From Anthoceros angustus (Eukaryota > Plantae > Anthocerotophyta): 64,000 bases of DNA. Every line of letters begins with the position of its first letter. Position 1 is the stretch's first letter. A program made the position numbers and the translations under genes. The notes beneath the pieces are model-generated. The model was not told where the DNA came from. It did no database searches and saw only the letters and a list, made by a program, of their open reading frames with translations. Shown here piece after piece: positions 1-64,000 of the stretch. Where the stretch lies: positions 1,550,001 through 1,614,000 of the forward strand of contig MU008163.1 in the NCBI GenBank assembly GCA_010909165.1, written 5' to 3'.

Positions 1-2
1 TT

Positions 3-695
3 GGCATCACCTTCCTTAGCGTACTGACAGCGTGCAGTCATGCCGGTCTAGTGAACAAGGGGAGACAGTACTTTGAGGCTATGAGCAGACAGTACAGCAT
101 AACTCCCTCGGTGGAGCACTACACATGTATGGTGGATCTCCTGGGTCGTGCAGGCCTACTGGAGGAAGCGCTAGCTTTGATAGAGACAATGTCTGTACTG
201 CCTAACGCTGGAGTTTGGCACACTCTGTTGAACGCTTGCCAAAAGTGGTGCAACTTGGAGGTTGGTCGCCATGCTTTCAATGAGGCTATGAAGCTAGACA
301 AGAAAGATGCTTCGGCATATGCGCTGATGTCGAACATATACAAGGGTTCCCAGATGTGGGAGCAGGCACAGGAGATGCAGGCAGCGAGAATAAGAACCAG
401 AGCATGGAAGCAGCTGCCAGGCCAGAGCTGGTGGACAGACATGGACGGACTGGTGCATAGTTTTTTAGTTGGGTATAAGAGGTGCCTTGGGATTTCCAGA
501 ATGAAGCAAGACGGATACGTTTCACATGTGGACTCGCCACCAGCAGACATCTATGATATTAGAAAGCAAGGTGATTTGTGTTGGCGCAACGAGAAGCTGG
601 CTATGGCATCTGTCCTAAACAACACAATCCATGTAACGGCTTATAAGTTTTCAATAGCAACACGTCTCAATGCCACGTCGTCCATGGTGAAGTAG
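3..695 (+). CDS. PLS-class PPR protein, 3' end only (L2-S2-E1-E2, WW-type PG box, degenerate truncated DYW remnant)
   Basis: The frame is open from the window edge: GITFLSVLTACSHAGLV..VEHYTCMVDLLGRAG..VWHTLLNAC..AYALMSNIY..KQLPGQSWWTDMDGLVHSFLVG, then GYVSHV..LCWRNEKLA (cf. canonical LCGHSEKLA). No CxxC or DYW terminus follows. Confidence 0.92.
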   Translation, partial: GITFLSVLTACSHAGLVNKGRQYFEAMSRQYSITPSVEHYTCMVDLLGRAGLLEEALALIETMSVLPNAGVWHTLLNACQKWCNLEVGRHAFNEAMKLDKKDASAYALMSNIYKGSQMWEQAQEMQAARIRTRAWKQLPGQSWWTDMDGLVHSFLVGYKRCLGISRMKQDGYVSHVDSPPADIYDIRKQGDLCWRNEKLAMASVLNNTIHVTAYKFSIATRLNATSSMVK

Positions 696-1173
696 AGAAG
701 CTAACAATAATCAGCATGCCCTGCTCACCTCAACAAAGCCACAGGTGTCGCCGGTTAGGTCTTTGCTAGGTCCATCGGTGGTACCGTCTTGAGGACAACG
801 AGGAATGTCCCGAGCTCATCCACTCAAAAGATGTTATATATACATGGGTCTCCCATCGAACTTGGAAATCTGATCAGTTCGTCGGATCAACGTTAGGGAC
901 GGGTTTGATGTGTACACAGTCCCAGACAAACATCGAGAAATCTGACTAGAAACCCCAGACTTCACGCGCAGACTGTTGTGCCTTAGAAGATGCGCCCGTA
1001 GATTGCCGTCATGCTGCTGTCAATCGCGTTTGCTGCTTTAGGTGCTAACGTTTGCAAATTGCAGTTGTTGCTGATGACCTCCTTACACAAATCCGTCCAA
1101 TTCCATGTCGTCTTGCACAGTGACGGGCTGGTGTCTCCTGAATCTATAGGTTCAGGGCGTGCTCCTGAAAGCC

Positions 1174-4100
1174 ATGGCTGTGCGGAGGTTTCTAGAAAGG
1201 GCTCCGGCTCACCTGACTTCATGGAACCAATCTTTGGTAAACGAGAAAGCCGCGATATGGAGCACCGTTGCAAGGAAGCCAGCCCCTCTGTGTCCAGCTG
1301 GACAGGGATATTCCAGCCAGGTTGTAATGGCTGAAACTGTGAGCAAGCTATGTCAGGAGGGCCATCTCGCTGAAGCTGTTCAGGCTTTGGGGGTTCTGGT
1401 GCAGTCAGAGTGTTGTATTTCCAAAGCTCTGTTTTATACCGTACTGAAGAATTGTGTGGCCAACAAGAATCTTGTTCTGGGTCGTATAGTACATGCTTTT
1501 ACCGTGAGAAAGGGATATCAGAGGGACAAGTTCCTGTGCAACCACATCCTGCGAATGTATGCTTCTCATGGCATGTTGCAAGACGCGATGGATGTGTTCA
1601 CCGGGGTGGCTGAACCAGATGCCTTCATGTGGTGTTCCATAATATCTGCACATGTCAAATACGGACAAGTCCAGCAGGCCATACAACTGTATCATCAGAT
1701 GCGCAGATCAAGAGTGCAGCCAGATGGCCATGTATTTGTGGCAATCCTCCAGGCTTGTGCATCAGGACGAGACTTCAAAACTGGGCAGCAGGTGCATGCA
1801 GACGTGTTGGCCAGTGGGATGGAACCTCACTTGTTTGTCTATAATGGCTTGGTGGACATGTATGCAAAGTGTGGCAGGTTGGAATATGCTCAAAGAGTGT
1901 TTGACGGAATTTGTCAAAAAGATGTGGTGACATGGAATGCTATGATGTCAGGCTATTCCCAGCAGGGCATGGGGCAGGAAGCTCTTAATCTCTACTCTTC
2001 TATGCAAGAAGAAGGCATCGCTGTACCCAATTCCGTGACATTTGTGTGCCTGCTACAGACATGTGCTAATATGGGCACCCGAGCTTTTGAGACAGGGAAG
2101 CATCTTCATGCGCAAATTAGAGAACGAGGACATCAAGCTGATTTGTTTGTATCCAACAGTTTGGTAGACATGTATGCAAAGTGTGGCAGCTTGGAAGATG
2201 CTCAAAGAGTGTTTGACGGGCTTGGCCAAAAAGATGTGGTGACGTGGAATGCTATGATAGCCGGGTATTCCAAGCAGGGCATGGGGCACAAAGCCCTTCG
2301 TCTCTACACTTCTATGAGAGAAGAAGGCATTGCTGTACCCGATCCCATCACATTTGTGTGCCTTCTGCAGGCATGTGCTAGTGCGGGGGTCCCAGCTTTG
2401 AAAATAGGGAAGCAGCTGCATGACCAAATTAAAGAACGTGGACATGAGTCTGGAGTGTTTGTAGCCAGCAGTTTGGTGAACATGTATGCAAAGTGTGGGA
2501 GCTTGCAAGACGCGCAGAGAGTGTTTGACAGACTTGGTCAAAAAGATGTGGTGACGTGGAATGCAATGATGGCAGGGTATTCCCAGCAGGGCATGGGCCA
2601 GGAAGCTCTTCATCTCTATGGGGTTATGCAACAAGAAGGCATAGCTGTCCCAAATTCCGTGACATTTGTGTCCCTTCTGCAGGCATGTGCTAATATGGGC
2701 ACCCGAGCTTTTGAGACAGGGAAGCATCTTCATGCGCAAATTAGAGAACGAGGACATCAAGCTGATTTGTTTGTATCCAACAGTTTGGTAGACATGTATG
2801 CAAAGTGTGGCAGCTTGGAAGATGCTCAAAGAGTGTTTGACGGGCTTGGCCAAAAAGATGTGGTGACGTGGAATGCTATGATAGCCGGGTATTCCAAGCA
2901 GGGCATGGGGCACAAAAGCCCTTCACCTCTACAGTGCTATGCAAGAAGAAGGCATTGCTGTACCGATCCCATCACATTTGTGTGCCTTCTGCAGGCATGT
3001 GCTAGTGCGGGGGTCCCAGCTTTGAAAATAGGGAAGCAGCTGCATGACCAAATTAAAGAACGTGGACATGAGTCTGGAGTGTTTGTAGCCAGCAGTTTGG
3101 TGAACATGTATGCAAAGTGTGGGAGCTTGCAAGACGCGCAGAGAGTGTTTGACAGACTTGGTCAAAAAGATGTGGTGACGTGGAATGCAATGATGGCAGG
3201 GTATTCCCAGCAGGGCATGGGCCAGGAAGCTCTTCATCTCTATGGGGTTATGCAACAAGAAGGCATAGCTGTCCCAAATTCCGTGACATTTGTGTCCCTT
3301 CTGCAGGCATGTACGAGTATGGGCACCAGAGCCTTAGACGAGGGAAAGCAGCTTCATGCACAAATTAGAAAACGAGGATATCATACTGATGTGTTTGTAG
3401 CCAACAGTCTGGTGACCATGTATGCAAAGTGTGGAAGCTTGGAAGCTGCTCAGAATGTGTTTGATGGACTTGGTCACAAAAATGTGGTGACTTGGAACGC
3501 TATGATAGCAGGGTATTCACAGCAGGGCATGGGGCAGGAAGCCCTTCATATTTATACTGCCATGCAAGACGAAGGCATGGCTGCACCCGATTCTGTGACG
3601 TTTATGTGCCTTCTACAGGCATGTGCAACTGTGGGCACCTCAGCTTTGGAAACGGGGAAGCAGCTTCATGAGCAAATTATAGAACAAGGACATGAAGCTG
3701 ATGTGTTTGTTGCTAATAGTCTGGTCAACATGTACGCCAAGTGTGGCAGCTTGGAACGTGCCCAGAGTGTGTTTGACGGACTTGGTCAGAAAGACGTGGT
3801 CAGTTGGAATGTCATGATAGCAGGGTATTCCCAGCAGGACATGGGCCAGGAAGCCCTTCACCTCTACAGTGCTATGCAACAAGATGCCATCGCTGTTCCA
3901 GATTCTGTGACATTTCTGTGCCTCCTGCAGGCTTGTGCAAGTATGGGCACCCCGGCTTTGGTGAAGGGGAGGCAGCTTCATGCGCAAATTAGAGAACGAG
4001 GGTATCAGTGTGACATTAGTGTAGGCAACAGTTTGGTAAACATGTATGCAAAGTGTGGCAGCCCAGAGGATGCTCAGAGAGTGTTTGATGGTCTTGGTAA

Positions 4101-4752
4101 AAAGAATGTGGTGACGTGGAATGCAATGATTGCAGGCTACTCGCAGCAGGGCATGGGGCAGGAAGCCCTTCTTCTTTACAGTGGTATGCAAGAAGAAGGC
4201 ATCGCTGTACCCAACTCTGTGACATTTGTGTGCCTCCTTCAGGCATGTGCAAATGTTGCAGCTTTACATCTGGGAAGGCAGTTACATGCACAGATCAAAG
4301 AACAAGGGCTTGAAGGTGATGTGTTTGTATCTGGCAGTTTGATAAACATGTACGGGAAGTCGGGGAGCATGCTGGATGCACAACAGGTGTTTGATGCGCT
4401 GCCAGGACGAGACATCGTTGCCTGGAGTGCTCTGATTGCAGGTTATGCAGGTGTAGGAAACTCTGTAGTGGTCTTCGACTTGGTCCAGAGAATGCTAGAA
4501 GATGGCATACAGCCGGTTGGCATCACATTTCTTAGCATACTAACAGTATGCAGTCATGCCGGTCTGGTGAACAAGGGGCAAGAATACTTTAAGGCTATGA
4601 GCAGCCAGTACGGCATCACTCCAACAGTGGAGCACTACACATGCATGGTGGATCTCCTGGGCCGTGCAGGCCAAGTGGATGAGGCACTGGCTTTGCTCAT
4701 GAAAATGTCATGGAATCTGGGACAGCTGTGCCTTTTTGTTGCACCGCACTGA
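1174..4752 (+). CDS. PLS-class PPR protein (about 1190 aa) with organellar-type N-terminal extension; reading frame ends prematurely in an inserted antisense patch
   Basis: Repeating 104-aa P-L-S triplets (VVTWNAMIAGYSQQG.. / SVTFVCLLQACA.. / VFVANSLVNMYAKCGSLEDA..), then P2-L2-S2. First ATG is at 1174. After EALALL the sequence switches to foreign sequence at 4698. Confidence 0.92.
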   Translation: MAVRRFLERAPAHLTSWNQSLVNEKAAIWSTVARKPAPLCPAGQGYSSQVVMAETVSKLCQEGHLAEAVQALGVLVQSECCISKALFYTVLKNCVANKNLVLGRIVHAFTVRKGYQRDKFLCNHILRMYASHGMLQDAMDVFTGVAEPDAFMWCSIISAHVKYGQVQQAIQLYHQMRRSRVQPDGHVFVAILQACASGRDFKTGQQVHADVLASGMEPHLFVYNGLVDMYAKCGRLEYAQRVFDGICQKDVVTWNAMMSGYSQQGMGQEALNLYSSMQEEGIAVPNSVTFVCLLQTCANMGTRAFETGKHLHAQIRERGHQADLFVSNSLVDMYAKCGSLEDAQRVFDGLGQKDVVTWNAMIAGYSKQGMGHKALRLYTSMREEGIAVPDPITFVCLLQACASAGVPALKIGKQLHDQIKERGHESGVFVASSLVNMYAKCGSLQDAQRVFDRLGQKDVVTWNAMMAGYSQQGMGQEALHLYGVMQQEGIAVPNSVTFVSLLQACANMGTRAFETGKHLHAQIRERGHQADLFVSNSLVDMYAKCGSLEDAQRVFDGLGQKDVVTWNAMIAGYSKQGMGHKSPSPLQCYARRRHCCTDPITFVCLLQACASAGVPALKIGKQLHDQIKERGHESGVFVASSLVNMYAKCGSLQDAQRVFDRLGQKDVVTWNAMMAGYSQQGMGQEALHLYGVMQQEGIAVPNSVTFVSLLQACTSMGTRALDEGKQLHAQIRKRGYHTDVFVANSLVTMYAKCGSLEAAQNVFDGLGHKNVVTWNAMIAGYSQQGMGQEALHIYTAMQDEGMAAPDSVTFMCLLQACATVGTSALETGKQLHEQIIEQGHEADVFVANSLVNMYAKCGSLERAQSVFDGLGQKDVVSWNVMIAGYSQQDMGQEALHLYSAMQQDAIAVPDSVTFLCLLQACASMGTPALVKGRQLHAQIRERGYQCDISVGNSLVNMYAKCGSPEDAQRVFDGLGKKNVVTWNAMIAGYSQQGMGQEALLLYSGMQEEGIAVPNSVTFVCLLQACANVAALHLGRQLHAQIKEQGLEGDVFVSGSLINMYGKSGSMLDAQQVFDALPGRDIVAWSALIAGYAGVGNSVVVFDLVQRMLEDGIQPVGITFLSILTVCSHAGLVNKGQEYFKAMSSQYGITPTVEHYTCMVDLLGRAGQVDEALALLMKMSWNLGQLCLFVAPH
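2060..3312 (+). repeat. 624-bp internal tandem duplication (two PLS triplets) in PPR gene 2
   Basis: CATGTGCTAATATGGGCACCCGAGC starts at both 2060 and 2684, and the two units are nearly identical. Confidence 0.88.
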
Positions 4753-5004
4753 AGAGATGAAGAGCTTCCTGGCCCATGCCGTGGTGGGAATACCCTGCAA
4801 GCATGGCATTCAATGTCACCTTATCATTTTGACCAAAGTTTTCAAACACCCCCTCAGCATCCTCTAGGCTGCCACACTTTGCATACATGTTTACCAAACT
4901 GCTTGCTATGAACATATCCCCGTCACATCTTCGATCTCGGATTTGCGCATGAAGCTGCTTGCCCATCTCTAAAGCTGGGGCTCCCACAGTTGCACATGCC
5001 TGTA
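4698..5004. repeat. 307-bp near-exact copy of 7352-7658 (PPR gene 3 coding sequence), antisense to host gene 2
   Basis: Direct sequence match. Junction microhomologies are CATGAAAATGTC and TGTA. Confidence 0.9.
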
Positions 5005-5513
5005 CTGCCTAACGCTGCAGCTTGGCACACTCTGTGAGCGTCCTCTAGGCTGCCACACTTCGCATACATGTTTACCAAACTGCTGGCTATAAAGTCGTCA
5101 GCTTGATACCCACATTCTCTGATTTGGGCATGGAGCTGCTTGCCCTTCTCCAACGCTGGGGGGCCCACACTTGCACATGCTCGCAGGAGGCATGAAAATG
5201 TCATGGAATCTGGGACAGCTGTGCCTTTTTGTTGCACCGCACTGAAGAGATGAAGAGCTTCCTGGCCCATGCCGTGGTGGGAATACCCTGCAAGCATGGC
5301 ATTCAATGTCACCTTATCATTTTGACCAAAGTTTTCAAACACCCCTCAGCATATGTCCTGATGTCAAACATTTACATCGGTGCCCAGATGTGGGAGCAGG
5401 CACAGGAGCTGCGGTGGAGGAGAACGGGAATCAGGGCATGGAAGCAGCCAGGTCAGAGCTGGTGGACAGACATGGATGGACTGGTGCATAGTTTCCTGGT
5501 TCACAAAAGCTGA
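5005..5513 (+). pseudogene. Disconnected E1/E2/PG-box tail of PPR gene 2
   Basis: 5005-5035 encodes LPNAAAWHTL (start of E1). 5346-5513 encodes SAYVLMSNIYIGAQMWEQAQ..KQPGQSWWTDMDGLVHSFLVHKS*. The two pieces are separated by a 326-bp insert. Confidence 0.85.
5027..5352. repeat. 326-bp near-exact copy of 7188-7514 (PPR gene 3), antisense to host gene 2
   Basis: Direct match apart from one C missing in a homopolymer. Junction microhomologies are ACACTCTGT and TCAGCAT. Confidence 0.9.
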
Positions 5514-5928
5514 TAAAGTGAAAGAAGGAGGAAGGACGGATTCTGGTTTACCACCGGCAGACAGGAGACAACTCTCAGGTCTCCGCTGAAGCGGCAAGCG
5601 GATCGCCAAACCAAGGCCGTGTGCAGTGTTTCCGCTGAAATGCACTATATTTAAACCAAGGCAACCGACATGCAGTGTGGAGTTTTGAAGGCAAACTTTA
5701 CATCGTGTGGCACAAGGTGAAGCATCATATGTTGCAGTGGCACAGTGGCATTAAATTTGCTTTCCATCCTGAGCAAAAAAGCAATACATCGAATTGCTGG
5801 GGCCGGATAAAACCGCGGACTTATACTACTCTGACTCATGTAAGCAAGTGAACCTTTCAGCAATGTCCGAACGCCGGAGTCTCAAATCGACGGAACCGTG
5901 TCCAGATGATACATGCGCTTTCATCAGC

Positions 5929-8900
5929 CTAAAAAGAACGTGCTGCTGCCAGTCTTCTGCTTAGCTTCTTCTCCCCAACCAAAAAGCTATGCACAAGCCC
6001 ATCCATGTCTGTCCACCAGCTCTGACCTGGCTGCTTCCATGCCCTGATGCTTTTCCTCCTTCCCTGCATCTCTTGTGCCTGTTCCCACATCTGGGCACCG
6101 GTGTATATGTTTGACATCAACACGTACGCTGCAGCATCTTCGTTGTTCAGTTTCACCGCTGCGTTGAAAGCATGAAGTCCCACCTCCACGTTGCTCCACT
6201 TTTGACAAGCGCCCAACAGGGTGTGCCAAACATCAGCACTAGGCTGCACAGGCATTGTTCTTATGAAACTTAGTGCCCCATCGAGCTGGCCTGCACGGCA
6301 TAGGAGATCCACCATGCATGTGCAGTGCTCAACAGTCGGACTGATCCCGTACCGTGTACTCATGGCCTCAAAGTAGTGCCTCCCTTCGGTCACCAGACCC
6401 ACATGACTGCATACCGTTATTACGCTAACCAAGGTGATACCGACTGGCTGTACCCCATCGTCTGACATTTTCTGGACCAAGTTAAAGACCCGTTCGCTGT
6501 CCCCTTGACAGCTATATCCCGCAATCAATGCATTCCAGGCGACAACATCTCTCCTAGGCAGTGCATCAAACACCCGCTGGGCATCAACCATGCTCCCTGA
6601 CTTTCCATACATGTTTATCAAACTCGCGGCTACAGATGTGTCAGCTTGAAGCCCTTGTTGTTCAATCTGTGCATGAAGCTGCCTTCCCAGATGCACAGCC
6701 GCCACATTTGCGCATGCCTGGAGGAGGCATACAAATGTAATGCTATTGGGTGCAACACTGCTCTCGCCTTGCATAGCACTGAAAAGACGGAGGGCTTCTT
6801 GGCCCATGCTCTGCTGGGAATAGCCTGCTATCATGGCATTCCACGTCACCACATTCTTTTCACCAAGTCCATCAAAGACTCTCTGCGCATCCTCTAGGCT
6901 GCCACACTTGGCGTACATGTTTACCAAACTGCTAGCTATAAACACCTCACCTTCTTGTCCTTGTTTTCTGATCTGCGCGTGAAGCTGCCTCCCCTTCTCC
7001 AAAGCCGGGGAGCCCACACTTGCACATGCCTGCAGGAGGCAAACAAACGTCACAGAATCGGGTACAGCCATGGCATCGTCTTGCATAGCACTGTAAAGAT
7101 GAAAGGCTTCCTGGCCCATGCCCTGCTGAGAATACCCTGCAAACATGGCATTCCATGTTACCACATCTTTTTCGACGAGTTTGTCAAACACTCTGTGAGC
7201 GTCCTCTAGGCTGCCACACTTCGCATACATGTTTACCAAACTGCTGGCTATAAAGTCGTCAGCTTGATACCCACATTCTCTGATTTGGGCATGGAGCTGC
7301 TTGCCCTTCTCCAACGCTGGGGGGCCCACACTTGCACATGCTCGCAGGAGGCATGAAAATGTCATGGAATCTGGGACAGCTGTGCCTTTTTGTTGCACCG
7401 CACTGAAGAGATGAAGAGCTTCCTGGCCCATGCCGTGGTGGGAATACCCTGCAAGCATGGCATTCAATGTCACCTTATCATTTTGACCAAAGTTTTCAAA
7501 CACCCCCTCAGCATCCTCTAGGCTGCCACACTTTGCATACATGTTTACCAAACTGCTTGCTATGAACATATCCCCGTCACATCTTCGATCTCGGATTTGC
7601 GCATGAAGCTGCTTGCCCATCTCTAAAGCTGGGGCTCCCACAGTTGCACATGCCTGTAGGAGGCTCACAAATGTCACAGGATCAGGCAGAGTGCTGGCAT
7701 GTTCTTGCATAACAGTGTAGAGATGAAGGGCTTCCTGTCCCATACCCTGCTGGGAATACCCTGCTATCATGGCATTCCATGTCACCACATCCTTTTGACC
7801 AAGTCCACCAAACACTCTTTTAGCATCTTCAAAGCTCCCGCACTTTGCATACATGTTCACCAAACTGTTGGCTACAAACAGATTTGCTTCAAGTCCTTGC
7901 TCTCTGATTTGTGTATGGAGCTGCTCCCCTTTCTCCAGTGCTTGGGAGCCAATACTTGCACATGCCTGCAAGAGGCACACAAAGGTCACAGAATTTGGTA
8001 GAACGGTTCCTTCTTCCAGCATAACACTGTGCAGACGAAGGGCTTCCTGGGCCATGCCCTGCTGGATGTATCCTGCAATTAGAGCAGTCCACGTCACAAC
8101 GTCTTTTTGACCAAGTTCACCAAACACTCTGCGAGCATCCTCTAGGCTGCCACACTTTGCATACATGTTGACCAAACTGTTGGCTACAAACACATCAGCG
8201 TGGTACCCTCGTTCTCTAATTTGTGCATCAAGATGCTTCCCCTTCTCCAAGGCTAGAATGCCCACAGTTGCACAAGCCTGCAGAAGGCAAACAAAGGTCA
8301 CAGAATTGGGTACAATGATACCTTCTTCTTGCATAGCCGTGTAGAGATGAAGGGCTTCCTGCCCCATGTGTTGCTGGGAATATGCTGCGATCATAGCATT
8401 CCACGTTACCACATCTTTCTGATGAAGTCCATCAAACAGTCTTCGAGCATCTTCCACGCTGCCACACCTTCCGTACATCTTTACCAAGCTATTGGATACC
8501 AACATATTAGCTTGATGTCCTTGTACTCTAATGTGCGCGTGAAGCTGCTTTCCCTCCTCCAAAGCTGCAGTGCCAACACTTGCACATGCCTGCAGGAGGC
8601 ACACAAATGTCACAGAATCAGGTGCATCAATCCCACTCTCTTGCATAGTGTAGTAAAGAAGAAGGGCTTCCTGCCCCATGCCCTGCTGGGAATACCCTGC
8701 TATCATGGCATTCCACGTCACCACATCCTTCTCAACAAGTCTGTCAAACACTTTGCGAGCGTCTTCCAGACTGCCACATTTTGCAAACATGTTCACCAAA
8801 CTGTTGGCCACAAAAACATCAGCTTCAAGACCTTGTTTTCGGATTTCTGCATGAAGCTGCTTTCCCTTCTCCAAAGCTGAGCCCCCCACACTTGCACATG

Positions 8901-9792
8901 CCTGCAGGAGGCATACAAATGTGCAAGAATTGGCAGCAGCCATGCCATCTTCGTGCATGGCAATATGGAGACGGAGGGCTGCCTCCCCCATACCCTGCTG
9001 AGAATACCCCGCTATCATAGCATTCCACGTTACCACATCCTTTTGACCAAGAGTGTCGAAAACTCTTTGAGCTTCTTCTAAGCTGCCACATTTTGCATAC
9101 ATATCCACTAAGCTATTACAGACAAACAAATCAAGCTCAACTCCACTGGCCAACACATCTGCATGCACCTGCTGCCCACTTTTCAAGTCTGACCCCCTTG
9201 CGCAAGCCTGTAAGGCAGCCACAAATACATGGCCGTCTGGGGGCAGACTCGAGAAGCGCATCTGATGATATAGCTGTATGGCTTGCTTTTCTTGTCCGTG
9301 TTTCACATGAGCAGAAATTATGGAAAACCACATGAACGAATCTGGTTTCTCAACCACCATGAACACATCCATGGCGTCTTGCAACCTGCCATAAGAAGCA
9401 TACATTCGAAGGATGTGGTTGCACAGGAACGTATCCGACTCATACCCCCTTGTCACAGCGAAAGCATGCACACGCCGGCCCAAAGCAAGGTCCTTATGGG
9501 CAACACAGGTCTTCAGCACGGCATAAAAGAGAAATTTGGAAATACAGCAGTCTATCCGTACCAGAACGCCCAAAGCCTCGACAGCCTCAGTGCCACGGCC
9601 CTGCTCACATAGCCTGCTCACGGTTTCAGCCGTCACGCCCCTTTCCAATCCAACAGCGCTGCCATCATCTGCCAAGCTCCAACCTTCCCTGGCTCTGGCG
9701 ATGAGAGCCCCTGAAGACGACTCTCGCTGGAAGAGCCGTGTCCAGGCAGACAGCCTCTTGGACTGGCTGGCTTTCCTGCAAACGGGCTGCAT
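5929..9792 (-). CDS. Intact PLS-class PPR protein, E-class with WW-type PG box and no DYW domain (1287 aa)
   Basis: Uninterrupted ORF from ATG 9792: N-terminal extension, about 9 PLS triplets, P2-L2-S2, E1 (ADVWHTLLGAC), E2 (AAAYVLMSNIY), KQPGQSWWTDMDGLVHSFLVG, then a stop 13 aa later. Confidence 0.95.
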   Translation of the reverse strand: MQPVCRKASQSKRLSAWTRLFQRESSSGALIARAREGWSLADDGSAVGLERGVTAETVSRLCEQGRGTEAVEALGVLVRIDCCISKFLFYAVLKTCVAHKDLALGRRVHAFAVTRGYESDTFLCNHILRMYASYGRLQDAMDVFMVVEKPDSFMWFSIISAHVKHGQEKQAIQLYHQMRFSSLPPDGHVFVAALQACARGSDLKSGQQVHADVLASGVELDLFVCNSLVDMYAKCGSLEEAQRVFDTLGQKDVVTWNAMIAGYSQQGMGEAALRLHIAMHEDGMAAANSCTFVCLLQACASVGGSALEKGKQLHAEIRKQGLEADVFVANSLVNMFAKCGSLEDARKVFDRLVEKDVVTWNAMIAGYSQQGMGQEALLLYYTMQESGIDAPDSVTFVCLLQACASVGTAALEEGKQLHAHIRVQGHQANMLVSNSLVKMYGRCGSVEDARRLFDGLHQKDVVTWNAMIAAYSQQHMGQEALHLYTAMQEEGIIVPNSVTFVCLLQACATVGILALEKGKHLDAQIRERGYHADVFVANSLVNMYAKCGSLEDARRVFGELGQKDVVTWTALIAGYIQQGMAQEALRLHSVMLEEGTVLPNSVTFVCLLQACASIGSQALEKGEQLHTQIREQGLEANLFVANSLVNMYAKCGSFEDAKRVFGGLGQKDVVTWNAMIAGYSQQGMGQEALHLYTVMQEHASTLPDPVTFVSLLQACATVGAPALEMGKQLHAQIRDRRCDGDMFIASSLVNMYAKCGSLEDAEGVFENFGQNDKVTLNAMLAGYSHHGMGQEALHLFSAVQQKGTAVPDSMTFSCLLRACASVGPPALEKGKQLHAQIRECGYQADDFIASSLVNMYAKCGSLEDAHRVFDKLVEKDVVTWNAMFAGYSQQGMGQEAFHLYSAMQDDAMAVPDSVTFVCLLQACASVGSPALEKGRQLHAQIRKQGQEGEVFIASSLVNMYAKCGSLEDAQRVFDGLGEKNVVTWNAMIAGYSQQSMGQEALRLFSAMQGESSVAPNSITFVCLLQACANVAAVHLGRQLHAQIEQQGLQADTSVAASLINMYGKSGSMVDAQRVFDALPRRDVVAWNALIAGYSCQGDSERVFNLVQKMSDDGVQPVGITLVSVITVCSHVGLVTEGRHYFEAMSTRYGISPTVEHCTCMVDLLCRAGQLDGALSFIRTMPVQPSADVWHTLLGACQKWSNVEVGLHAFNAAVKLNNEDAAAYVLMSNIYTGAQMWEQAQEMQGRRKSIRAWKQPGQSWWTDMDGLVHSFLVGEKKLSRRLAAARSF

Positions 9793-10012
9793 CTCGCGGC
9801 TTCGTTCTTTTCCCGGGGTTGGTTAGTTGATGTCACGTGACAGGAAGCTCTTCCTAGAACATCTGTGATCTTCCACACCGCCATAGGAGATCCACGGGAT
9901 GGACAAGCCCGTCGTGGGCACTGCGATCGTGAATGACGAGAAGAACGTAAGACTAAAGCCTTTCGCAGGTTAATCCATTATTAGGTAGGAGAACATTCAC
10001 ATATTTCGGCTT

Positions 10013-13000
10013 CTAATCCGCAACAGAGAAACTGTGCACCAGCCCGTCCATGTCTGCCCACCAGCTCTGGCCTGGCTGCTTCCATGCCCTCATGACTAGT
10101 CTCTCGGCCTGCATATCGTGTGCCTGCTCCCACATCTGGGCACCGGTGTATATGTTCGACATCAGCACATATGCCGAGGTATCTTTCTTGTCCAGTTTCA
10201 TTGCCTCTTCAAAAGCATGCCGTCCAACCTCCAGGTTGCTCCACTTTCGACAAGCACCCAAAAGAGAGTACCAAATTGCAGCATTTGGCAGTATTGGCAT
10301 AGTCCTTACCAAAGCTAGCGCCTCATCTAGCTCGCCTGCACGTCCCAGGAGGTCCACCATGCATGTGTAGTGCTCTACTGTGGGAGTGATGCCGTAAATT
10401 TTGCTCATATCCTCGAAGACCTCCCTTCCCTCGTTCACTAAGCCCACATGGCTACAGACTGCTAGGACACTGAGGAAGGTGATGCTGCCTGGCTGTTTCC
10501 CATCCGTTCTCATTCTCTCGACCAAGTCAAAGACGGCGTCACTGTCTCCTTGACAGGAGTAGCCGGCAATGAGTGCACTCCAGGCGACGTCATCTCTTTC
10601 GGGCAAAGCATCGAACACGTTCTGCGCGTCAAGCATGCTTCCAGACTTTCCATACATGTTTATCAGACTGCCGGCCACGAAGGCATCAGCTTGAAGGCCT
10701 TGTTGCTCGATCTGTGTATGTAGCTGCCTTCCTAGATGCAGCGCTGCTACATTTGCACAAGCCTGGAGGAGGCACACAAATGTCGCTGCGTTGGGTACAT
10801 CAATCGCTTCTTTTTGCATATCCAAGTACACACAAAGGGCTTCCTGGCCCATGCCCTGCTGGGAATACCCTGCTATCATGGCATTCCATGTAACAACGTC
10901 CTTTTGTACAAGTCCGTCGAACAAACTCTGAGCACCTTCCAAACTGCCACACTTCGCATACATGTTGACCAAGCTATTGGCTACAATTAAATCAAGTTGA
11001 TAACCTTGCTCTCTAATTTGGACATGAAGCTGCTTCCCTATCTCCAAAGCTGGAGCTCCCACACTTGCGCATGCCTGCAGGAGGCACACATATGTCACAG
11101 AATTGGGTAAAGCAATGCCTTCTTCTCGCATAACACTGTAGAGACGAAGGGCTTGCTGGCCCATGCCCCGCACAGCATATCCTGCAATTAGAGCAGTCCA
11201 GGTCACTACATCTTTTTCACCAAGTCCTTCAAACAGTCTCTCAGCATCCTGTATGCTCCCACACTTTGCATACATGTTTACCAAACTGTTGGCTACAGAC
11301 ACATCAGCTTCATGCCCTTGTTCTCTAATTTGCATGTGCAGCTGCTTCCCCTTCTCCAAGGCTGCGGTGCCCACACTTGCACATGCCTGAAGAAGGCACA
11401 CAAAGGGCTTCCTGGCCCATGCCCTGCTGGGAATACCCTGCTATCATGGCATTCCATGTAACAACGTCCTTTTGTACAAGTCCGTCGAACAAACTCTGAG
11501 CACCTTCCAAACTGCCACACTTCGCATACATGTTGACCAAGCTATTGGCTACAATTAAATCAAGTTGATAACCTTGCTCTCTAATTTGGACATGAAGCTG
11601 CTTCCCTATCTCCAAAGCTGGAGCTCCCACACTTGCGCATGCCTGCAGGAGGCACACATATGTCACAGAATTGGGTAAAGCAATGCCTTCTTCTTGCATA
11701 GCACTGTAAAGACTAAGGGCTTCCATGCCCCACAGCATATCCTGCAATTAGAGCAGTCCAGGTCACTACATCTTTTTCACCAAGTCCTTCAAACAGTCTC
11801 TCAGCATCCTGTATGCTCCCACACTTTGCATACATGTTTACCAAACTGTTGGCTACAGACACATCAGCTTCATGCCCTTGTTCTCTAATTTGCATGTGCA
11901 GCTGCTTCCCCTTCTCCAAGGCTGCGGTGCCCACACTTGCACATGCCTGAAGAAGGCACACAAAAGTCACCGAATTGGGAGAAATGCCTTCTTCTTGCAT
12001 AGCACTGTAAAGACTAAGGGATTTCTGGCCCATGCCCTGTTGAGCATACCCTGCAATTAGGGCAGTCCAGGTGACCACATTTTTTGAACCAAGCTCATCA
12101 AAAAATCTGTGAGCGTCCTCCAGGCTGCCGCATTTTGCATACATGTTCACCAAACTGGTGGCTACAAACACATCATCTTGAAGTCCGTTTTCTCTAATCT
12201 GAGCATGAAGCTGAGTCCCCTTCTCCAGGGCTGACGTGCCCACACGTGCACATGCCTGCAGGAGGCACATATATGTTACAGAGTCGGGTCGAGTCATTCC
12301 TTCTTCTTGCATGGCACTGTAAACACAAAGGGCTTCCTGGCACATGCCCTGCTGGGAGTACCCAGCTATCATGGCATTCCAGGTGACCACATTCTTCTCT
12401 TGACCAAGTCCATCAAACACTCTCTTGGCGTTTTCCAAGCTACCACATTTTGCGTACATGTTCACTAAACTGCTGGCTATAAACAAATCAGCTTCTTGTC
12501 CTCGTTCTCTAATTTGCGCATGAAGCTGCTTCCCCTTCTCCAGAGCTGAGGGGCCCAGACTTGCACATACCTGCAAGAGGCACACAAATGTCACAGGGTC
12601 AGGTGCAGCAATGCCTTCATCTAGCATAGCACTGTAAAGACTAAGGGCTTCCTTCCCTGTGCCCTGCTGAGAATACCCTTCGATCATGGCATTCCACATC
12701 ACCGCATCCTTTTTACCAAGTCCATCAAAAACTCTCTGCGCATCCTCCAAGCTGCCACACTTTGCATACATGTATACCAAACTATTGGCTAGAAAAATAT
12801 CAGCTTGGTGTCCCCGATCTCGGATTTGTGCATGGAGCAGCTTCCCTTTCTGCAACGCTGGGGTTCCCACAATTGCACATGCCTGCAGGAGGCATGCAAA
12901 TGTCAAAGAATTGGGTACAGCAATATCTTCTTCCTCCATAGCACTATACAAATGGAGAGCTTCAAGGCCCATGCCTTGCTGGCAATATCCTGCAATTAGA

Positions 13001-14475
13001 GCAGTCCATGTTACCACATCTTTCTGACCGAGTCCGTCAAACACTTGCTGAGCGTCCGCCAGGCTGCCACACTTGGCATACATGTTTACCAAGCTGCTGG
13101 CTACAAATACATCACCTTGGAGTCCTCGTATTCTGATCTGCCTATGGAGCTCCTTTCCCGTCTCCAAAGCTGGGGCGGCCACACTTGCACATGCCTGTAG
13201 CAGAGATACAAACGTCACTGAATTGGGCTCAGCAGTGCCTGCTTCTAGCATAGCCCAGTAGACCAAAAGAGCTTCCTGCCCCATGCCCTGCTGGGCATAT
13301 CCTGCTATCATGGCATTCCACGTCACCACGTCCTTTTCACCAAGTCTGTCAAACACTCTGCGAGCGTCTTCCACACTGCCACACTTTGCATACATGTTTA
13401 CCAAACTGTTGGCCACAAATACATCAGCTTCACGTCCTCGTTCTCGAATTTCTGCATGAAGCTGCTTTCCCTTTTCCAAAGCTGGGCTGCCCAAGTTTGC
13501 ACATGCCTGCAGAAGGCACACAAATGTCACAAGATCGGGGGCAGCCAAGCCCTCGTCTAGCATAGCACTGTACAGACAGAGGGCCTCCTGGCCCATGCCC
13601 TGCTGGGAATACCCTGCTATCATCGCATTCCATGTCACCACATCTTTCCTACTGAGTCCGTCAAACACTCTTCGAGCATCTTGCAAGCTCCCACACTTTG
13701 CATACATGTCCACCAAGCTATTACAGACAAACAAATCCATCTCAACCCCACTGGCCAACATGTCAGCATGCACCTGCTGCCCACTTTCCAAGTCTGATCC
13801 CCTTGCACAAGCCTGGAGGGCAGCCACAAACAGATGGCCATCCGGCTTCACGCTCGACCTCCGCATCCCTTGATACAGTGCTATGGCCTGCTTCACTTGA
13901 CCATGCTTAACATGTGCGGATATTATGGAAGACCACATGAAGGCGTCTGGGTTGGCAACCTCGTTGAACACATTCATCGCGTCCTGCAACATGCCATGAG
14001 CAGCATACATCCGCAGGATGTGGTTGCACAGGAAAGTATCCGATTCACACCCCATTCTCACCATCAAAGCATGAACTCGGCGACCCAATACAAGATCCTT
14101 CTTCACCACGCATTTCTTCAACACAGCATAGACCAGAGATTTGAGAATACAACAGTCTGTCTGCACCAGCACTCCCAGTGCCTCAACAGCCTCACGGACA
14201 CGGCCCTGACGACATAGCTTGCTCACGGTTTGAGCCAATACCCCCCTTTCGTATCCTGCAGGCCTGCGATCTGGCAAACTCCAGTCAAATTTCCGGCCCG
14301 TCTCAACATCCAGAGCAATTGAGCTGCACCTTGCCTCCTGGTTGCTTGCTATTCGTGGGTCCCTTCCCGGACCTCTTGTCGCTAACCGAACATTTTGTTC
14401 AGTCCACGAAAACCGTGCCCTCCAAGGGTCCTGTTGGGCTTTGAGTGACTCCATTGCACCGCTCCACACAGCCAT
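10013..14475 (-). pseudogene. PLS/E-class PPR gene (about 1300 aa if repaired) split into three ORFs by a 568-bp tandem duplication
   Basis: ORFs 11713-14475, 11325-11747 and 10013-11401 all carry PLS motifs. 10829-11404 is repeated at 11397-11964. The protein ends KQPGQSWWADMDGLVHSFSVAD*. Confidence 0.88.
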
Positions 14476-15251
14476 GGCTCATGACAGCCCGCACTGAACC
14501 TACAACCTACAACGGAGAAACGTTGCAGAGGCATCTGCCCACCACTCCCCACTGCCTGGAACGGGATGAGCTACATCGGACAGAAACCTCCCGGGGGACC
14601 AGAGGTCGACCCACCCGCAGATCATTCATGAGCATCCAGCATCCAACACCTGAACATGTGGGAATGCAGTCCACGGATGACCCCAGACTCCGCAGTTGCA
14701 ATGCCCACACTGTGATCCCGGTTGAAAAATGAACACGCGTGGAATACTTGGGTCGCACTCCCAGCCAAGCTAACAGCTCCATCTCTGTCTCCCATATGCA
14801 TAGAGTGCATACATACATACATCCATACATGTCAAACTGCCTTTGTACGGAACATCATGGTTGTAGCCAGGGCTGGGCTCCTGCTGCATTGCCAGTCTCA
14901 TCCGCTGGTCCTCATAGCAAGCCATGGCTATGTGGAGCCCTGAAATTGAGTCAGGGCAACAGGAGGACCCGTCGTGGGCCATAACCATAGGGGTTGGAGG
15001 ACGAGCTCCTCCATACGTGACTTCAAGGATGTTCACGCTGGAAATTGACGTAGAGCTTATCCGATTACGGTGATATTTTATTCTACTTTACTTCAGAAGA
15101 AGGTGGTCTCACGTAGAATGAGTGTATGAGCAGGCGAGCAGGCGAGCAGGCTGCTATCAAGGCTCTTGGAGACTTTGCATCTTCACCCAGAAACTCTGAA
15201 TAGCATAAACCACATTCTAATTTAGACCCCTAAAATCCTATCTGTTGTGCA

Positions 15252-15312
15252 TGATCTTCCTTTGCGCTTGTGGTGATCTTCCTTTGTGCTTGTGGTGATC
15301 TTCCTTTGCGGT
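15252..15312. repeat. 22-bp tandem repeat (about 3 copies) followed by TG/CT-rich low-complexity sequence upstream of the helicase gene
   Basis: TGATCTTCCTTTGYGCTTGTGG x2 plus a partial third copy; (TGCTGTTG)-like motifs continue to about 15530. Confidence 0.6.
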
Positions 15313-15592
15313 TGTTGTTCTGAGGCTCTTTGTGCTGTTGTTTTGGGTCTCATGTTGTCCTCTCTTGTGATGTTCTGCTTTGTGCTGTTGCGTGATGTTC
15401 TCCGTTGCGCTGTTGTTCCGAGTCCTCTATTCGATCTCTAGTAACATTCTCCGTTGTGCTGTTGTTCCGAGTCTCACGTTCTCCTCTCTGGTCAGGTTCG
15501 CCTCTGTGCTGTTGTCCCGAGTTTCTGGCGGTTTTTTAGCTGCTGTAATACGAAATTGACGGGGCTGTCGCGAGGTCTCTGTTCCGACAGAG

Positions 15593-18500
15593 ATGGCGGC
15601 CCGGGTTGCTACGTCTCATGCAGGACTGGAGATTCCTGTCGACGTACTGTGCGACTGGCTTGATGCGAAACTCGAGCAGGCCGGAGCTAGAAACATCGAA
15701 GATCTGAGCTTAGAAAATGGTCCTGACGTCCAAATTCTGGTGACTCTGCTGGAGACGAGAGAGTTGCCGGGTTGTGCAATCCAGAAGACGGTGGAGCTAT
15801 TGACGAAGGAGGAGATTCGAACCTCCATCGAGTACGACAAGACAGACAAGCTGTATGCGCGTCTGCTGGGGTCGCCATTTATGCTGCAGCTGCAGTCCCA
15901 CATCTGGAGCCTGCGTGACCCGGAGCTGCGAGAATTGCGTAACTATGTCCAGCTGATGCAGGTGATTGGAGATCGCACATCGGACGGGTGGAAGGAAATT
16001 CCCCTTGATGCTGTAAGGCGAAAATTTGCTGAGATGGAGATGAAGACTGAGGAGGATGCAATTGCCCTACGCACGGATCCAGATTATCAGGCTTTGCTGT
16101 CGGATGTGAAGTGCTTGCTCCAGCTGAGACACGAAGCAAGCTTAAGAGCTGCCGCAATGGCCGATGACTGTCCTAAGGTACGAGAGCGCATTCGTGAAGC
16201 CATCCATCTTAGTAAGTTGCTGGCCTTACCATGGTGACGTGTTTGATCAACGATCCCTCTGGACAGGTAGAAGAATATTACAGTCTGCCTATCCTGGCTT
16301 CCAAGGCTGACATGGCAGTTTCTAAAACTGCGCTCACCTGGCTTCCCATCAATCTAGTCGGCACACGGTGCCCATCCGTCTACCACTGCTTGCACACAAA
16401 CTTCCAGCTTCTGCGAGAGGACTACATCGAGCCCTTGAGACGGAGCATAAAACTTTACCAAAACCGCCACAACAAACGTTACATCTGGGATGAGCAGGGC
16501 ATATATGATCATGTTTGGTTTAATCCTGGCTTTGGTTTCGGCAGAGAGTCCATACAGCATCAGGTGCTACAGACAATGCCATCACGCTTGCTTCATCTTT
16601 CGTTCCCCACCGATTGCTTACAAGATATTTACCCAAAACTTTTCTTTTGTCAGGTGAAGTTCAAACATGCTGGTGACGAACGGGGTAGGCGGGATACCGC
16701 CAGTCGTTTCAGGTTCGGTTCTCTGCTGTGTTTCTCGAAGGATGACTTTCTCACTTGTTTCTGGGCTGTGGTGGTCGAATTTCGCTTCGTTGGAAAGCAA
16801 TATGATCAAGGACTTCTTACCATCCGTATCCTACCAAGCCCAGGAAAACCAGAGAGGTTGCCATCATGCTTCCCATGGTTTTTGCCAACGGAGAGTTTTG
16901 CCATGGTGGCGTCGCCTGCCTATTTTGAAGCATACTCCTGTGTCTTGAAGGCCCTGCAGAGCAAGGACATGTTGGGCGAATTAGTCTTCGCGAATCATTT
17001 GATTGCATTAGAGCCTGAGGTTGGTGCACCTTATTATCTTACGACAAGGCCTCAGAATGGGGTGTACAATTTGAGCAAGGTCTTTCCTGAGATGGCAAGG
17101 GAAAGCGGCAGAGAGTCAATCGATGTTCTCAAAACTTGGCCAGATTGGGAGTATGGTTCTCTGAGTGAGAGCCAGATAGAGGCTCTGAAGCATGGGCTCA
17201 CCAAGGAGGTTGCCCTCATTCAAGGACCTCCTGGAACAGGAAAGACGTACGTGGGGTTGCTGTTAGTCAGGATTTTGCTGGCCAATGTGAAGCAGCGAAA
17301 CAATGCGAACACCAGGGTAGAGCCAAGCAAAGATTTGCCTGGCTTAGAAAATGATGTGTCTGGGCCGATACTGGTGGTTTGTGACAGAGACCATACCCTG
17401 GATCAGTTCTTGCTAAAGATTTACGAGCATGAGGAAAACGTCATTCGCTTAGGAAAGGGGAGCAAGGAGGAAAAACTCCGGGCAATTAGTCTGCCGAATC
17501 TTCTGAAGGCACATGAACGGGGCAAATTTAAAACTGACCTGTATCAAGCACTCAGGAAGGCTAATGATGAAGTTGAGAAACGAATGCGCGAGATCAAACA
17601 CGAGTATGTCCCCCTTCTCAGCTTGGTAAGGATTCAGCACTTAACATTGTTCTGTTTGCCTTCATGGATGCCGGTGGTTCTCTTATGCGTTCACCTCCTA
17701 CTGCAGAACCGCGTCAACAGACGCTCTTTACAACTAGTCTTAACTCCCGAGCAGATAAATTCGTTGTTCCTACGGAGGGACGACACGTCTGATAGGAATC
17801 AGGTCCCTCGTGACGCCGAAATAGTCCAGATCTGGCTTTCTGGGGAAAATCAAAGGGCAGCCAACCTCCTTTACAATGATGTTGATTATGATGAAGACGT
17901 CCTTCACAAGAACAATCCATCAGATGTGATTCCAGTGGCTTCCAACGTCGATGACGAAGGAGAGGAGGCGGCAGCGGAGACAGGTTAGTTTGAGGACTGG
18001 TTTGTTCAGCAGTACAGGCCTACTTTTTCTTGCAGTTTCTTGTTGGGTGGTTGTATGAGTGCTGTCATCTTGCAGCATAGACTCCACGCTATCACAGGAA
18101 TTAGCAGAAATGTAGAGGAATTGCAATTGCTAGGTACTAACACCAGCGAGAGGAGGCAGGAAGGGGAAGTACAAAAGGGAAGACCAAAAAGCGGCAAAGG
18201 CAAAAACACGGTAACCCCGGAGAACGTAACCAAATGAACGTCTGGGGAATGACTAAGACTCAGAGGGTGAAGTTGCACAAGAGGTGGCTTAAGGCCATCA
18301 AGGGCGAAGCTGAGCAGCGTATCAGAAGACTCTCTAAAGGGTACGAAGAGGCCTGCAAAGCCAGATCGCACGCGGAGAGTATGATACAGCTAAGCTTGCT
18401 GAGGCAAGCGAAGATTCTGGGGATGACCACCGTGGAAGGTGCCCGTGTCCGTGATACTCTGGTGGCCCTGAAGCCAGAAATTGTTATAGTGGAAGAAGCA

Positions 18501-21426
18501 GGTGCGGTTCTGGAAAGCCATGTTCTGGCATGCTTGGGTCCGTCCACAAAGCACCTTATTCTCATCGGGGATCATCACCAGCTTCGACCTTCTGTATCAG
18601 TTCAGAGGTTGGCACAGAGGAACAAACTGGATGTCTCTCTCTTTGAGAGGCTGATTGCCGGTGGAGTGGAGTACAGATCTCTGGATATTCAAAGAAGAAT
18701 GAGACCAACCATATCAAACCTGTTGTCGGGCATCTATCCCAATCTCAAAAATGATCCTGCAGTGAGCCTGTTCCCAGATGTTCAAGGTATGAAACACAAT
18801 GTCTACTTTTTGGACACCGAGGAGAAGGAGAGCTCGAGTATGGAGCTCTCTGAGGTGAACAGTGGAGAGGCAAGAGTGATCGTGGAACTTTGCATCTATC
18901 TGTTAAATCAGGCCTGCTATTCGGCTAAGGACATCACAATCCTGTGCATGTTCTTGGACCAGGTAAACGTTGCAAAGACTGAGTTAGAAAGAGCTTCACC
19001 CCATAAGGTCTTTCGGGTCACGTAAATGGAGGGTTCTTTATACCGTCGCTGATGTGCAGGTTGAAGAAATCAGGCGTCTCCTGACTTTTCGCATAGAAGC
19101 TAGATACAAAGCAAAACACGCAGTTGCAAGCGCTGAAGATTTCCCAAGAGTCGCCAGCGTGGATGACTTTCAGGGGGAGGAGAGCAATATAGTTCTCCTT
19201 TCATTGGTGAGGGGTACCCACCTGGAGATCAGCGACAACCCTGAGAAAATAGGTTTCCTCAGCGTACCCAACAGAGCGTGTTTTGCTCTTTCCAGAGCAA
19301 AATATGGATTGTACATCTTCGGAGATGCAGAGCTTCTCGCTGAGAGAAGTGAACTTTGGAAGACAGTGGCCAGGACCCTCAGTCGGTCCCACATGCTTGG
19401 GCCTCATCTCAGCTTGTGTTGTCAAAATCACCCCCAGGAGGAGACCAAAGTGGCAAGTGCAAGTGATTTCACACAGGTTGCGGATGGCGGTTGTAGTCGG
19501 CCATGCGAGTTCCAATTTCCCTGCGGCCATTCTTGTCCTCGACTTTGCCACCCCAGCAACCATGAGCAGACGTTCTGCCCTAAGATCTGCTCTAAGCATC
19601 ATGACACCTGTGGGCACGCTTGTTCAGAACCATGCCATGGAGAGTCCGATTGCCCGCCCTGCACGGTGCCCATGACAAGACAGATAACTGGCTGTGGTCA
19701 TGAACAAGTCGTGCCATGCTTCTGGCCACCAGTGGACCAACTTCAGTGCCAGGAGAGATGCCCCAAGATGCTAGACTGTGGCCATGTTTGCACCAACAAG
19801 TGTGGTATGCCCTGTGTCGAAGAATGCCTCAGTTCAGTGGAAAGATTTCTACCATGCGGCCACAGCCAAGAGGTTCCTTGTAGCCAGGACACAGCAAGCA
19901 TTGTTTGCAGGACTCCTTGCACAAAGATTTTGGGAAGATGCGGCCACGAATGTTCTGGTACTCTTCGATCACTTACTTTGTCATCTCCTTCTCTGCTGCT
20001 GTGAGTCTCATGCATTCAGCTGTTCCACTGTTCCTGCTACAGGTACCTGTGGGAGCTGCAAGGGTTCGCACCACCCCCCTTGCCCCAAACCATGCAGAAC
20101 CGTGCTCCCATGCGGACACCCCTGCCAAGCAGCCTGCCGGGTTGTCTGCCCTCCCTGCCAGCGGCCCTGTCAAAAGAGATGTGTGCACGGTGCTTGCAAA
20201 CTAAGATGTGGAGAACGATGCGTCCCTTGCATGGAGAAGTGTGCCTGGCAATGCAGCCATCACCAGTGTGACCTGCTTTGCCACGAGCCATGCAAGAGAC
20301 CCCGGTGCAACCAGCGCTGCGACAAAAAGCTGCTAGGGTGTTCTCATCGCTGCAGCGGGCTGTGCGGAGAGGTGTGTCCCATCAAGTGCAAGACCTGCGA
20401 TAAAAATTCGGTGGACTTCATCTCCAAGAAGCCTCTGAAAGACCTGAAGAGCACAGACAGGCTCATGCAGCTCCATGACTGCCGCCATGTCTTCGAAGTA
20501 ACAGGCCTGGACAGGTGGATGGAGCAGGAACAGGAAGACGGAGAGGAAGCCACCACTTCTGAGGCACAAACAACAATTTCCTCAGCAACATCAGTCAAGC
20601 TGAAACAGTGGTGAGCGTCCAACTCCTTGCCTTCGTGCATTTTCTTCCTGACATACCTACAGGATGGATTCAGACACTGAACTGCCCTCCCTTGCGCAGT
20701 CCTGAATGCAAGACTTCCATCCGAAGGTCCAACAGGTACGCCAACATCGTGAAGACGGCGCTGAGCAAGACTGAGGCACTGAAAACGAGAATCCGCAGCA
20801 GCCAGCTCTGCAGTTTTGGCGACCAAGCTCTGGACAGTGGTCATCCCTTGGCAGCCATTGAGTTCTACCAGCAGGCACTCCAGCAGGAGCCTGGCCTGGC
20901 AGAGGCGAATTACGGCATAGGATGTGCCTATTCAACTACCAAATCCTCGCACGCCAGAGCATCATTCCACTTGCTGTACGTGATCTCGAGGAGCCGATTC
21001 AAGGATCTCCCAGTCATCTCCGCCGCATCAACAGCAGTCCCCGGCATTATCGAGTCACCGGAACACACCCTCTACTCCAACCCAGTGCCCTCCTGCATGG
21101 CATCAACATCCTCAAGCCAGGATGTCCAGTCCGGTAAGCATCCGATTGTACCCAAATGCCCACCTTGAAATGAATCCTTGCTTCCTAACCTTGTTGCCTC
21201 GTAACATGCTCCAGATGCAGTCGGGGTTAGTTTGGCGATCAAGGCAATGCTGCAGCTAGCATCTCTGTTTTTGGAGATCAAACAATTCCAGATTGCAGAG
21301 AAGCTGAGTGATGCAATCTTGAATCACGATCCACAAAATGCGGATGCGAAGCAGCTGAACTTCATCGCCTGCAACTACAAGGAAATTCACCTAGCCTTCA
21401 TCAGGCGAAGGTTGGCGCAACTGTGA
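15593..21426 (+). CDS. ZNFX1: ZNFX1-like SF1 (UPF1-like) RNA helicase with NF-X1-type zinc fingers, a RING-like Cys/His cluster and a C-terminal TPR-like region; multi-exon
   Basis: Walker A LIQGPPGTGKT (17224-17247), ZNFX1-type Walker B IVEEAGAVLESH, LIGDHHQLRP, SLFERL, QRRMRP, SVDDFQGEE, ALSRAK. Repeated CGHxC..CH fingers, DCRHVF..CPEC, then AIEFYQQALQQEPGLAEANYGIG. Frame-consistent GT-AG introns at 16178-16266, 16564-16653, 17626-17706, 18963-19059, 19958-20042, 20611-20699 and 21134-21214. An intron from 17984 has an uncertain acceptor, and there is an apparent 1-nt frameshift near 18232. Confidence 0.85.
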
Positions 21427-22102
21427 TGGCACACCAAATTGGACATATCAGGTTCTGATGTTGCAGCGGCCACATCTCTGCCGGCATCTCCGAGCTGTTG
21501 TGACTGTCCAGATGGCCTGTCTCCAATGCTTTGATCAACTGCTCTACATGACTGGGTGATTTTAACGCAACGGAACCAGGTCATCGCCCACAATAAAAGG
21601 CTAGAAGAAGTGGACTCTTGTTTTGCATCAAATTCTTGCCTTTTCTTTTTTTTCCTAGAAATACCGTTACAGCTCGGGGAGATGGCATACCAGGTAGATG
21701 CAGAGGACTTTTCAGCCAGCCTCCGTGCTTTCGGGGCTTTTTCACGAGGGAAGCGCGAATGTTGTGTCCTTTTGGGAGTGGCTATCTTTGTCGGACGTCA
21801 GTGCACCAACGCAAGGCGGGCACGGCAACGTCTCTGCCGATCAGTCGTGAAACTGGCACGTCTCCCAACGTCTATATACCGCAATTCGCGAGCCGCCTGT
21901 CGCCCGGACGTCCTTGTTTCTTCCCGCCAGACTCCAGTCGTGAACAACCGACTGGTTCGTCCGGCTTCTGCGAAGCTGCGCAATCCTACGGCGGTGCTGC
22001 ATCGGGTTACGGGACTCGCGTCTGGCGCCAGGCACGCGTCCTGTGCTCGGTTATTTCAAGCGTCTGAGCACAGTTGGCAAGCATTGTGTGACTTGCATCG
22101 TC

Positions 22103-23233
22103 ATGGCATCGGCTCGGAGTATCTCGGCCGTTTTCGCAGCGTGCGCGATGGTGTATTGCCTTCTTGCTCCGCAGTTTGGTGAGCCTGCAGTCTTTTCATT
22201 GCAATTCTTCTTGCCCGTGGTTTTGATACCATTTCTTCTGTTTGCGGTGAGCGGAATTGCAGCTAGACTGGAAGTTTGTTGCCATCGGGAACGCTTTTCA
22301 GCTCTGTGGAGATCTTTTGCTTGTTCTTGTTTGCTATTTGGAAGGGAAAGTTGCTATCCGCAGAAAATGCTCCTAGTTTGCAGATGTATGCGTTACAGTT
22401 ACAGTCACAGTTACAAGCATTTTTCTGTCCGATTTGATACGCCTGCTTCCGATCTCTGCTCCGCAAGCAGCTCGTCCGCAATGTAAGTAGATTAGGCCTC
22501 GAATTGCTCGCCTGCAACTGATCTTTCTCCGGAATGGATGCTTCCAGGAGTTTCAACTGCATGCAACGGCACTCATAGCCAGGGCAAAAGTATCTCGATT
22601 GTGAACAAATGCAATTTCGTAGTTTGGCCTGGTGTTCAATCAAACGGAGGGCAGCCGCTATTGGCAAACGGTGGATTTGAACTGGCTCCTGGAAAATCGC
22701 GCACCATCAGTCTCCCTCCTAACTGGGGCGGCCGAGTCTGGGGTCGGACTGGGTGTGCCTTCGACGACCAAGGTCTGTTTCAGTGTCATACAGGAGCATG
22801 TGGGAACCAACTCCAATGTGCAGGAGCCGGGGGGACGCCTCCTGCTACTCTTGCTGAAGTTACCTTGGGCTCGACGGACTACTACGATGTTAGTCTTGTG
22901 GATGGTTACAATTTGCCCTTGACCTTGCAAGCTACCACTTCAGGATGTACAGTTGCAGGATGCACAAGTGACTTGAACATAGTTTGTCCTCCAGACTTGG
23001 CCGTGCTCAATCCCAGCGGTAGAGTGGTTGGATGTAAGAGTGCTTGCGCGGCGTATGGCTTTCCCGAGTTCTGCTGCTCCGAAGCCTTCAACAGTCCGCA
23101 AACTTGCAGGCCCACGACCTATTCATCCATCTTCAAGAGTGCTTGTCCCACAGCTTACAGTTACGCGTACGATGATCTTAGCAGCCTCCTCACCTGCCCC
23201 GGTGGTGCTAGCTACACTGTCACTTTTTGCTAG
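22103..23233 (+). CDS. Thaumatin-like protein (PR-5 family), secreted; 2 exons (22103-22178, 22548-23233)
   Basis: NKCNFVVWPG, GRVWGRTGC, TLAEVT, DYYDVSLVDGYNLP, AYSYAYDD, YTVTFC* with the 16 conserved Cys. A hydrophobic signal-peptide exon MASARSISAVFAACAMVYCLLAPQF joins in phase 1 across a GT-AG intron. Confidence 0.93.
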
Positions 23234-23773
23234 TCACCCATCCCTTGTTAGCATGAATGGAGCAAAATGACAGGGATGAAGTTCCTTTTTTGGCGGAAAA
23301 CAGTTGACGAGACTAGTTGAGGCTAGAAGTAGTCTGCGAATACATGGCCTGAGTTGCGACTACAGGTTCAATGGAGGTGACTATGTGGACCCCATTTGTA
23401 TACAACGTTCACGAGTACGAAGTGTGATGAAGCCTTATCCATTGCCCTTCCCATGTCGTCCGATACTGTCTATACAAAACGACTGCAGCTGAAGATCAGC
23501 TGGCCGAGTCATTATTTGACGGAAACAGAAAATAGGGCAGGCTGGTTTAGACCGCTTATAGCACAAAATAAGCAAGCCCGCACTGATTTGTCATAGGTGC
23601 TGGTCCGTGCCTTTCTTACCTCACCTTATCCTCCCAACGAACGCCGGTGACCTAAAACTTGTCACTCTCCTTGACGAAACAGAGGCTCGTGAACGAGCGG
23701 TTGGCAGGACATTTGGCGCCATTGCCATCCTCGCCTCATCCACTTTCGTGTCGGGAGGACGAGGGAGGATAGC

Positions 23774-24325
23774 ATGGCTGCGCGAGTGGCAACATGCGCG
23801 GCCTTGGCCGCCGCTGCCTCCTGCTCCTACATGCCCTCGCCTGCTTCATGTCGGAAGTCGAGCCGGTGCGGCATCGCATGGAGAGGCGGGGTTGTGTGCA
23901 TTGCTAGGGAGAATTCGTCAGGATGTTCCCAAGTAGCTGGATTGAGCTCCAGTTGGCGGCCCAGGAGCTTTGGATTCGGAGGCTCAAGGGCGTCATCCAG
24001 GATTTCGGCTCGTGATGTTGTGTGCGAGGTTGCGGTGGAGATTGGGGGAGCTCGCTCCAACAAGGAAGAGCCCGTGGGAGTTGGTGCCAGAGTGAGAGTG
24101 AAGGGGCCGTTGAAGGTTTACCATGTGAAGCAGTTTCCTGACTTGGATTTGGACGGGTTGGAGGGGGAGGTGAAGGATGTGTTAGGGGAGTGGAAGGGCA
24201 AGCCGGTGTCCGCCAATTTGCCCTTTAAGGTGCAATTCGTGTTGGAGGCGGAGGGCAAGCCGGTTAAATTCTTCGCCCATCTCAGGGATGGGGAGTTTGA
24301 GGTTGTGGATGCTGTGGCTAATTGA
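23774..24325 (+). CDS. FTRA: Ferredoxin-thioredoxin reductase variable (alpha) subunit with plastid transit peptide
   Basis: GARVRVKGPLKVYHV..GLEGEVK..WKGKPVSANLPFKVQF..VKFFAHLRDGEFEV matches the FTR variable chain. The N-terminus is Ser/Arg/Ala-rich. Confidence 0.9.
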   Translation: MAARVATCAALAAAASCSYMPSPASCRKSSRCGIAWRGGVVCIARENSSGCSQVAGLSSSWRPRSFGFGGSRASSRISARDVVCEVAVEIGGARSNKEEPVGVGARVRVKGPLKVYHVKQFPDLDLDGLEGEVKDVLGEWKGKPVSANLPFKVQFVLEAEGKPVKFFAHLRDGEFEVVDAVAN

Positions 24326-25440
24326 GGCGGCTACCCAGGGTGTGGAGGAGGCACGTATCTGTAGACCTTGTGTAAGCAGTTACCATGGCACATTGGCTAG
24401 CACAAGGAGTTACCATGTTGGAGATGGCTCTTCTCTAACCTTGAGTTTGCAGCATTGTTACAGTTGGGGCTCTCATGATGTTGCCACCAGCAGTGAGATC
24501 CAGTTGTTCAACAGCAGACTGTCTTGCCTGTCTGAGGCAACGCAAATCTGCCCTGGGCAGTGATGGTGAGCTCGGCACTTCATTCCCAGGTGGCCGAGCT
24601 TTTCCATATATGCTTCCGCTCTTAACAGAGGAACGGATATAGTTGGAGTGAGATAGGTTTTATTGGACTCACAATTCATAAGTAGGGAAATTCTTAAGCC
24701 AGGGCAGCGCCGAGGATGTAAGACTGGTTGACATGGTGTTTGACATTTCACCGTTTTAACTCTTGGTCTGTGATGTACATTATGAGGTTGGGCTGCTGGA
24801 ATGTAAACCTACTGCAATGTAAACCTAGCCTGCTGCTTTGGAGTGGCATGAGGTGTTTTGGCAGATAGATAGGCCCGTGATGCCATGCTGAACCTCCTTC
24901 AGGGTACCCCTGCCTTGCAACTCCTTCATACTGGCCGTTGCGGCAGAAAACTTTCTGTCTCGCAACTTGGGCTCCGGTGTTAGGATGTTGTCATCCAACT
25001 TGGGCTCTGGTGTTGGGATGTTGACATCCAAGTTAACGTTTAGGGCTTTTCTTACACACATACACATGTTTCTGTTTGCATGGAACACACAAGTATATGT
25101 TTGTTGGATATATCTGGCCAGCGTATCTGGCCAGCGTGAGGAGAAGAAGAATTCTATTTTAAGTCCACTAAGGATGGATTATCGTCATGGGACTTGGTAC
25201 TTAACAACTTGTACCTAAGCTACTTGCACCAAGGGCATTCACTCCCTTTAGGCACCCCATCTAAGTACAGATCTAAGCTCAGGATGCTTAATCATGACGT
25301 TCTTATAAATGTGTGTCCCTTTGGCCTAAGCCATTTAGACATACATTCTTGGATATTCGTTCCCATTCCATGAATATAGATGCAACGGCTTTGTACAAAG
25401 ATTCTTGATACACCTCGTGATGACATCTGTATGTGTACGT

Positions 25441-26345
25441 CACTACTAGGAAAAGTATACTTTTACAACAATCATTGTAAAATTGCTGTTGTAAACACCC
25501 CTTAATAGTATATATACTTATATGCTATATAGATGTATACGTCCTTGTGTATATTATATGAGCATGGCATACACTGTTGTAAATTCAACCGTTGTAAATA
25601 TTCTAAATCCCTGTAAATTCTACCATTGTAAGTTATGTATGACGTCGTAAATATATCCGACCTCTATAGTCGAAACCATTGTAAATTGAGCTGTTGTAAA
25701 TAATTTCTTCCATTGTAAATATCCCCACAAAAAAATCAAACCATTATAAATAACAATAATTTAACCCATTGTAAACTCCGATGTTGTAAATAATATATGT
25801 CATTGTAAATATTTTTCCTCCAAAATTCAAACCCTTGTAAAAAATGAATACCATTGTAAATTCTAATGTTGTAAATATTTTCCCCCAAAAATTCAAACCG
25901 CTATAGATAATTCAACCCATTGTAAAATCTGCTGTTGTAAAGAGTTTCTGCCTTTGCAGATTCCTCCCGCCCAAAATTCAAACCATTGTTGATAATTTAA
26001 ACCATAATAAATTCTGCTATAGTAAATAGTTTCTACCGTAATAAAAAGTTCTACCAAAAATAATTCAAACCGTTGTAGAAAATTCAATCCATTGTAAATT
26101 TTGCTGTTGTAAACAGTTTCTACCTTTAGAAATTATTTTATGCCGAAAGTTCAAACCATTGTAAGTAATTTAAATTGTTGTAAATTCTACTAATATAAAT
26201 AATTTCTACCGTAGTAAAAAGTTTCACCAAAAAAATTCAAACCATTTTTAAAAGTATCGTTGTAAAATCAATCGTTGTCAATTTTTCTAATTATATTAAA
26301 TTAATATAATTATTTTAAATGTTTAGTTTGGGCTATTGTAAAGTA
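25441..26345 (+). mobile_element. CACTA (En/Spm) transposon end with AT-rich subterminal repeat array
   Basis: Begins CACTACTAGGAAAA, followed by about 20 copies of a (CCA/TGT)TTGTAAA motif plus an inverted copy near 25460. The matching opposite TIR was not found. Confidence 0.65.
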
Positions 26346-26499
26346 TTTCAAATTTGTCCTATGGACAAAATTGCCCGAAATTCCCTATATTGGCTACTAG
26401 GCATAAATTCTACATTAGTCTACTATAACACTACCTATAGTAGTCTACTATAATTGCTATGTAATTGCTGCCAACTTTCAATCGTCTCCAATTCATCAT

Positions 26500-27900
26500 A
26501 AGAGACCTGAAAAAACACAGACATCAAAGAGGAGTTCATCATTAGATTCGTGCACTCTCAATAATTACAATCAAGACGTTCAACAAACCATTACCTACAA
26601 TCATGCAGATGGTTTAGCATAAAACCACACCTACAATCATCCAGATGGTTTAGCATAAAACCATCATCCTCAACAACGTTACGAAGAAGAAGAAGAAGAA
26701 TTTTATTTGAGTCCACTAAGGATGGATTTCCGTCATGGGACTTGGTACTTGACAACTTGTACCATGGTGTGCCTAAGCTACTTGCACCAAGGGCATCCAC
26801 TCCCTTTAGGCACCCCATCTAAGTACCGATCTAAGCTCAAGATGCTTAATCACAGCGTTCTTATAAATGTGTGTCCATTTGGCCTAAGCCATTTGGACAC
26901 ACATATATATATTATGGTAGATAGCCTCCATCACCTTCGTATCTGACTCTTCAATTCCATACTCTACTGCAATCAAGTCGTTCCACAGAGTTAAAGCCTT
27001 CATCTTCTTCCCATTTGAGTGCTCTCCAATCCATCATAAGAGACCTGAAAAAATATAGACATCAAAGAGGAGTTCATCATTAGATTCGTGCACTCTCAAT
27101 AGCTTTGTACAATCAAAGATGTTCAATAGACCATTACCTACAATCATGCAGATGGTTTAGCATAAAACCATTATCCTCAACAACGTTATGGTAGATAGCC
27201 TCCATCACCTTCGCATCTGACTCTTTAATTCCATACTCTACTGCAATCAAGTCGTTCCACATAGTTAAAGCCTTCATCTTCTTCCCATTTGAGTGCTTTT
27301 GTTGAACCATCCGGGAGCAGGGGCAGGGGGTGTTCACTCTCCTTCCAATATGCATTCGACTTCTTCAACCATGAACTTGGTTTGGATGGCACTATCGCTA
27401 TCTCCTCAGTTGTTGGGCTCTTACCAACCCTGCCTTCATAAGGCCTTTTGACCTCCATTGCCAAAATGAGCGAAAGGTTTAAATTTGCTCCTATTTGCTG
27501 CAGCCAACTTCTGCTGGGATGGGCCACTAGCCATCCCTCCTTCACAGATTTGGGCCTCACTTTCTTGACTTCATCCAGAAAGTTCCTAGCTTCCCTCCAC
27601 ACATTTTTTCTCCAAAACTTGATGTTATTGGAGAAAAACTATATGGCAATGGCATCCATGGTCCAAGGACCAAATATCAATCTGCGAAGGTTAGATTCCA
27701 TAAGGAATCTTGTACCCTCAGTCTCATCCCAAAAGCTTTGTACCAATGGATTGCAGAAAATTCTTATGCTCTAGCAATACTGGTCTCTCATGTGCACCCA
27801 GGTATTGGTTAGGCTTGATGAATCCTATAGCCAGCGCAAAACAACAGGACAATAGTTAGAATCTTACAATGAAACACTAACCACTAAATGTTTGAACATG
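26500..27900 (-). pseudogene. Rearranged, decayed transposase-like remnants (possibly CACTA tnp2)
   Basis: Short ORFs such as RPYEGRVGKSPTTEEI..WLKKSNAYWKE loosely resemble tnp2. Local duplications: 26500-26700 ~ 27030-27190, 26915-27020 ~ 27190-27295, 26690-26900 ~ 25140-25350. Confidence 0.4.
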
Positions 27901-28332
27901 CAGATGTATTTAGGCCTATTATTCAGGTTTGATATTCAGGCTTGAACATTAGGCCTGAATAATAGGCCTGATGACACACTACTATGGTACTCTAGGAGCT
28001 GCTAGTGGAAAAATACGATGGTGGTAGGCATTCCGGAAAATATCTCCGAAAAAAAGGGTGTCACCTACTAAAGTTCCTACTTTCCATCCAGCAATGTTCC
28101 TGTCGAATGGTGGTCGCAAACTCGAACCTATGGGATTAATACAAAGTAGGAATGGTAAGGAAGGCCAATCTTGCCGGGAAGGGACGACTGTAAATTCAAT
28201 TTTGGGAGGAAAATGTGGTTTAGTAAGGACACAACAAAAGCCACGGATAGGGTATTTCCAAAACACAGTAACATCTAGAACCAGACGTACCACATTCACT
28301 CTGGGACCCCGGGACAAACCGTGATTTCAGTT

Positions 28333-28900
28333 TCACTCATCACTAGAGTTCAATCCTTCGTCATCACTTGGTCCAGCTTCTCCAGCATTGTCATCACTAT
28401 CTTCAGCGGCACTTTGACTCGAAAGTTGTATGAAGCTGCGCAACTCGCTGAGCTTATCCCTTATCGCTTTTTTGTCCACCGCATATACATGTTTCCGTGA
28501 GTTCAACACAAACCCATAATACAGGATGGCTGTCTCATTCACAAACACCTCCTGTATGTTTTTTGGGTAATGGACCTTATTCCCTTTTTTCCTCGGCATC
28601 AGATCAGATGGCTTGGTACTCTGACGGACTATGTACTCCTCCACATATCTCCCTTCGTACGCATCTGTGTGCTCGGTCCCATACCAGTGGATAAGAAAGG
28701 GAGGTCGTGGTGCATCTAGCTTCGCGTCAATGACTCTCCCGAATCCAGAATGGCCTGTTATGCCTGTCCTATGGATCCATACTGCACGGCACTGCCAGAA
28801 ACATCCCCTTCCATATTTCCATTATGTCCCCATTCATACGCGCCATTCCCACTATTGCCTTCCGGCATTTTGATATGCCCCCAATTACATATCACGCTGT
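28333..28900 (-). pseudogene. Frameshifted ORF of probable transposon origin
   Basis: Stitched frames read MFLAVPC..RPFWI/GRVIDAKLDAPRPPFLIHWYGTEHTDAYEGRYVEEY.. ending in an acidic tail; stops and a 1-nt shift are present. Confidence 0.35.
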
Positions 28901-29035
28901 GGGAGGTCCCTCAATAATGCCTCATCCAGCAAAGCTTCATCCGGCACTTGAAATGGTCAGGCTGTATGATCCACTTCTGCACGTGAAAACCACTTCCAAG
29001 GACGATGTAGCACGGATGTGGCCGGCCGGTCCGCA

Positions 29036-29162
29036 CCTTCCCCTAGCACACCCTGCCCATGGGCGCCGGCCAGCCGGCGCCCTTCCCTAGCACACCCTGC
29101 CCTACCCATGGGCGCCGGCCGGCCAACGCCCTTCCCTAGCACACCCTGCCCTACCCATGGGC
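29036..29162. repeat. GC-rich ~49-bp tandem repeat, 3 copies
   Basis: CCTTCCCTAGCACACCCTGCCCTACCCATGGGCG.. repeated. Confidence 0.8.
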
Positions 29163-29326
29163 GATGATGGCGATGATTCCCCTTCTGACAGCAAGATTCA
29201 TGATTCATTAGGGTTTCTGTTGGAGGACACATACACATATTTTTTCTGCACATGCCCACTTTGGACATGTCTGTGATATCTATCTATGAAGATAGTTATC
29301 TGTTGGTGGGAATGAAATCGTGTTGT

Positions 29327-29360
29327 TGGTGGGAATGAAATCATGATTTCATTCCCACCA
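29327..29360. repeat. Perfect 34-bp palindrome
   Basis: TGGTGGGAATGAAATCA|TGATTTCATTCCCACCA, with an extra direct half-copy at about 29304-29319. Confidence 0.9.
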
Positions 29361-30070
29361 TTTCACTTCCATTAAGTTTGCCATGGCGAATGGTCATTTC
29401 ATCTTCAAGCAGAGGTGGTGGTTTTGCTGTAATGCTGCAGCTCACCCATGATACCAGTGCATTGTGGGTTCCTTCTTTCTAAGTCACCTCGGATGGCTTC
29501 GAATGCGGATTTTCTAGCTTCTCGGCCGGATGAGTATCTTTTTAATCTGGAGAGGCCTCTCAACGTGGTTTCTGTGAGGACTGCCAAGTCCTATGATAGG
29601 CTTGAGTCTCCTTCCAAATCTAGAGTGTGAACTGAGAGGGAGGGGAGGGCTATGTCTCCATCAAGATCCCGTGTAAACTCTAGCGAGGAAGGGAATCCAA
29701 GGTGCACATTGATGACGATCAAGTGCTTACCAACATGTCTCTGCTGGCCACATATATATGACCTTCAAGTACTTGTTGTCAACCTTGCACCACACATGCG
29801 ACAAAAAAAAACCACATTTGCACTCATGCCTCCATTGAACAAAAAACTTGGAACAGTCTGCGCCCAAAAGAGTCCTCTACATCCTACACCTCCCTCGATC
29901 CCGGAAGAGCACCGTATGGAAGTTCAGACGACAAGGGTGGGGAGTTCGACGTCACTGGGTGGCCCACAATATGTGCACAACGTGGCTTTGGAGATACCAC
30001 CGCTAGGTGCCATTGAACTACTGTCCAACGTGAGAAATTGTACGCTACATGTGCATAAGTTCGTAGGTTG

Positions 30071-30275
30071 TAAAACAATCTTGCATTTATCGCATGATTG
30101 TGTAGAGGGGAACGATGAGCACATGAGCGAGTGTTGAATAGAAAAACGGTTACATTGAATAAGAATCAAAAGATTATATGTACAAGAAAAAGAGCGGTTA
30201 TTCGTTGAAACTGTTTATAAGACTAAACCCTAGATTTATGTTTAGGGTAAATGACTTAATTTGTGATTTTCTACA
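30071..30275 (-). repeat. 3' LTR of the copia element (205 bp)
   Basis: Closely matches 59831-60026. The minus strand starts TG immediately after the polypurine tract AAGAGGGAG (30276-30284). Confidence 0.85.
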
Positions 30276-31755
30276 CTCCCTCTTAGGCGCAATAAACAGG
30301 AAATGAAAACCACGAAATAATAAGGCATCATTGCGCGCAAAAACGGGGAGCAGGAGTTCGCGCAGTACAGCACCCTGAATTACTCTCCACCAAGAGTAGC
30401 ACGCCCGCTTACAAATAGCAACAACTATGGCACCTCTCACTCTCCAGCAATCTCTCTGTGCCATTACTGGCGTCCAAACTGTGGCATTCATCTGGCACCT
30501 CTGTAGGATATCCATTGCTCTCCTGCGCAACTATAGTCACTGCTGTATGCTCATGGCTCCACATCGCAGAGGTGTCGAGTGTCTTCACTGTAGCAGGCAG
30601 TGGGTGCCTGTCACCCAATTCACTCCGCGCCAGTGGATTCTTCACAACGTGACATGTGATGTGGCGCGACTTTTGCTGACGCTCAGCCGGGCGCGCACAA
30701 TCCCGTGTTGTTGCAGTAAGGGGTCAATTCCCAAGGGAATGATTGGTTCCGTTTTGCACGTCGCGGACCGAGTCTCACCTCGATGTTGGGCAGTTTCTAT
30801 CTGAGACCACAACGCAATCGTTTTCACTCCTAATTACTCTTAAGCGTCCACCGAACAGGCCCGGCGTGGCCAAACGTTTAAGGACTCGTTCTCGTCCGTT
30901 TCCTATCAGTCCATGCTATGTCTCGTCTAGTCCGTCTCGCCTACCACACTCACTAAGCACAATACCGGTTGGGAAATCGTGGGTGGGTTTGCGTGGCCCG
31001 GACCTCCGTTGTCGTTCAACCAGGCCTCTCCGTCCGGGCTCTGCAAGTCCTCTCGGAGTTCCGCTGGTCTCACACGTTCTAGTCCGCTCGACGCCGACCT
31101 CCTGCTCCGGAAGAGCAAGGGTCCTTGGTCGTCCGCTCCTGCACACACCACCACACGTTAGGGTCCGTCACCAGGACCTGGATCAGTCTCTCCGGGGCTG
31201 TCTTGCCTGTTCGGTGACTCAGGACTCACGCTAGCCAAGGACACACAAGGGTCTGCAAGGGAAACGCGGTATCAACCCCAAAAGAAAGATGCTTTACTAG
31301 AGCAGCCCCTGCCCTCTTATACTACGCCCTAAGGCGGCATCTTTATTACACTCCTATTCTAAGCTGATGTCCAGCTCAATGTGCCCTAGCCTCCAGCCCA
31401 CTATTTCCCTTAGCTAGCCTATCTGCGTCTACGGCGGTGGGGCTGGGAGTGCCCATGATTCCGCCCTGGCGTTGGTGGCCCAATCCCTAGCCGTGACAGT
31501 TGCGGCGCGCCCAATCGAATGATCCGTGATGCAGGGCCCCTCGCCCTTCCCGAGACTCTGTCAGGCTGAGCTACGGGTGGCGGCTTGACGACCGTAGTGA
31601 CCACCAAGTCCTCCTCTTCGCCCCCTCTTAACTCGCTGGTGGGTCCCTGCTCTGCGGGTCCACCAGGAGGCTGTTCTGCCTGGGTGGGCTGACGGTGGTC
31701 CCCTCTCACCCTTTCCCCCTCTTGTGTCTGGACCTCGGGGTCCGGCCTTCTTTTT

Positions 31756-31885
31756 GGAGTCCGGATCTCAAGGTCCGGTCTCGTTTACGGAGTCCGGACC
31801 TCAGGGTCCAGTCTCGATTCCGGAGTCCGGACCTCAGGGTCCGGTCTCGATTCCAGAGTTCGGACCTCAAGGTCCGGTCTCGCGG
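31756..31885. repeat. 33-bp tandem repeat x4 in element A2
   Basis: GGAGTCCGGACCTCAGGGTCCGGTCTCGATTCC units; related units at about 32935-33035 and, inverted, at about 54290-54530. Confidence 0.8.
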
Positions 31886-34800
31886 GTTCCTGGACACCTC
31901 GCCCAGAGCATTCCCCGGGGGCCCGTCTTCACCCACCGGACCCCCTGCCTATCTTGGGTCCCCCTGGACTTCTCCTTCTCTGACCCCCTCGGGGCCCTCC
32001 TCCCCTTCTTCCCTTGTGGGGTGCGACGAACTTACCTCTTGTTTGGTAGTGTCCACCGTATCCCCCTCGTCCTGGTGCTCTCCTTCTCCGCTGTTGCTCT
32101 CATCCCCGAACAACGCCTCCAGGGTTCCGGTGGCGACGCTATCCCCGAGGCCTTCATCTTGCCCCCCTCCCTCTGATCCTTCCGGTGGCCCCTCAATCTG
32201 TCGGGGGTGAGACAGGACCTCCAGCGCCTTAAGGAGCTCCGCGTGGTAGTAGGCGAAGTCCGAGTCGACTTGCTGGATGGCTTCCTCCACATGGGCCTCG
32301 CCAGTTGGAGTCTGGCTGAGTCTCTCGAGGCGGCCAAGGCTGCCTCCGCCACTTCCTGCAGCCTTTGCTGCTACTCTGTGTGCTCCTCCTCCCGTCGTTT
32401 CTGCAGCTTGGCCATCTTGCTGGCCATGACGCGGCGTTCCCCTTCCGCCTTCCGCAACCGGACCAGCAGCTTTTGCTCCTCTCTCAGAGCGCTCTCCCCA
32501 CCATTCATCCTTGCCTGGAGGACCACCATCTCCCTTTCTAGGCGGTTCGGCAGCTCCGCCCGGCTCCTGGCTTCCTCCAAATCCTTCTCCATCTCGGCGA
32601 TGTCCAGCTCAATGTGCCCTAGCCTCCACTATTTCCCTTAGCTAGCCTATCCTCTCTGTGATGGTGGGGTGCCCCGATTCCGCCAGCGTTGGTGGCCCAA
32701 TCCTAGCCGTGACGTTCTGGCAATCGAATGATCCGTGATCGGGGCCCTCGCCTTCCGAGACTTCTGTCGAGCTACGGGTGGCGGCTTGACAGTAGTGACC
32801 ACCAAGTCCTCCTCTTCGCCCCTCTTAACTGGTGGGTCCACCTCTGCGGGTCCACGAGGCTGCTGGGTGGGTGGCGGTGGTCCCCTCTCACCCTTTCCCC
32901 TCTTGTGTCCGGACCTCGGGGTCCGGCCTTCTTTTTGGAGTCCGGATCTCAAGGTCCGGTCTCATTCTGGTCCGGACCTCGGGGTCGATCTCGATTCAGT
33001 CCGGACCTCGGTCGGTCTCGATTCAGTTCGGACCTCGAGTCGTCCATGAGTTCTGGACACCTCGCCCAGAGCATTCCCCGGGGGCCCGTCTTCACCCACC
33101 GGACCCCCTGCCTATCTTGGGTCCACAGACTTCTCCTTCTCGACCCCTCGGGGCCCTCCTCCCTTCTTCCCTTGTGGGGTCGGCGAACTTACCTCTTGTT
33201 TGGTAGTGTCCACACCGTATCCCCTAAATCTGGTGCTCTCCTTCTCCGTTGCTCTCATCCCGAACAACGCCTCCGGGGTTCGGTGGCGGCTATCCCAGGC
33301 CTTCATCTTGCCCCCTCCGAGTCCTTCCGGTGGCCCCTCAATCGCCGGGGTGAGGCAGGGACCTCAGCGCCCAGGAGCTCCAGCGTGGTAGTAGGCGGTC
33401 CAGTCGACTTCTTTGGATGGCTTCCTCCACATGGGCCTCGATTGGAGTCTGGAGTCTCTCGAGGCGGCCAAGGGCGCCTCGCCACTCCTGCTGCACCTTG
33501 CTACTACTGTGCTCCTCCTCCCGTCGTTTTGCGGCTTGGCCATCTTGGCAGCCATGGCGTTCCCTCCGCCTTCGCATGCGGACGGCTTTTGCTCCTCTCT
33601 CAGAGCCCTCTCCCCACCATTCATCCTTGCCTGGAGGGCCACCATCTCCCTTTCCAGGCGGTCCGGCAGCTCCGCCCGGCTCCTGGCTTCCTCCAAATCC
33701 TTCTCCATCTCGGCGATGTCCTGCTCCTTATTTCGCCGCCGAATTTCCTCCGCCCTCCAACAGAGCTGGAGCCGCTCTATCTCCCTTTCGTGGTCCTCGA
33801 TTCTTCCTTGGAGGTCCCCGTTCCGCTCCTCCGTTACCTGGAGCTGTAGCTCCAGGGTCTCCTTGCGGTCCTCCAGCTCCTGGCGCCGCTCCTCCGTACC
33901 TTGCAGCTGTGCCCAGAGATCTTCCATCTCCCAGGTGGTGGCCTCCCTCTTTTCTTCATGGCTTGCCCGTGCTTGCTCGCACCTTCGTCCTTCAGTTGGC
34001 GGCTACTCCCGCCGCCTCCCCCCACTGGTTCCGATCCCGCTGGTAGTGGTCCCTATCCGTCTTGATTTGAGCCCTCGCCTCCACGCCCTTCACAGGCCTC
34101 CCAAGCTTGGTGTTGTTCTGCAGGCGGTCTCGGCCAGTCCTTGGCCCCTCTCACCGCCTTCTCGCCTCCTCTGCCTCTTCTTGGGCCCCTTCTCTCTGCC
34201 TACAAAGTTCCTCTGCCTTTGCTTGTGCCTCCTGTTTTCCTGCCCATTTGTTCCATGCAGTGAAACCCTGTCTTGGTGGGCGGACTGGCCTCGGATTCGG
34301 CCGCGGTGCTTCTCCTCCTCGGCCTGTGAGGGTCTCCGCCTTTCTCACAGCTTGGGCGCCTCCGCCTAGCCTTGAAGCTCCACCATCGTCATCGGTGGCC
34401 TCCACTTCTGGGCCTTCTCTGGATTCGCGAGACCCCAAATACTCCGTCCATGATGGTGAGCACTCTCTGGTCTCTTCCACGGCCGGGGAGATACACGTGA
34501 ATCCGCGGGCTCGGGTACGCCAGTTCGTTAAGGACCTCAAGGTCGGTCTCATGAGTTCTGGACACCTCGCCCGAGCATTCCCGAGGGGCCCGTCTTCACC
34601 CGGACCCCTGCCTATCTTGGGTCCCAGACTTCTCCTTCTCGACCCCTCGGCCCTCCTCCCTTCTTCCCTTGTGGGGTCGACGAACTTACCTCTTGTTTGG
34701 TAGTGTCCACCGTATCCCCTGCCCGGTGCTCTCCTTCTCATTGTTGCTCATCCCGAACAACGCCTCCGGGGTTCGGTGGCGGCGCTATCCCCGAGGCCTT

Positions 34801-36094
34801 CATCTTGCCCCTCCCTCGATCCTTCCGGTGGCCCCTCAATCGCCGGGGTGAGGCAGACCTCCAGGCAGGAGCTCCAGCGTGGTAGTAGGCGGTCCAGTCG
34901 ACTTCGGATGGCTTCCTCCACATGGGCCTCATTGGGTCTGGCCGAGTCTCTCGAGGCGGCCAAGGCGCCTCGCCACTCGCAGCCTTTCGCTACTGTGCTC
35001 CTCCTCCCGTCGTTTTGCACAGCCATCTTGGCCATGACGTTCCCCCTTCCGCCTTCGCAACGGACGGCTTTTGCTCCTCTCTCGGGCGCCTCCCCCATTC
35101 ATCCTTGCAGAGGACCACCATCTCCCTTTCTAGGCGGTTCGGCCCGACTCCGCGCTCAGCTTCCTCCAAATCCTTCTCCATCTCGTGATGTCTGCTCCTT
35201 ATTTCGCGCAATTTCCTCCGCCTCCAACAGTGGAGCCGCTCTATCTCCCTTCGTGGTCCTCGATTCTTCCTTGAGGTCCCCATTCCCTCCGTTACAGGAG
35301 CTCCCCAGGTCTCATGCGGTCCCCTCCACTCCCGCCGCTCCTCCATTTGCGGTGTGCCCAGATCTTCCATCTCCCGGTGGTGGCCTCCTCTTTTCTTCCT
35401 GACTTGCCGTGCTTGCTCCTTGCTGACCTTCAGTTGGCTCGGCTACTCCGCCGCCTCCCCCAGGTTCCGATCCTGTAGTGGTCCCTATCCGTCTTGATTT
35501 GAGCCCTCCCTCCGCCCCTTCACAGGCCTCCCAAGCTTGGTGTTGTTCTAGGCGGTCTCAGCCAGTCCTTGGCCCCTCTCCGCCCTTCTCGCCTCCTGCC
35601 TCTTCTTGGGCCCTTCTCTCCGCCTACAAAGTTCCTCTGCCTTTGCTTGTGCCTCTGCCGTTCTTGTTCACAAATAAGCACCTAGTCTGTCTTGGTGGGC
35701 GGACTGGCCTCGGTCGGCCGCGGTGCTTCTCCTCCTCGACTGTAGCGAGGGTCTCCGCCTTTCTCCTGGCCGCTTGGGCCGCCTCCGCCTAGCCTTGAAG
35801 CTCCACCATGCGTCATCTGGTGGCCTCCACTTCCTGGGCCTTCTCTGCCGTTCCGCAGAGACCCCAAAGTACTCCGTCCATGATGGCTGCGAGCACTCTC
35901 CTGGTCTCTTCCACGGCCAGCGCTGGGGAGATACACGTGAAGTCCGCCGCGGGCTCGGGTACCGCCCGGTTCGTTAAGGACCTCCAAACCGCAGTCCGGA
36001 GGGAGGCCGGACTAGGGACTCGGGACCCAATCAGGACCCTCAGGTCCTGAGTGTTCTGGTCCGGGGCTTCCACCTCCTTAGCCCTCTTGGCTGC

Positions 36095-39000
36095 TGTGGT
36101 GACCACATGGGTACTCAGACCCCCCTCGAAAAGGAGTGTTTTTTTTGTTTTGTGTTTAAGTTGTGAGAATCGTGTGGAGTTGGGATGTGAAGTAGGTTAG
36201 GAAATAAGAAAAGTCTACTAGAGCCTAGTAGGGGAAGAGAGTCTAGTCACGATCTGGGCGGAACCTTGGAGGGTTGGCTGCTCGGCGGTTGCTAACGCGG
36301 TGCTAGGGCTAAGCAGACTGACTATGGCAGCGACAAAGCTGTTGCTATGGTAGCAACCAAGTCGGAGTTATTTTCCGATAAATGGAAAACCTATTTGAGT
36401 GAAATCACAGGAAATACCAACGGAAGTAACGCGGGTCCTATTTCCAGTGGAAGAGACAAGGAATATTTGCGGTGAGAGGCGGGCGGCGCCACACCTCAAG
36501 TCGGAGCGTGGCCGTGGACGGAGGGAGGAAAGCAGGCGGGCGTCAGCGGGAGTCACGGCGGCGCCTCGAGAGAGAATCGGGTGGGATGGCGGTCAGGCGG
36601 ATCGGCGGTGGGCGGTGAGTGGGCCGTGGCCCCAGGCAGGCGGAGCGAAGGGCGGTGGAGGAGCTCGGAAGTGCGGCGTGGGCGTGGGAAGCAAGCGAGG
36701 CTGCAAATTACGCCCAATGGCGGGTGGGGAGTAATCGGGCCGTGTAGCTCTGGAGAAGACTAGGCGGGCGGCGTATGCGGGTGCCGCAGGAGCTAAGGAG
36801 GCAAGTCGGATAGGCCGGTGAAGGGGCCAGGCTGCAGGAAAAGGGCGTGTGCAGGTGTCGAATGGTGGCACCACAGGGAGGTCGCGGACAAGGGCAAGAC
36901 AAGGCGCACCAGTCCGTCTAGTGGTTGCAGGATACATCCTCCAAGTCTGCAGGTACACCAGCCTCACACAACCGAGGTAGGCCGAGCCGAGGCAGGCGGT
37001 GTATTGGCGTGAGGATAAGAACGGGGTTTCAATTCCGGAGGGTCGGGGTCTTTGAGTCGGGACCGAAAAGCGGGGGGGAAGATAGGGTGTGAATAAATTG
37101 AGTTGTGGCTTCCAAGTCGGAGTGAATCGGGAGGACACCCTTGCCATCGTGAAGTTGGAAGCGAGTGTTTCCAGGATCCTCGGTCAACAGCTAAGCGGAA
37201 ATTTCGGATGGGAAGTCGGCCACAGGGAGGCGATACGAGCATGGGGCAGGAATCTTGAAGTGGGAAGTGCGGTGGTGCATCGCGATGGCGGGACTCCTTA
37301 CTGTGGCTCGAGCCACGTCACGGTCGGAAGCATGGCCCCTAAGAAGACCACTCCGGTGGCCATTGAGGCCATTACCACTCAATGGCCCAACATGGGGCCT
37401 TTGGAGAGTGGCGGGGTCTTTGGTGGCTAAGCATCACTTGTCCTTCATGGACAAAAGTGGTGCTACAATAGCCCGTCGTTGGTTTGGGAGTGTGCAGGGC
37501 ACATGAGGGAGAAGGCCACAGGGGAAGGCAACACGAGAACCAACCCCCGCAGCTGGAATATTCAGTTGTTCCAGGCTGTCTATGAGAGGCCTGAAGAGGA
37601 ATGTGGCGGAATAATCATTGATCCTTTCAGGAAGCCATCTCCCCAAAAGTCAGGAGGCACAAGCGCCATTGCTCCCACATTGTCTAGGGTGGAGAATGGT
37701 GGGTCACCAACAAGTTAGACCCGAAATGGCCGGATTAGCCAAGTGGATCCTGTGCTCTCGGCTCACTAAGAAGCTAGAGCACATTCTTGACCATTTTCTT
37801 GTCTTTCTCTATGAGGTGGTGAGAGGGTCCAAGATAGATTGGGCTAGGATGTTCTATGACACCTGTGCGAGAGGGACCACTTGACCCTACCATCACCCAG
37901 TCCCTCAGCTCTATCTCCTTCTTAATCCACGTTTTGACCATGCCAAGTTCTTTGGAGGGATAGAGATGGTCTCGACCTTCCATGCCCGGAGGCCGGTGTT
38001 TGAAAGAAGGAAGCCCAAAGAGGAGTCGGAGGAAGAGGCCATCTCCGGTGCAGGGAGTGAAGATGAGAAGTCAAGTGTCCATGAAGAGGAATGTGGCGGT
38101 TGCTAAGGTGTCGGCGGTTGCTAACAAAGCAACTGGAGTTGCTAAGACTCCAACAGGCACCAAGAGAGGTCAGGCTGAGCAACAGGGGACTCCAACCACT
38201 CCTAGAGCCACAAGAGCACGACCGGAACTCACCCGGACAGGTGACAAGGAAAGGCGGGCGGCACAGTTCAGAGCCGTGGCGGGAAGCCACAGGTCAACAG
38301 GAGGAATCAGCCCAACCTTTGGGCACGGCCGAGCTGACCCGAGAAAGTCACTACCTGTTCAAGGGGGTGACCCTCAAGTATACCCCGGAAGTGGTCGCAG
38401 GGGAGAGTCAGTTGCGCCAGATAGGAAGGAGGGAACCCATCCCCAGTAGGGTTTGGGGGCCTAACATCACCCTACAAGAGCTGGTCTCAGCTATGGCACG
38501 CACTAGGGGTGAGATGGAGGACCAGATAGCTCTGGTCCTCTCTTTGTTAGGTTTCTGAGCGGGGGAACAGGGGGCGGCTAAAGGAGCTCCAGGGAATGAA
38601 GCAGGAGAAGGAGGTCTTGGAGGGACGCCTAGGTAGCATGGAAGCGGAATTAAGGAAGGTCCAGAAGAGTTGCGGCGGAAGACCAAGGATCGAAACCCTC
38701 ATGGTTCGCTCTCGGACGCACAAAGCACCATAGGGGAGCCGCAGAATGTCATCTCGGATCATGAGTTCGGGCCGAAACGGATGCCCTGGCGCTACAAGAA
38801 GGAGAGGGACGAGGCAAGGAAAGGTGGAAAGAGGCCAAGAGGGCCGGGATTGCAAGGAGAGCCAAGTGGAAGATGCGGAGCCTCCATGGAAGAATCATTC
38901 TTGAGTTAGCGAGAGGAGGTTGCTAAGCAAGCAAGCAAGCCGCTAAGGAAGCAACAACTCCCTGCTAAGGGAGCAACAGCTCCAAGACGAGCTACAACAA

Positions 39001-40883
39001 GGAAGAAGGGGCAATAAGACCTGTGAGGAGGACAAGCAGGCCGGGGGCGGGTAAGCACCGCCTAAGAAGTCTAACTTCCCAATGGTGCATTAGATTGAGG
39101 ATGCTTATCAAGATAACCATGTGCCCGGATTCTCCTTGGCGGAGAGAAGATTGTCTCCAAAGTTTATGTTGTTGTGGGCACAGGGGGACATGGAGGTACT
39201 TGATCCATGCCTTGGCAGCCTTTGGATCCTACCTATGGGTTGGATTCTTAAGGAGGAAACTCTCGGCCGACCCATCCGAGATTCAAGAGCTCACCGAGGA
39301 GGAGTACTGGACTATGCGGCGAGCACAAGAGAGAGGAGTCCAGCTCGAGGAGGTAGAGATTTTATGGGAGAGATTGCCCAACCAGCCAAGAGGGAGGAGA
39401 GCAAGAGGAGAACATGGGGCTAGGCGGCCTAGGAGGCCCAGAGGTAATAGGGGTAAGTGGCCACTGAAATAGCTAAAGGCCCATGTGTTATAGACTGTAA
39501 ATCTTATCCTCTCTCATAGTGGACAGAATTGATAGATAGACCTCTAGGATTGGTAGGCTAAGACTGATTGGTATTTTTGGCAAGCAGCCAAGCTGCTTTT
39601 GTGGGCTGATCTTGGGTATAAGAGGCAGCCCCCCTTGATGAAATGTAAGCAATGTTGGCCTAAGTCTCGGTGTTTGGGGCTGAGTACGGGGTTTGGGAGG
39701 GTTCGGATCCGGTCTTTGTAAGCCTGGGCCTGTTCCTCTGCAAGACTACCAAGTTGCCCGGATCTGTGGCGGATCCATGAGTGGTGGAAAGCAAGGGGAG
39801 AGAGCCTTGTGATCTCCTTGGAGGGAGTTCTCAAGGTCAAGAGGAAGGGGGTCGGGAAGCCGGGGAGGTTGTCCCTCCTTTTACTCATTCTCTGCAGTTT
39901 GTCTAGTACTCACCTTGTGTTTGAGTTTTCAGAGTGTCGAAGGTCGCAGGAGAAAAGAAGACAAGGCGGGAGCCGGTGTGTGGAGGAGGAAGTCAAGTGA
40001 GTGGGGCTGTGGGCTTGTGGGTTGGAAAATGAGAGGAAAAGTGAGCCGTAAGAGAAGTGGAGAATCTTTGGACATGGAGAGTTGCTGATTGGCTGTTTGA
40101 GAGGAGTAAGAAGGACTGGAGAAGTCTGTAAGTGATGGTTGTGTTCTGAAGAGAGAGAGAGTGGAGGTTGAAGATCCGTGAGTGGATGAGAGGAATGATT
40201 GCGAGAGATAGCTGAACAAGCATTTTGAGAGTTGGGGAAGTGCTGTAAGGGCCTGGATGAGAATCTTGTAAGGACTGGGAAGTGTTGTGAGCTGTGGAAG
40301 TGGAGGTCGAATGGGGCAGTGAGGAGTGAGAACAAGGAGGGTTGAGGAGAGTTGCTGGGGAACTTGGAGAGGGTGATGAAAACCTGGAGGTGTTGGTATG
40401 GGGTTCGGAAGGTGAGCTGAAAGGCCAGAGAGGGGGCAAGGAAGTCTGAAGAAGTGCTGCAAGAGTGAGAGGAGGAGGGGGAGTTATGAGAGCAGTAATC
40501 CTGATTGGTGGATCTAACTTTGTGGATGAGTAAGAGAGAGAGAGAGAGAGAGGTCAGCCTTATCCACTTGGATCCCGACTGGGACCCACCTATTAATAGC
40601 CGACTGATCCCAAGGTGGACCCCCTCTGCTAGAAATAGAGGCGGTTGCTAAGTTAGCAAGTCATCCGTTCGGGGTGGCATCAGTGGCTAAGATAGCCACA
40701 GTGTCCGAGTGTTGTTAGGTAGTAGCATGCATGCGCTAGATGTTTGGTGTGTCATGTTTGGTTGGATTGGCTATGTTTTGGTTGTCTTGACACGAAATCA
40801 CTCCCTTGGGTGAATCTCAAGTCTACAACGATAAAGAGGGTAAATGTGGCCTCTTTGTGACCATAGTTTAGAAAATCACTCCA
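36095..40883 (+). mobile_element. Nested insertion B2 (about 4.8 kb), relative of B1, inside A2
   Basis: Starts TGTGGTGACCACATG (B1: TGTGGAAGACCACATG); ends after GAGGGTAAATGTGGCCTCTTTG as B1 does. ORF remnant GLAKWILCSRLTKKLEHILDHFLVFLYEVVRGSKIDWARMF (about 37730-37855). Removal restores A2 EKELAAKRAKE; TSD degenerate. Confidence 0.7.
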
Positions 40884-43279
40884 TTGCTAACTCCTTCTCC
40901 GCCCGCCTTCTCTTGGGGTCAGGAGGTGGTGAGGGGGTCGGGAGGCTGGCTCGCTTAACCCTCTGGTTGGTGGCAGGGGCCAGACTCGGGGTGGGGTTCT
41001 TGCCGGTGTCCCCAGCTCCTGGGCGTATCTCGCTCCGCCCTCCTCTCTGCCTCCTCTGCTTCCTGCCACTCCGTCGGCAATGGCAGAGGGACCGGAGCGG
41101 TCCTGGGGGCTGTGGTGGTGGAGGCCGTCTTCCTCTTCTTTACCTCCCTGTGGAGTGTAACCTTGTGTCCAAGGACACCATGAGGTCCACATTTACCCTC
41201 AATGTCGTTGTAGTCTTGGGATTCGCTCCCAAGGGAATGATTTGTGCCAAGAGACGCTACTTCTATCATTACTGACCCTCACCTAAGTTAGGACTTTTCC
41301 TGCTATTCCTCCTCTTACCTAGCTATTCGTCTAGCCTACCTCCCGGCTACCCCAGACCTTACTTCCCGACCCCGGATCTTGTCCCCCAACTGTCGTTCTT
41401 GATCTACTACCGCGATGCCCCTTCCCCTACCGGGTAGTTGCTTCGGCTACCGAGGTGGGTCCCACGCCGAACCCTAGCGACCTACTTTCGGCGCATGGCG
41501 CCGAGAGTAGGTCCAGGTCCCTCTCAACTTCTTTCACACACACACAAAGGGGCCGCCTTCACACAATTCTGGAAGGAATGATATTTCCTCTTGTGCTCAC
41601 CTTCACGAACAGCACCATTTTGAGATCCTCTCTGATCTGCGCAATTTCCACTGTTAGTCACTCAGTTAGTTCTCCAGGCTTTTAGAGCGGACCGTTTTGT
41701 TGGCCACCGCTAACATCTTCCGGGCATATTTCCGGACCAGGGCCACGCTGTCGAAGGTCCGCCTGGAAAATGTCTAGGTGCCAGTCTTGCACCAACTCCT
41801 CCGCCTCCGTCAGCCAAAGTCCGAAATCTGGGTAGCGCTTTGTGACAATGTTCTTCTCCACCAGGCGCCACGGCTCCCAGACCTCCGCCGTCTTCTTAGG
41901 TCCCATACCCTTGCGCTAGTTGGTGTGCTGTTGTGTGGTGGTGGGCGCCAAGACTTCTGCTAAGTTCCGCCGCAAAGAGCGCTCGGTTCGGAGGCGATGG
42001 CCGCTCGTTGCCGAGAGACGCCAAGAGCAAGGTGCACAGCGACGGCTGAGCGAAGTTGGTCGAGAGAATGGCCTTCTCTCAACGCCAGAACGTCGGGAGT
42101 AACCGAAGCGCGGGAGGGCGTCCTTTCGCTGCCCGTAACTGTCAGAGTCTTGCATTGCTTACTCTAGCTTTACGCTGCCGTCGCCGCTGCTTGCGTACTC
42201 TGGCCTTACTCTGGCGCATGTACACAGGCGTGTTACACCATGCTGACCACGCAACTCGTCTACAGTCCCATGCATGCTGTCCCCTCTCGGCCCACGTGGC
42301 ACTCCTTGCCAAAATCGCTCCCGTTAAAGTTACCTTTCTGGCGTGCCATGCGACTTACTCCAAAGTGGAGTCCGGACTCACCCCGGTCTACTCCGGAGTG
42401 CGGTCCGTAGTCCCTCAGGCCGCTCCGAAGTGCGGTCCGGAGTCACCCTGTCTACTCCGGAGTGAGGTCCGGAGTGCCCCTGTCCTTAAGCGTTTCGATC
42501 GATCGTTCCCTTCTTACCCGTTCCGGTCTTATTTCCCTTTCTCATCTTATTTCTCACTCCACACTAACAAAAAAACAAAAAAACTAGCTCATTACCTTCT
42601 AAGGGGGAGAGCTTACGGTCCACACATGTGCACAATCTCCCACACACATTGATGGTGAGAAGACTAAGCTAGAGCAAGAGCAAATGATCGAAGCTGCCAG
42701 AAGACTGAAGACAATGATTCCCTTGGAGATCACCAAAGCAGAGGTAGGAGACACACCTTGGTTTGTATCATTCCCGGAGGACCAAAGTGCTGGCAAGAGG
42801 AGGCTGACAAAGGAAGAGTGTAGAAGCTTGATGGAGAAGGTATTCCCTGTTGAGGACCGTGAGCATGACTACTATTACGAATATAAGATCACCAAAGACA
42901 ACTATGAGGCTATGTAGGGAAAAGAGACTAGGATTTTGCTACGAGCTACAATGGTACCAGTCTCCAGTACTCCCTCTACAGCTACAACGCTTGACAACAT
43001 ACCTGAAGATGGTAACGACAAAACTGGGGAGCCGACGCTTAAATGTAAGTGATGCTTCATCCACTCATCCCTCCAGCACTACCTGTCTGCAGCAGAATTA
43101 GCCTCATCCTGTTCTAACAAAGGTTTGCCCTTCTCCATCCATTCTGGATGAAACCAGGAAAGTGGGAGCTCTCCTGAACAAGAGAGGCAGGTTACCTGAA
43201 CAAGTGAGGACTAGTACTCTGCTAGGCAGTACCTCTAGTGTGCTTTTCCTTTGATTGTACCAGCAGGGATGAAGCAAAG

Positions 43280-44137
43280 TCCTGCTGCCGCCAAGTGCTT
43301 CTGATGTAGGGGCTTAGGTAAAGCCTTAGTTAGGATATCCACTGTGTTGTCCCCAGTAGGAATATATTGGACAACTACTTCCCTTGTGTCTACCGCCTAC
43401 CGTATGAAATGGTGGGTAATCTCTATATGTTTGCTCCTTGCATGAACCGGATTTTTCGAAAGAGCAATGGCCAATTAATTGTCACACCAAAGCTTGGTTG
43501 GGTCTGGCCCAAGCTATTGCAGCCCTCTCAAGAAGGAACGAATCCAGATTATCTCCCTCGCAACCTATGACAAAGCTCCATATTCTGCTTCAGTTCAAGA
43601 TAAGCAATGGTTGTCAACTTCTTGCTGCTCCAGGAAATCACAGAATCACCTAACAAGTTGCAGTAGGCAGCAACACTATGCCGATTATCAGGGTCACCAG
43701 CCCAGTCTGCATCGCAAAAAGAACTAAGCTGCAAGCCTCCAGGTTGAGCCTGATACCGAAGCCCATACCTGGATGTTCCCTTCAAGTATCTAAAGATACA
43801 TTTCACTGCTGTCTAGTGTGCCTCGCCAGGATTCTCCAAGAATTGTGAGACGTTACTAACAGCACGAGAAATATCAAGTCTAGTCGAAGCAGCTAAATAG
43901 ATAAGACAGCCTATTACCTGCCTGTAAGGTCTCTTGGACATGAGCTCTTTCTCATCATCTGTGGTGGGGCACTACTCTTTAGACAGTTTCTCCCTTGTCG
44001 ACATAGGGGTAGATACTGGCTTGCAGTCCTCCATGTTGAATCTCTTTAGGAGTTGTTCAACGAAGTGTTCTTGGTGAATATCAATGATGTAGCCAGAGTC
44101 CTGGAAATGAAACTGAATCCCAAGTGAGAAAGACAGT
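43280..44137 (-). pseudogene. Copia RT C-terminus and RNase H
   Basis: LGIQ..HFVEQLLKRFNMEDCKPVSTPM; TRLDIS..; FCDADWAGDPDNRHS; S*TEAEY; DNTVDILTKAL; contains stop codons. Confidence 0.9.
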
Positions 44138-47100
44138 TGTGGAAGACCACATGTACACTAACTCCTCTCTGAAGTGTCGGGATGAACGATTTTTTTTTGT
44201 TTTGGGAGTGTTTGTATAGCAAAGTGCTTTGAGAATCGCCTGGGTAAGGTCTTTTATACGAGAACGGTCCTTGGCCCTTGGGATAATAATTTTCTTTTTT
44301 GGACCTTAGGTTTTCGACCCCGGATAGGTAGGTCGGAAATGGAGTCCTTGGGTTTTGGTAATGGTAGAAATAAGAAAGTGTCTATATATGCTAGAGGTGC
44401 CTACATCACCCACGATTCTTGTGATCAAGCGGGAGGTGGCAGTTCCACCACGGTGGCGAATAGCAGGGGCGTCTGAGGCCGGGAGTTTACAACCCTAGTG
44501 GCGGAGGCGGGGGCAGTCGGGGCGGCAGGAGCGGAGACACCCCAGCCTGCAGTCGCCTTCGGGCCGGGGCGTCGGAGGCGGGCTGCAGCAAAGGCGCGCA
44601 TGCGCGCACGGGAGACTCTGTTTTGTGCGGTAGGGGCCGTGTCGGTCAGTCGGAGCAGCGGTGGCGGAGGAAGGAAACCGCGCGTGGCAGCGAAGGAGGA
44701 AAGGCAGGCGGGGCGCCCGAGGAGCGGAGAGCGTGCAAGGGTGGTGTTCCCTCTTCGACCAGCGTCTGGTGGGTCGAGATTTCTTTTGGGAAACAAGGAG
44801 AAAGGGAGATGGCGCCCAGCTGCGGCGAAATCCCCACCATCGGTGGCCCAACATGGACCCTTTGGAAGGTGGCTGGCTGGTCAGGAGTTGGGAATTTATG
44901 GAGAAGAAATGGTGTTCTGACATGACATTGGTGCAAGAGTCGCCCGGCAATTGAGAACCAAGTTGCAAGAAGGCGAGGAAGAGGCCGGGATTTGGGGCTC
45001 TTTCGGCGATGTATCGAGAAGCATCGGAGGATGGAAGCTTGGTAATTGACCCCGGAGAAAGACCACGAGGCTGCGGCCGCGCTCATGAAACTGGAAGTGA
45101 GGGTGAACAATGGGTGGGTGACTCGCCAACTCGTGTCTGCGCAGCTGGTGGGATTGGCCAAGTGGATTCTGTGCTTTCTACAGAACAGGAAGTTGGATCA
45201 TATGGCAGACCACTTCCTGGTCTTCCTTCATGAGGTGGTTAAAGGTACACAAATTGATTGGGGGCGGATGATCTTTGAGAGAGCCTGTGAGGAGAGGGCG
45301 AATTTGCTCTCCCCTTCCCCTCGGCCCTCCTTGATTTCACCTTTTCTAATTCATGTATTCGCGCATTCCGGGTGTCTAACGGAGTTGAAGTCGGTTCCGC
45401 CTTCATAGCCGGAAACCGCGGAACTCAGAGGAGGAGGAGTGTAAGGAGGATTCCGGGAAGGATTCTAGCAGTTGGGAATGCGCCTCCCTAGAAGATTCGG
45501 ATGAAGGTGGGGAGGTTTCCAAGGGCAAGAAGCGAGGGCGACGGCCGAACGGGTCAAGGGAAGGACACCAGCAGAAGAGGAACCCAGCTACACCTAGGGT
45601 CACCAGGTCGAAATCAGCAGGAACGCGGGTGAAGGAGGAGAAAATAAAGGAAGCGACAAGTTGTGCCTCTCAGTGGGGAGGAGTCGCTAGGAGAGATTGG
45701 AGGAAGTAGTGGCAAACCAACCCCTAGAAGAAGAGGGGTTAGTTTCGATAGCCAAGTCCGCAGAGTCTGAATTTTTGGCGACATTTCACCGACCACCGGC
45801 CGAAGTGGGCAGTGACACCACCACAAGCAGAATTGCTCATGGGAGGAATGGGCACGGGGCAGCCACTGGGAATCTACAGCCCCGACTGGCCATGGCCTGA
45901 GGACGCAGGCGATCTCCATGCATGCCCATGGCCTTTCACCTGTGAGGCAGGTCAGAGGGAAAGTTGGAGAGCCTAGAAGGCGAGAGATGGGGCCGAGTCA
46001 AGAGAGAGGCCAAACCAAGAAGGGCAGAGCCACGAACCAGAGTCAAGCCACCACCGTGGGGAAGACCACCACGGTGGCTAAACCGCCACCGCGAAGGAGG
46101 AACCGAGGTGGGGAAGTCACCATGTGAGCGCCGCAGTGGGGATACGGCCCCCGAAACCCAAGGCGCCCAGATTGTCCACGGAGGAGAGGTAAGGACCTCT
46201 ATATCGGAAGGCGTATTGTGCTGCGGCGTCACGGATGAGGATGCTCATGTCCCCGGCTTCCGCCGCATGGTGAGCGTGCTCACTCTAAATGTGTATGTGG
46301 TTGTTGGGACAGAGGGGCGTAAACTATTGGTCAGACATCTTGACCGCCACGCTACTGCTGGTTCTTCCGAACGGAGCGGGGCCTACCCCCAAGTGGTGAT
46401 CGAGGAAATGGCGGAGGCAGGCGTGGAGGGAGGAGCACGGTGCCCAAATGATGAGAGCGGAATAACGCATAGGGCCTATAGACGCGCGACGCCCATGGGA
46501 AGACGCGAAGAAACTGCGGGCAGTGACTGCGAGGTGGAGGTTTTGGGGGAGAATCGCTCGGATCGGGCGTGGCGGAGGCAGGCGTGGAGAGCGACGGAAC
46601 CCCACCGCCGCAGTGGCTAGGCAAAGAATCGTGACGCGCCGCTGATTTTAGAGGGCGACATTGCAGGCCAAGAGTTCCTTTTGGGGTTAGAGGATAGGGT
46701 GTTTTGAGGGTTCATGAGTCGAGTTACCGGAATTGGTAGGGCGTCGTGGTAGGTCATATTTTCTAGACACTGAGGAGTGAGCTGGAGATCCATACCGAAT
46801 GTATAAGAGACCCTTGAGTGTCTCTCGATAATTTCGTGTGAACTTCCGTGTGTTGAAGCTATGCGAGGTTGGTTGGAGACGCCCGATCGACATCAAACTC
46901 GTTCGATGCACCGCTCATCACAAGAAGGCCGGGAAGATCACTGGATGGTCGAGGCGGGTGGCCAAGCTCCACGCCTGGGTGACTAAGGTAATCGACGCGA
47001 AAAGAGGTAGGAATTGCCGCGGAAGGCTAAGGCGGGACTGCCGGAAGGCGAATCGCCAAGCACTGTCCGGGGTTTTCTTTCCTGATCCTCTTTCCCAACT

Positions 47101-47659
47101 ACTGCCACCCGGCGTGTTTTATTCCATGAGTGGGGGTCTGTGTGGCCCAAGAGGGGTCTGTGTGGCCCAAGAGGGGTCTGTGTGGCCCAAGGAGGGGTCT
47201 GTGTGGCCCGTGAGGAGAGGGAGAGAGGATTTATTAGGAAGGGAAAGGTCCCCGAAAGGGTGGATGAGTGCGTGTGAGGATTGTGAGTGCGTGAGGGAAA
47301 ATCGGAAATGAGTAAGGAGAGGGGTGTGCGGTGGAATCATGGAAATTCACAAGTAAAGTGAGGCGTGTATAAGTGTGTGTATGTCCATAGCCCCAAGGTC
47401 TCCGAGGGTGACAAATAGCCCCTGACTGTGGCGTGCGGACCCACCACGTGGTTGAACCCGAACGCGGTGGCCGAGTCTTCCACTATGGGTAAAGTGGTCA
47501 ATAAGGTGGGGTAGTGATCGATGGGGTAAGTCTAGAATCCATAGTTTTAGAACATCTTGACACAAAACCATTCCTTTGGGATCGAATCCTAGGACTATAA
47601 CGACATAGAGGGTAAATGTGGCCTCTTTGCGTCACCAGATGCAAAAACCCCATTCCACA
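44138..47659 (+). mobile_element. Nested insertion B1 (3522 bp), TGTGGAA...TTCCACA, 5-bp TSD ACAGT
   Basis: ACAGT at 44133-44137 and 47660-47664 (again at 49537-49541 in the duplicate); removal restores RT DLGQLSFSLGIQ. 7-bp terminal inverted repeat; ORF remnant with KLDHMADHFLVFLHEVVKGTQIDWGRMIF (45046-45408); TATAAG at 47368. Confidence 0.85.
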
Positions 47660-48945
47660 ACAGTTGGCCTAAATCAGTCATCTCAAAACGAGATAGCAAG
47701 ACCTTCTTAATTTTCTCCATCAGGGAAGGAGAGGTGCGAATAAAGTTATCATCGACATAAGCGATAAGTATAATAAAGTCATCTCCATCCCATAGAATGT
47801 AGACACTTGTGTCAGCCAAACATGTAAAGCCTAACTCAATGAGTAGAGCATGAAATGTCTCATTCGCACTAGAAGACTATTTTAAGCCATACAACGTTTT
47901 AAGCAAGCACACTTTCTTCGTGTCCATAACGAAACCTTACGGTTGGCTCATATAAATTTCTTCTTCTAGAGACCCGTTTAAGCGGTCTTGACATCTAATT
48001 GGTGTACAAGTAAACCATACTGTGCAGCTAGGGCTAGAAGAATTCTGACTGAAGTAGCCTTTACAACAGGTGCAAAGGTCTCGTTATAGTCTAGTCCTTC
48101 TACCTGGCTGTATCCTTTGGCAACTAAACGTGCCTTATACCTTCCAACTGTGCCATATGCATTCAACTTCTTTTTAAAGACCCATTTGCATGTGACAGGT
48201 TTCCTACCATGAGGTAAATCAACTAAAGACCAGGTTTGATTAGCAATTAGGGAGTTATACTTAGACTTAACGGCTAACTAGGTTTACGCTTTAGGTCGTG
48301 GACGTTCTGGTAGGTTGGTTCACCAAGGGAAGAAGACACGTTGAAGGCATGATGAGGTTTCCTACGTGCAAGACCCGGCTACAAAGAGGGTTACGCCCAT
48401 TAGGACGTCTCACTCTAGAGGAATGCCTAAGAATAGGTGAGGAAGGGGAGAAAGGTCCGTGCGTAAGACATGGCCGTGTAGTAGTCGTTGATTGAGGGAT
48501 CGGGTTCAACTTCCTCAGTTCAACAACATCGGGAAAAAAGTCTGGTGATAGGAATGAGGTGAAGAAGACTCATCCGGTCAGACGGGTGTAGACCGCAGAC
48601 CGGTGGTGTTGACTGAGTAGTTGTTGTCTGAACAGCAGGTGTAAATGAGGTTGTGGTGCCCCCTGAAGATGTAGAAGGTGAAACTGGATCATCAACATCA
48701 AAGACAGAAATATTAGTCGTACTGTCAAAGAGATCACCAGAGTCATCAACTCCTTAAATAGATGGTAGTAATGAAGGTGCATGAGGCAAAAGAGTGGCTT
48801 GATGCTGTCGAAGAAGGGCATCCTCATGAAAAACAACGCTGCGGGCTATGGACAGCTGACGTGTGTGAGGGTCGAACAGTTTGTAGACCTTGGCCTCGTC
48901 ACTGTAGCCAACAAAGATGCGTCTAACAGCCTGTGGACTACGCCC
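47065..48945. repeat. Degenerate tandem duplicate of 48945-50875 (end of insertion B1, copia RT, and first bases of insertion A1)
   Basis: Same sequence with many small deletions. It reproduces the CCACA/ACAGT junction at 47659 and the CAGCC/TGTGG junction near 48930. Confidence 0.8.
47135..47210. repeat. ~21-bp tandem repeat x3-4 in element B1
   Basis: GGGGTCTGTGTGGCCCAAGA units. Confidence 0.75.
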
Positions 48946-49536
48946 TGGGGTTTTTCCCGATCCTCTTTCCCAACCCGCCACCAGCGTGTTTTATTCCATG
49001 AGGGGTCTGTGTGGAGGGGTCTGTGGCCCAAGAGGGGTCTGTGGTGGCCCAAGGAGGGGGGCCTGTGGCGTGAGGAGAGGGAGAGAGGATTTATTAGGAA
49101 GGGAGAAAGGTCCCCGAAGGGTGGATGAGTGGCCGCGTGAGGGATTGTGAGTGCGTGAGGGGAAATCGGAAATGAGTAAGGAGAGTGTGCGTGGAATCGG
49201 AAATTCCTGGAAGTAAAGTGAGGCGTGTATAAGTGTGTGTATGTCCATAGCCCCCAAGGTCTGCGCCAGAGAAGCAGGTGACAAATAGCCCCCGCGACAA
49301 AGCGGCTGCGTGGCCGACCACGATTGGTTGAACCCGCCATCGCGGTGGCCGAGTCTTCCACGTGGGTTTGGGGGGTAGTAATAAGGTGGGGTAGTGATCG
49401 ATGGGGTAAGTCTAGAATCCATAGTTTTAGAACATCTTGACACAAAACCATTCCTTTGGGATCGAATCCTAGGACTATGACATAGAGGGTAAATGTGGCC
49501 TCTTTGCGTCACCAGATGCAAAAACCCCATTCCACA

Positions 49537-50863
49537 ACAGTTGGCCTAAATCAGTCATCTCAAAACGAGATAGCAAGACCTTCTTAATTTTCTCCATCAG
49601 GGAAGGAGAGGTGCAGAATAAGAAGTTATCATCGACATAAACGATAAGTATAATAAAGTCATCTCCATCCCATAGAATGTAGACACTTGTGTCAGCTGCC
49701 AAACATGTAAAGCCTAACTCAATGAGTAGAGCATGAAATGTCTCATTCCAGGCACGAGAAGACTATTTTAAGCCATACAACGTTTTAAGCAGCTTGCACA
49801 CTTTCTTCGTGTCCATAACGAAACCTTCTGGTTGGCTCATATAAATTTCTTCTTCTAGAGACCCGTTTAGAAAAGCAGTCTTGACATCTAATTGGTGTAC
49901 AAGTAAACCATACTGTGCAGCTAGGGCTAGAAGAATTCTGACTGAAGTAGCCTTTACAACAGGTGCAAAGGTCTCGTTATAGTCTAGTCCTTCTACCTGG
50001 CTGTATCCTTTGGCAACTAAACGTGCCTTATACCTTCCAACAGTGCCATCTGCATTCAACTTCTTTTTAAAGACCCATTTGCATGTGACAGGTTTCCTAC
50101 CATGAGGTAAATCAACTAAAGACCAGGTTTGATTAGCAATTAGGGAGTTATACTCAGACTTAATGGCTAACTTCTAGTGTTCTGCTTTAGGTCCAGTGAC
50201 AGCTTCTAGGTAGGTTGCAGGTTCACCAAGGGAAGAAGACACGTTGAAGACAGGCTGATGAGGTTTCCTACGTGCAAGACCAGCTACAAAAGAGGGTTCT
50301 GCCCATTCGCTCATAGGACGTCTCACTCTAGAGGAATGCCTAAGAATAGGTGAGGAAGGGGGAGAAAGGTCTGGTGCAGGTAAGACATGGCCAGGTAGTA
50401 TGTCAGGTTCAGATTCAGAGGGATCAGGTTCAACTTCCTCGGATTCAACAACATCAGGAAAAAAAGCTGGTGATAAGGAATGAGGTGAAGAAGACTCATC
50501 TGGGTCAAGTACGGGTGTAGACCAGACAGCAGCTGGTGGTGTTGACTGAGTAGTTGTTGTCTGAACAGCAGGTGTAAATGAGGTTGTGGTGCCCCCTGAA
50601 GATGTAGAAGGTGAAACTGGATCATCAACATCAAAGACAGAAATATTAGTCGTACTGTCAAAGAGATCACCAGAGTCATCAACTCCTTAAATAGATGGTA
50701 GTAATGAAGGTGCATGAGGCAAAAGAGTGGCTTGATGCTGTCGAAGAAGGGCATCCTCATGAAAAACAACGCTGTGGCTATGGACTATGGGACGTGTGAG
50801 GGTTTGGTCAGTTTGTAGACCTTGGCCTCGTCACTGTAGCCAACAAAGATGCGTCTAACAGCC
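49537..50863 (-). pseudogene. Copia integrase C-terminus and reverse transcriptase (N-terminal part)
   Basis: IFVGYSDEAKVYKL; RYKARLVAKGYSQVEGLDYNETFAPV..QLDVKTAFLNG..IYMSQPEGF..LYGLK; IVYVDD..FEMTDLGQL. Confidence 0.92.
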
Positions 50864-53800
50864 TGTGGACTACGGGCTTCCCGGGGGGGTTAGAAATTAG
50901 GTAGGATTTGTTTTTTGTGGGAGCGATAAAATGAGGCGAAAAGGAGGAAATAAGCACGGTTAGCACCGGACGGCACTCGAGTATACTCCGACCGAGTGAG
51001 GAACGACTAGACCCACGATGGCGCATAAGGTAACGGTAAGTCCGGACCCACCTGTGACCAGGTGATAAGCACGTGAAAGTAACTTAGAAGTTGGGCCGTA
51101 TGACGGACTAGGCGACGCCACGGACGACCGAGTGGAGGACGGCATGCAGGTCAGACCGTGAACCTGCTGCAGAGGCCGTTATAGCAGTATTCACGCCTGG
51201 CCGCGCGCGCGAGGGGCCGCAGTGCACGCGAGAGGCCGTAGTACGCGGGCGGGGCCGAGTAAGCCATGCACTGGCGCCACGGATGTGAAGAGGCGCCTCC
51301 CGCCGTTACTCCCGGCGTGGTCGGAAGGCTGGCTCACCGCGCAGCCTCGAGACAATTTCGCGATCTCGCGCCCGCACCGCTCGGGCGGTATCTCGTGGAC
51401 ACTCAGACGCCTGCGCGGCTCACCGCTGAGGCTCGAGCAACGAACGCGGGAAGAACGTGCTGCCAGCCTCCCAAGGCCAAGGCAACCAAGGGAGGAGAAG
51501 GCGATGGCACCCAAAAGCCCGCTGGAAGTTTGGGAGCCATGGAACCTTGTGGAGCGCAACATTGTGACCCGCGCTATCCGGACTTTGGGCTCGCCCGTGA
51601 AGCGGAGAATTGGTGCAGGAGTGGCATTTGGATGTGTTCCATGGTCCGACATTTGACAACATGTCACTCGTCCGGAGTTTGCCCAAGATGCCGGGCGGTC
51701 AATAAGGAGGTGCGGTCCAAGAACCTCCGGAGGACCCAAGGCGATGGACCTTGAGGTCCCAAGGCGCCTACAACCGCCCCAAGGAGGAAGAGGGAGGGTG
51801 CCGAGCCCTCAAGGCGAAGGGAAGATAGGTCCGCCCACAGATGCTAAGGCTCGACGAACGACCACCAACGGTTGGTCGATATCCGACTGCTGGATGGCCG
51901 AGTCGTGGGTGGATCATCGCCCATCGAACCTACTCACCAAGGTGGATCACCTTGGTGATAATCTATTGGTGTTCCCGCACGCTGCAGCTGGGAAGAGGGC
52001 GACCGGGAGGATTATCTTCGCCTGCTTAGCTGTGAGGCTCGCAAGCTGTGGACCGAGAAGCCTCGCCATCTGGGCCGCCCCATACCGATCCATGTATGGG
52101 GCATTTCAACCCTCAAGGAAGGAGAGCTTGAGCGAGCGCCCGGAAAGGACTGAGGCCCCGCCAAGTGGAGCGGCAAGGGCGCCGAGGGAGGAGGCCGTCG
52201 AAAACCAAACGGACTGGAGGAGGACGATCGAGGATTCCTGACCCATACGTGAACGGACCCCTCACCACCTGTGGAAGTATGGGAAGCACCCGCCTCCTCC
52301 TTCCGTGCCCCAACCGTAATGCCCAAGCAGAAGCGCCTGACCCCAGCCACCGCCATCACTCCTACCGAGGAGCCCCGCCGACTGTGAGAGAGCCAAGAAA
52401 CGCAAGACCACGGCTACCAACGCTGCACCCCGGCCAAGATTCTTCCCCGCCGACGGAGTGGCAAGAAGCGGAGGAAGCAGAAGGAGGTAGGACGCCTGTG
52501 GAGGAGGACACCGGCAGCAGATCCAGAGCCGGGTCCTGCCGGCTGTGAAGGGGCAAAAGGGCGTGCTCCCGGACTCCATCACCTCCGCCGAGCCCCAGGA
52601 GGAAAAGGGCGGAGAAGGAGCTCGCGGCCAAAAGGGCCAAGGAGGGGAAGCCCGAGCCAAAGACTCGTGACCTAAGGGTCCCGATTGTCCGAGAACCCAC
52701 CGACTTGCTCCGGATCATGGTATGGAGGTCCTTGACGGACTGTGAGATGCCGGCCCCGCCACGGACTTTGTGGGAGCCTCACTCAGCCGCCGTGGAGGAA
52801 ACACGGCGGTCCTGCCACCGCCATGGACGGTATGCCTGGGGTCTCAAGGGATGGCCGAGAAGACCTGTGGAGGTGAAGCCACCCGAGGCGCATGGTACCT
52901 CCGTGAGCAGCTGGAGGAGCCCAGAGGCGAGAAGGAAGGCCAAGCTCCCAGGATTGAGGAAGGAAAACGCCGGAGGCGGAGAGGAGGTCCGTCCATCCGC
53001 AAGGACCGGACTAAATTCCTTCACCGAGGAACAAGGGCCAAGGAGGCCCAAGCGCGGCGGAGGACCTCCGCAGTGAGGGCGAGCGCAGCAGAAGCGAGGA
53101 CGCCCGGCGCAAGCGAACGGGCGCGGATCTCGCGAGGCACTGACCGACCAGAGCCAAGCCGGAGAGGCTCGTGAAGGTGGCCAAGGAGGCGGAGGCCACG
53201 GCGGGCCGATCGCGATCACTATCGGTGATCGAACCGGTGGAGGGAGGCGGCCGAGAGAGCCACGCCAATCAAGGCCGAGCAAGTGGTCATGAGCAAGCAC
53301 TCCGAGCCGTGAGGAGGCATCGGAGGCCAGCACCCGGGAGATTGGGGACCCTGTGGTGCACTGCAGGAGGTAGAAGGGCGGCGGCAGGAGCTGGAGGACA
53401 GCAAGGACACCTTGGAGTTGCAACTCCAAGATGCATCGGAGCAGCAGGGGGTTCTCAACGAGAGAATCCAAGACTTCGAGCGAGAGGTAGAACGCCTCCA
53501 GCTCCGCTTGAAGACGGAGGAGAATAGGCGGCGGTGCAAGGAGTTCGACGTCGCAAGGTTGCAGCAGGATGTGGCGGAAGCCAGGAGTCGGACGGGGATA
53601 CCGGCCCGCCTGGAGAAGGAAGTGGAGGACCTCCGGGAAAGAATAGACGAAGGGAAGAAAGCACTGGAGGAAGGCGCAGCTTGCTCGTCCGGCAGGAAGG
53701 TAAGGGAGCTCACCCATGGCCCGCAAATCAAGTGAGTCAACAACGACGGGAGGAGGAGAACGTCGAGCAGCAAAGGTTGCAAGAGGTAATCTGAGGCAGC

Positions 53801-55422
53801 CTTGACGGCCTCAAGGGAGTCCGCCCACCATACCGTAAGCTTGGCCACGGAGACGGCGCCAGGTGGGCGATCCGCCTGCCACGAGCACCTCGAGGAGGGA
53901 GTACCGTGCCCGGCTCATGTAGAGGAGGCGATTCAAAGTCGATTCCGACCGCCTACTACCACGCAGAGCTCCTCAAGGCTCGAGGTCCCGCGCCACCCCA
54001 GTGGAGGTGGACTCCAAGGGATGGAAGGAGGAGCGAGAGGACGGACCCGGGACAAGACAACCGCTGGAGTCCTAGGAGCGCCTGCTTGACGACGGCAGCA
54101 GCAGCGAGGAGAGCAGGAGGAACCGGAGGAGGAAGGGTCGCCACACCGAGGTAAGCACTCAGACCTCGCATGGAAGGACGAGGGAGGATCTTGAGAGGAA
54201 GGGAAAGGGTGCAACCGGGCATTCGGGAACCAAGGGAGGGCTCAGGATGAACCCATGACCAGTGAGGAGGCATGCCCAGAGTTCGAGGGTCCTGACTTTG
54301 TCCGGACTGAGGAAGGCCGATCCCGAGGTCCGCCTCAAGGAAGTCCGACTTAGGGATCCACTAGTGACGATCCCGAGGTCCGACCCTGAAGGGTTGGGTC
54401 CAAGACCGGACCTCAGGCAAGTCCGGCCCCCGAGGACCTGACTGAAAGAAGGCGGCCTGTGGAGACCGGACTCAGAGGGAAGACTGACCTAGAGGTCCGG
54501 ACCCGAGTCGAGACAGGTCCCGAGGTCCAAACTGGGAGTGGGGAGAGCCACCAACACCAACCCCAAGCAGATCCACTTGAGGGCCATCGCGGGGCCCGCC
54601 AGAGAGAGAAGAGGGAGGACGAGGAAGACTTGGTGATGGCTGCCGCCCGCCGGGCGCAGCACCCTGGAAGAGGAAGGGGTCCCGCGATCATCCGATTGCC
54701 GCACTGACTGTGGCCCGGCCGCCAAGAAGGAATGGGGCTATCCCACACCACCGACCGCGATAGGGAATAGAGGTAGTAGGCGGCGGTTAGGCACACCGAA
54801 ATGGCCCCTCACCGTAATAGAGGTAATAAAGGCGCACCTTCGCGAGTATAAGAGGGCTAAGGCCGCCCAATAAATCATCTTCTTGGTGTTGATGCCGCTG
54901 CCTGCACCTTTGTGTGTCTTCTGCTAACGTGAGTCCCGAGTCACCGAAAGGTGCACGCCCGGGAGATTGACGTGGTCCCGTGACACCTAACGTGTTGTGG
55001 TGTGCAGGAAGGGTGATCGTGCTCGCCGAGCGCCCAAAGACCGAACTGGACGAACGTGAGCCGGAGGAACTCCGGAGGGCGGCAGAGCCCGGACGGAGAG
55101 GCCCATGAACGACGAGGAGGTCCGATCGGTAACCCGCGCTGCCTTTTCTAAGACCGAGTGTAGCGTGAGGAGAGAGGAAAGGACGAAGTGTGAGTGACGA
55201 ATGAACGATACGGACGCGAACGGTCCCTAAACGCTTGGCCATACCGGGCTCAGACGGTGAACGCTAGAGTAGTTAGAGTATGTGCGAGATCGAACGAGCG
55301 CGGCGCGGTAGGAATCACCAAACGCGCAAACGGAGCCTATCATTCCCTTGGGAACGGATTTCTTCCTACAACGACACGGGATTGTGCGCGCCCGGCTGGC
55401 CATCAGCGAAAGTCGCGCCACA
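50864..55422 (+). mobile_element. Nested insertion A1 (4559 bp), TGTGG...CCACA, 5-bp TSD CAGCC; giant solo LTR or LTR-less element
   Basis: CAGCC at 50859-50863 and 55423-55427; removal restores copia KLDPKAVRRIFVGYS. TATAAG at 54847 and AATAAA at 54869 lie near the right end. Confidence 0.85.
51504..54260 (+). pseudogene. Decayed ORF of element A1: MAPKSPLEVWEPW N-terminus, KVDHLGDNLLVF..(DW)GRIIF domain, long Glu/Arg-rich coiled coil
   Basis: Pieces in shifting frames, e.g. 53412-53735 ELQLQDASEQQGVLNERIQDFEREVERLQLRLK; homologous to A2 pieces. Confidence 0.6.
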
Positions 55423-55562
55423 CAGCCTTAGGATCAAGTTTAGCACGTAAAGCAGAAGGAACAAGAGCATATGCAAGAGAGCCAAAAATCCTAAGATGTG
55501 AAATGCGTGGCTTTTTCACATGCCAGCGCTCATGTGAGGTTACTAAACCAAGTTCCTTTGTG

Positions 55563-56876
55563 GGCAGCCTATTCTACACATAGTTGGCAGCTATGAGGGC
55601 TTCTGCCCAATATCCACGAGTAAGTCCAGCAAAGGATAAGCTGGAGAGAGTAGCCTCCTGTAAGGTTGATTCTTCCGTTCGTGCAAAAGCATTTGGTGTG
55701 TATAAGTAATCGTGAATTCATCCGAACTCCTCTTGACAAAACTCTTGAAAGGATCTATTGGTGTACTCGCGGCCATTATTAGTACGTAAAAACTTGATCT
55801 TGGCACCAGTATGTCGTGCCATCGCCACATATTTCAAATGTGAGGAGGCCTCACTCTTGTGGTGAAGAATGTCTGACAAAACCGACTCCACTCACAATAA
55901 AAGTTATGAAGTAAGCGGCTCCACCAAGAGAGAGTGGACATAGGGTCACATATATCACTATGTACAAAGATGTAAAAGGTGGAGCTCTAGAGAGGTCCTT
56001 ATCCTTGTAGGGTGAGAGATAGCTTTCTGGTTTGGCGAGTCCTGAGTAAAGCATCATCATTGAAGGTGAAAGTAAAGGGGTACCTAAAGACATTATTCCT
56101 AATGAGAGAAGAAAGACGCTGAAAGTTGACGTGACCTAGCCTACAATGCCACAACTATGTAGGGGTTAAGTGAGACATCGGTATTGAATTAGCAAATGAC
56201 TAGGAAAGGAAGTCTTGACGTGTAACAAATACAAATCATTGTAAGGAGTGCAGAACATTTCATCCAGTTTGAAAAGGCGAGAGATAGAACATCCGGAATG
56301 GTCAAAATAAATACGACAAGAGTGCTCTTGGGATAATCTAAGAACTGACATAAGGTTCTTGGTCATAGAGGGGACAAAAAGTACATCGGACAATGAAAGA
56401 ACTGACCTATCTGGTAGTTCTACGATGACTGTACCAGTTCCCTTTATGGCTAAGCCACTTTCATCACCCAACAAGACAAATTGATGGTCATCAGTTGAAG
56501 GACAAAATGAAGAGAAAGCTCCCCTGTCAAAACATATGTGGCTGGTAGCTCCAGAATCTAAGAACCACATGTCTACTTGAATCTGAACAGAAGCGAGACA
56601 AACTACTAAGATGATTGGAGACTTAGCAGGAATGGTTGACTTGGATGTTGTCAAGTTTGATTCTGGCAAAGGAGCTTCTCTCTTGGGTTCTCCTGAACGT
56701 TTCTTCCTACAGTCACATTCGTAATGGCCAGCAATCTTACACCAATTGCAAGTAAAAGTCCTACGTTGCAAATTTGGTTATCGTGCTGCAGATGGAGAGC
56801 CACGCCCACGTCCACCTCTGCCACGACTACTACCTCTGCCCCTTGAGGAAAACAACATTGTTGTTGGAAGCCTATT
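55563..56876 (-). repeat. Deletion-riddled tandem duplicate of the PR/IN region (copy of about 56875-58190)
   Basis: Same sequence with many 1-4 nt deletions. Confidence 0.8.
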
Positions 56877-58038
56877 CTACACATAGTTGGCAGCTATGAG
56901 GGCTTCTGCCCAATATCCACGAGTAAGTCCAGCAAAGGATAAGCTGGAGAGAGTAGCCTCCTGTAAGGTTTGATTCTTCCGTTCAGCAAAAGCATTTTGA
57001 GCAGGTGTATAAGGCACTGTGAATTCATGCTGAACTCCCTCTTCAGCACAAAACTCTTGAAAGGATCTATTGGTGTACTCGCGGCCATTATTAGTACGTA
57101 AAAACTTGATCTTGGCACCAGTATGTCGCTGTGCCATCGCCACATATTTCTGAAATGTGAGGAGGGCCTCACTCTTGTGGTGAAGAATGTATACAGCACA
57201 AAACCGACTCCACTCGTCAATAAAAGTTATGAAGTAAGCAGCTCCACCAAAAGAGAGAGTGGACATAGGGTCACATATATCACTATGTACAGCATGTAAA
57301 AGGCTGGGAGCTCTAGAGAGGTCCTTATCCTTGTAGGGCTGAGAGATAGCTTTGCTGGTTTGACAGGAGTCACAGAAAGCATCATCATTGAAGGTGAAAG
57401 TAAAGGGGTACCTAAAGACATTATTCCTAATGAGAGAAGAAAGACGCTGAAAGTTGACGTGACCTAGCCTACAATGCCACAACTATGTAGGGGTTAAGTG
57501 AGACACTGGTATTGAATTCGCAGAATGACTAGGAAAGGAAGTCTTGACGTGTAACAAATACAAATCATTGTAAGGAGTACCCGAGAACATTTCATCCCAG
57601 TTTGAAAGACGAGAGATAGAACATCCGGAATGGTCAAAATAAATACGACAAGAGTGCTCTTGGGATAATCTAAGAACTGACATAAGGTTCTTGGTCATAG
57701 AGGGGACAAAAAGTACATCGGACAATGAAAGAACGCTATCTGGTAGTTCTCGATGACCGTATTTTCCCTTTTATGCCACTTTCATCACCCAACAAGACAA
57801 ATTGATGGTCATCAGTTGAAGGACAAAATGAAGAGAAAGCTCCCCTGTCAAAACATATGTGGCTGGTAGCTCCAGAATCTAAGAACCACATGTCTACTTG
57901 AATCTGAACAGAAGCGAGACAAACTACTAAGATGATTGGAGACTTAGCAGGAATGGTTGACTTGGATGTTGTCAAGTTTGATTCTGGCAAAGGAGCTTCT
58001 CTCTTGGGTTCTCCTGAACGTTTCTTCCTGATCCACAT
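56877..58038 (-). pseudogene. Copia protease, GAG-pre-integrase and integrase core
   Basis: WFLDSGATSHIC; WHCRLGH; LHAVHSDIC..FITFIDEWSRF..IKFLRTNNGREY..PYTPAQNAFAERKNQTL. Confidence 0.9.
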
Positions 58039-58039
58039 T

Positions 58040-58882
58040 CGTAATGGCCAGCAATCTTACACCAATTGCAAGTAAAAGTCCTACGTTGCAAATTTGGTTA
58101 TCGTGCTGCAGATGGAGAGCCACGCCCACGTCCACCTCTGCCACGACTACTACCTCTGCCCCTTGAGGAAAACAACATTCTGTTGTTGTTGGAACTTGAA
58201 CCCTTGGACTTGTTGAGCCCTCTTGCTCGCTCTTTAGCAAGTAGAGCCCTAAATACCTCTTCAAGGGTAAGGTTTGGGACATTCCCTACACCAGCAGCTT
58301 GTTGGGCTGCTCTTATGGTAGCATTCTGAGAGCTTGAAAACTATGAGTAGCTCTCTAGTAGGGATGCTAAAGGCCAAGTGAGGCTTGTACTTCAGTAAGG
58401 ATCGTGCCACAGTAAGCCAAATTCCCTCGAGCAGTCCTAAACTTGTTGATGTAGGACTCAACTGCTTCATTCTCTTTCATACGCAAATAGAAGAAATCTC
58501 GAAATGATTGTATCAATGAAGCCGAACTCTTATCCTTGTATATCATGGTAAAGTTGTTCCATACAGATGCAAAGGTGTCTGCACCAAGGGTATGAGGCAT
58601 CATGGTCCCATCAAGTGAAGCGCTAGCCATGATGATGGAACGTGCACGCCTATCCTTCCGCTTCCAAGCTAGGACATCTGCAGCATTTTGTTGAGTAGGT
58701 ACTGGCGACGTCTCTGTCCCATCTACCACTCCCATCAACTCATTCTCCTCTAGAATCTGTGTGAGTCTCATTGCCCATACAGAGTAATCAGTGCCGTTAA
58801 ACCGATCACGGTCCTTGAAATCAATCTTCATAGTACCAGGAAGAGGGGCTGCCATCTGAACTGTAGCAGCAGGGTTGGGCAC
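58040..58882 (-). pseudogene. Copia gag (UBN2-like region and CCHC zinc knuckle), frameshifted
   Basis: RFNGTDYSVW..LMGVVDG..WKRKDRRARSII..LRMKENEAVESYINKF; knuckle CNWCKIAGHYECDC (read clearly in the duplicate at 56166-56771). Confidence 0.85.
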
Positions 58883-59810
58883 TGGATTCAGAAATAGGGT
58901 TACCAGTTCCTTGTCTTGTGGAAGGCCCTGGCTGCTGTTGTTGAGCTGCAGAGGTGCCTAGTGAAGGGCCACCTTGCAGACCTGTAGAAGTAGTGCCATA
59001 AGGTCCTGATGGCAGGGTGCCAAATAAGCCTGAAGAAGCTGTGCCAAAAATCGTTGAAGGATTAGTGAATATTGCTTCAGTAGGCAGAGAACCAAAAGCA
59101 CCAGTAAATGGAAAACCAATCGTTCTAGGTTGATTATAATTGAAAATCGCAAAACAGCCTGGTGATGAAGATGAAGCGGATGGGGTTTGTGGAGACCGCT
59201 CCTCCACTGTGCCACCATCTGTGTTATTTGTAGGCGCCCTTGAGTCTGGATCGTACAAGCCGAGGTCGTCGTCATCCTCGGGGTTGGAATGCATCGCTGC
59301 GAGCAAACAATCAGCACGATGATGCAGCCCAAAGGCGTTAGATGTCACCTTTGCCATCCTGGCAAACTCTAGCACGTTGTGTGTTTCACACATAAAAAGC
59401 ATCTGTTTGATGGTCTCGCTGAGACCGTCGAACAGATCTTGGAGTCTGTTGATCTGGGCTTGAGCAGCCAGCAACTCGATGCCTTTGGATGTGAATGGTC
59501 TAACAAGGGCAGGTTGGTACGATCTCACCAGATCTGAGCGCCGATCGGGAAAGAGAGTCTTTCTATCGGCGTGACTAAGATTGGTGATGAAGTCGCGTGG
59601 TCGGTGCGAAGCAGCAGGTCTTGAGCAAGACGCCAATCCCTCAGCGCGGCAGTTAGGGCAAAGCAACTCGCGATTGATGATGGGTTGCGATGGTCTCCTG
59701 CCGGCGGATCCTCTTCCGGGGGATCCCGTCAAGACTCTGCGCTTCGGCATGTCTGTCCTTGTGTCATTGACCAGGGATCCTTTGCTGCTGGCAGGGTCGT
59801 ACAGATGCAA
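58821..59810 (-). CDS. 329-aa ORF of unknown function between the PBS and gag
   Basis: Stop-free frame with CPNC..C, an acidic patch and an S/T/G/P-rich tail; overlaps the gag frame. Confidence 0.45.
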   Translation of the reverse strand: MHLYDPASSKGSLVNDTRTDMPKRRVLTGSPGRGSAGRRPSQPIINRELLCPNCRAEGLASCSRPAASHRPRDFITNLSHADRKTLFPDRRSDLVRSYQPALVRPFTSKGIELLAAQAQINRLQDLFDGLSETIKQMLFMCETHNVLEFARMAKVTSNAFGLHHRADCLLAAMHSNPEDDDDLGLYDPDSRAPTNNTDGGTVEERSPQTPSASSSSPGCFAIFNYNQPRTIGFPFTGAFGSLPTEAIFTNPSTIFGTASSGLFGTLPSGPYGTTSTGLQGGPSLGTSAAQQQQPGPSTRQGTGNPISESSAQPCCYSSDGSPSSWYYED

Positions 59811-59818
59811 TTAACATG

Positions 59819-59830
59819 GCTCTGATACCA
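59819..59830 (-). promoter_or_regulatory. Primer-binding site complementary to the 3' end of tRNA-iMet
   Basis: The minus strand reads TGGTATCAGAGC directly after the LTR. Confidence 0.92.
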
Positions 59831-60026
59831 TAAAACGATCTTGCATTTATCGTATGATTGTGTAGAGGGGAACGATGAGCACATGAGCGAGTGTTGAATA
59901 GAAAAATGGTTACATTGAATAAGAATTAAAAGAGTATATGTACAAGCAAAGAGCGGTTATTCGTTGAAACTGTTTATAAGACTAATTTACGTTTAGGGTA
60001 AATGACTTAATTTATTATTTCCTATA
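59831..60026 (-). repeat. 5' LTR of the copia element (196 bp)
   Basis: Matches 30071-30275 with substitutions and one small indel; abuts the PBS. Confidence 0.85.
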
Positions 60027-60654
60027 GGTTGCAGCCTTGTTGACTGCACTAGAGGTGGCATCACTCCGAGCGTGCAGCCATGGGCAACTGAAACATGTGG
60101 GCACTGCGGTGGGATATGTAGGAATTGCGCATATCGCGAGGACAATATGCAAGGGCTTGGAGGGCATGGACTTCCTTCTGGATATGTATCGCCTGCACAT
60201 GGCACTAACTACACTCTACAGGGAGTGCATGAGTAGATGGGAGGCACTACCCGAAAACCTCCAGTAGTGGACAGAGGCTGAGGCCACATCATGGGCGTGG
60301 ACTGCGATCACCCTACTCCGAGCTGTGGTGCACCATGCGCAAGAAACTGTCCATGCTTTGGTGATGTTTGGGTGGGATGGCGTCCTGTACGATTGTATAC
60401 TCTTTTTCTCCTCGGCCGTTTAGGCCGCTTGTGTAAGGTTGCCCCCATGACATGACAATTTGGAATCATACATGGACATTTGTGTTTGTAGGCTTTTTGC
60501 TAGGCAAGTGGTAAGTGGTAGGCAAAACGGTAATTGGTGTAGCCTGGTGACGCCTGCATTGGGCACATCCCGCACCAAGGCTGACCCTAATCCGCACGAA
60601 GGCTAACCCTAACCTGCACCAGACCGTAACCGTGGCAGTGAGATTGGAGAAAGG

Positions 60655-62577
60655 ATCATGGTCCCATCAAGTGAGCGCTAGCCATGATGATGGAACGTGC
60701 ACGCCTATCCTTCCGCTTCCAAGCTAGGACATCGCATTTTGTTGAGTAGGCTTGCGGCGTCTACGCCCATCTACCACTCCCATCAACTCATTCTCCTCTA
60801 GAATCAGTGAGTCTCATTGCCCATACAGAGTAATCTGATTAAACCGATCACGGTCCTTGAAATCAATCTTCATAGTACGGGAAGAGGGGCCATCAGAAGC
60901 AGCGGTTGGGCATCGGATTGAAATAGGGTTACCGCCTTGTCTTGTGGAAGGCCCTGGCTGCTGTTGTTGAGCTGCAGAGGTGCCTAGTGAAGGGCCACCT
61001 TGCAGACCTGTAGAAGTAGTGCCATAAGGTCCTGATGGCAGGGTGCCAAATAAGCCTGAAGAAGCTGTGCCAAAAATCGTTGAAGGATTAGTGAATATTG
61101 CTTCAGTAGGCAGAGAACCAAAAGCACCAGTAAATGGAAAACCAATCGTTCTAGGTTGATTATAATTGAAAACTGGACGAAAAACAGTTCTGGGTGACTG
61201 TGAAGATGAAGCGGATGGGGTTTGTGGAGACCGCCTCCTCCGTGCTACCATCTCCATATATTTATAGGCGCCTTGAGTCGGATCGCATAAGCCGAGGTCG
61301 CCGTCATCCTGGTTGGAATGCATCACGCGAGCAAACAATCAGACGATGATGCAGCCCAAAGGCGTTAGATGTCACCTTTGCCATCCCGCAAACTCTAGCA
61401 CGCTGTGTGTTTCACACATAAAAGCATCTTTGATGGTCTCACGAGCAGATCTTGTCTGATCAAACAGCGGCAACTCGATGCCTTTGGATGTGAATGGTCT
61501 AACAAGGGCGGGTTACGATCTCACAGATCTGAGCCGATCGGAAAGAGAGTCTTTCTATCGGTGACTAAGATTGGTGATGAAGTCGCGTGGTCGTGCGGCG
61601 CGGGTCTTGAGCAAGACGCCAATCTCGGCGGTTAGGGGCAAAGCAACTCGCGATTGATGATGGGGTTGCGATGGTCTCACCGTGGATCCTCTTCGGGATC
61701 CGCCAAGACTCGCTTCGTCTCCTTGTGTCATTGACCGAGGATCCTTGTCGCGGTCGTGAGATGCAATTAACATGGCTCGATACCAAAACGATCTTGCATT
61801 TATCGTGATTGTGTAGAGGGCATGAGCACATGAGCGAGTGTTGAATAGAAAAATGGTTACATTGAATAAGAATTAAAAGAGTATATGTACAAGCAAAGAG
61901 CGGTTATTCGTTGAAACTGTTTATAAGACTAATTTACGTTTAGGGTAAATGACTTAATTTATTATTTCCTATAGGTTGCAGCCTTGTTGACTGCACTAGA
62001 GGTGGCATCACTCCGAGCGTGCAGCCATGGGCAACTGAAACATGTGGGCACTGCGGTGGGATATGTAGGAATTGCATATCGCGCGCGAGGGACAATGTGT
62101 ATGCAAGGGCTTGGAGGGCATGGACTTCCTTCTGGATATGTATCGCCTGCACATGGCACTAACTACACTCTACAGGGAGTGCATGAGTAGATGGGAGGCA
62201 CTGCAAAACCTCCGAGTGGATGAGCCAGAGGCCACATCATGGGCGTGGACTGCGATCACCCTACTCCGAGCTGTGGTGCACCATGCGCAAGAAACTGTCC
62301 ATGCTTTGGTGATGTTTGGGTGGGATGGCGTCTTATTGTATACTCTTTTTCTCCTCGGCTTAGGCCGCCTAAGGTTGCCCCCATGACATGACAATTTGGA
62401 ATCATACATGGACATTTGTGTTTGTAGGCTTTTGCTAGGCAAGTGGTAAGTGGTAGGCAAACGGTGGTGGTGTAGCCCTGGTGGCACATTTGCATTGGGC
62501 ATCCGCACTGGTGACCCTAATCCGCACGGCTAACTGCAGAATGAGTGGCGGTGAGATTGGAGAAAGGATCATGGTCC
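60655..62577. repeat. Degenerate tandem duplicate of 58599-60664 (gag start, leader ORF, PBS, 5' LTR, flank)
   Basis: Junction microhomology ATCATGGTCC at 58599, 60655 and 62568; many small deletions (PBS reads GGCTCGATACCA). Confidence 0.82.
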
Positions 62578-63129
62578 AGGACGGACTATGTGCAAGGGTC
62601 TAACTCAAAAAAAAAAGTGAATTAAAGATGTTATGTATCACACCTAATGACATCGATACATGGGGCCCCATGTCCTTGTCGTCATATGTGTAAAAGAACA
62701 AGTTTATAACGCAGTGTGAAAAGAACAAGTTTATAACAGGAAAACTTGTGATGACGCAAACCATAAAACCCACCCTAAAACACTAACAACAGCAGACCTG
62801 AATTGGAAATATTCTAATTTATATGTAGTTCAATCCAATTTTCATAATTTTAATATCATTTGTTCCATCTCAATCAAGTCTTGAGCCTTTGTTCCAGTAT
62901 CTAGCTATACCCTTCAAACCTTCAATCCTAGTTTTTCCAAGACTTTCATAGTTCGGAAGGTCCATACTAATAATTTACTTATACATGAAGTTTAAGCACC
63001 AAAACTTGCACGCATGTCGTGTATCTTACATACCCTCGCCTCCGACTGACTATCTGAGATTAGTTAACTTAAAGAATAAACATGCCTAACCTATAATGAT
63101 AGGAATAAATTTGACGAGCACTAGTGCAG

Positions 63130-64000
63130 CCCTCAGCGAATATTCGTTGAAAACTGCTTATAAGACTAATTTACGTTTAGGGTAAATGACTTAATTTATT
63201 ATTTCCTATAGGTTGCGACCTTGTTGATCGTGACCAGAGGTGGCATCACTCAGCGCAGCCATGGGCAATCAAACATGTGGGCACGTGGGATATGTAGGAA
63301 TTGCATATCGCGAGGGACAATGTATGCAAGGGCTTGGAGGGCATGGACTTCCTTGGATATGTATCGCGCACATGGCACTAACTACACTCTGGAGTGCATG
63401 AGTAGATGGGAGGCACTGCAAAACCTCCGAGTGGATGAGGCCGAGGCCACATCATGGGCGTGACGATCACCCTACTCCGAAGTGTGGTGCACCATGCGCA
63501 AGAAACCGCCCCATGCTTTGGTGATGTTTGGGTGGGATGGCGTGCATTTATTGTATACTCTTTTTCTCCTCGGCCGTTTAGGCCGCTTGTGTAAGGTTGC
63601 CCCCATGACATGACAATTTGGAATCATACATGGACATTTGTGTTTGTAGGCTTTTTGCTAGGCAAGTGGTAAGTGGTAGGCAAAACGGTAATTGGTGTAG
63701 CCTGGTGACGCCTGCATTGGGCACATCCCGCACCAAGGCTGACCCTAATCCGCACGAAGGCTAACCCTAACCTGCACCAGACCGTAACCGTGGCAGTGAG
63801 ATTGGAGAAAGGATCATGGTCCCGAGGACGGACGCTGCCGCTGCATGTGCAAGGGTCTAACTCAGAAAAAAAAAAAAAGTGAATTAAAGATGTTATGTAT
63901 CACACCTAATGACATCGATACATGGGGGCCCCATGTCCTTGTCGTCATATGTGTAAAAGAACAAGTTTATAACGCAGGTGTGAAAAAGAACAAGTTTATA
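63130..64000. repeat. Third degenerate copy of the LTR end and flank (about 59955-60660 plus 62580-62730)
   Basis: TATTCGTTGAAA..GACTAATTTACGTTTAGGGTAAATGACTTAATTT.. recurs, followed by the same flank with deletions. Confidence 0.78.

Follow-up and report, generated by a model that had tools for sequence, protein, structure and literature searches.

Four insertion units in a single Ty1/copia element of the window (the whole stretch of DNA analysed, 64,000 nucleotides) are probably solo LTRs of Athila-like (non-chromovirus Ty3/gypsy) elements with an accessory gene in U3. We infer the LTR status of the units, since neither a paired copy around gag-pol nor a full-length element was seen. Two readings had been offered in the first-pass annotation, large solo LTRs whose U3 holds a gene and a separate non-autonomous class; the former is now supported by the common polarity of ORF, TATA candidate and 3' motif, by selection on the ORF, by other flanks in a public DNA run (X1), and by one PBS-like junction, though not by proof through a gag-pol pair, while the latter has the absence of an internal region in its favor and gained no further positive support. 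Long LTRs, extra ORFs, and retroviral U3 genes have each been described before; an accessory gene within the end-repeat itself, as these units appear to have, would be the unusual feature.

Table 1 Features of the units, of their carried genes and of the host element. Positions are those of the window; +, forward strand; -, reverse strand.
Feature	Position	Strand	Remarks
Unit A1	50864..55422	+	4559 bp, TGTGG...CCACA, TSD CAGCC; in Copia pol, downstream of integrase core
Unit B1	44138..47659	+	3522 bp, TSD ACAGT; inserted in Copia RT
Unit B2	36095..40883	+	4789 bp; nested in A2 ORF; 3' junction damaged
Unit A2	30660..42624	-	A1 relative; contains nested B2, C and stuttered copies of own ORF; imperfect TSD
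Fragment C	41149..about 41668	-	3' end of fifth, B-like unit inside A2; left limit approximate
TATAAGAG of A1	54847..54854	+	Candidate LTR TATA box
TATAAGAG of B1	46802..46809	+	
TATAAGAG of B2	39617..39624	+	
TATAAGAG of A2	31314-31321	-	
3'-terminal motif of A1	55341..55376	+	Candidate U5 signal, common to A, B, and C units
3'-terminal motif of B1	47569..47605	+	
3'-terminal motif of A2	30706-30741	-	
A1 ORF	51504..53980	+	Frameshifted; N-terminal domain, proline/charge-rich linker, predicted coiled coil
Predicted coiled coil of A1 ORF	53316-53732	+	
B1 ORF	44809..46620	+	Frameshifted, end approximate
Best conserved open stretch of B1 ORF	45046-45405	+	LAKWILC...IDWGRMIFE
B2 ORF	37332..39472	+	Frameshifted, end approximate
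A2 ORF ATG	41906	-	
Noisy tandem repeat of 47069-48942	48932..50863	+	Likely assembly stutter
Host Ty1/copia element	30069..60040	-	Contains gag, protease, integrase, RT
Host Copia 5' LTR	about 59831-60040	-	
Host Copia PBS	59819-59830	-	Met-type
Host Copia PPT	30276-30284	-	
Host Copia 3' LTR	30069-30275	-	

The four TGTGG starts, the three CCACA ends (A1, B1, A2), the two perfect 5-bp TSDs (A1, B1), and the lack of a direct terminal repeat or RT/IN motif in all four units were found to be as first annotated. A1, B1, and A2 thereby have TG...CA termini; B2, with its damaged 3' end, stops at CTCCA. Perfect inverted ends measure 5 bp in A1, 7 bp in B1, 2 bp in B2, and 5 bp in A2. A 4-6-bp TSD around the single unit is perfect in two of the four, imperfect in A2 (CACATG on both sides, with a one-base displacement on one side), and damaged in B2, where the junction is compatible with GCTGC as deduced from the orthologous stretch of A1. 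No HHCC motif or Pfam domain was found in the unit frames tested. The flanks of the units are host Copia or A2 sequence, no PBS or PPT adjoins any of them, and within the window a paired copy, gag, pol, PBS, or PPT belonging to the units was found for none of the four.

Matching 5-mers outside TGTGG...CCACA occurred in 8 of 3506 pairs in the window against about 3.4 expected; four of the eight are A1, B1, or their stutter copies, and four look like chance. As end motif and TSD alone are thus near chance, A1 and B1 were validated by the host pol frame instead. Copia gag, protease, integrase, and RT domains (Pfam) lie on the minus strand around the units, and the pol frame is stop-free across both sites when each unit is excised together with one copy of its TSD; A1 and B1 are therefore clean insertions. 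The same Copia element hosts all four units and the 3' end of the fifth (C).

A2, first annotated as one unit, keeps its ends but is a minus-strand insertion whose span of 12 kb does not represent one element and is made up by nested B2, fragment C (about 520 bp, replacing about 650 bp of A2), and assembly stutter. It is collinear with A1 at 61-67% identity. B1 and B2 share DNA similarity in three patches only. First described as one family, the units belong by sequence comparison to at least two, A1/A2 and B1/B2.

The order of elements common to the units is TGTGG, T-rich tract, ATG, ORF, one TATAAGAG, 3' motif, CCACA. The ATG lies 640-1240 bp into the unit and the ORF starts with M-[AG]-P in each. 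Five matches to TATAAGAG were found in the window against 1.0 expected (0 of 100 shuffles reached 5); four of these are one per unit, on the sense strand, 3' of the ORF, and 576-1267 bp from the unit 3' end. The 3' motif had four matches (A1, A2, B1, C) and none in 100 shuffles; it lies 47-82 bp from the end in A1 and A2, at like places in B1 and C, and aligns in B2 too. Since TATAAGAG was chosen after viewing the sequence and the 3' motif pattern was built from these same copies, the shuffle values overstate significance, and consistent strand and position are the point. The signals named in the first-pass annotation are probably not the conserved ones: TATAAG at -292 in B1 is not conserved, the common TATAAGAG being at -858 in that unit, and AATAAA at -554 in A1, named as polyA signal and lying downstream of the TATA candidate, is absent from A2. 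RNAalifold on the 3' ends gave just two small hairpins (-4.3 kcal/mol), and no structure is claimed.

The claim that the units have a protein-coding gene of their own stands as to purifying selection on the ORF and fails as to integrity, none being intact and each being broken by frameshifts. A dN/dS near 1, which was to mark plain, non-conserved solo LTRs, was not borne out: values of 0.16 for A1/A2 (220 codons) and 0.15 for B1/B2 (82 codons) were obtained, both biased low because the blocks were picked by tblastx. Two checks are free of this bias. In blocks aligned as DNA, mismatches recur with a three-base period within the ORFs (A, p=0.0005, 20 blocks; B, p=0.0015, 3 blocks) and none of significance outside them (p=0.30 after the TATA candidate, 6 blocks; p=0.26 before the ATG, 1 block only). 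Differences from public contigs in the best conserved open stretch of B1 are synonymous in 16 of 17 cases (among 40 differences listed, with 122 further). Judged from these substitution patterns, the ORFs are under purifying selection. The A1 ORF may extend to about 54780, giving about 1090 codons; periodicity in this A-family tail is weak (p=0.09). Between the A and B proteins there is weak similarity in the conserved domain (BLASTP 12/29, E 2e-05 pairwise), and this match is the top non-self hit among 1574 pieces, but with E 0.12. The coiled-coil-like stretch of A1 gave weak Pfam matches alone (best E 0.0027).

Copies outside the window were sought in public runs. X1 contains 0.14 of the sampled words; 3751 of its 592,621 contigs match 43500-56000, with many variants over A1 and B1, and summed contig depth is not usable as copy number. 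The Copia body is scarcely covered in X1, an observation given no weight here. Forty contigs match one short stretch. Among the listed pieces (8 of the 40, with 6 of the 14 loose-end rows listed), two contigs, one long and one short, leave the B 3' end into flanks unlike those of the window, and one contig matches A1 exactly to 50864 and then runs on. Unit boundaries are confirmed outside the window, because the same ends occur there with other flanks. The short contig reads CCACA-TTT-TGG and then stops; with just three putative PBS letters visible in one contig, this junction is a hint, and TGG falls within a few bases of the end by chance in roughly one flank in ten. The stop after TGG suggests a branch common to several copies. 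No RNA runs with the window sequence were listed. X2, a public run whose RNA nature is guessed, holds contigs of 1690 nt over the B1 ORF and of 1635 nt over the A1 ORF, which are not counted as expression.

As solo LTRs with a U3 gene, the units would have arisen from a full element (LTR-PBS-gag-pol-PPT-LTR) integrating via integrase, which would account for the TG...CA ends and the 5-bp TSD. Plus-strand priming would take place at a PPT lying upstream of the ORF that stays internal, as a 3' extra ORF, in other Athila elements, and the ORF would therefore be copied into both LTRs. Long LTRs would recombine often, leaving one gene-bearing LTR between TSDs. Genomic RNA transcription would begin at the TATAAGAG that follows the ORF. 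The ORF itself would require a separate promoter close to the U3 5' end, from which it could be expressed even in a solo LTR. A PBS of the TTTTGGCGCC type recurring after CCACA and a purine tract before TGTGG would be expected. Four solo units with no intact one require a high solo to intact ratio.

The nearest known system is Athila (REXdb non-chromovirus/OTA/Athila), which in the available parts of the sources shares with the units TG...CA ends, a 5-bp TSD, LTRs above 1 kb, and frequent solo LTRs; its 3' extra ORF (PF03078, PF20167) is likewise an accessory ORF with coiled coil. The Athila 5' junction is given in the available part of the ATHILAfinder description as LTR pentamer, AT-rich 3-6 bp, and PBS TGGCGCCGTTGCC (bioRxiv 10.64898/2026.03.20.713144); the corresponding order of LTR end, AT-rich spacer, and TGG was seen once for the units. 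In contrast, the Athila extra ORF is described as internal, between pol and the 3' LTR, whereas that of the units lies inside LTR-type ends, and the default LTR length for Brassicaceae Athila is 1-2 kb against 3.5-4.8 kb here, as far as the accessible source text goes. The units also lack a Pfam match and an RT for placement. For non-chromoviruses in general, LTRs up to about 5 kb and typical extra ORFs are reported, with PF03078 present in just 16% of Athila elements (PMC6317226, available part). Retrosat2/RIRE3 with its ORF0 (PMC3485330), Ogre, and Retand (PMC6317226) resemble the units, in the portions available, in LTRs of 3-5 kb, many solo LTRs (429 solo vs. 162 complete for Retrosat2, PMC3485330), and a fast-evolving, constrained extra ORF. 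ORF0, however, is placed there upstream of gag-pol, outside the LTR (PMC3485330), and for this reason would not persist in solo LTRs. Plant extra ORFs are placed in the internal region in the accessible text of PMC7264820, PMC6317226, PMC3485330, PMC11728184, and PMC2410132, and the available part of PMC13468544 has nothing on genes in LTRs. A narrow exact-phrase search of the open-access literature found no report of a plant LTR-borne gene, which does not imply absence from print.

Genes in U3 are a retroviral arrangement, as in MMTV sag and the HIV nef overlap: the frame lies upstream of the LTR TATA box and is copied to both LTRs. Those frames comprise a few hundred codons and sit in LTRs of about 1 kb; the units have about 600-1100 codons and would belong to a plant retrotransposon, and the comparison concerns layout.

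Solo-LTR formation is the host's main way of deleting retrotransposons, and solo LTRs are commonly treated as non-coding end products that disarm the element. If LTRs of 3.5-4.8 kb do carry a selected gene, each recombination would leave a potentially working element gene behind, which would change the view of how small plant genomes purge retrotransposons, provide a direct means of addressing what plant extra ORFs do, a long-open question, and mean that LTR pipelines miss such units or mislabel them as host genes.

Movement of the units as single, non-autonomous elements with an accessory gene of their own, carried whole by an integrase-like transposase in trans (Ginger/GingerRoot-like or of a new class), seems improbable to us. 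An internal region, PBS, PPT, or adjoining second copy is missing from all four units, as such elements would have it, and TG...CA ends also occur in Ginger (PMC6839031, available part); GingerRoot/Ginger elements are moreover described there as kilobase-sized, with an integrase-type footprint, in non-seed plants, and nesting in gene-poor DNA. The units, however, have inverted ends of 5-7 bp and no long TIR, against 100-150-bp TIRs in GingerRoot, and a TSD of 5 bp, against 6 bp for GingerRoot and either 4 or 6 bp for Ginger, according to the same excerpt (PMC6839031). They contain no DDE frame, an integrase-like DDE transposase being expectedly absent from non-autonomous copies. The two ends of a unit differ, the TATA candidate being polar and the shared motif confined to the 3' side, and the PBS-like junction in X1 likewise speaks against single-unit transposition. 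That the units are solo LTRs with a U3 gene from another lineage (Tat, Tekay, Copia), or that the gene is unrelated to the VANC/PMD/Athila-ORF group, is a somewhat smaller chance. The units hold no RT that would place the lineage, the gene has no Pfam or PDB match, and a PBS starting with TGG is found in many lineages (PMC6317226, available part); against this, the AT-rich spacer of 3 bp ahead of TGG agrees with the Athila junction as excerpted (bioRxiv 10.64898/2026.03.20.713144), and it is for non-chromoviruses that very long LTRs with extra ORFs are reported (PMC6317226, same part).

Internally deleted retrotransposons, each joining a piece of the 5' LTR to an ordinary internal 3' extra ORF and a short 3' LTR of the usual kind, would put the gene outside the LTR. 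Extra ORFs are indeed common between pol and the 3' LTR (PMC7264820) and Athila often loses pol (PMC2410132), both as stated in the parts available, but the first bases of the unit should then be repeated internally after a PPT, where none were found, and the same deletion would have to have happened in four units from two families; we consider this very unlikely. Hardly any weight is given to an assembly artefact of noisy long reads, even though the assembly is visibly disturbed. Four tandem duplications in the window have more gap columns than substitutions (e.g., 122 gap columns and 69 substitutions), a chimeric joint at 48932 fuses the A1 start to the B1 3' part, fragment C may be a misjoin, and most ORFs are frameshifted, sequencing error and decay being indistinguishable here. 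Such noise does not account for perfect TSDs with a continuous Copia frame, for the same ends with other flanks in a public run, or for collinearity of A1 and A2 at the identity given above with codon-patterned divergence.

With the units taken as solo LTRs, their protein, a conserved N-terminal domain followed by a coiled coil, is most likely a nuclear oligomeric accessory factor. It has a W-G-R motif before a helix, which may resemble DUF1985/PMD. VANC (DUF1985) and PMD/MAIN are similar to it as transposon-borne accessory proteins with a globular part and coiled coil; VANC differs in being encoded by MuDR DNA transposons of dicots, and no HMM or structural match to it was obtained. In the accessible parts of the sources, PMD-C and the VANC DUF1985 are structurally alike and PMD-A proteins are retrotransposon-encoded (bioRxiv 10.1101/2024.09.27.615353), while models of both VANC and the Athila domain show pentamers held by coiled coils (PMC13547354). 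The function we prefer is a VANC/PMD-like anti-silencing role, as a tentative and rather doubtful assignment. Still more speculative is that a bryophyte-type Athila-like clade moved such a gene into U3 with its own promoter, whereby solo-LTR formation would seed expressed silencing antagonists acting in trans on intact elements and would aid new copies inside silenced transposon nests.

Searches for relatives gave little. Pfam Athila ORF1 (PF03078), PF20167, Transposase_32, PMD, and DUF1985 had no match in the open fragments of 56-223 aa scanned. The B1 domain had no relatives among longer proteins (100 candidates), the aligned B1 and B2 had none of near length (35 candidates), and none turned up for the A2 N-terminus (74 candidates), and an Atlas search with the 49-aa A1 start gave no usable match. 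Four phmmer matches among 1.84 billion representatives all proved on inspection to be repetitive, unrelated proteins, and complement C5a, suggested by weak PDB sequence matches (best E 0.024), was rejected. Two structure models are of low confidence (pLDDT 54 and 49); a fold search with the former gave a best Z of 4.5 and no Foldseek match at E<=0.001. DNA motif scans had 0 matches in viral contigs and 0 in metagenome contigs. For the B1 domain, the nearest Atlas clusters are unnamed streptophyte proteins (0.93); a neighbor set with DUF1985 on 20% of members (0.92) is a weak match, its recognition of 2273 lying below the mark of 2300.

The content of the window is that of land-plant DNA, with long PPR arrays and a thaumatin gene.

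The single Ty1/copia host element (Copia, 30069-60040) holds five insertions, which fall into two or three families; two of the five lie within A2, a TGTGG...CCACA unit of the A family. This accumulation within one Copia hints that such insertions are either directed to silenced transposon DNA or tolerated there. A2 also contains fragment C, of which the 5' part is absent; beside it, approximately 650 bp are missing from A2, which may reflect either a real deletion or a misjoin. The indel-rich tandem duplications in the window are likely assembly stutter.

Two additional open frames are associated with Copia, and neither was matched by Pfam. The frame between PBS and gag is a 5' extra ORF of the element; the antisense frame, interrupted by the A2 insertion, is possibly an extra gene belonging to it. 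Within the units, short tandem repeats of the A family contain many TCCGGA/GGACC words, whether they lie ahead of the start codon or in the tail of the ORF; these repeats could be binding sites for the encoded protein.

Features inside and outside the host Copia element (window positions)
Feature	Position	Strand	Description
Frameshifted gene	16216-21168	+	Helicase portion with Walker A; repeats rich in cysteine
Thaumatin-family gene	22496-23233	+	PF00314 (Pfam)
Short tandem repeat	31756-31882		33 bp, inside unit
Short tandem repeat	42356-42484		32 bp, inside unit
Short tandem repeat	47133-47209		20 bp, inside unit
Fragment C	41149-41668	-	B-like 3' end
Open frame	42627-42914	+	96 aa, antisense to Copia, RNase H to 3' LTR interval
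Open frame	58821-59810	-	329 codons, between PBS and gag of Copia
Tandem duplications	31366-35984, 47069-50874, 55558-58188, 58599-64000		Indel-rich

Very long PPR genes are clustered on both strands at 1150-14478; they are made of 312-bp (104-codon) triplet units, their C-terminal extensions resemble those of RNA-editing factors, and the cluster is duplicated in part, with frameshifts. The frameshifted gene in the table is presumably similar to ZNFX1-type RNA helicases. An AT-rich stretch with internal repeats (25139-27297; 33-35% GC) differs from its surroundings.
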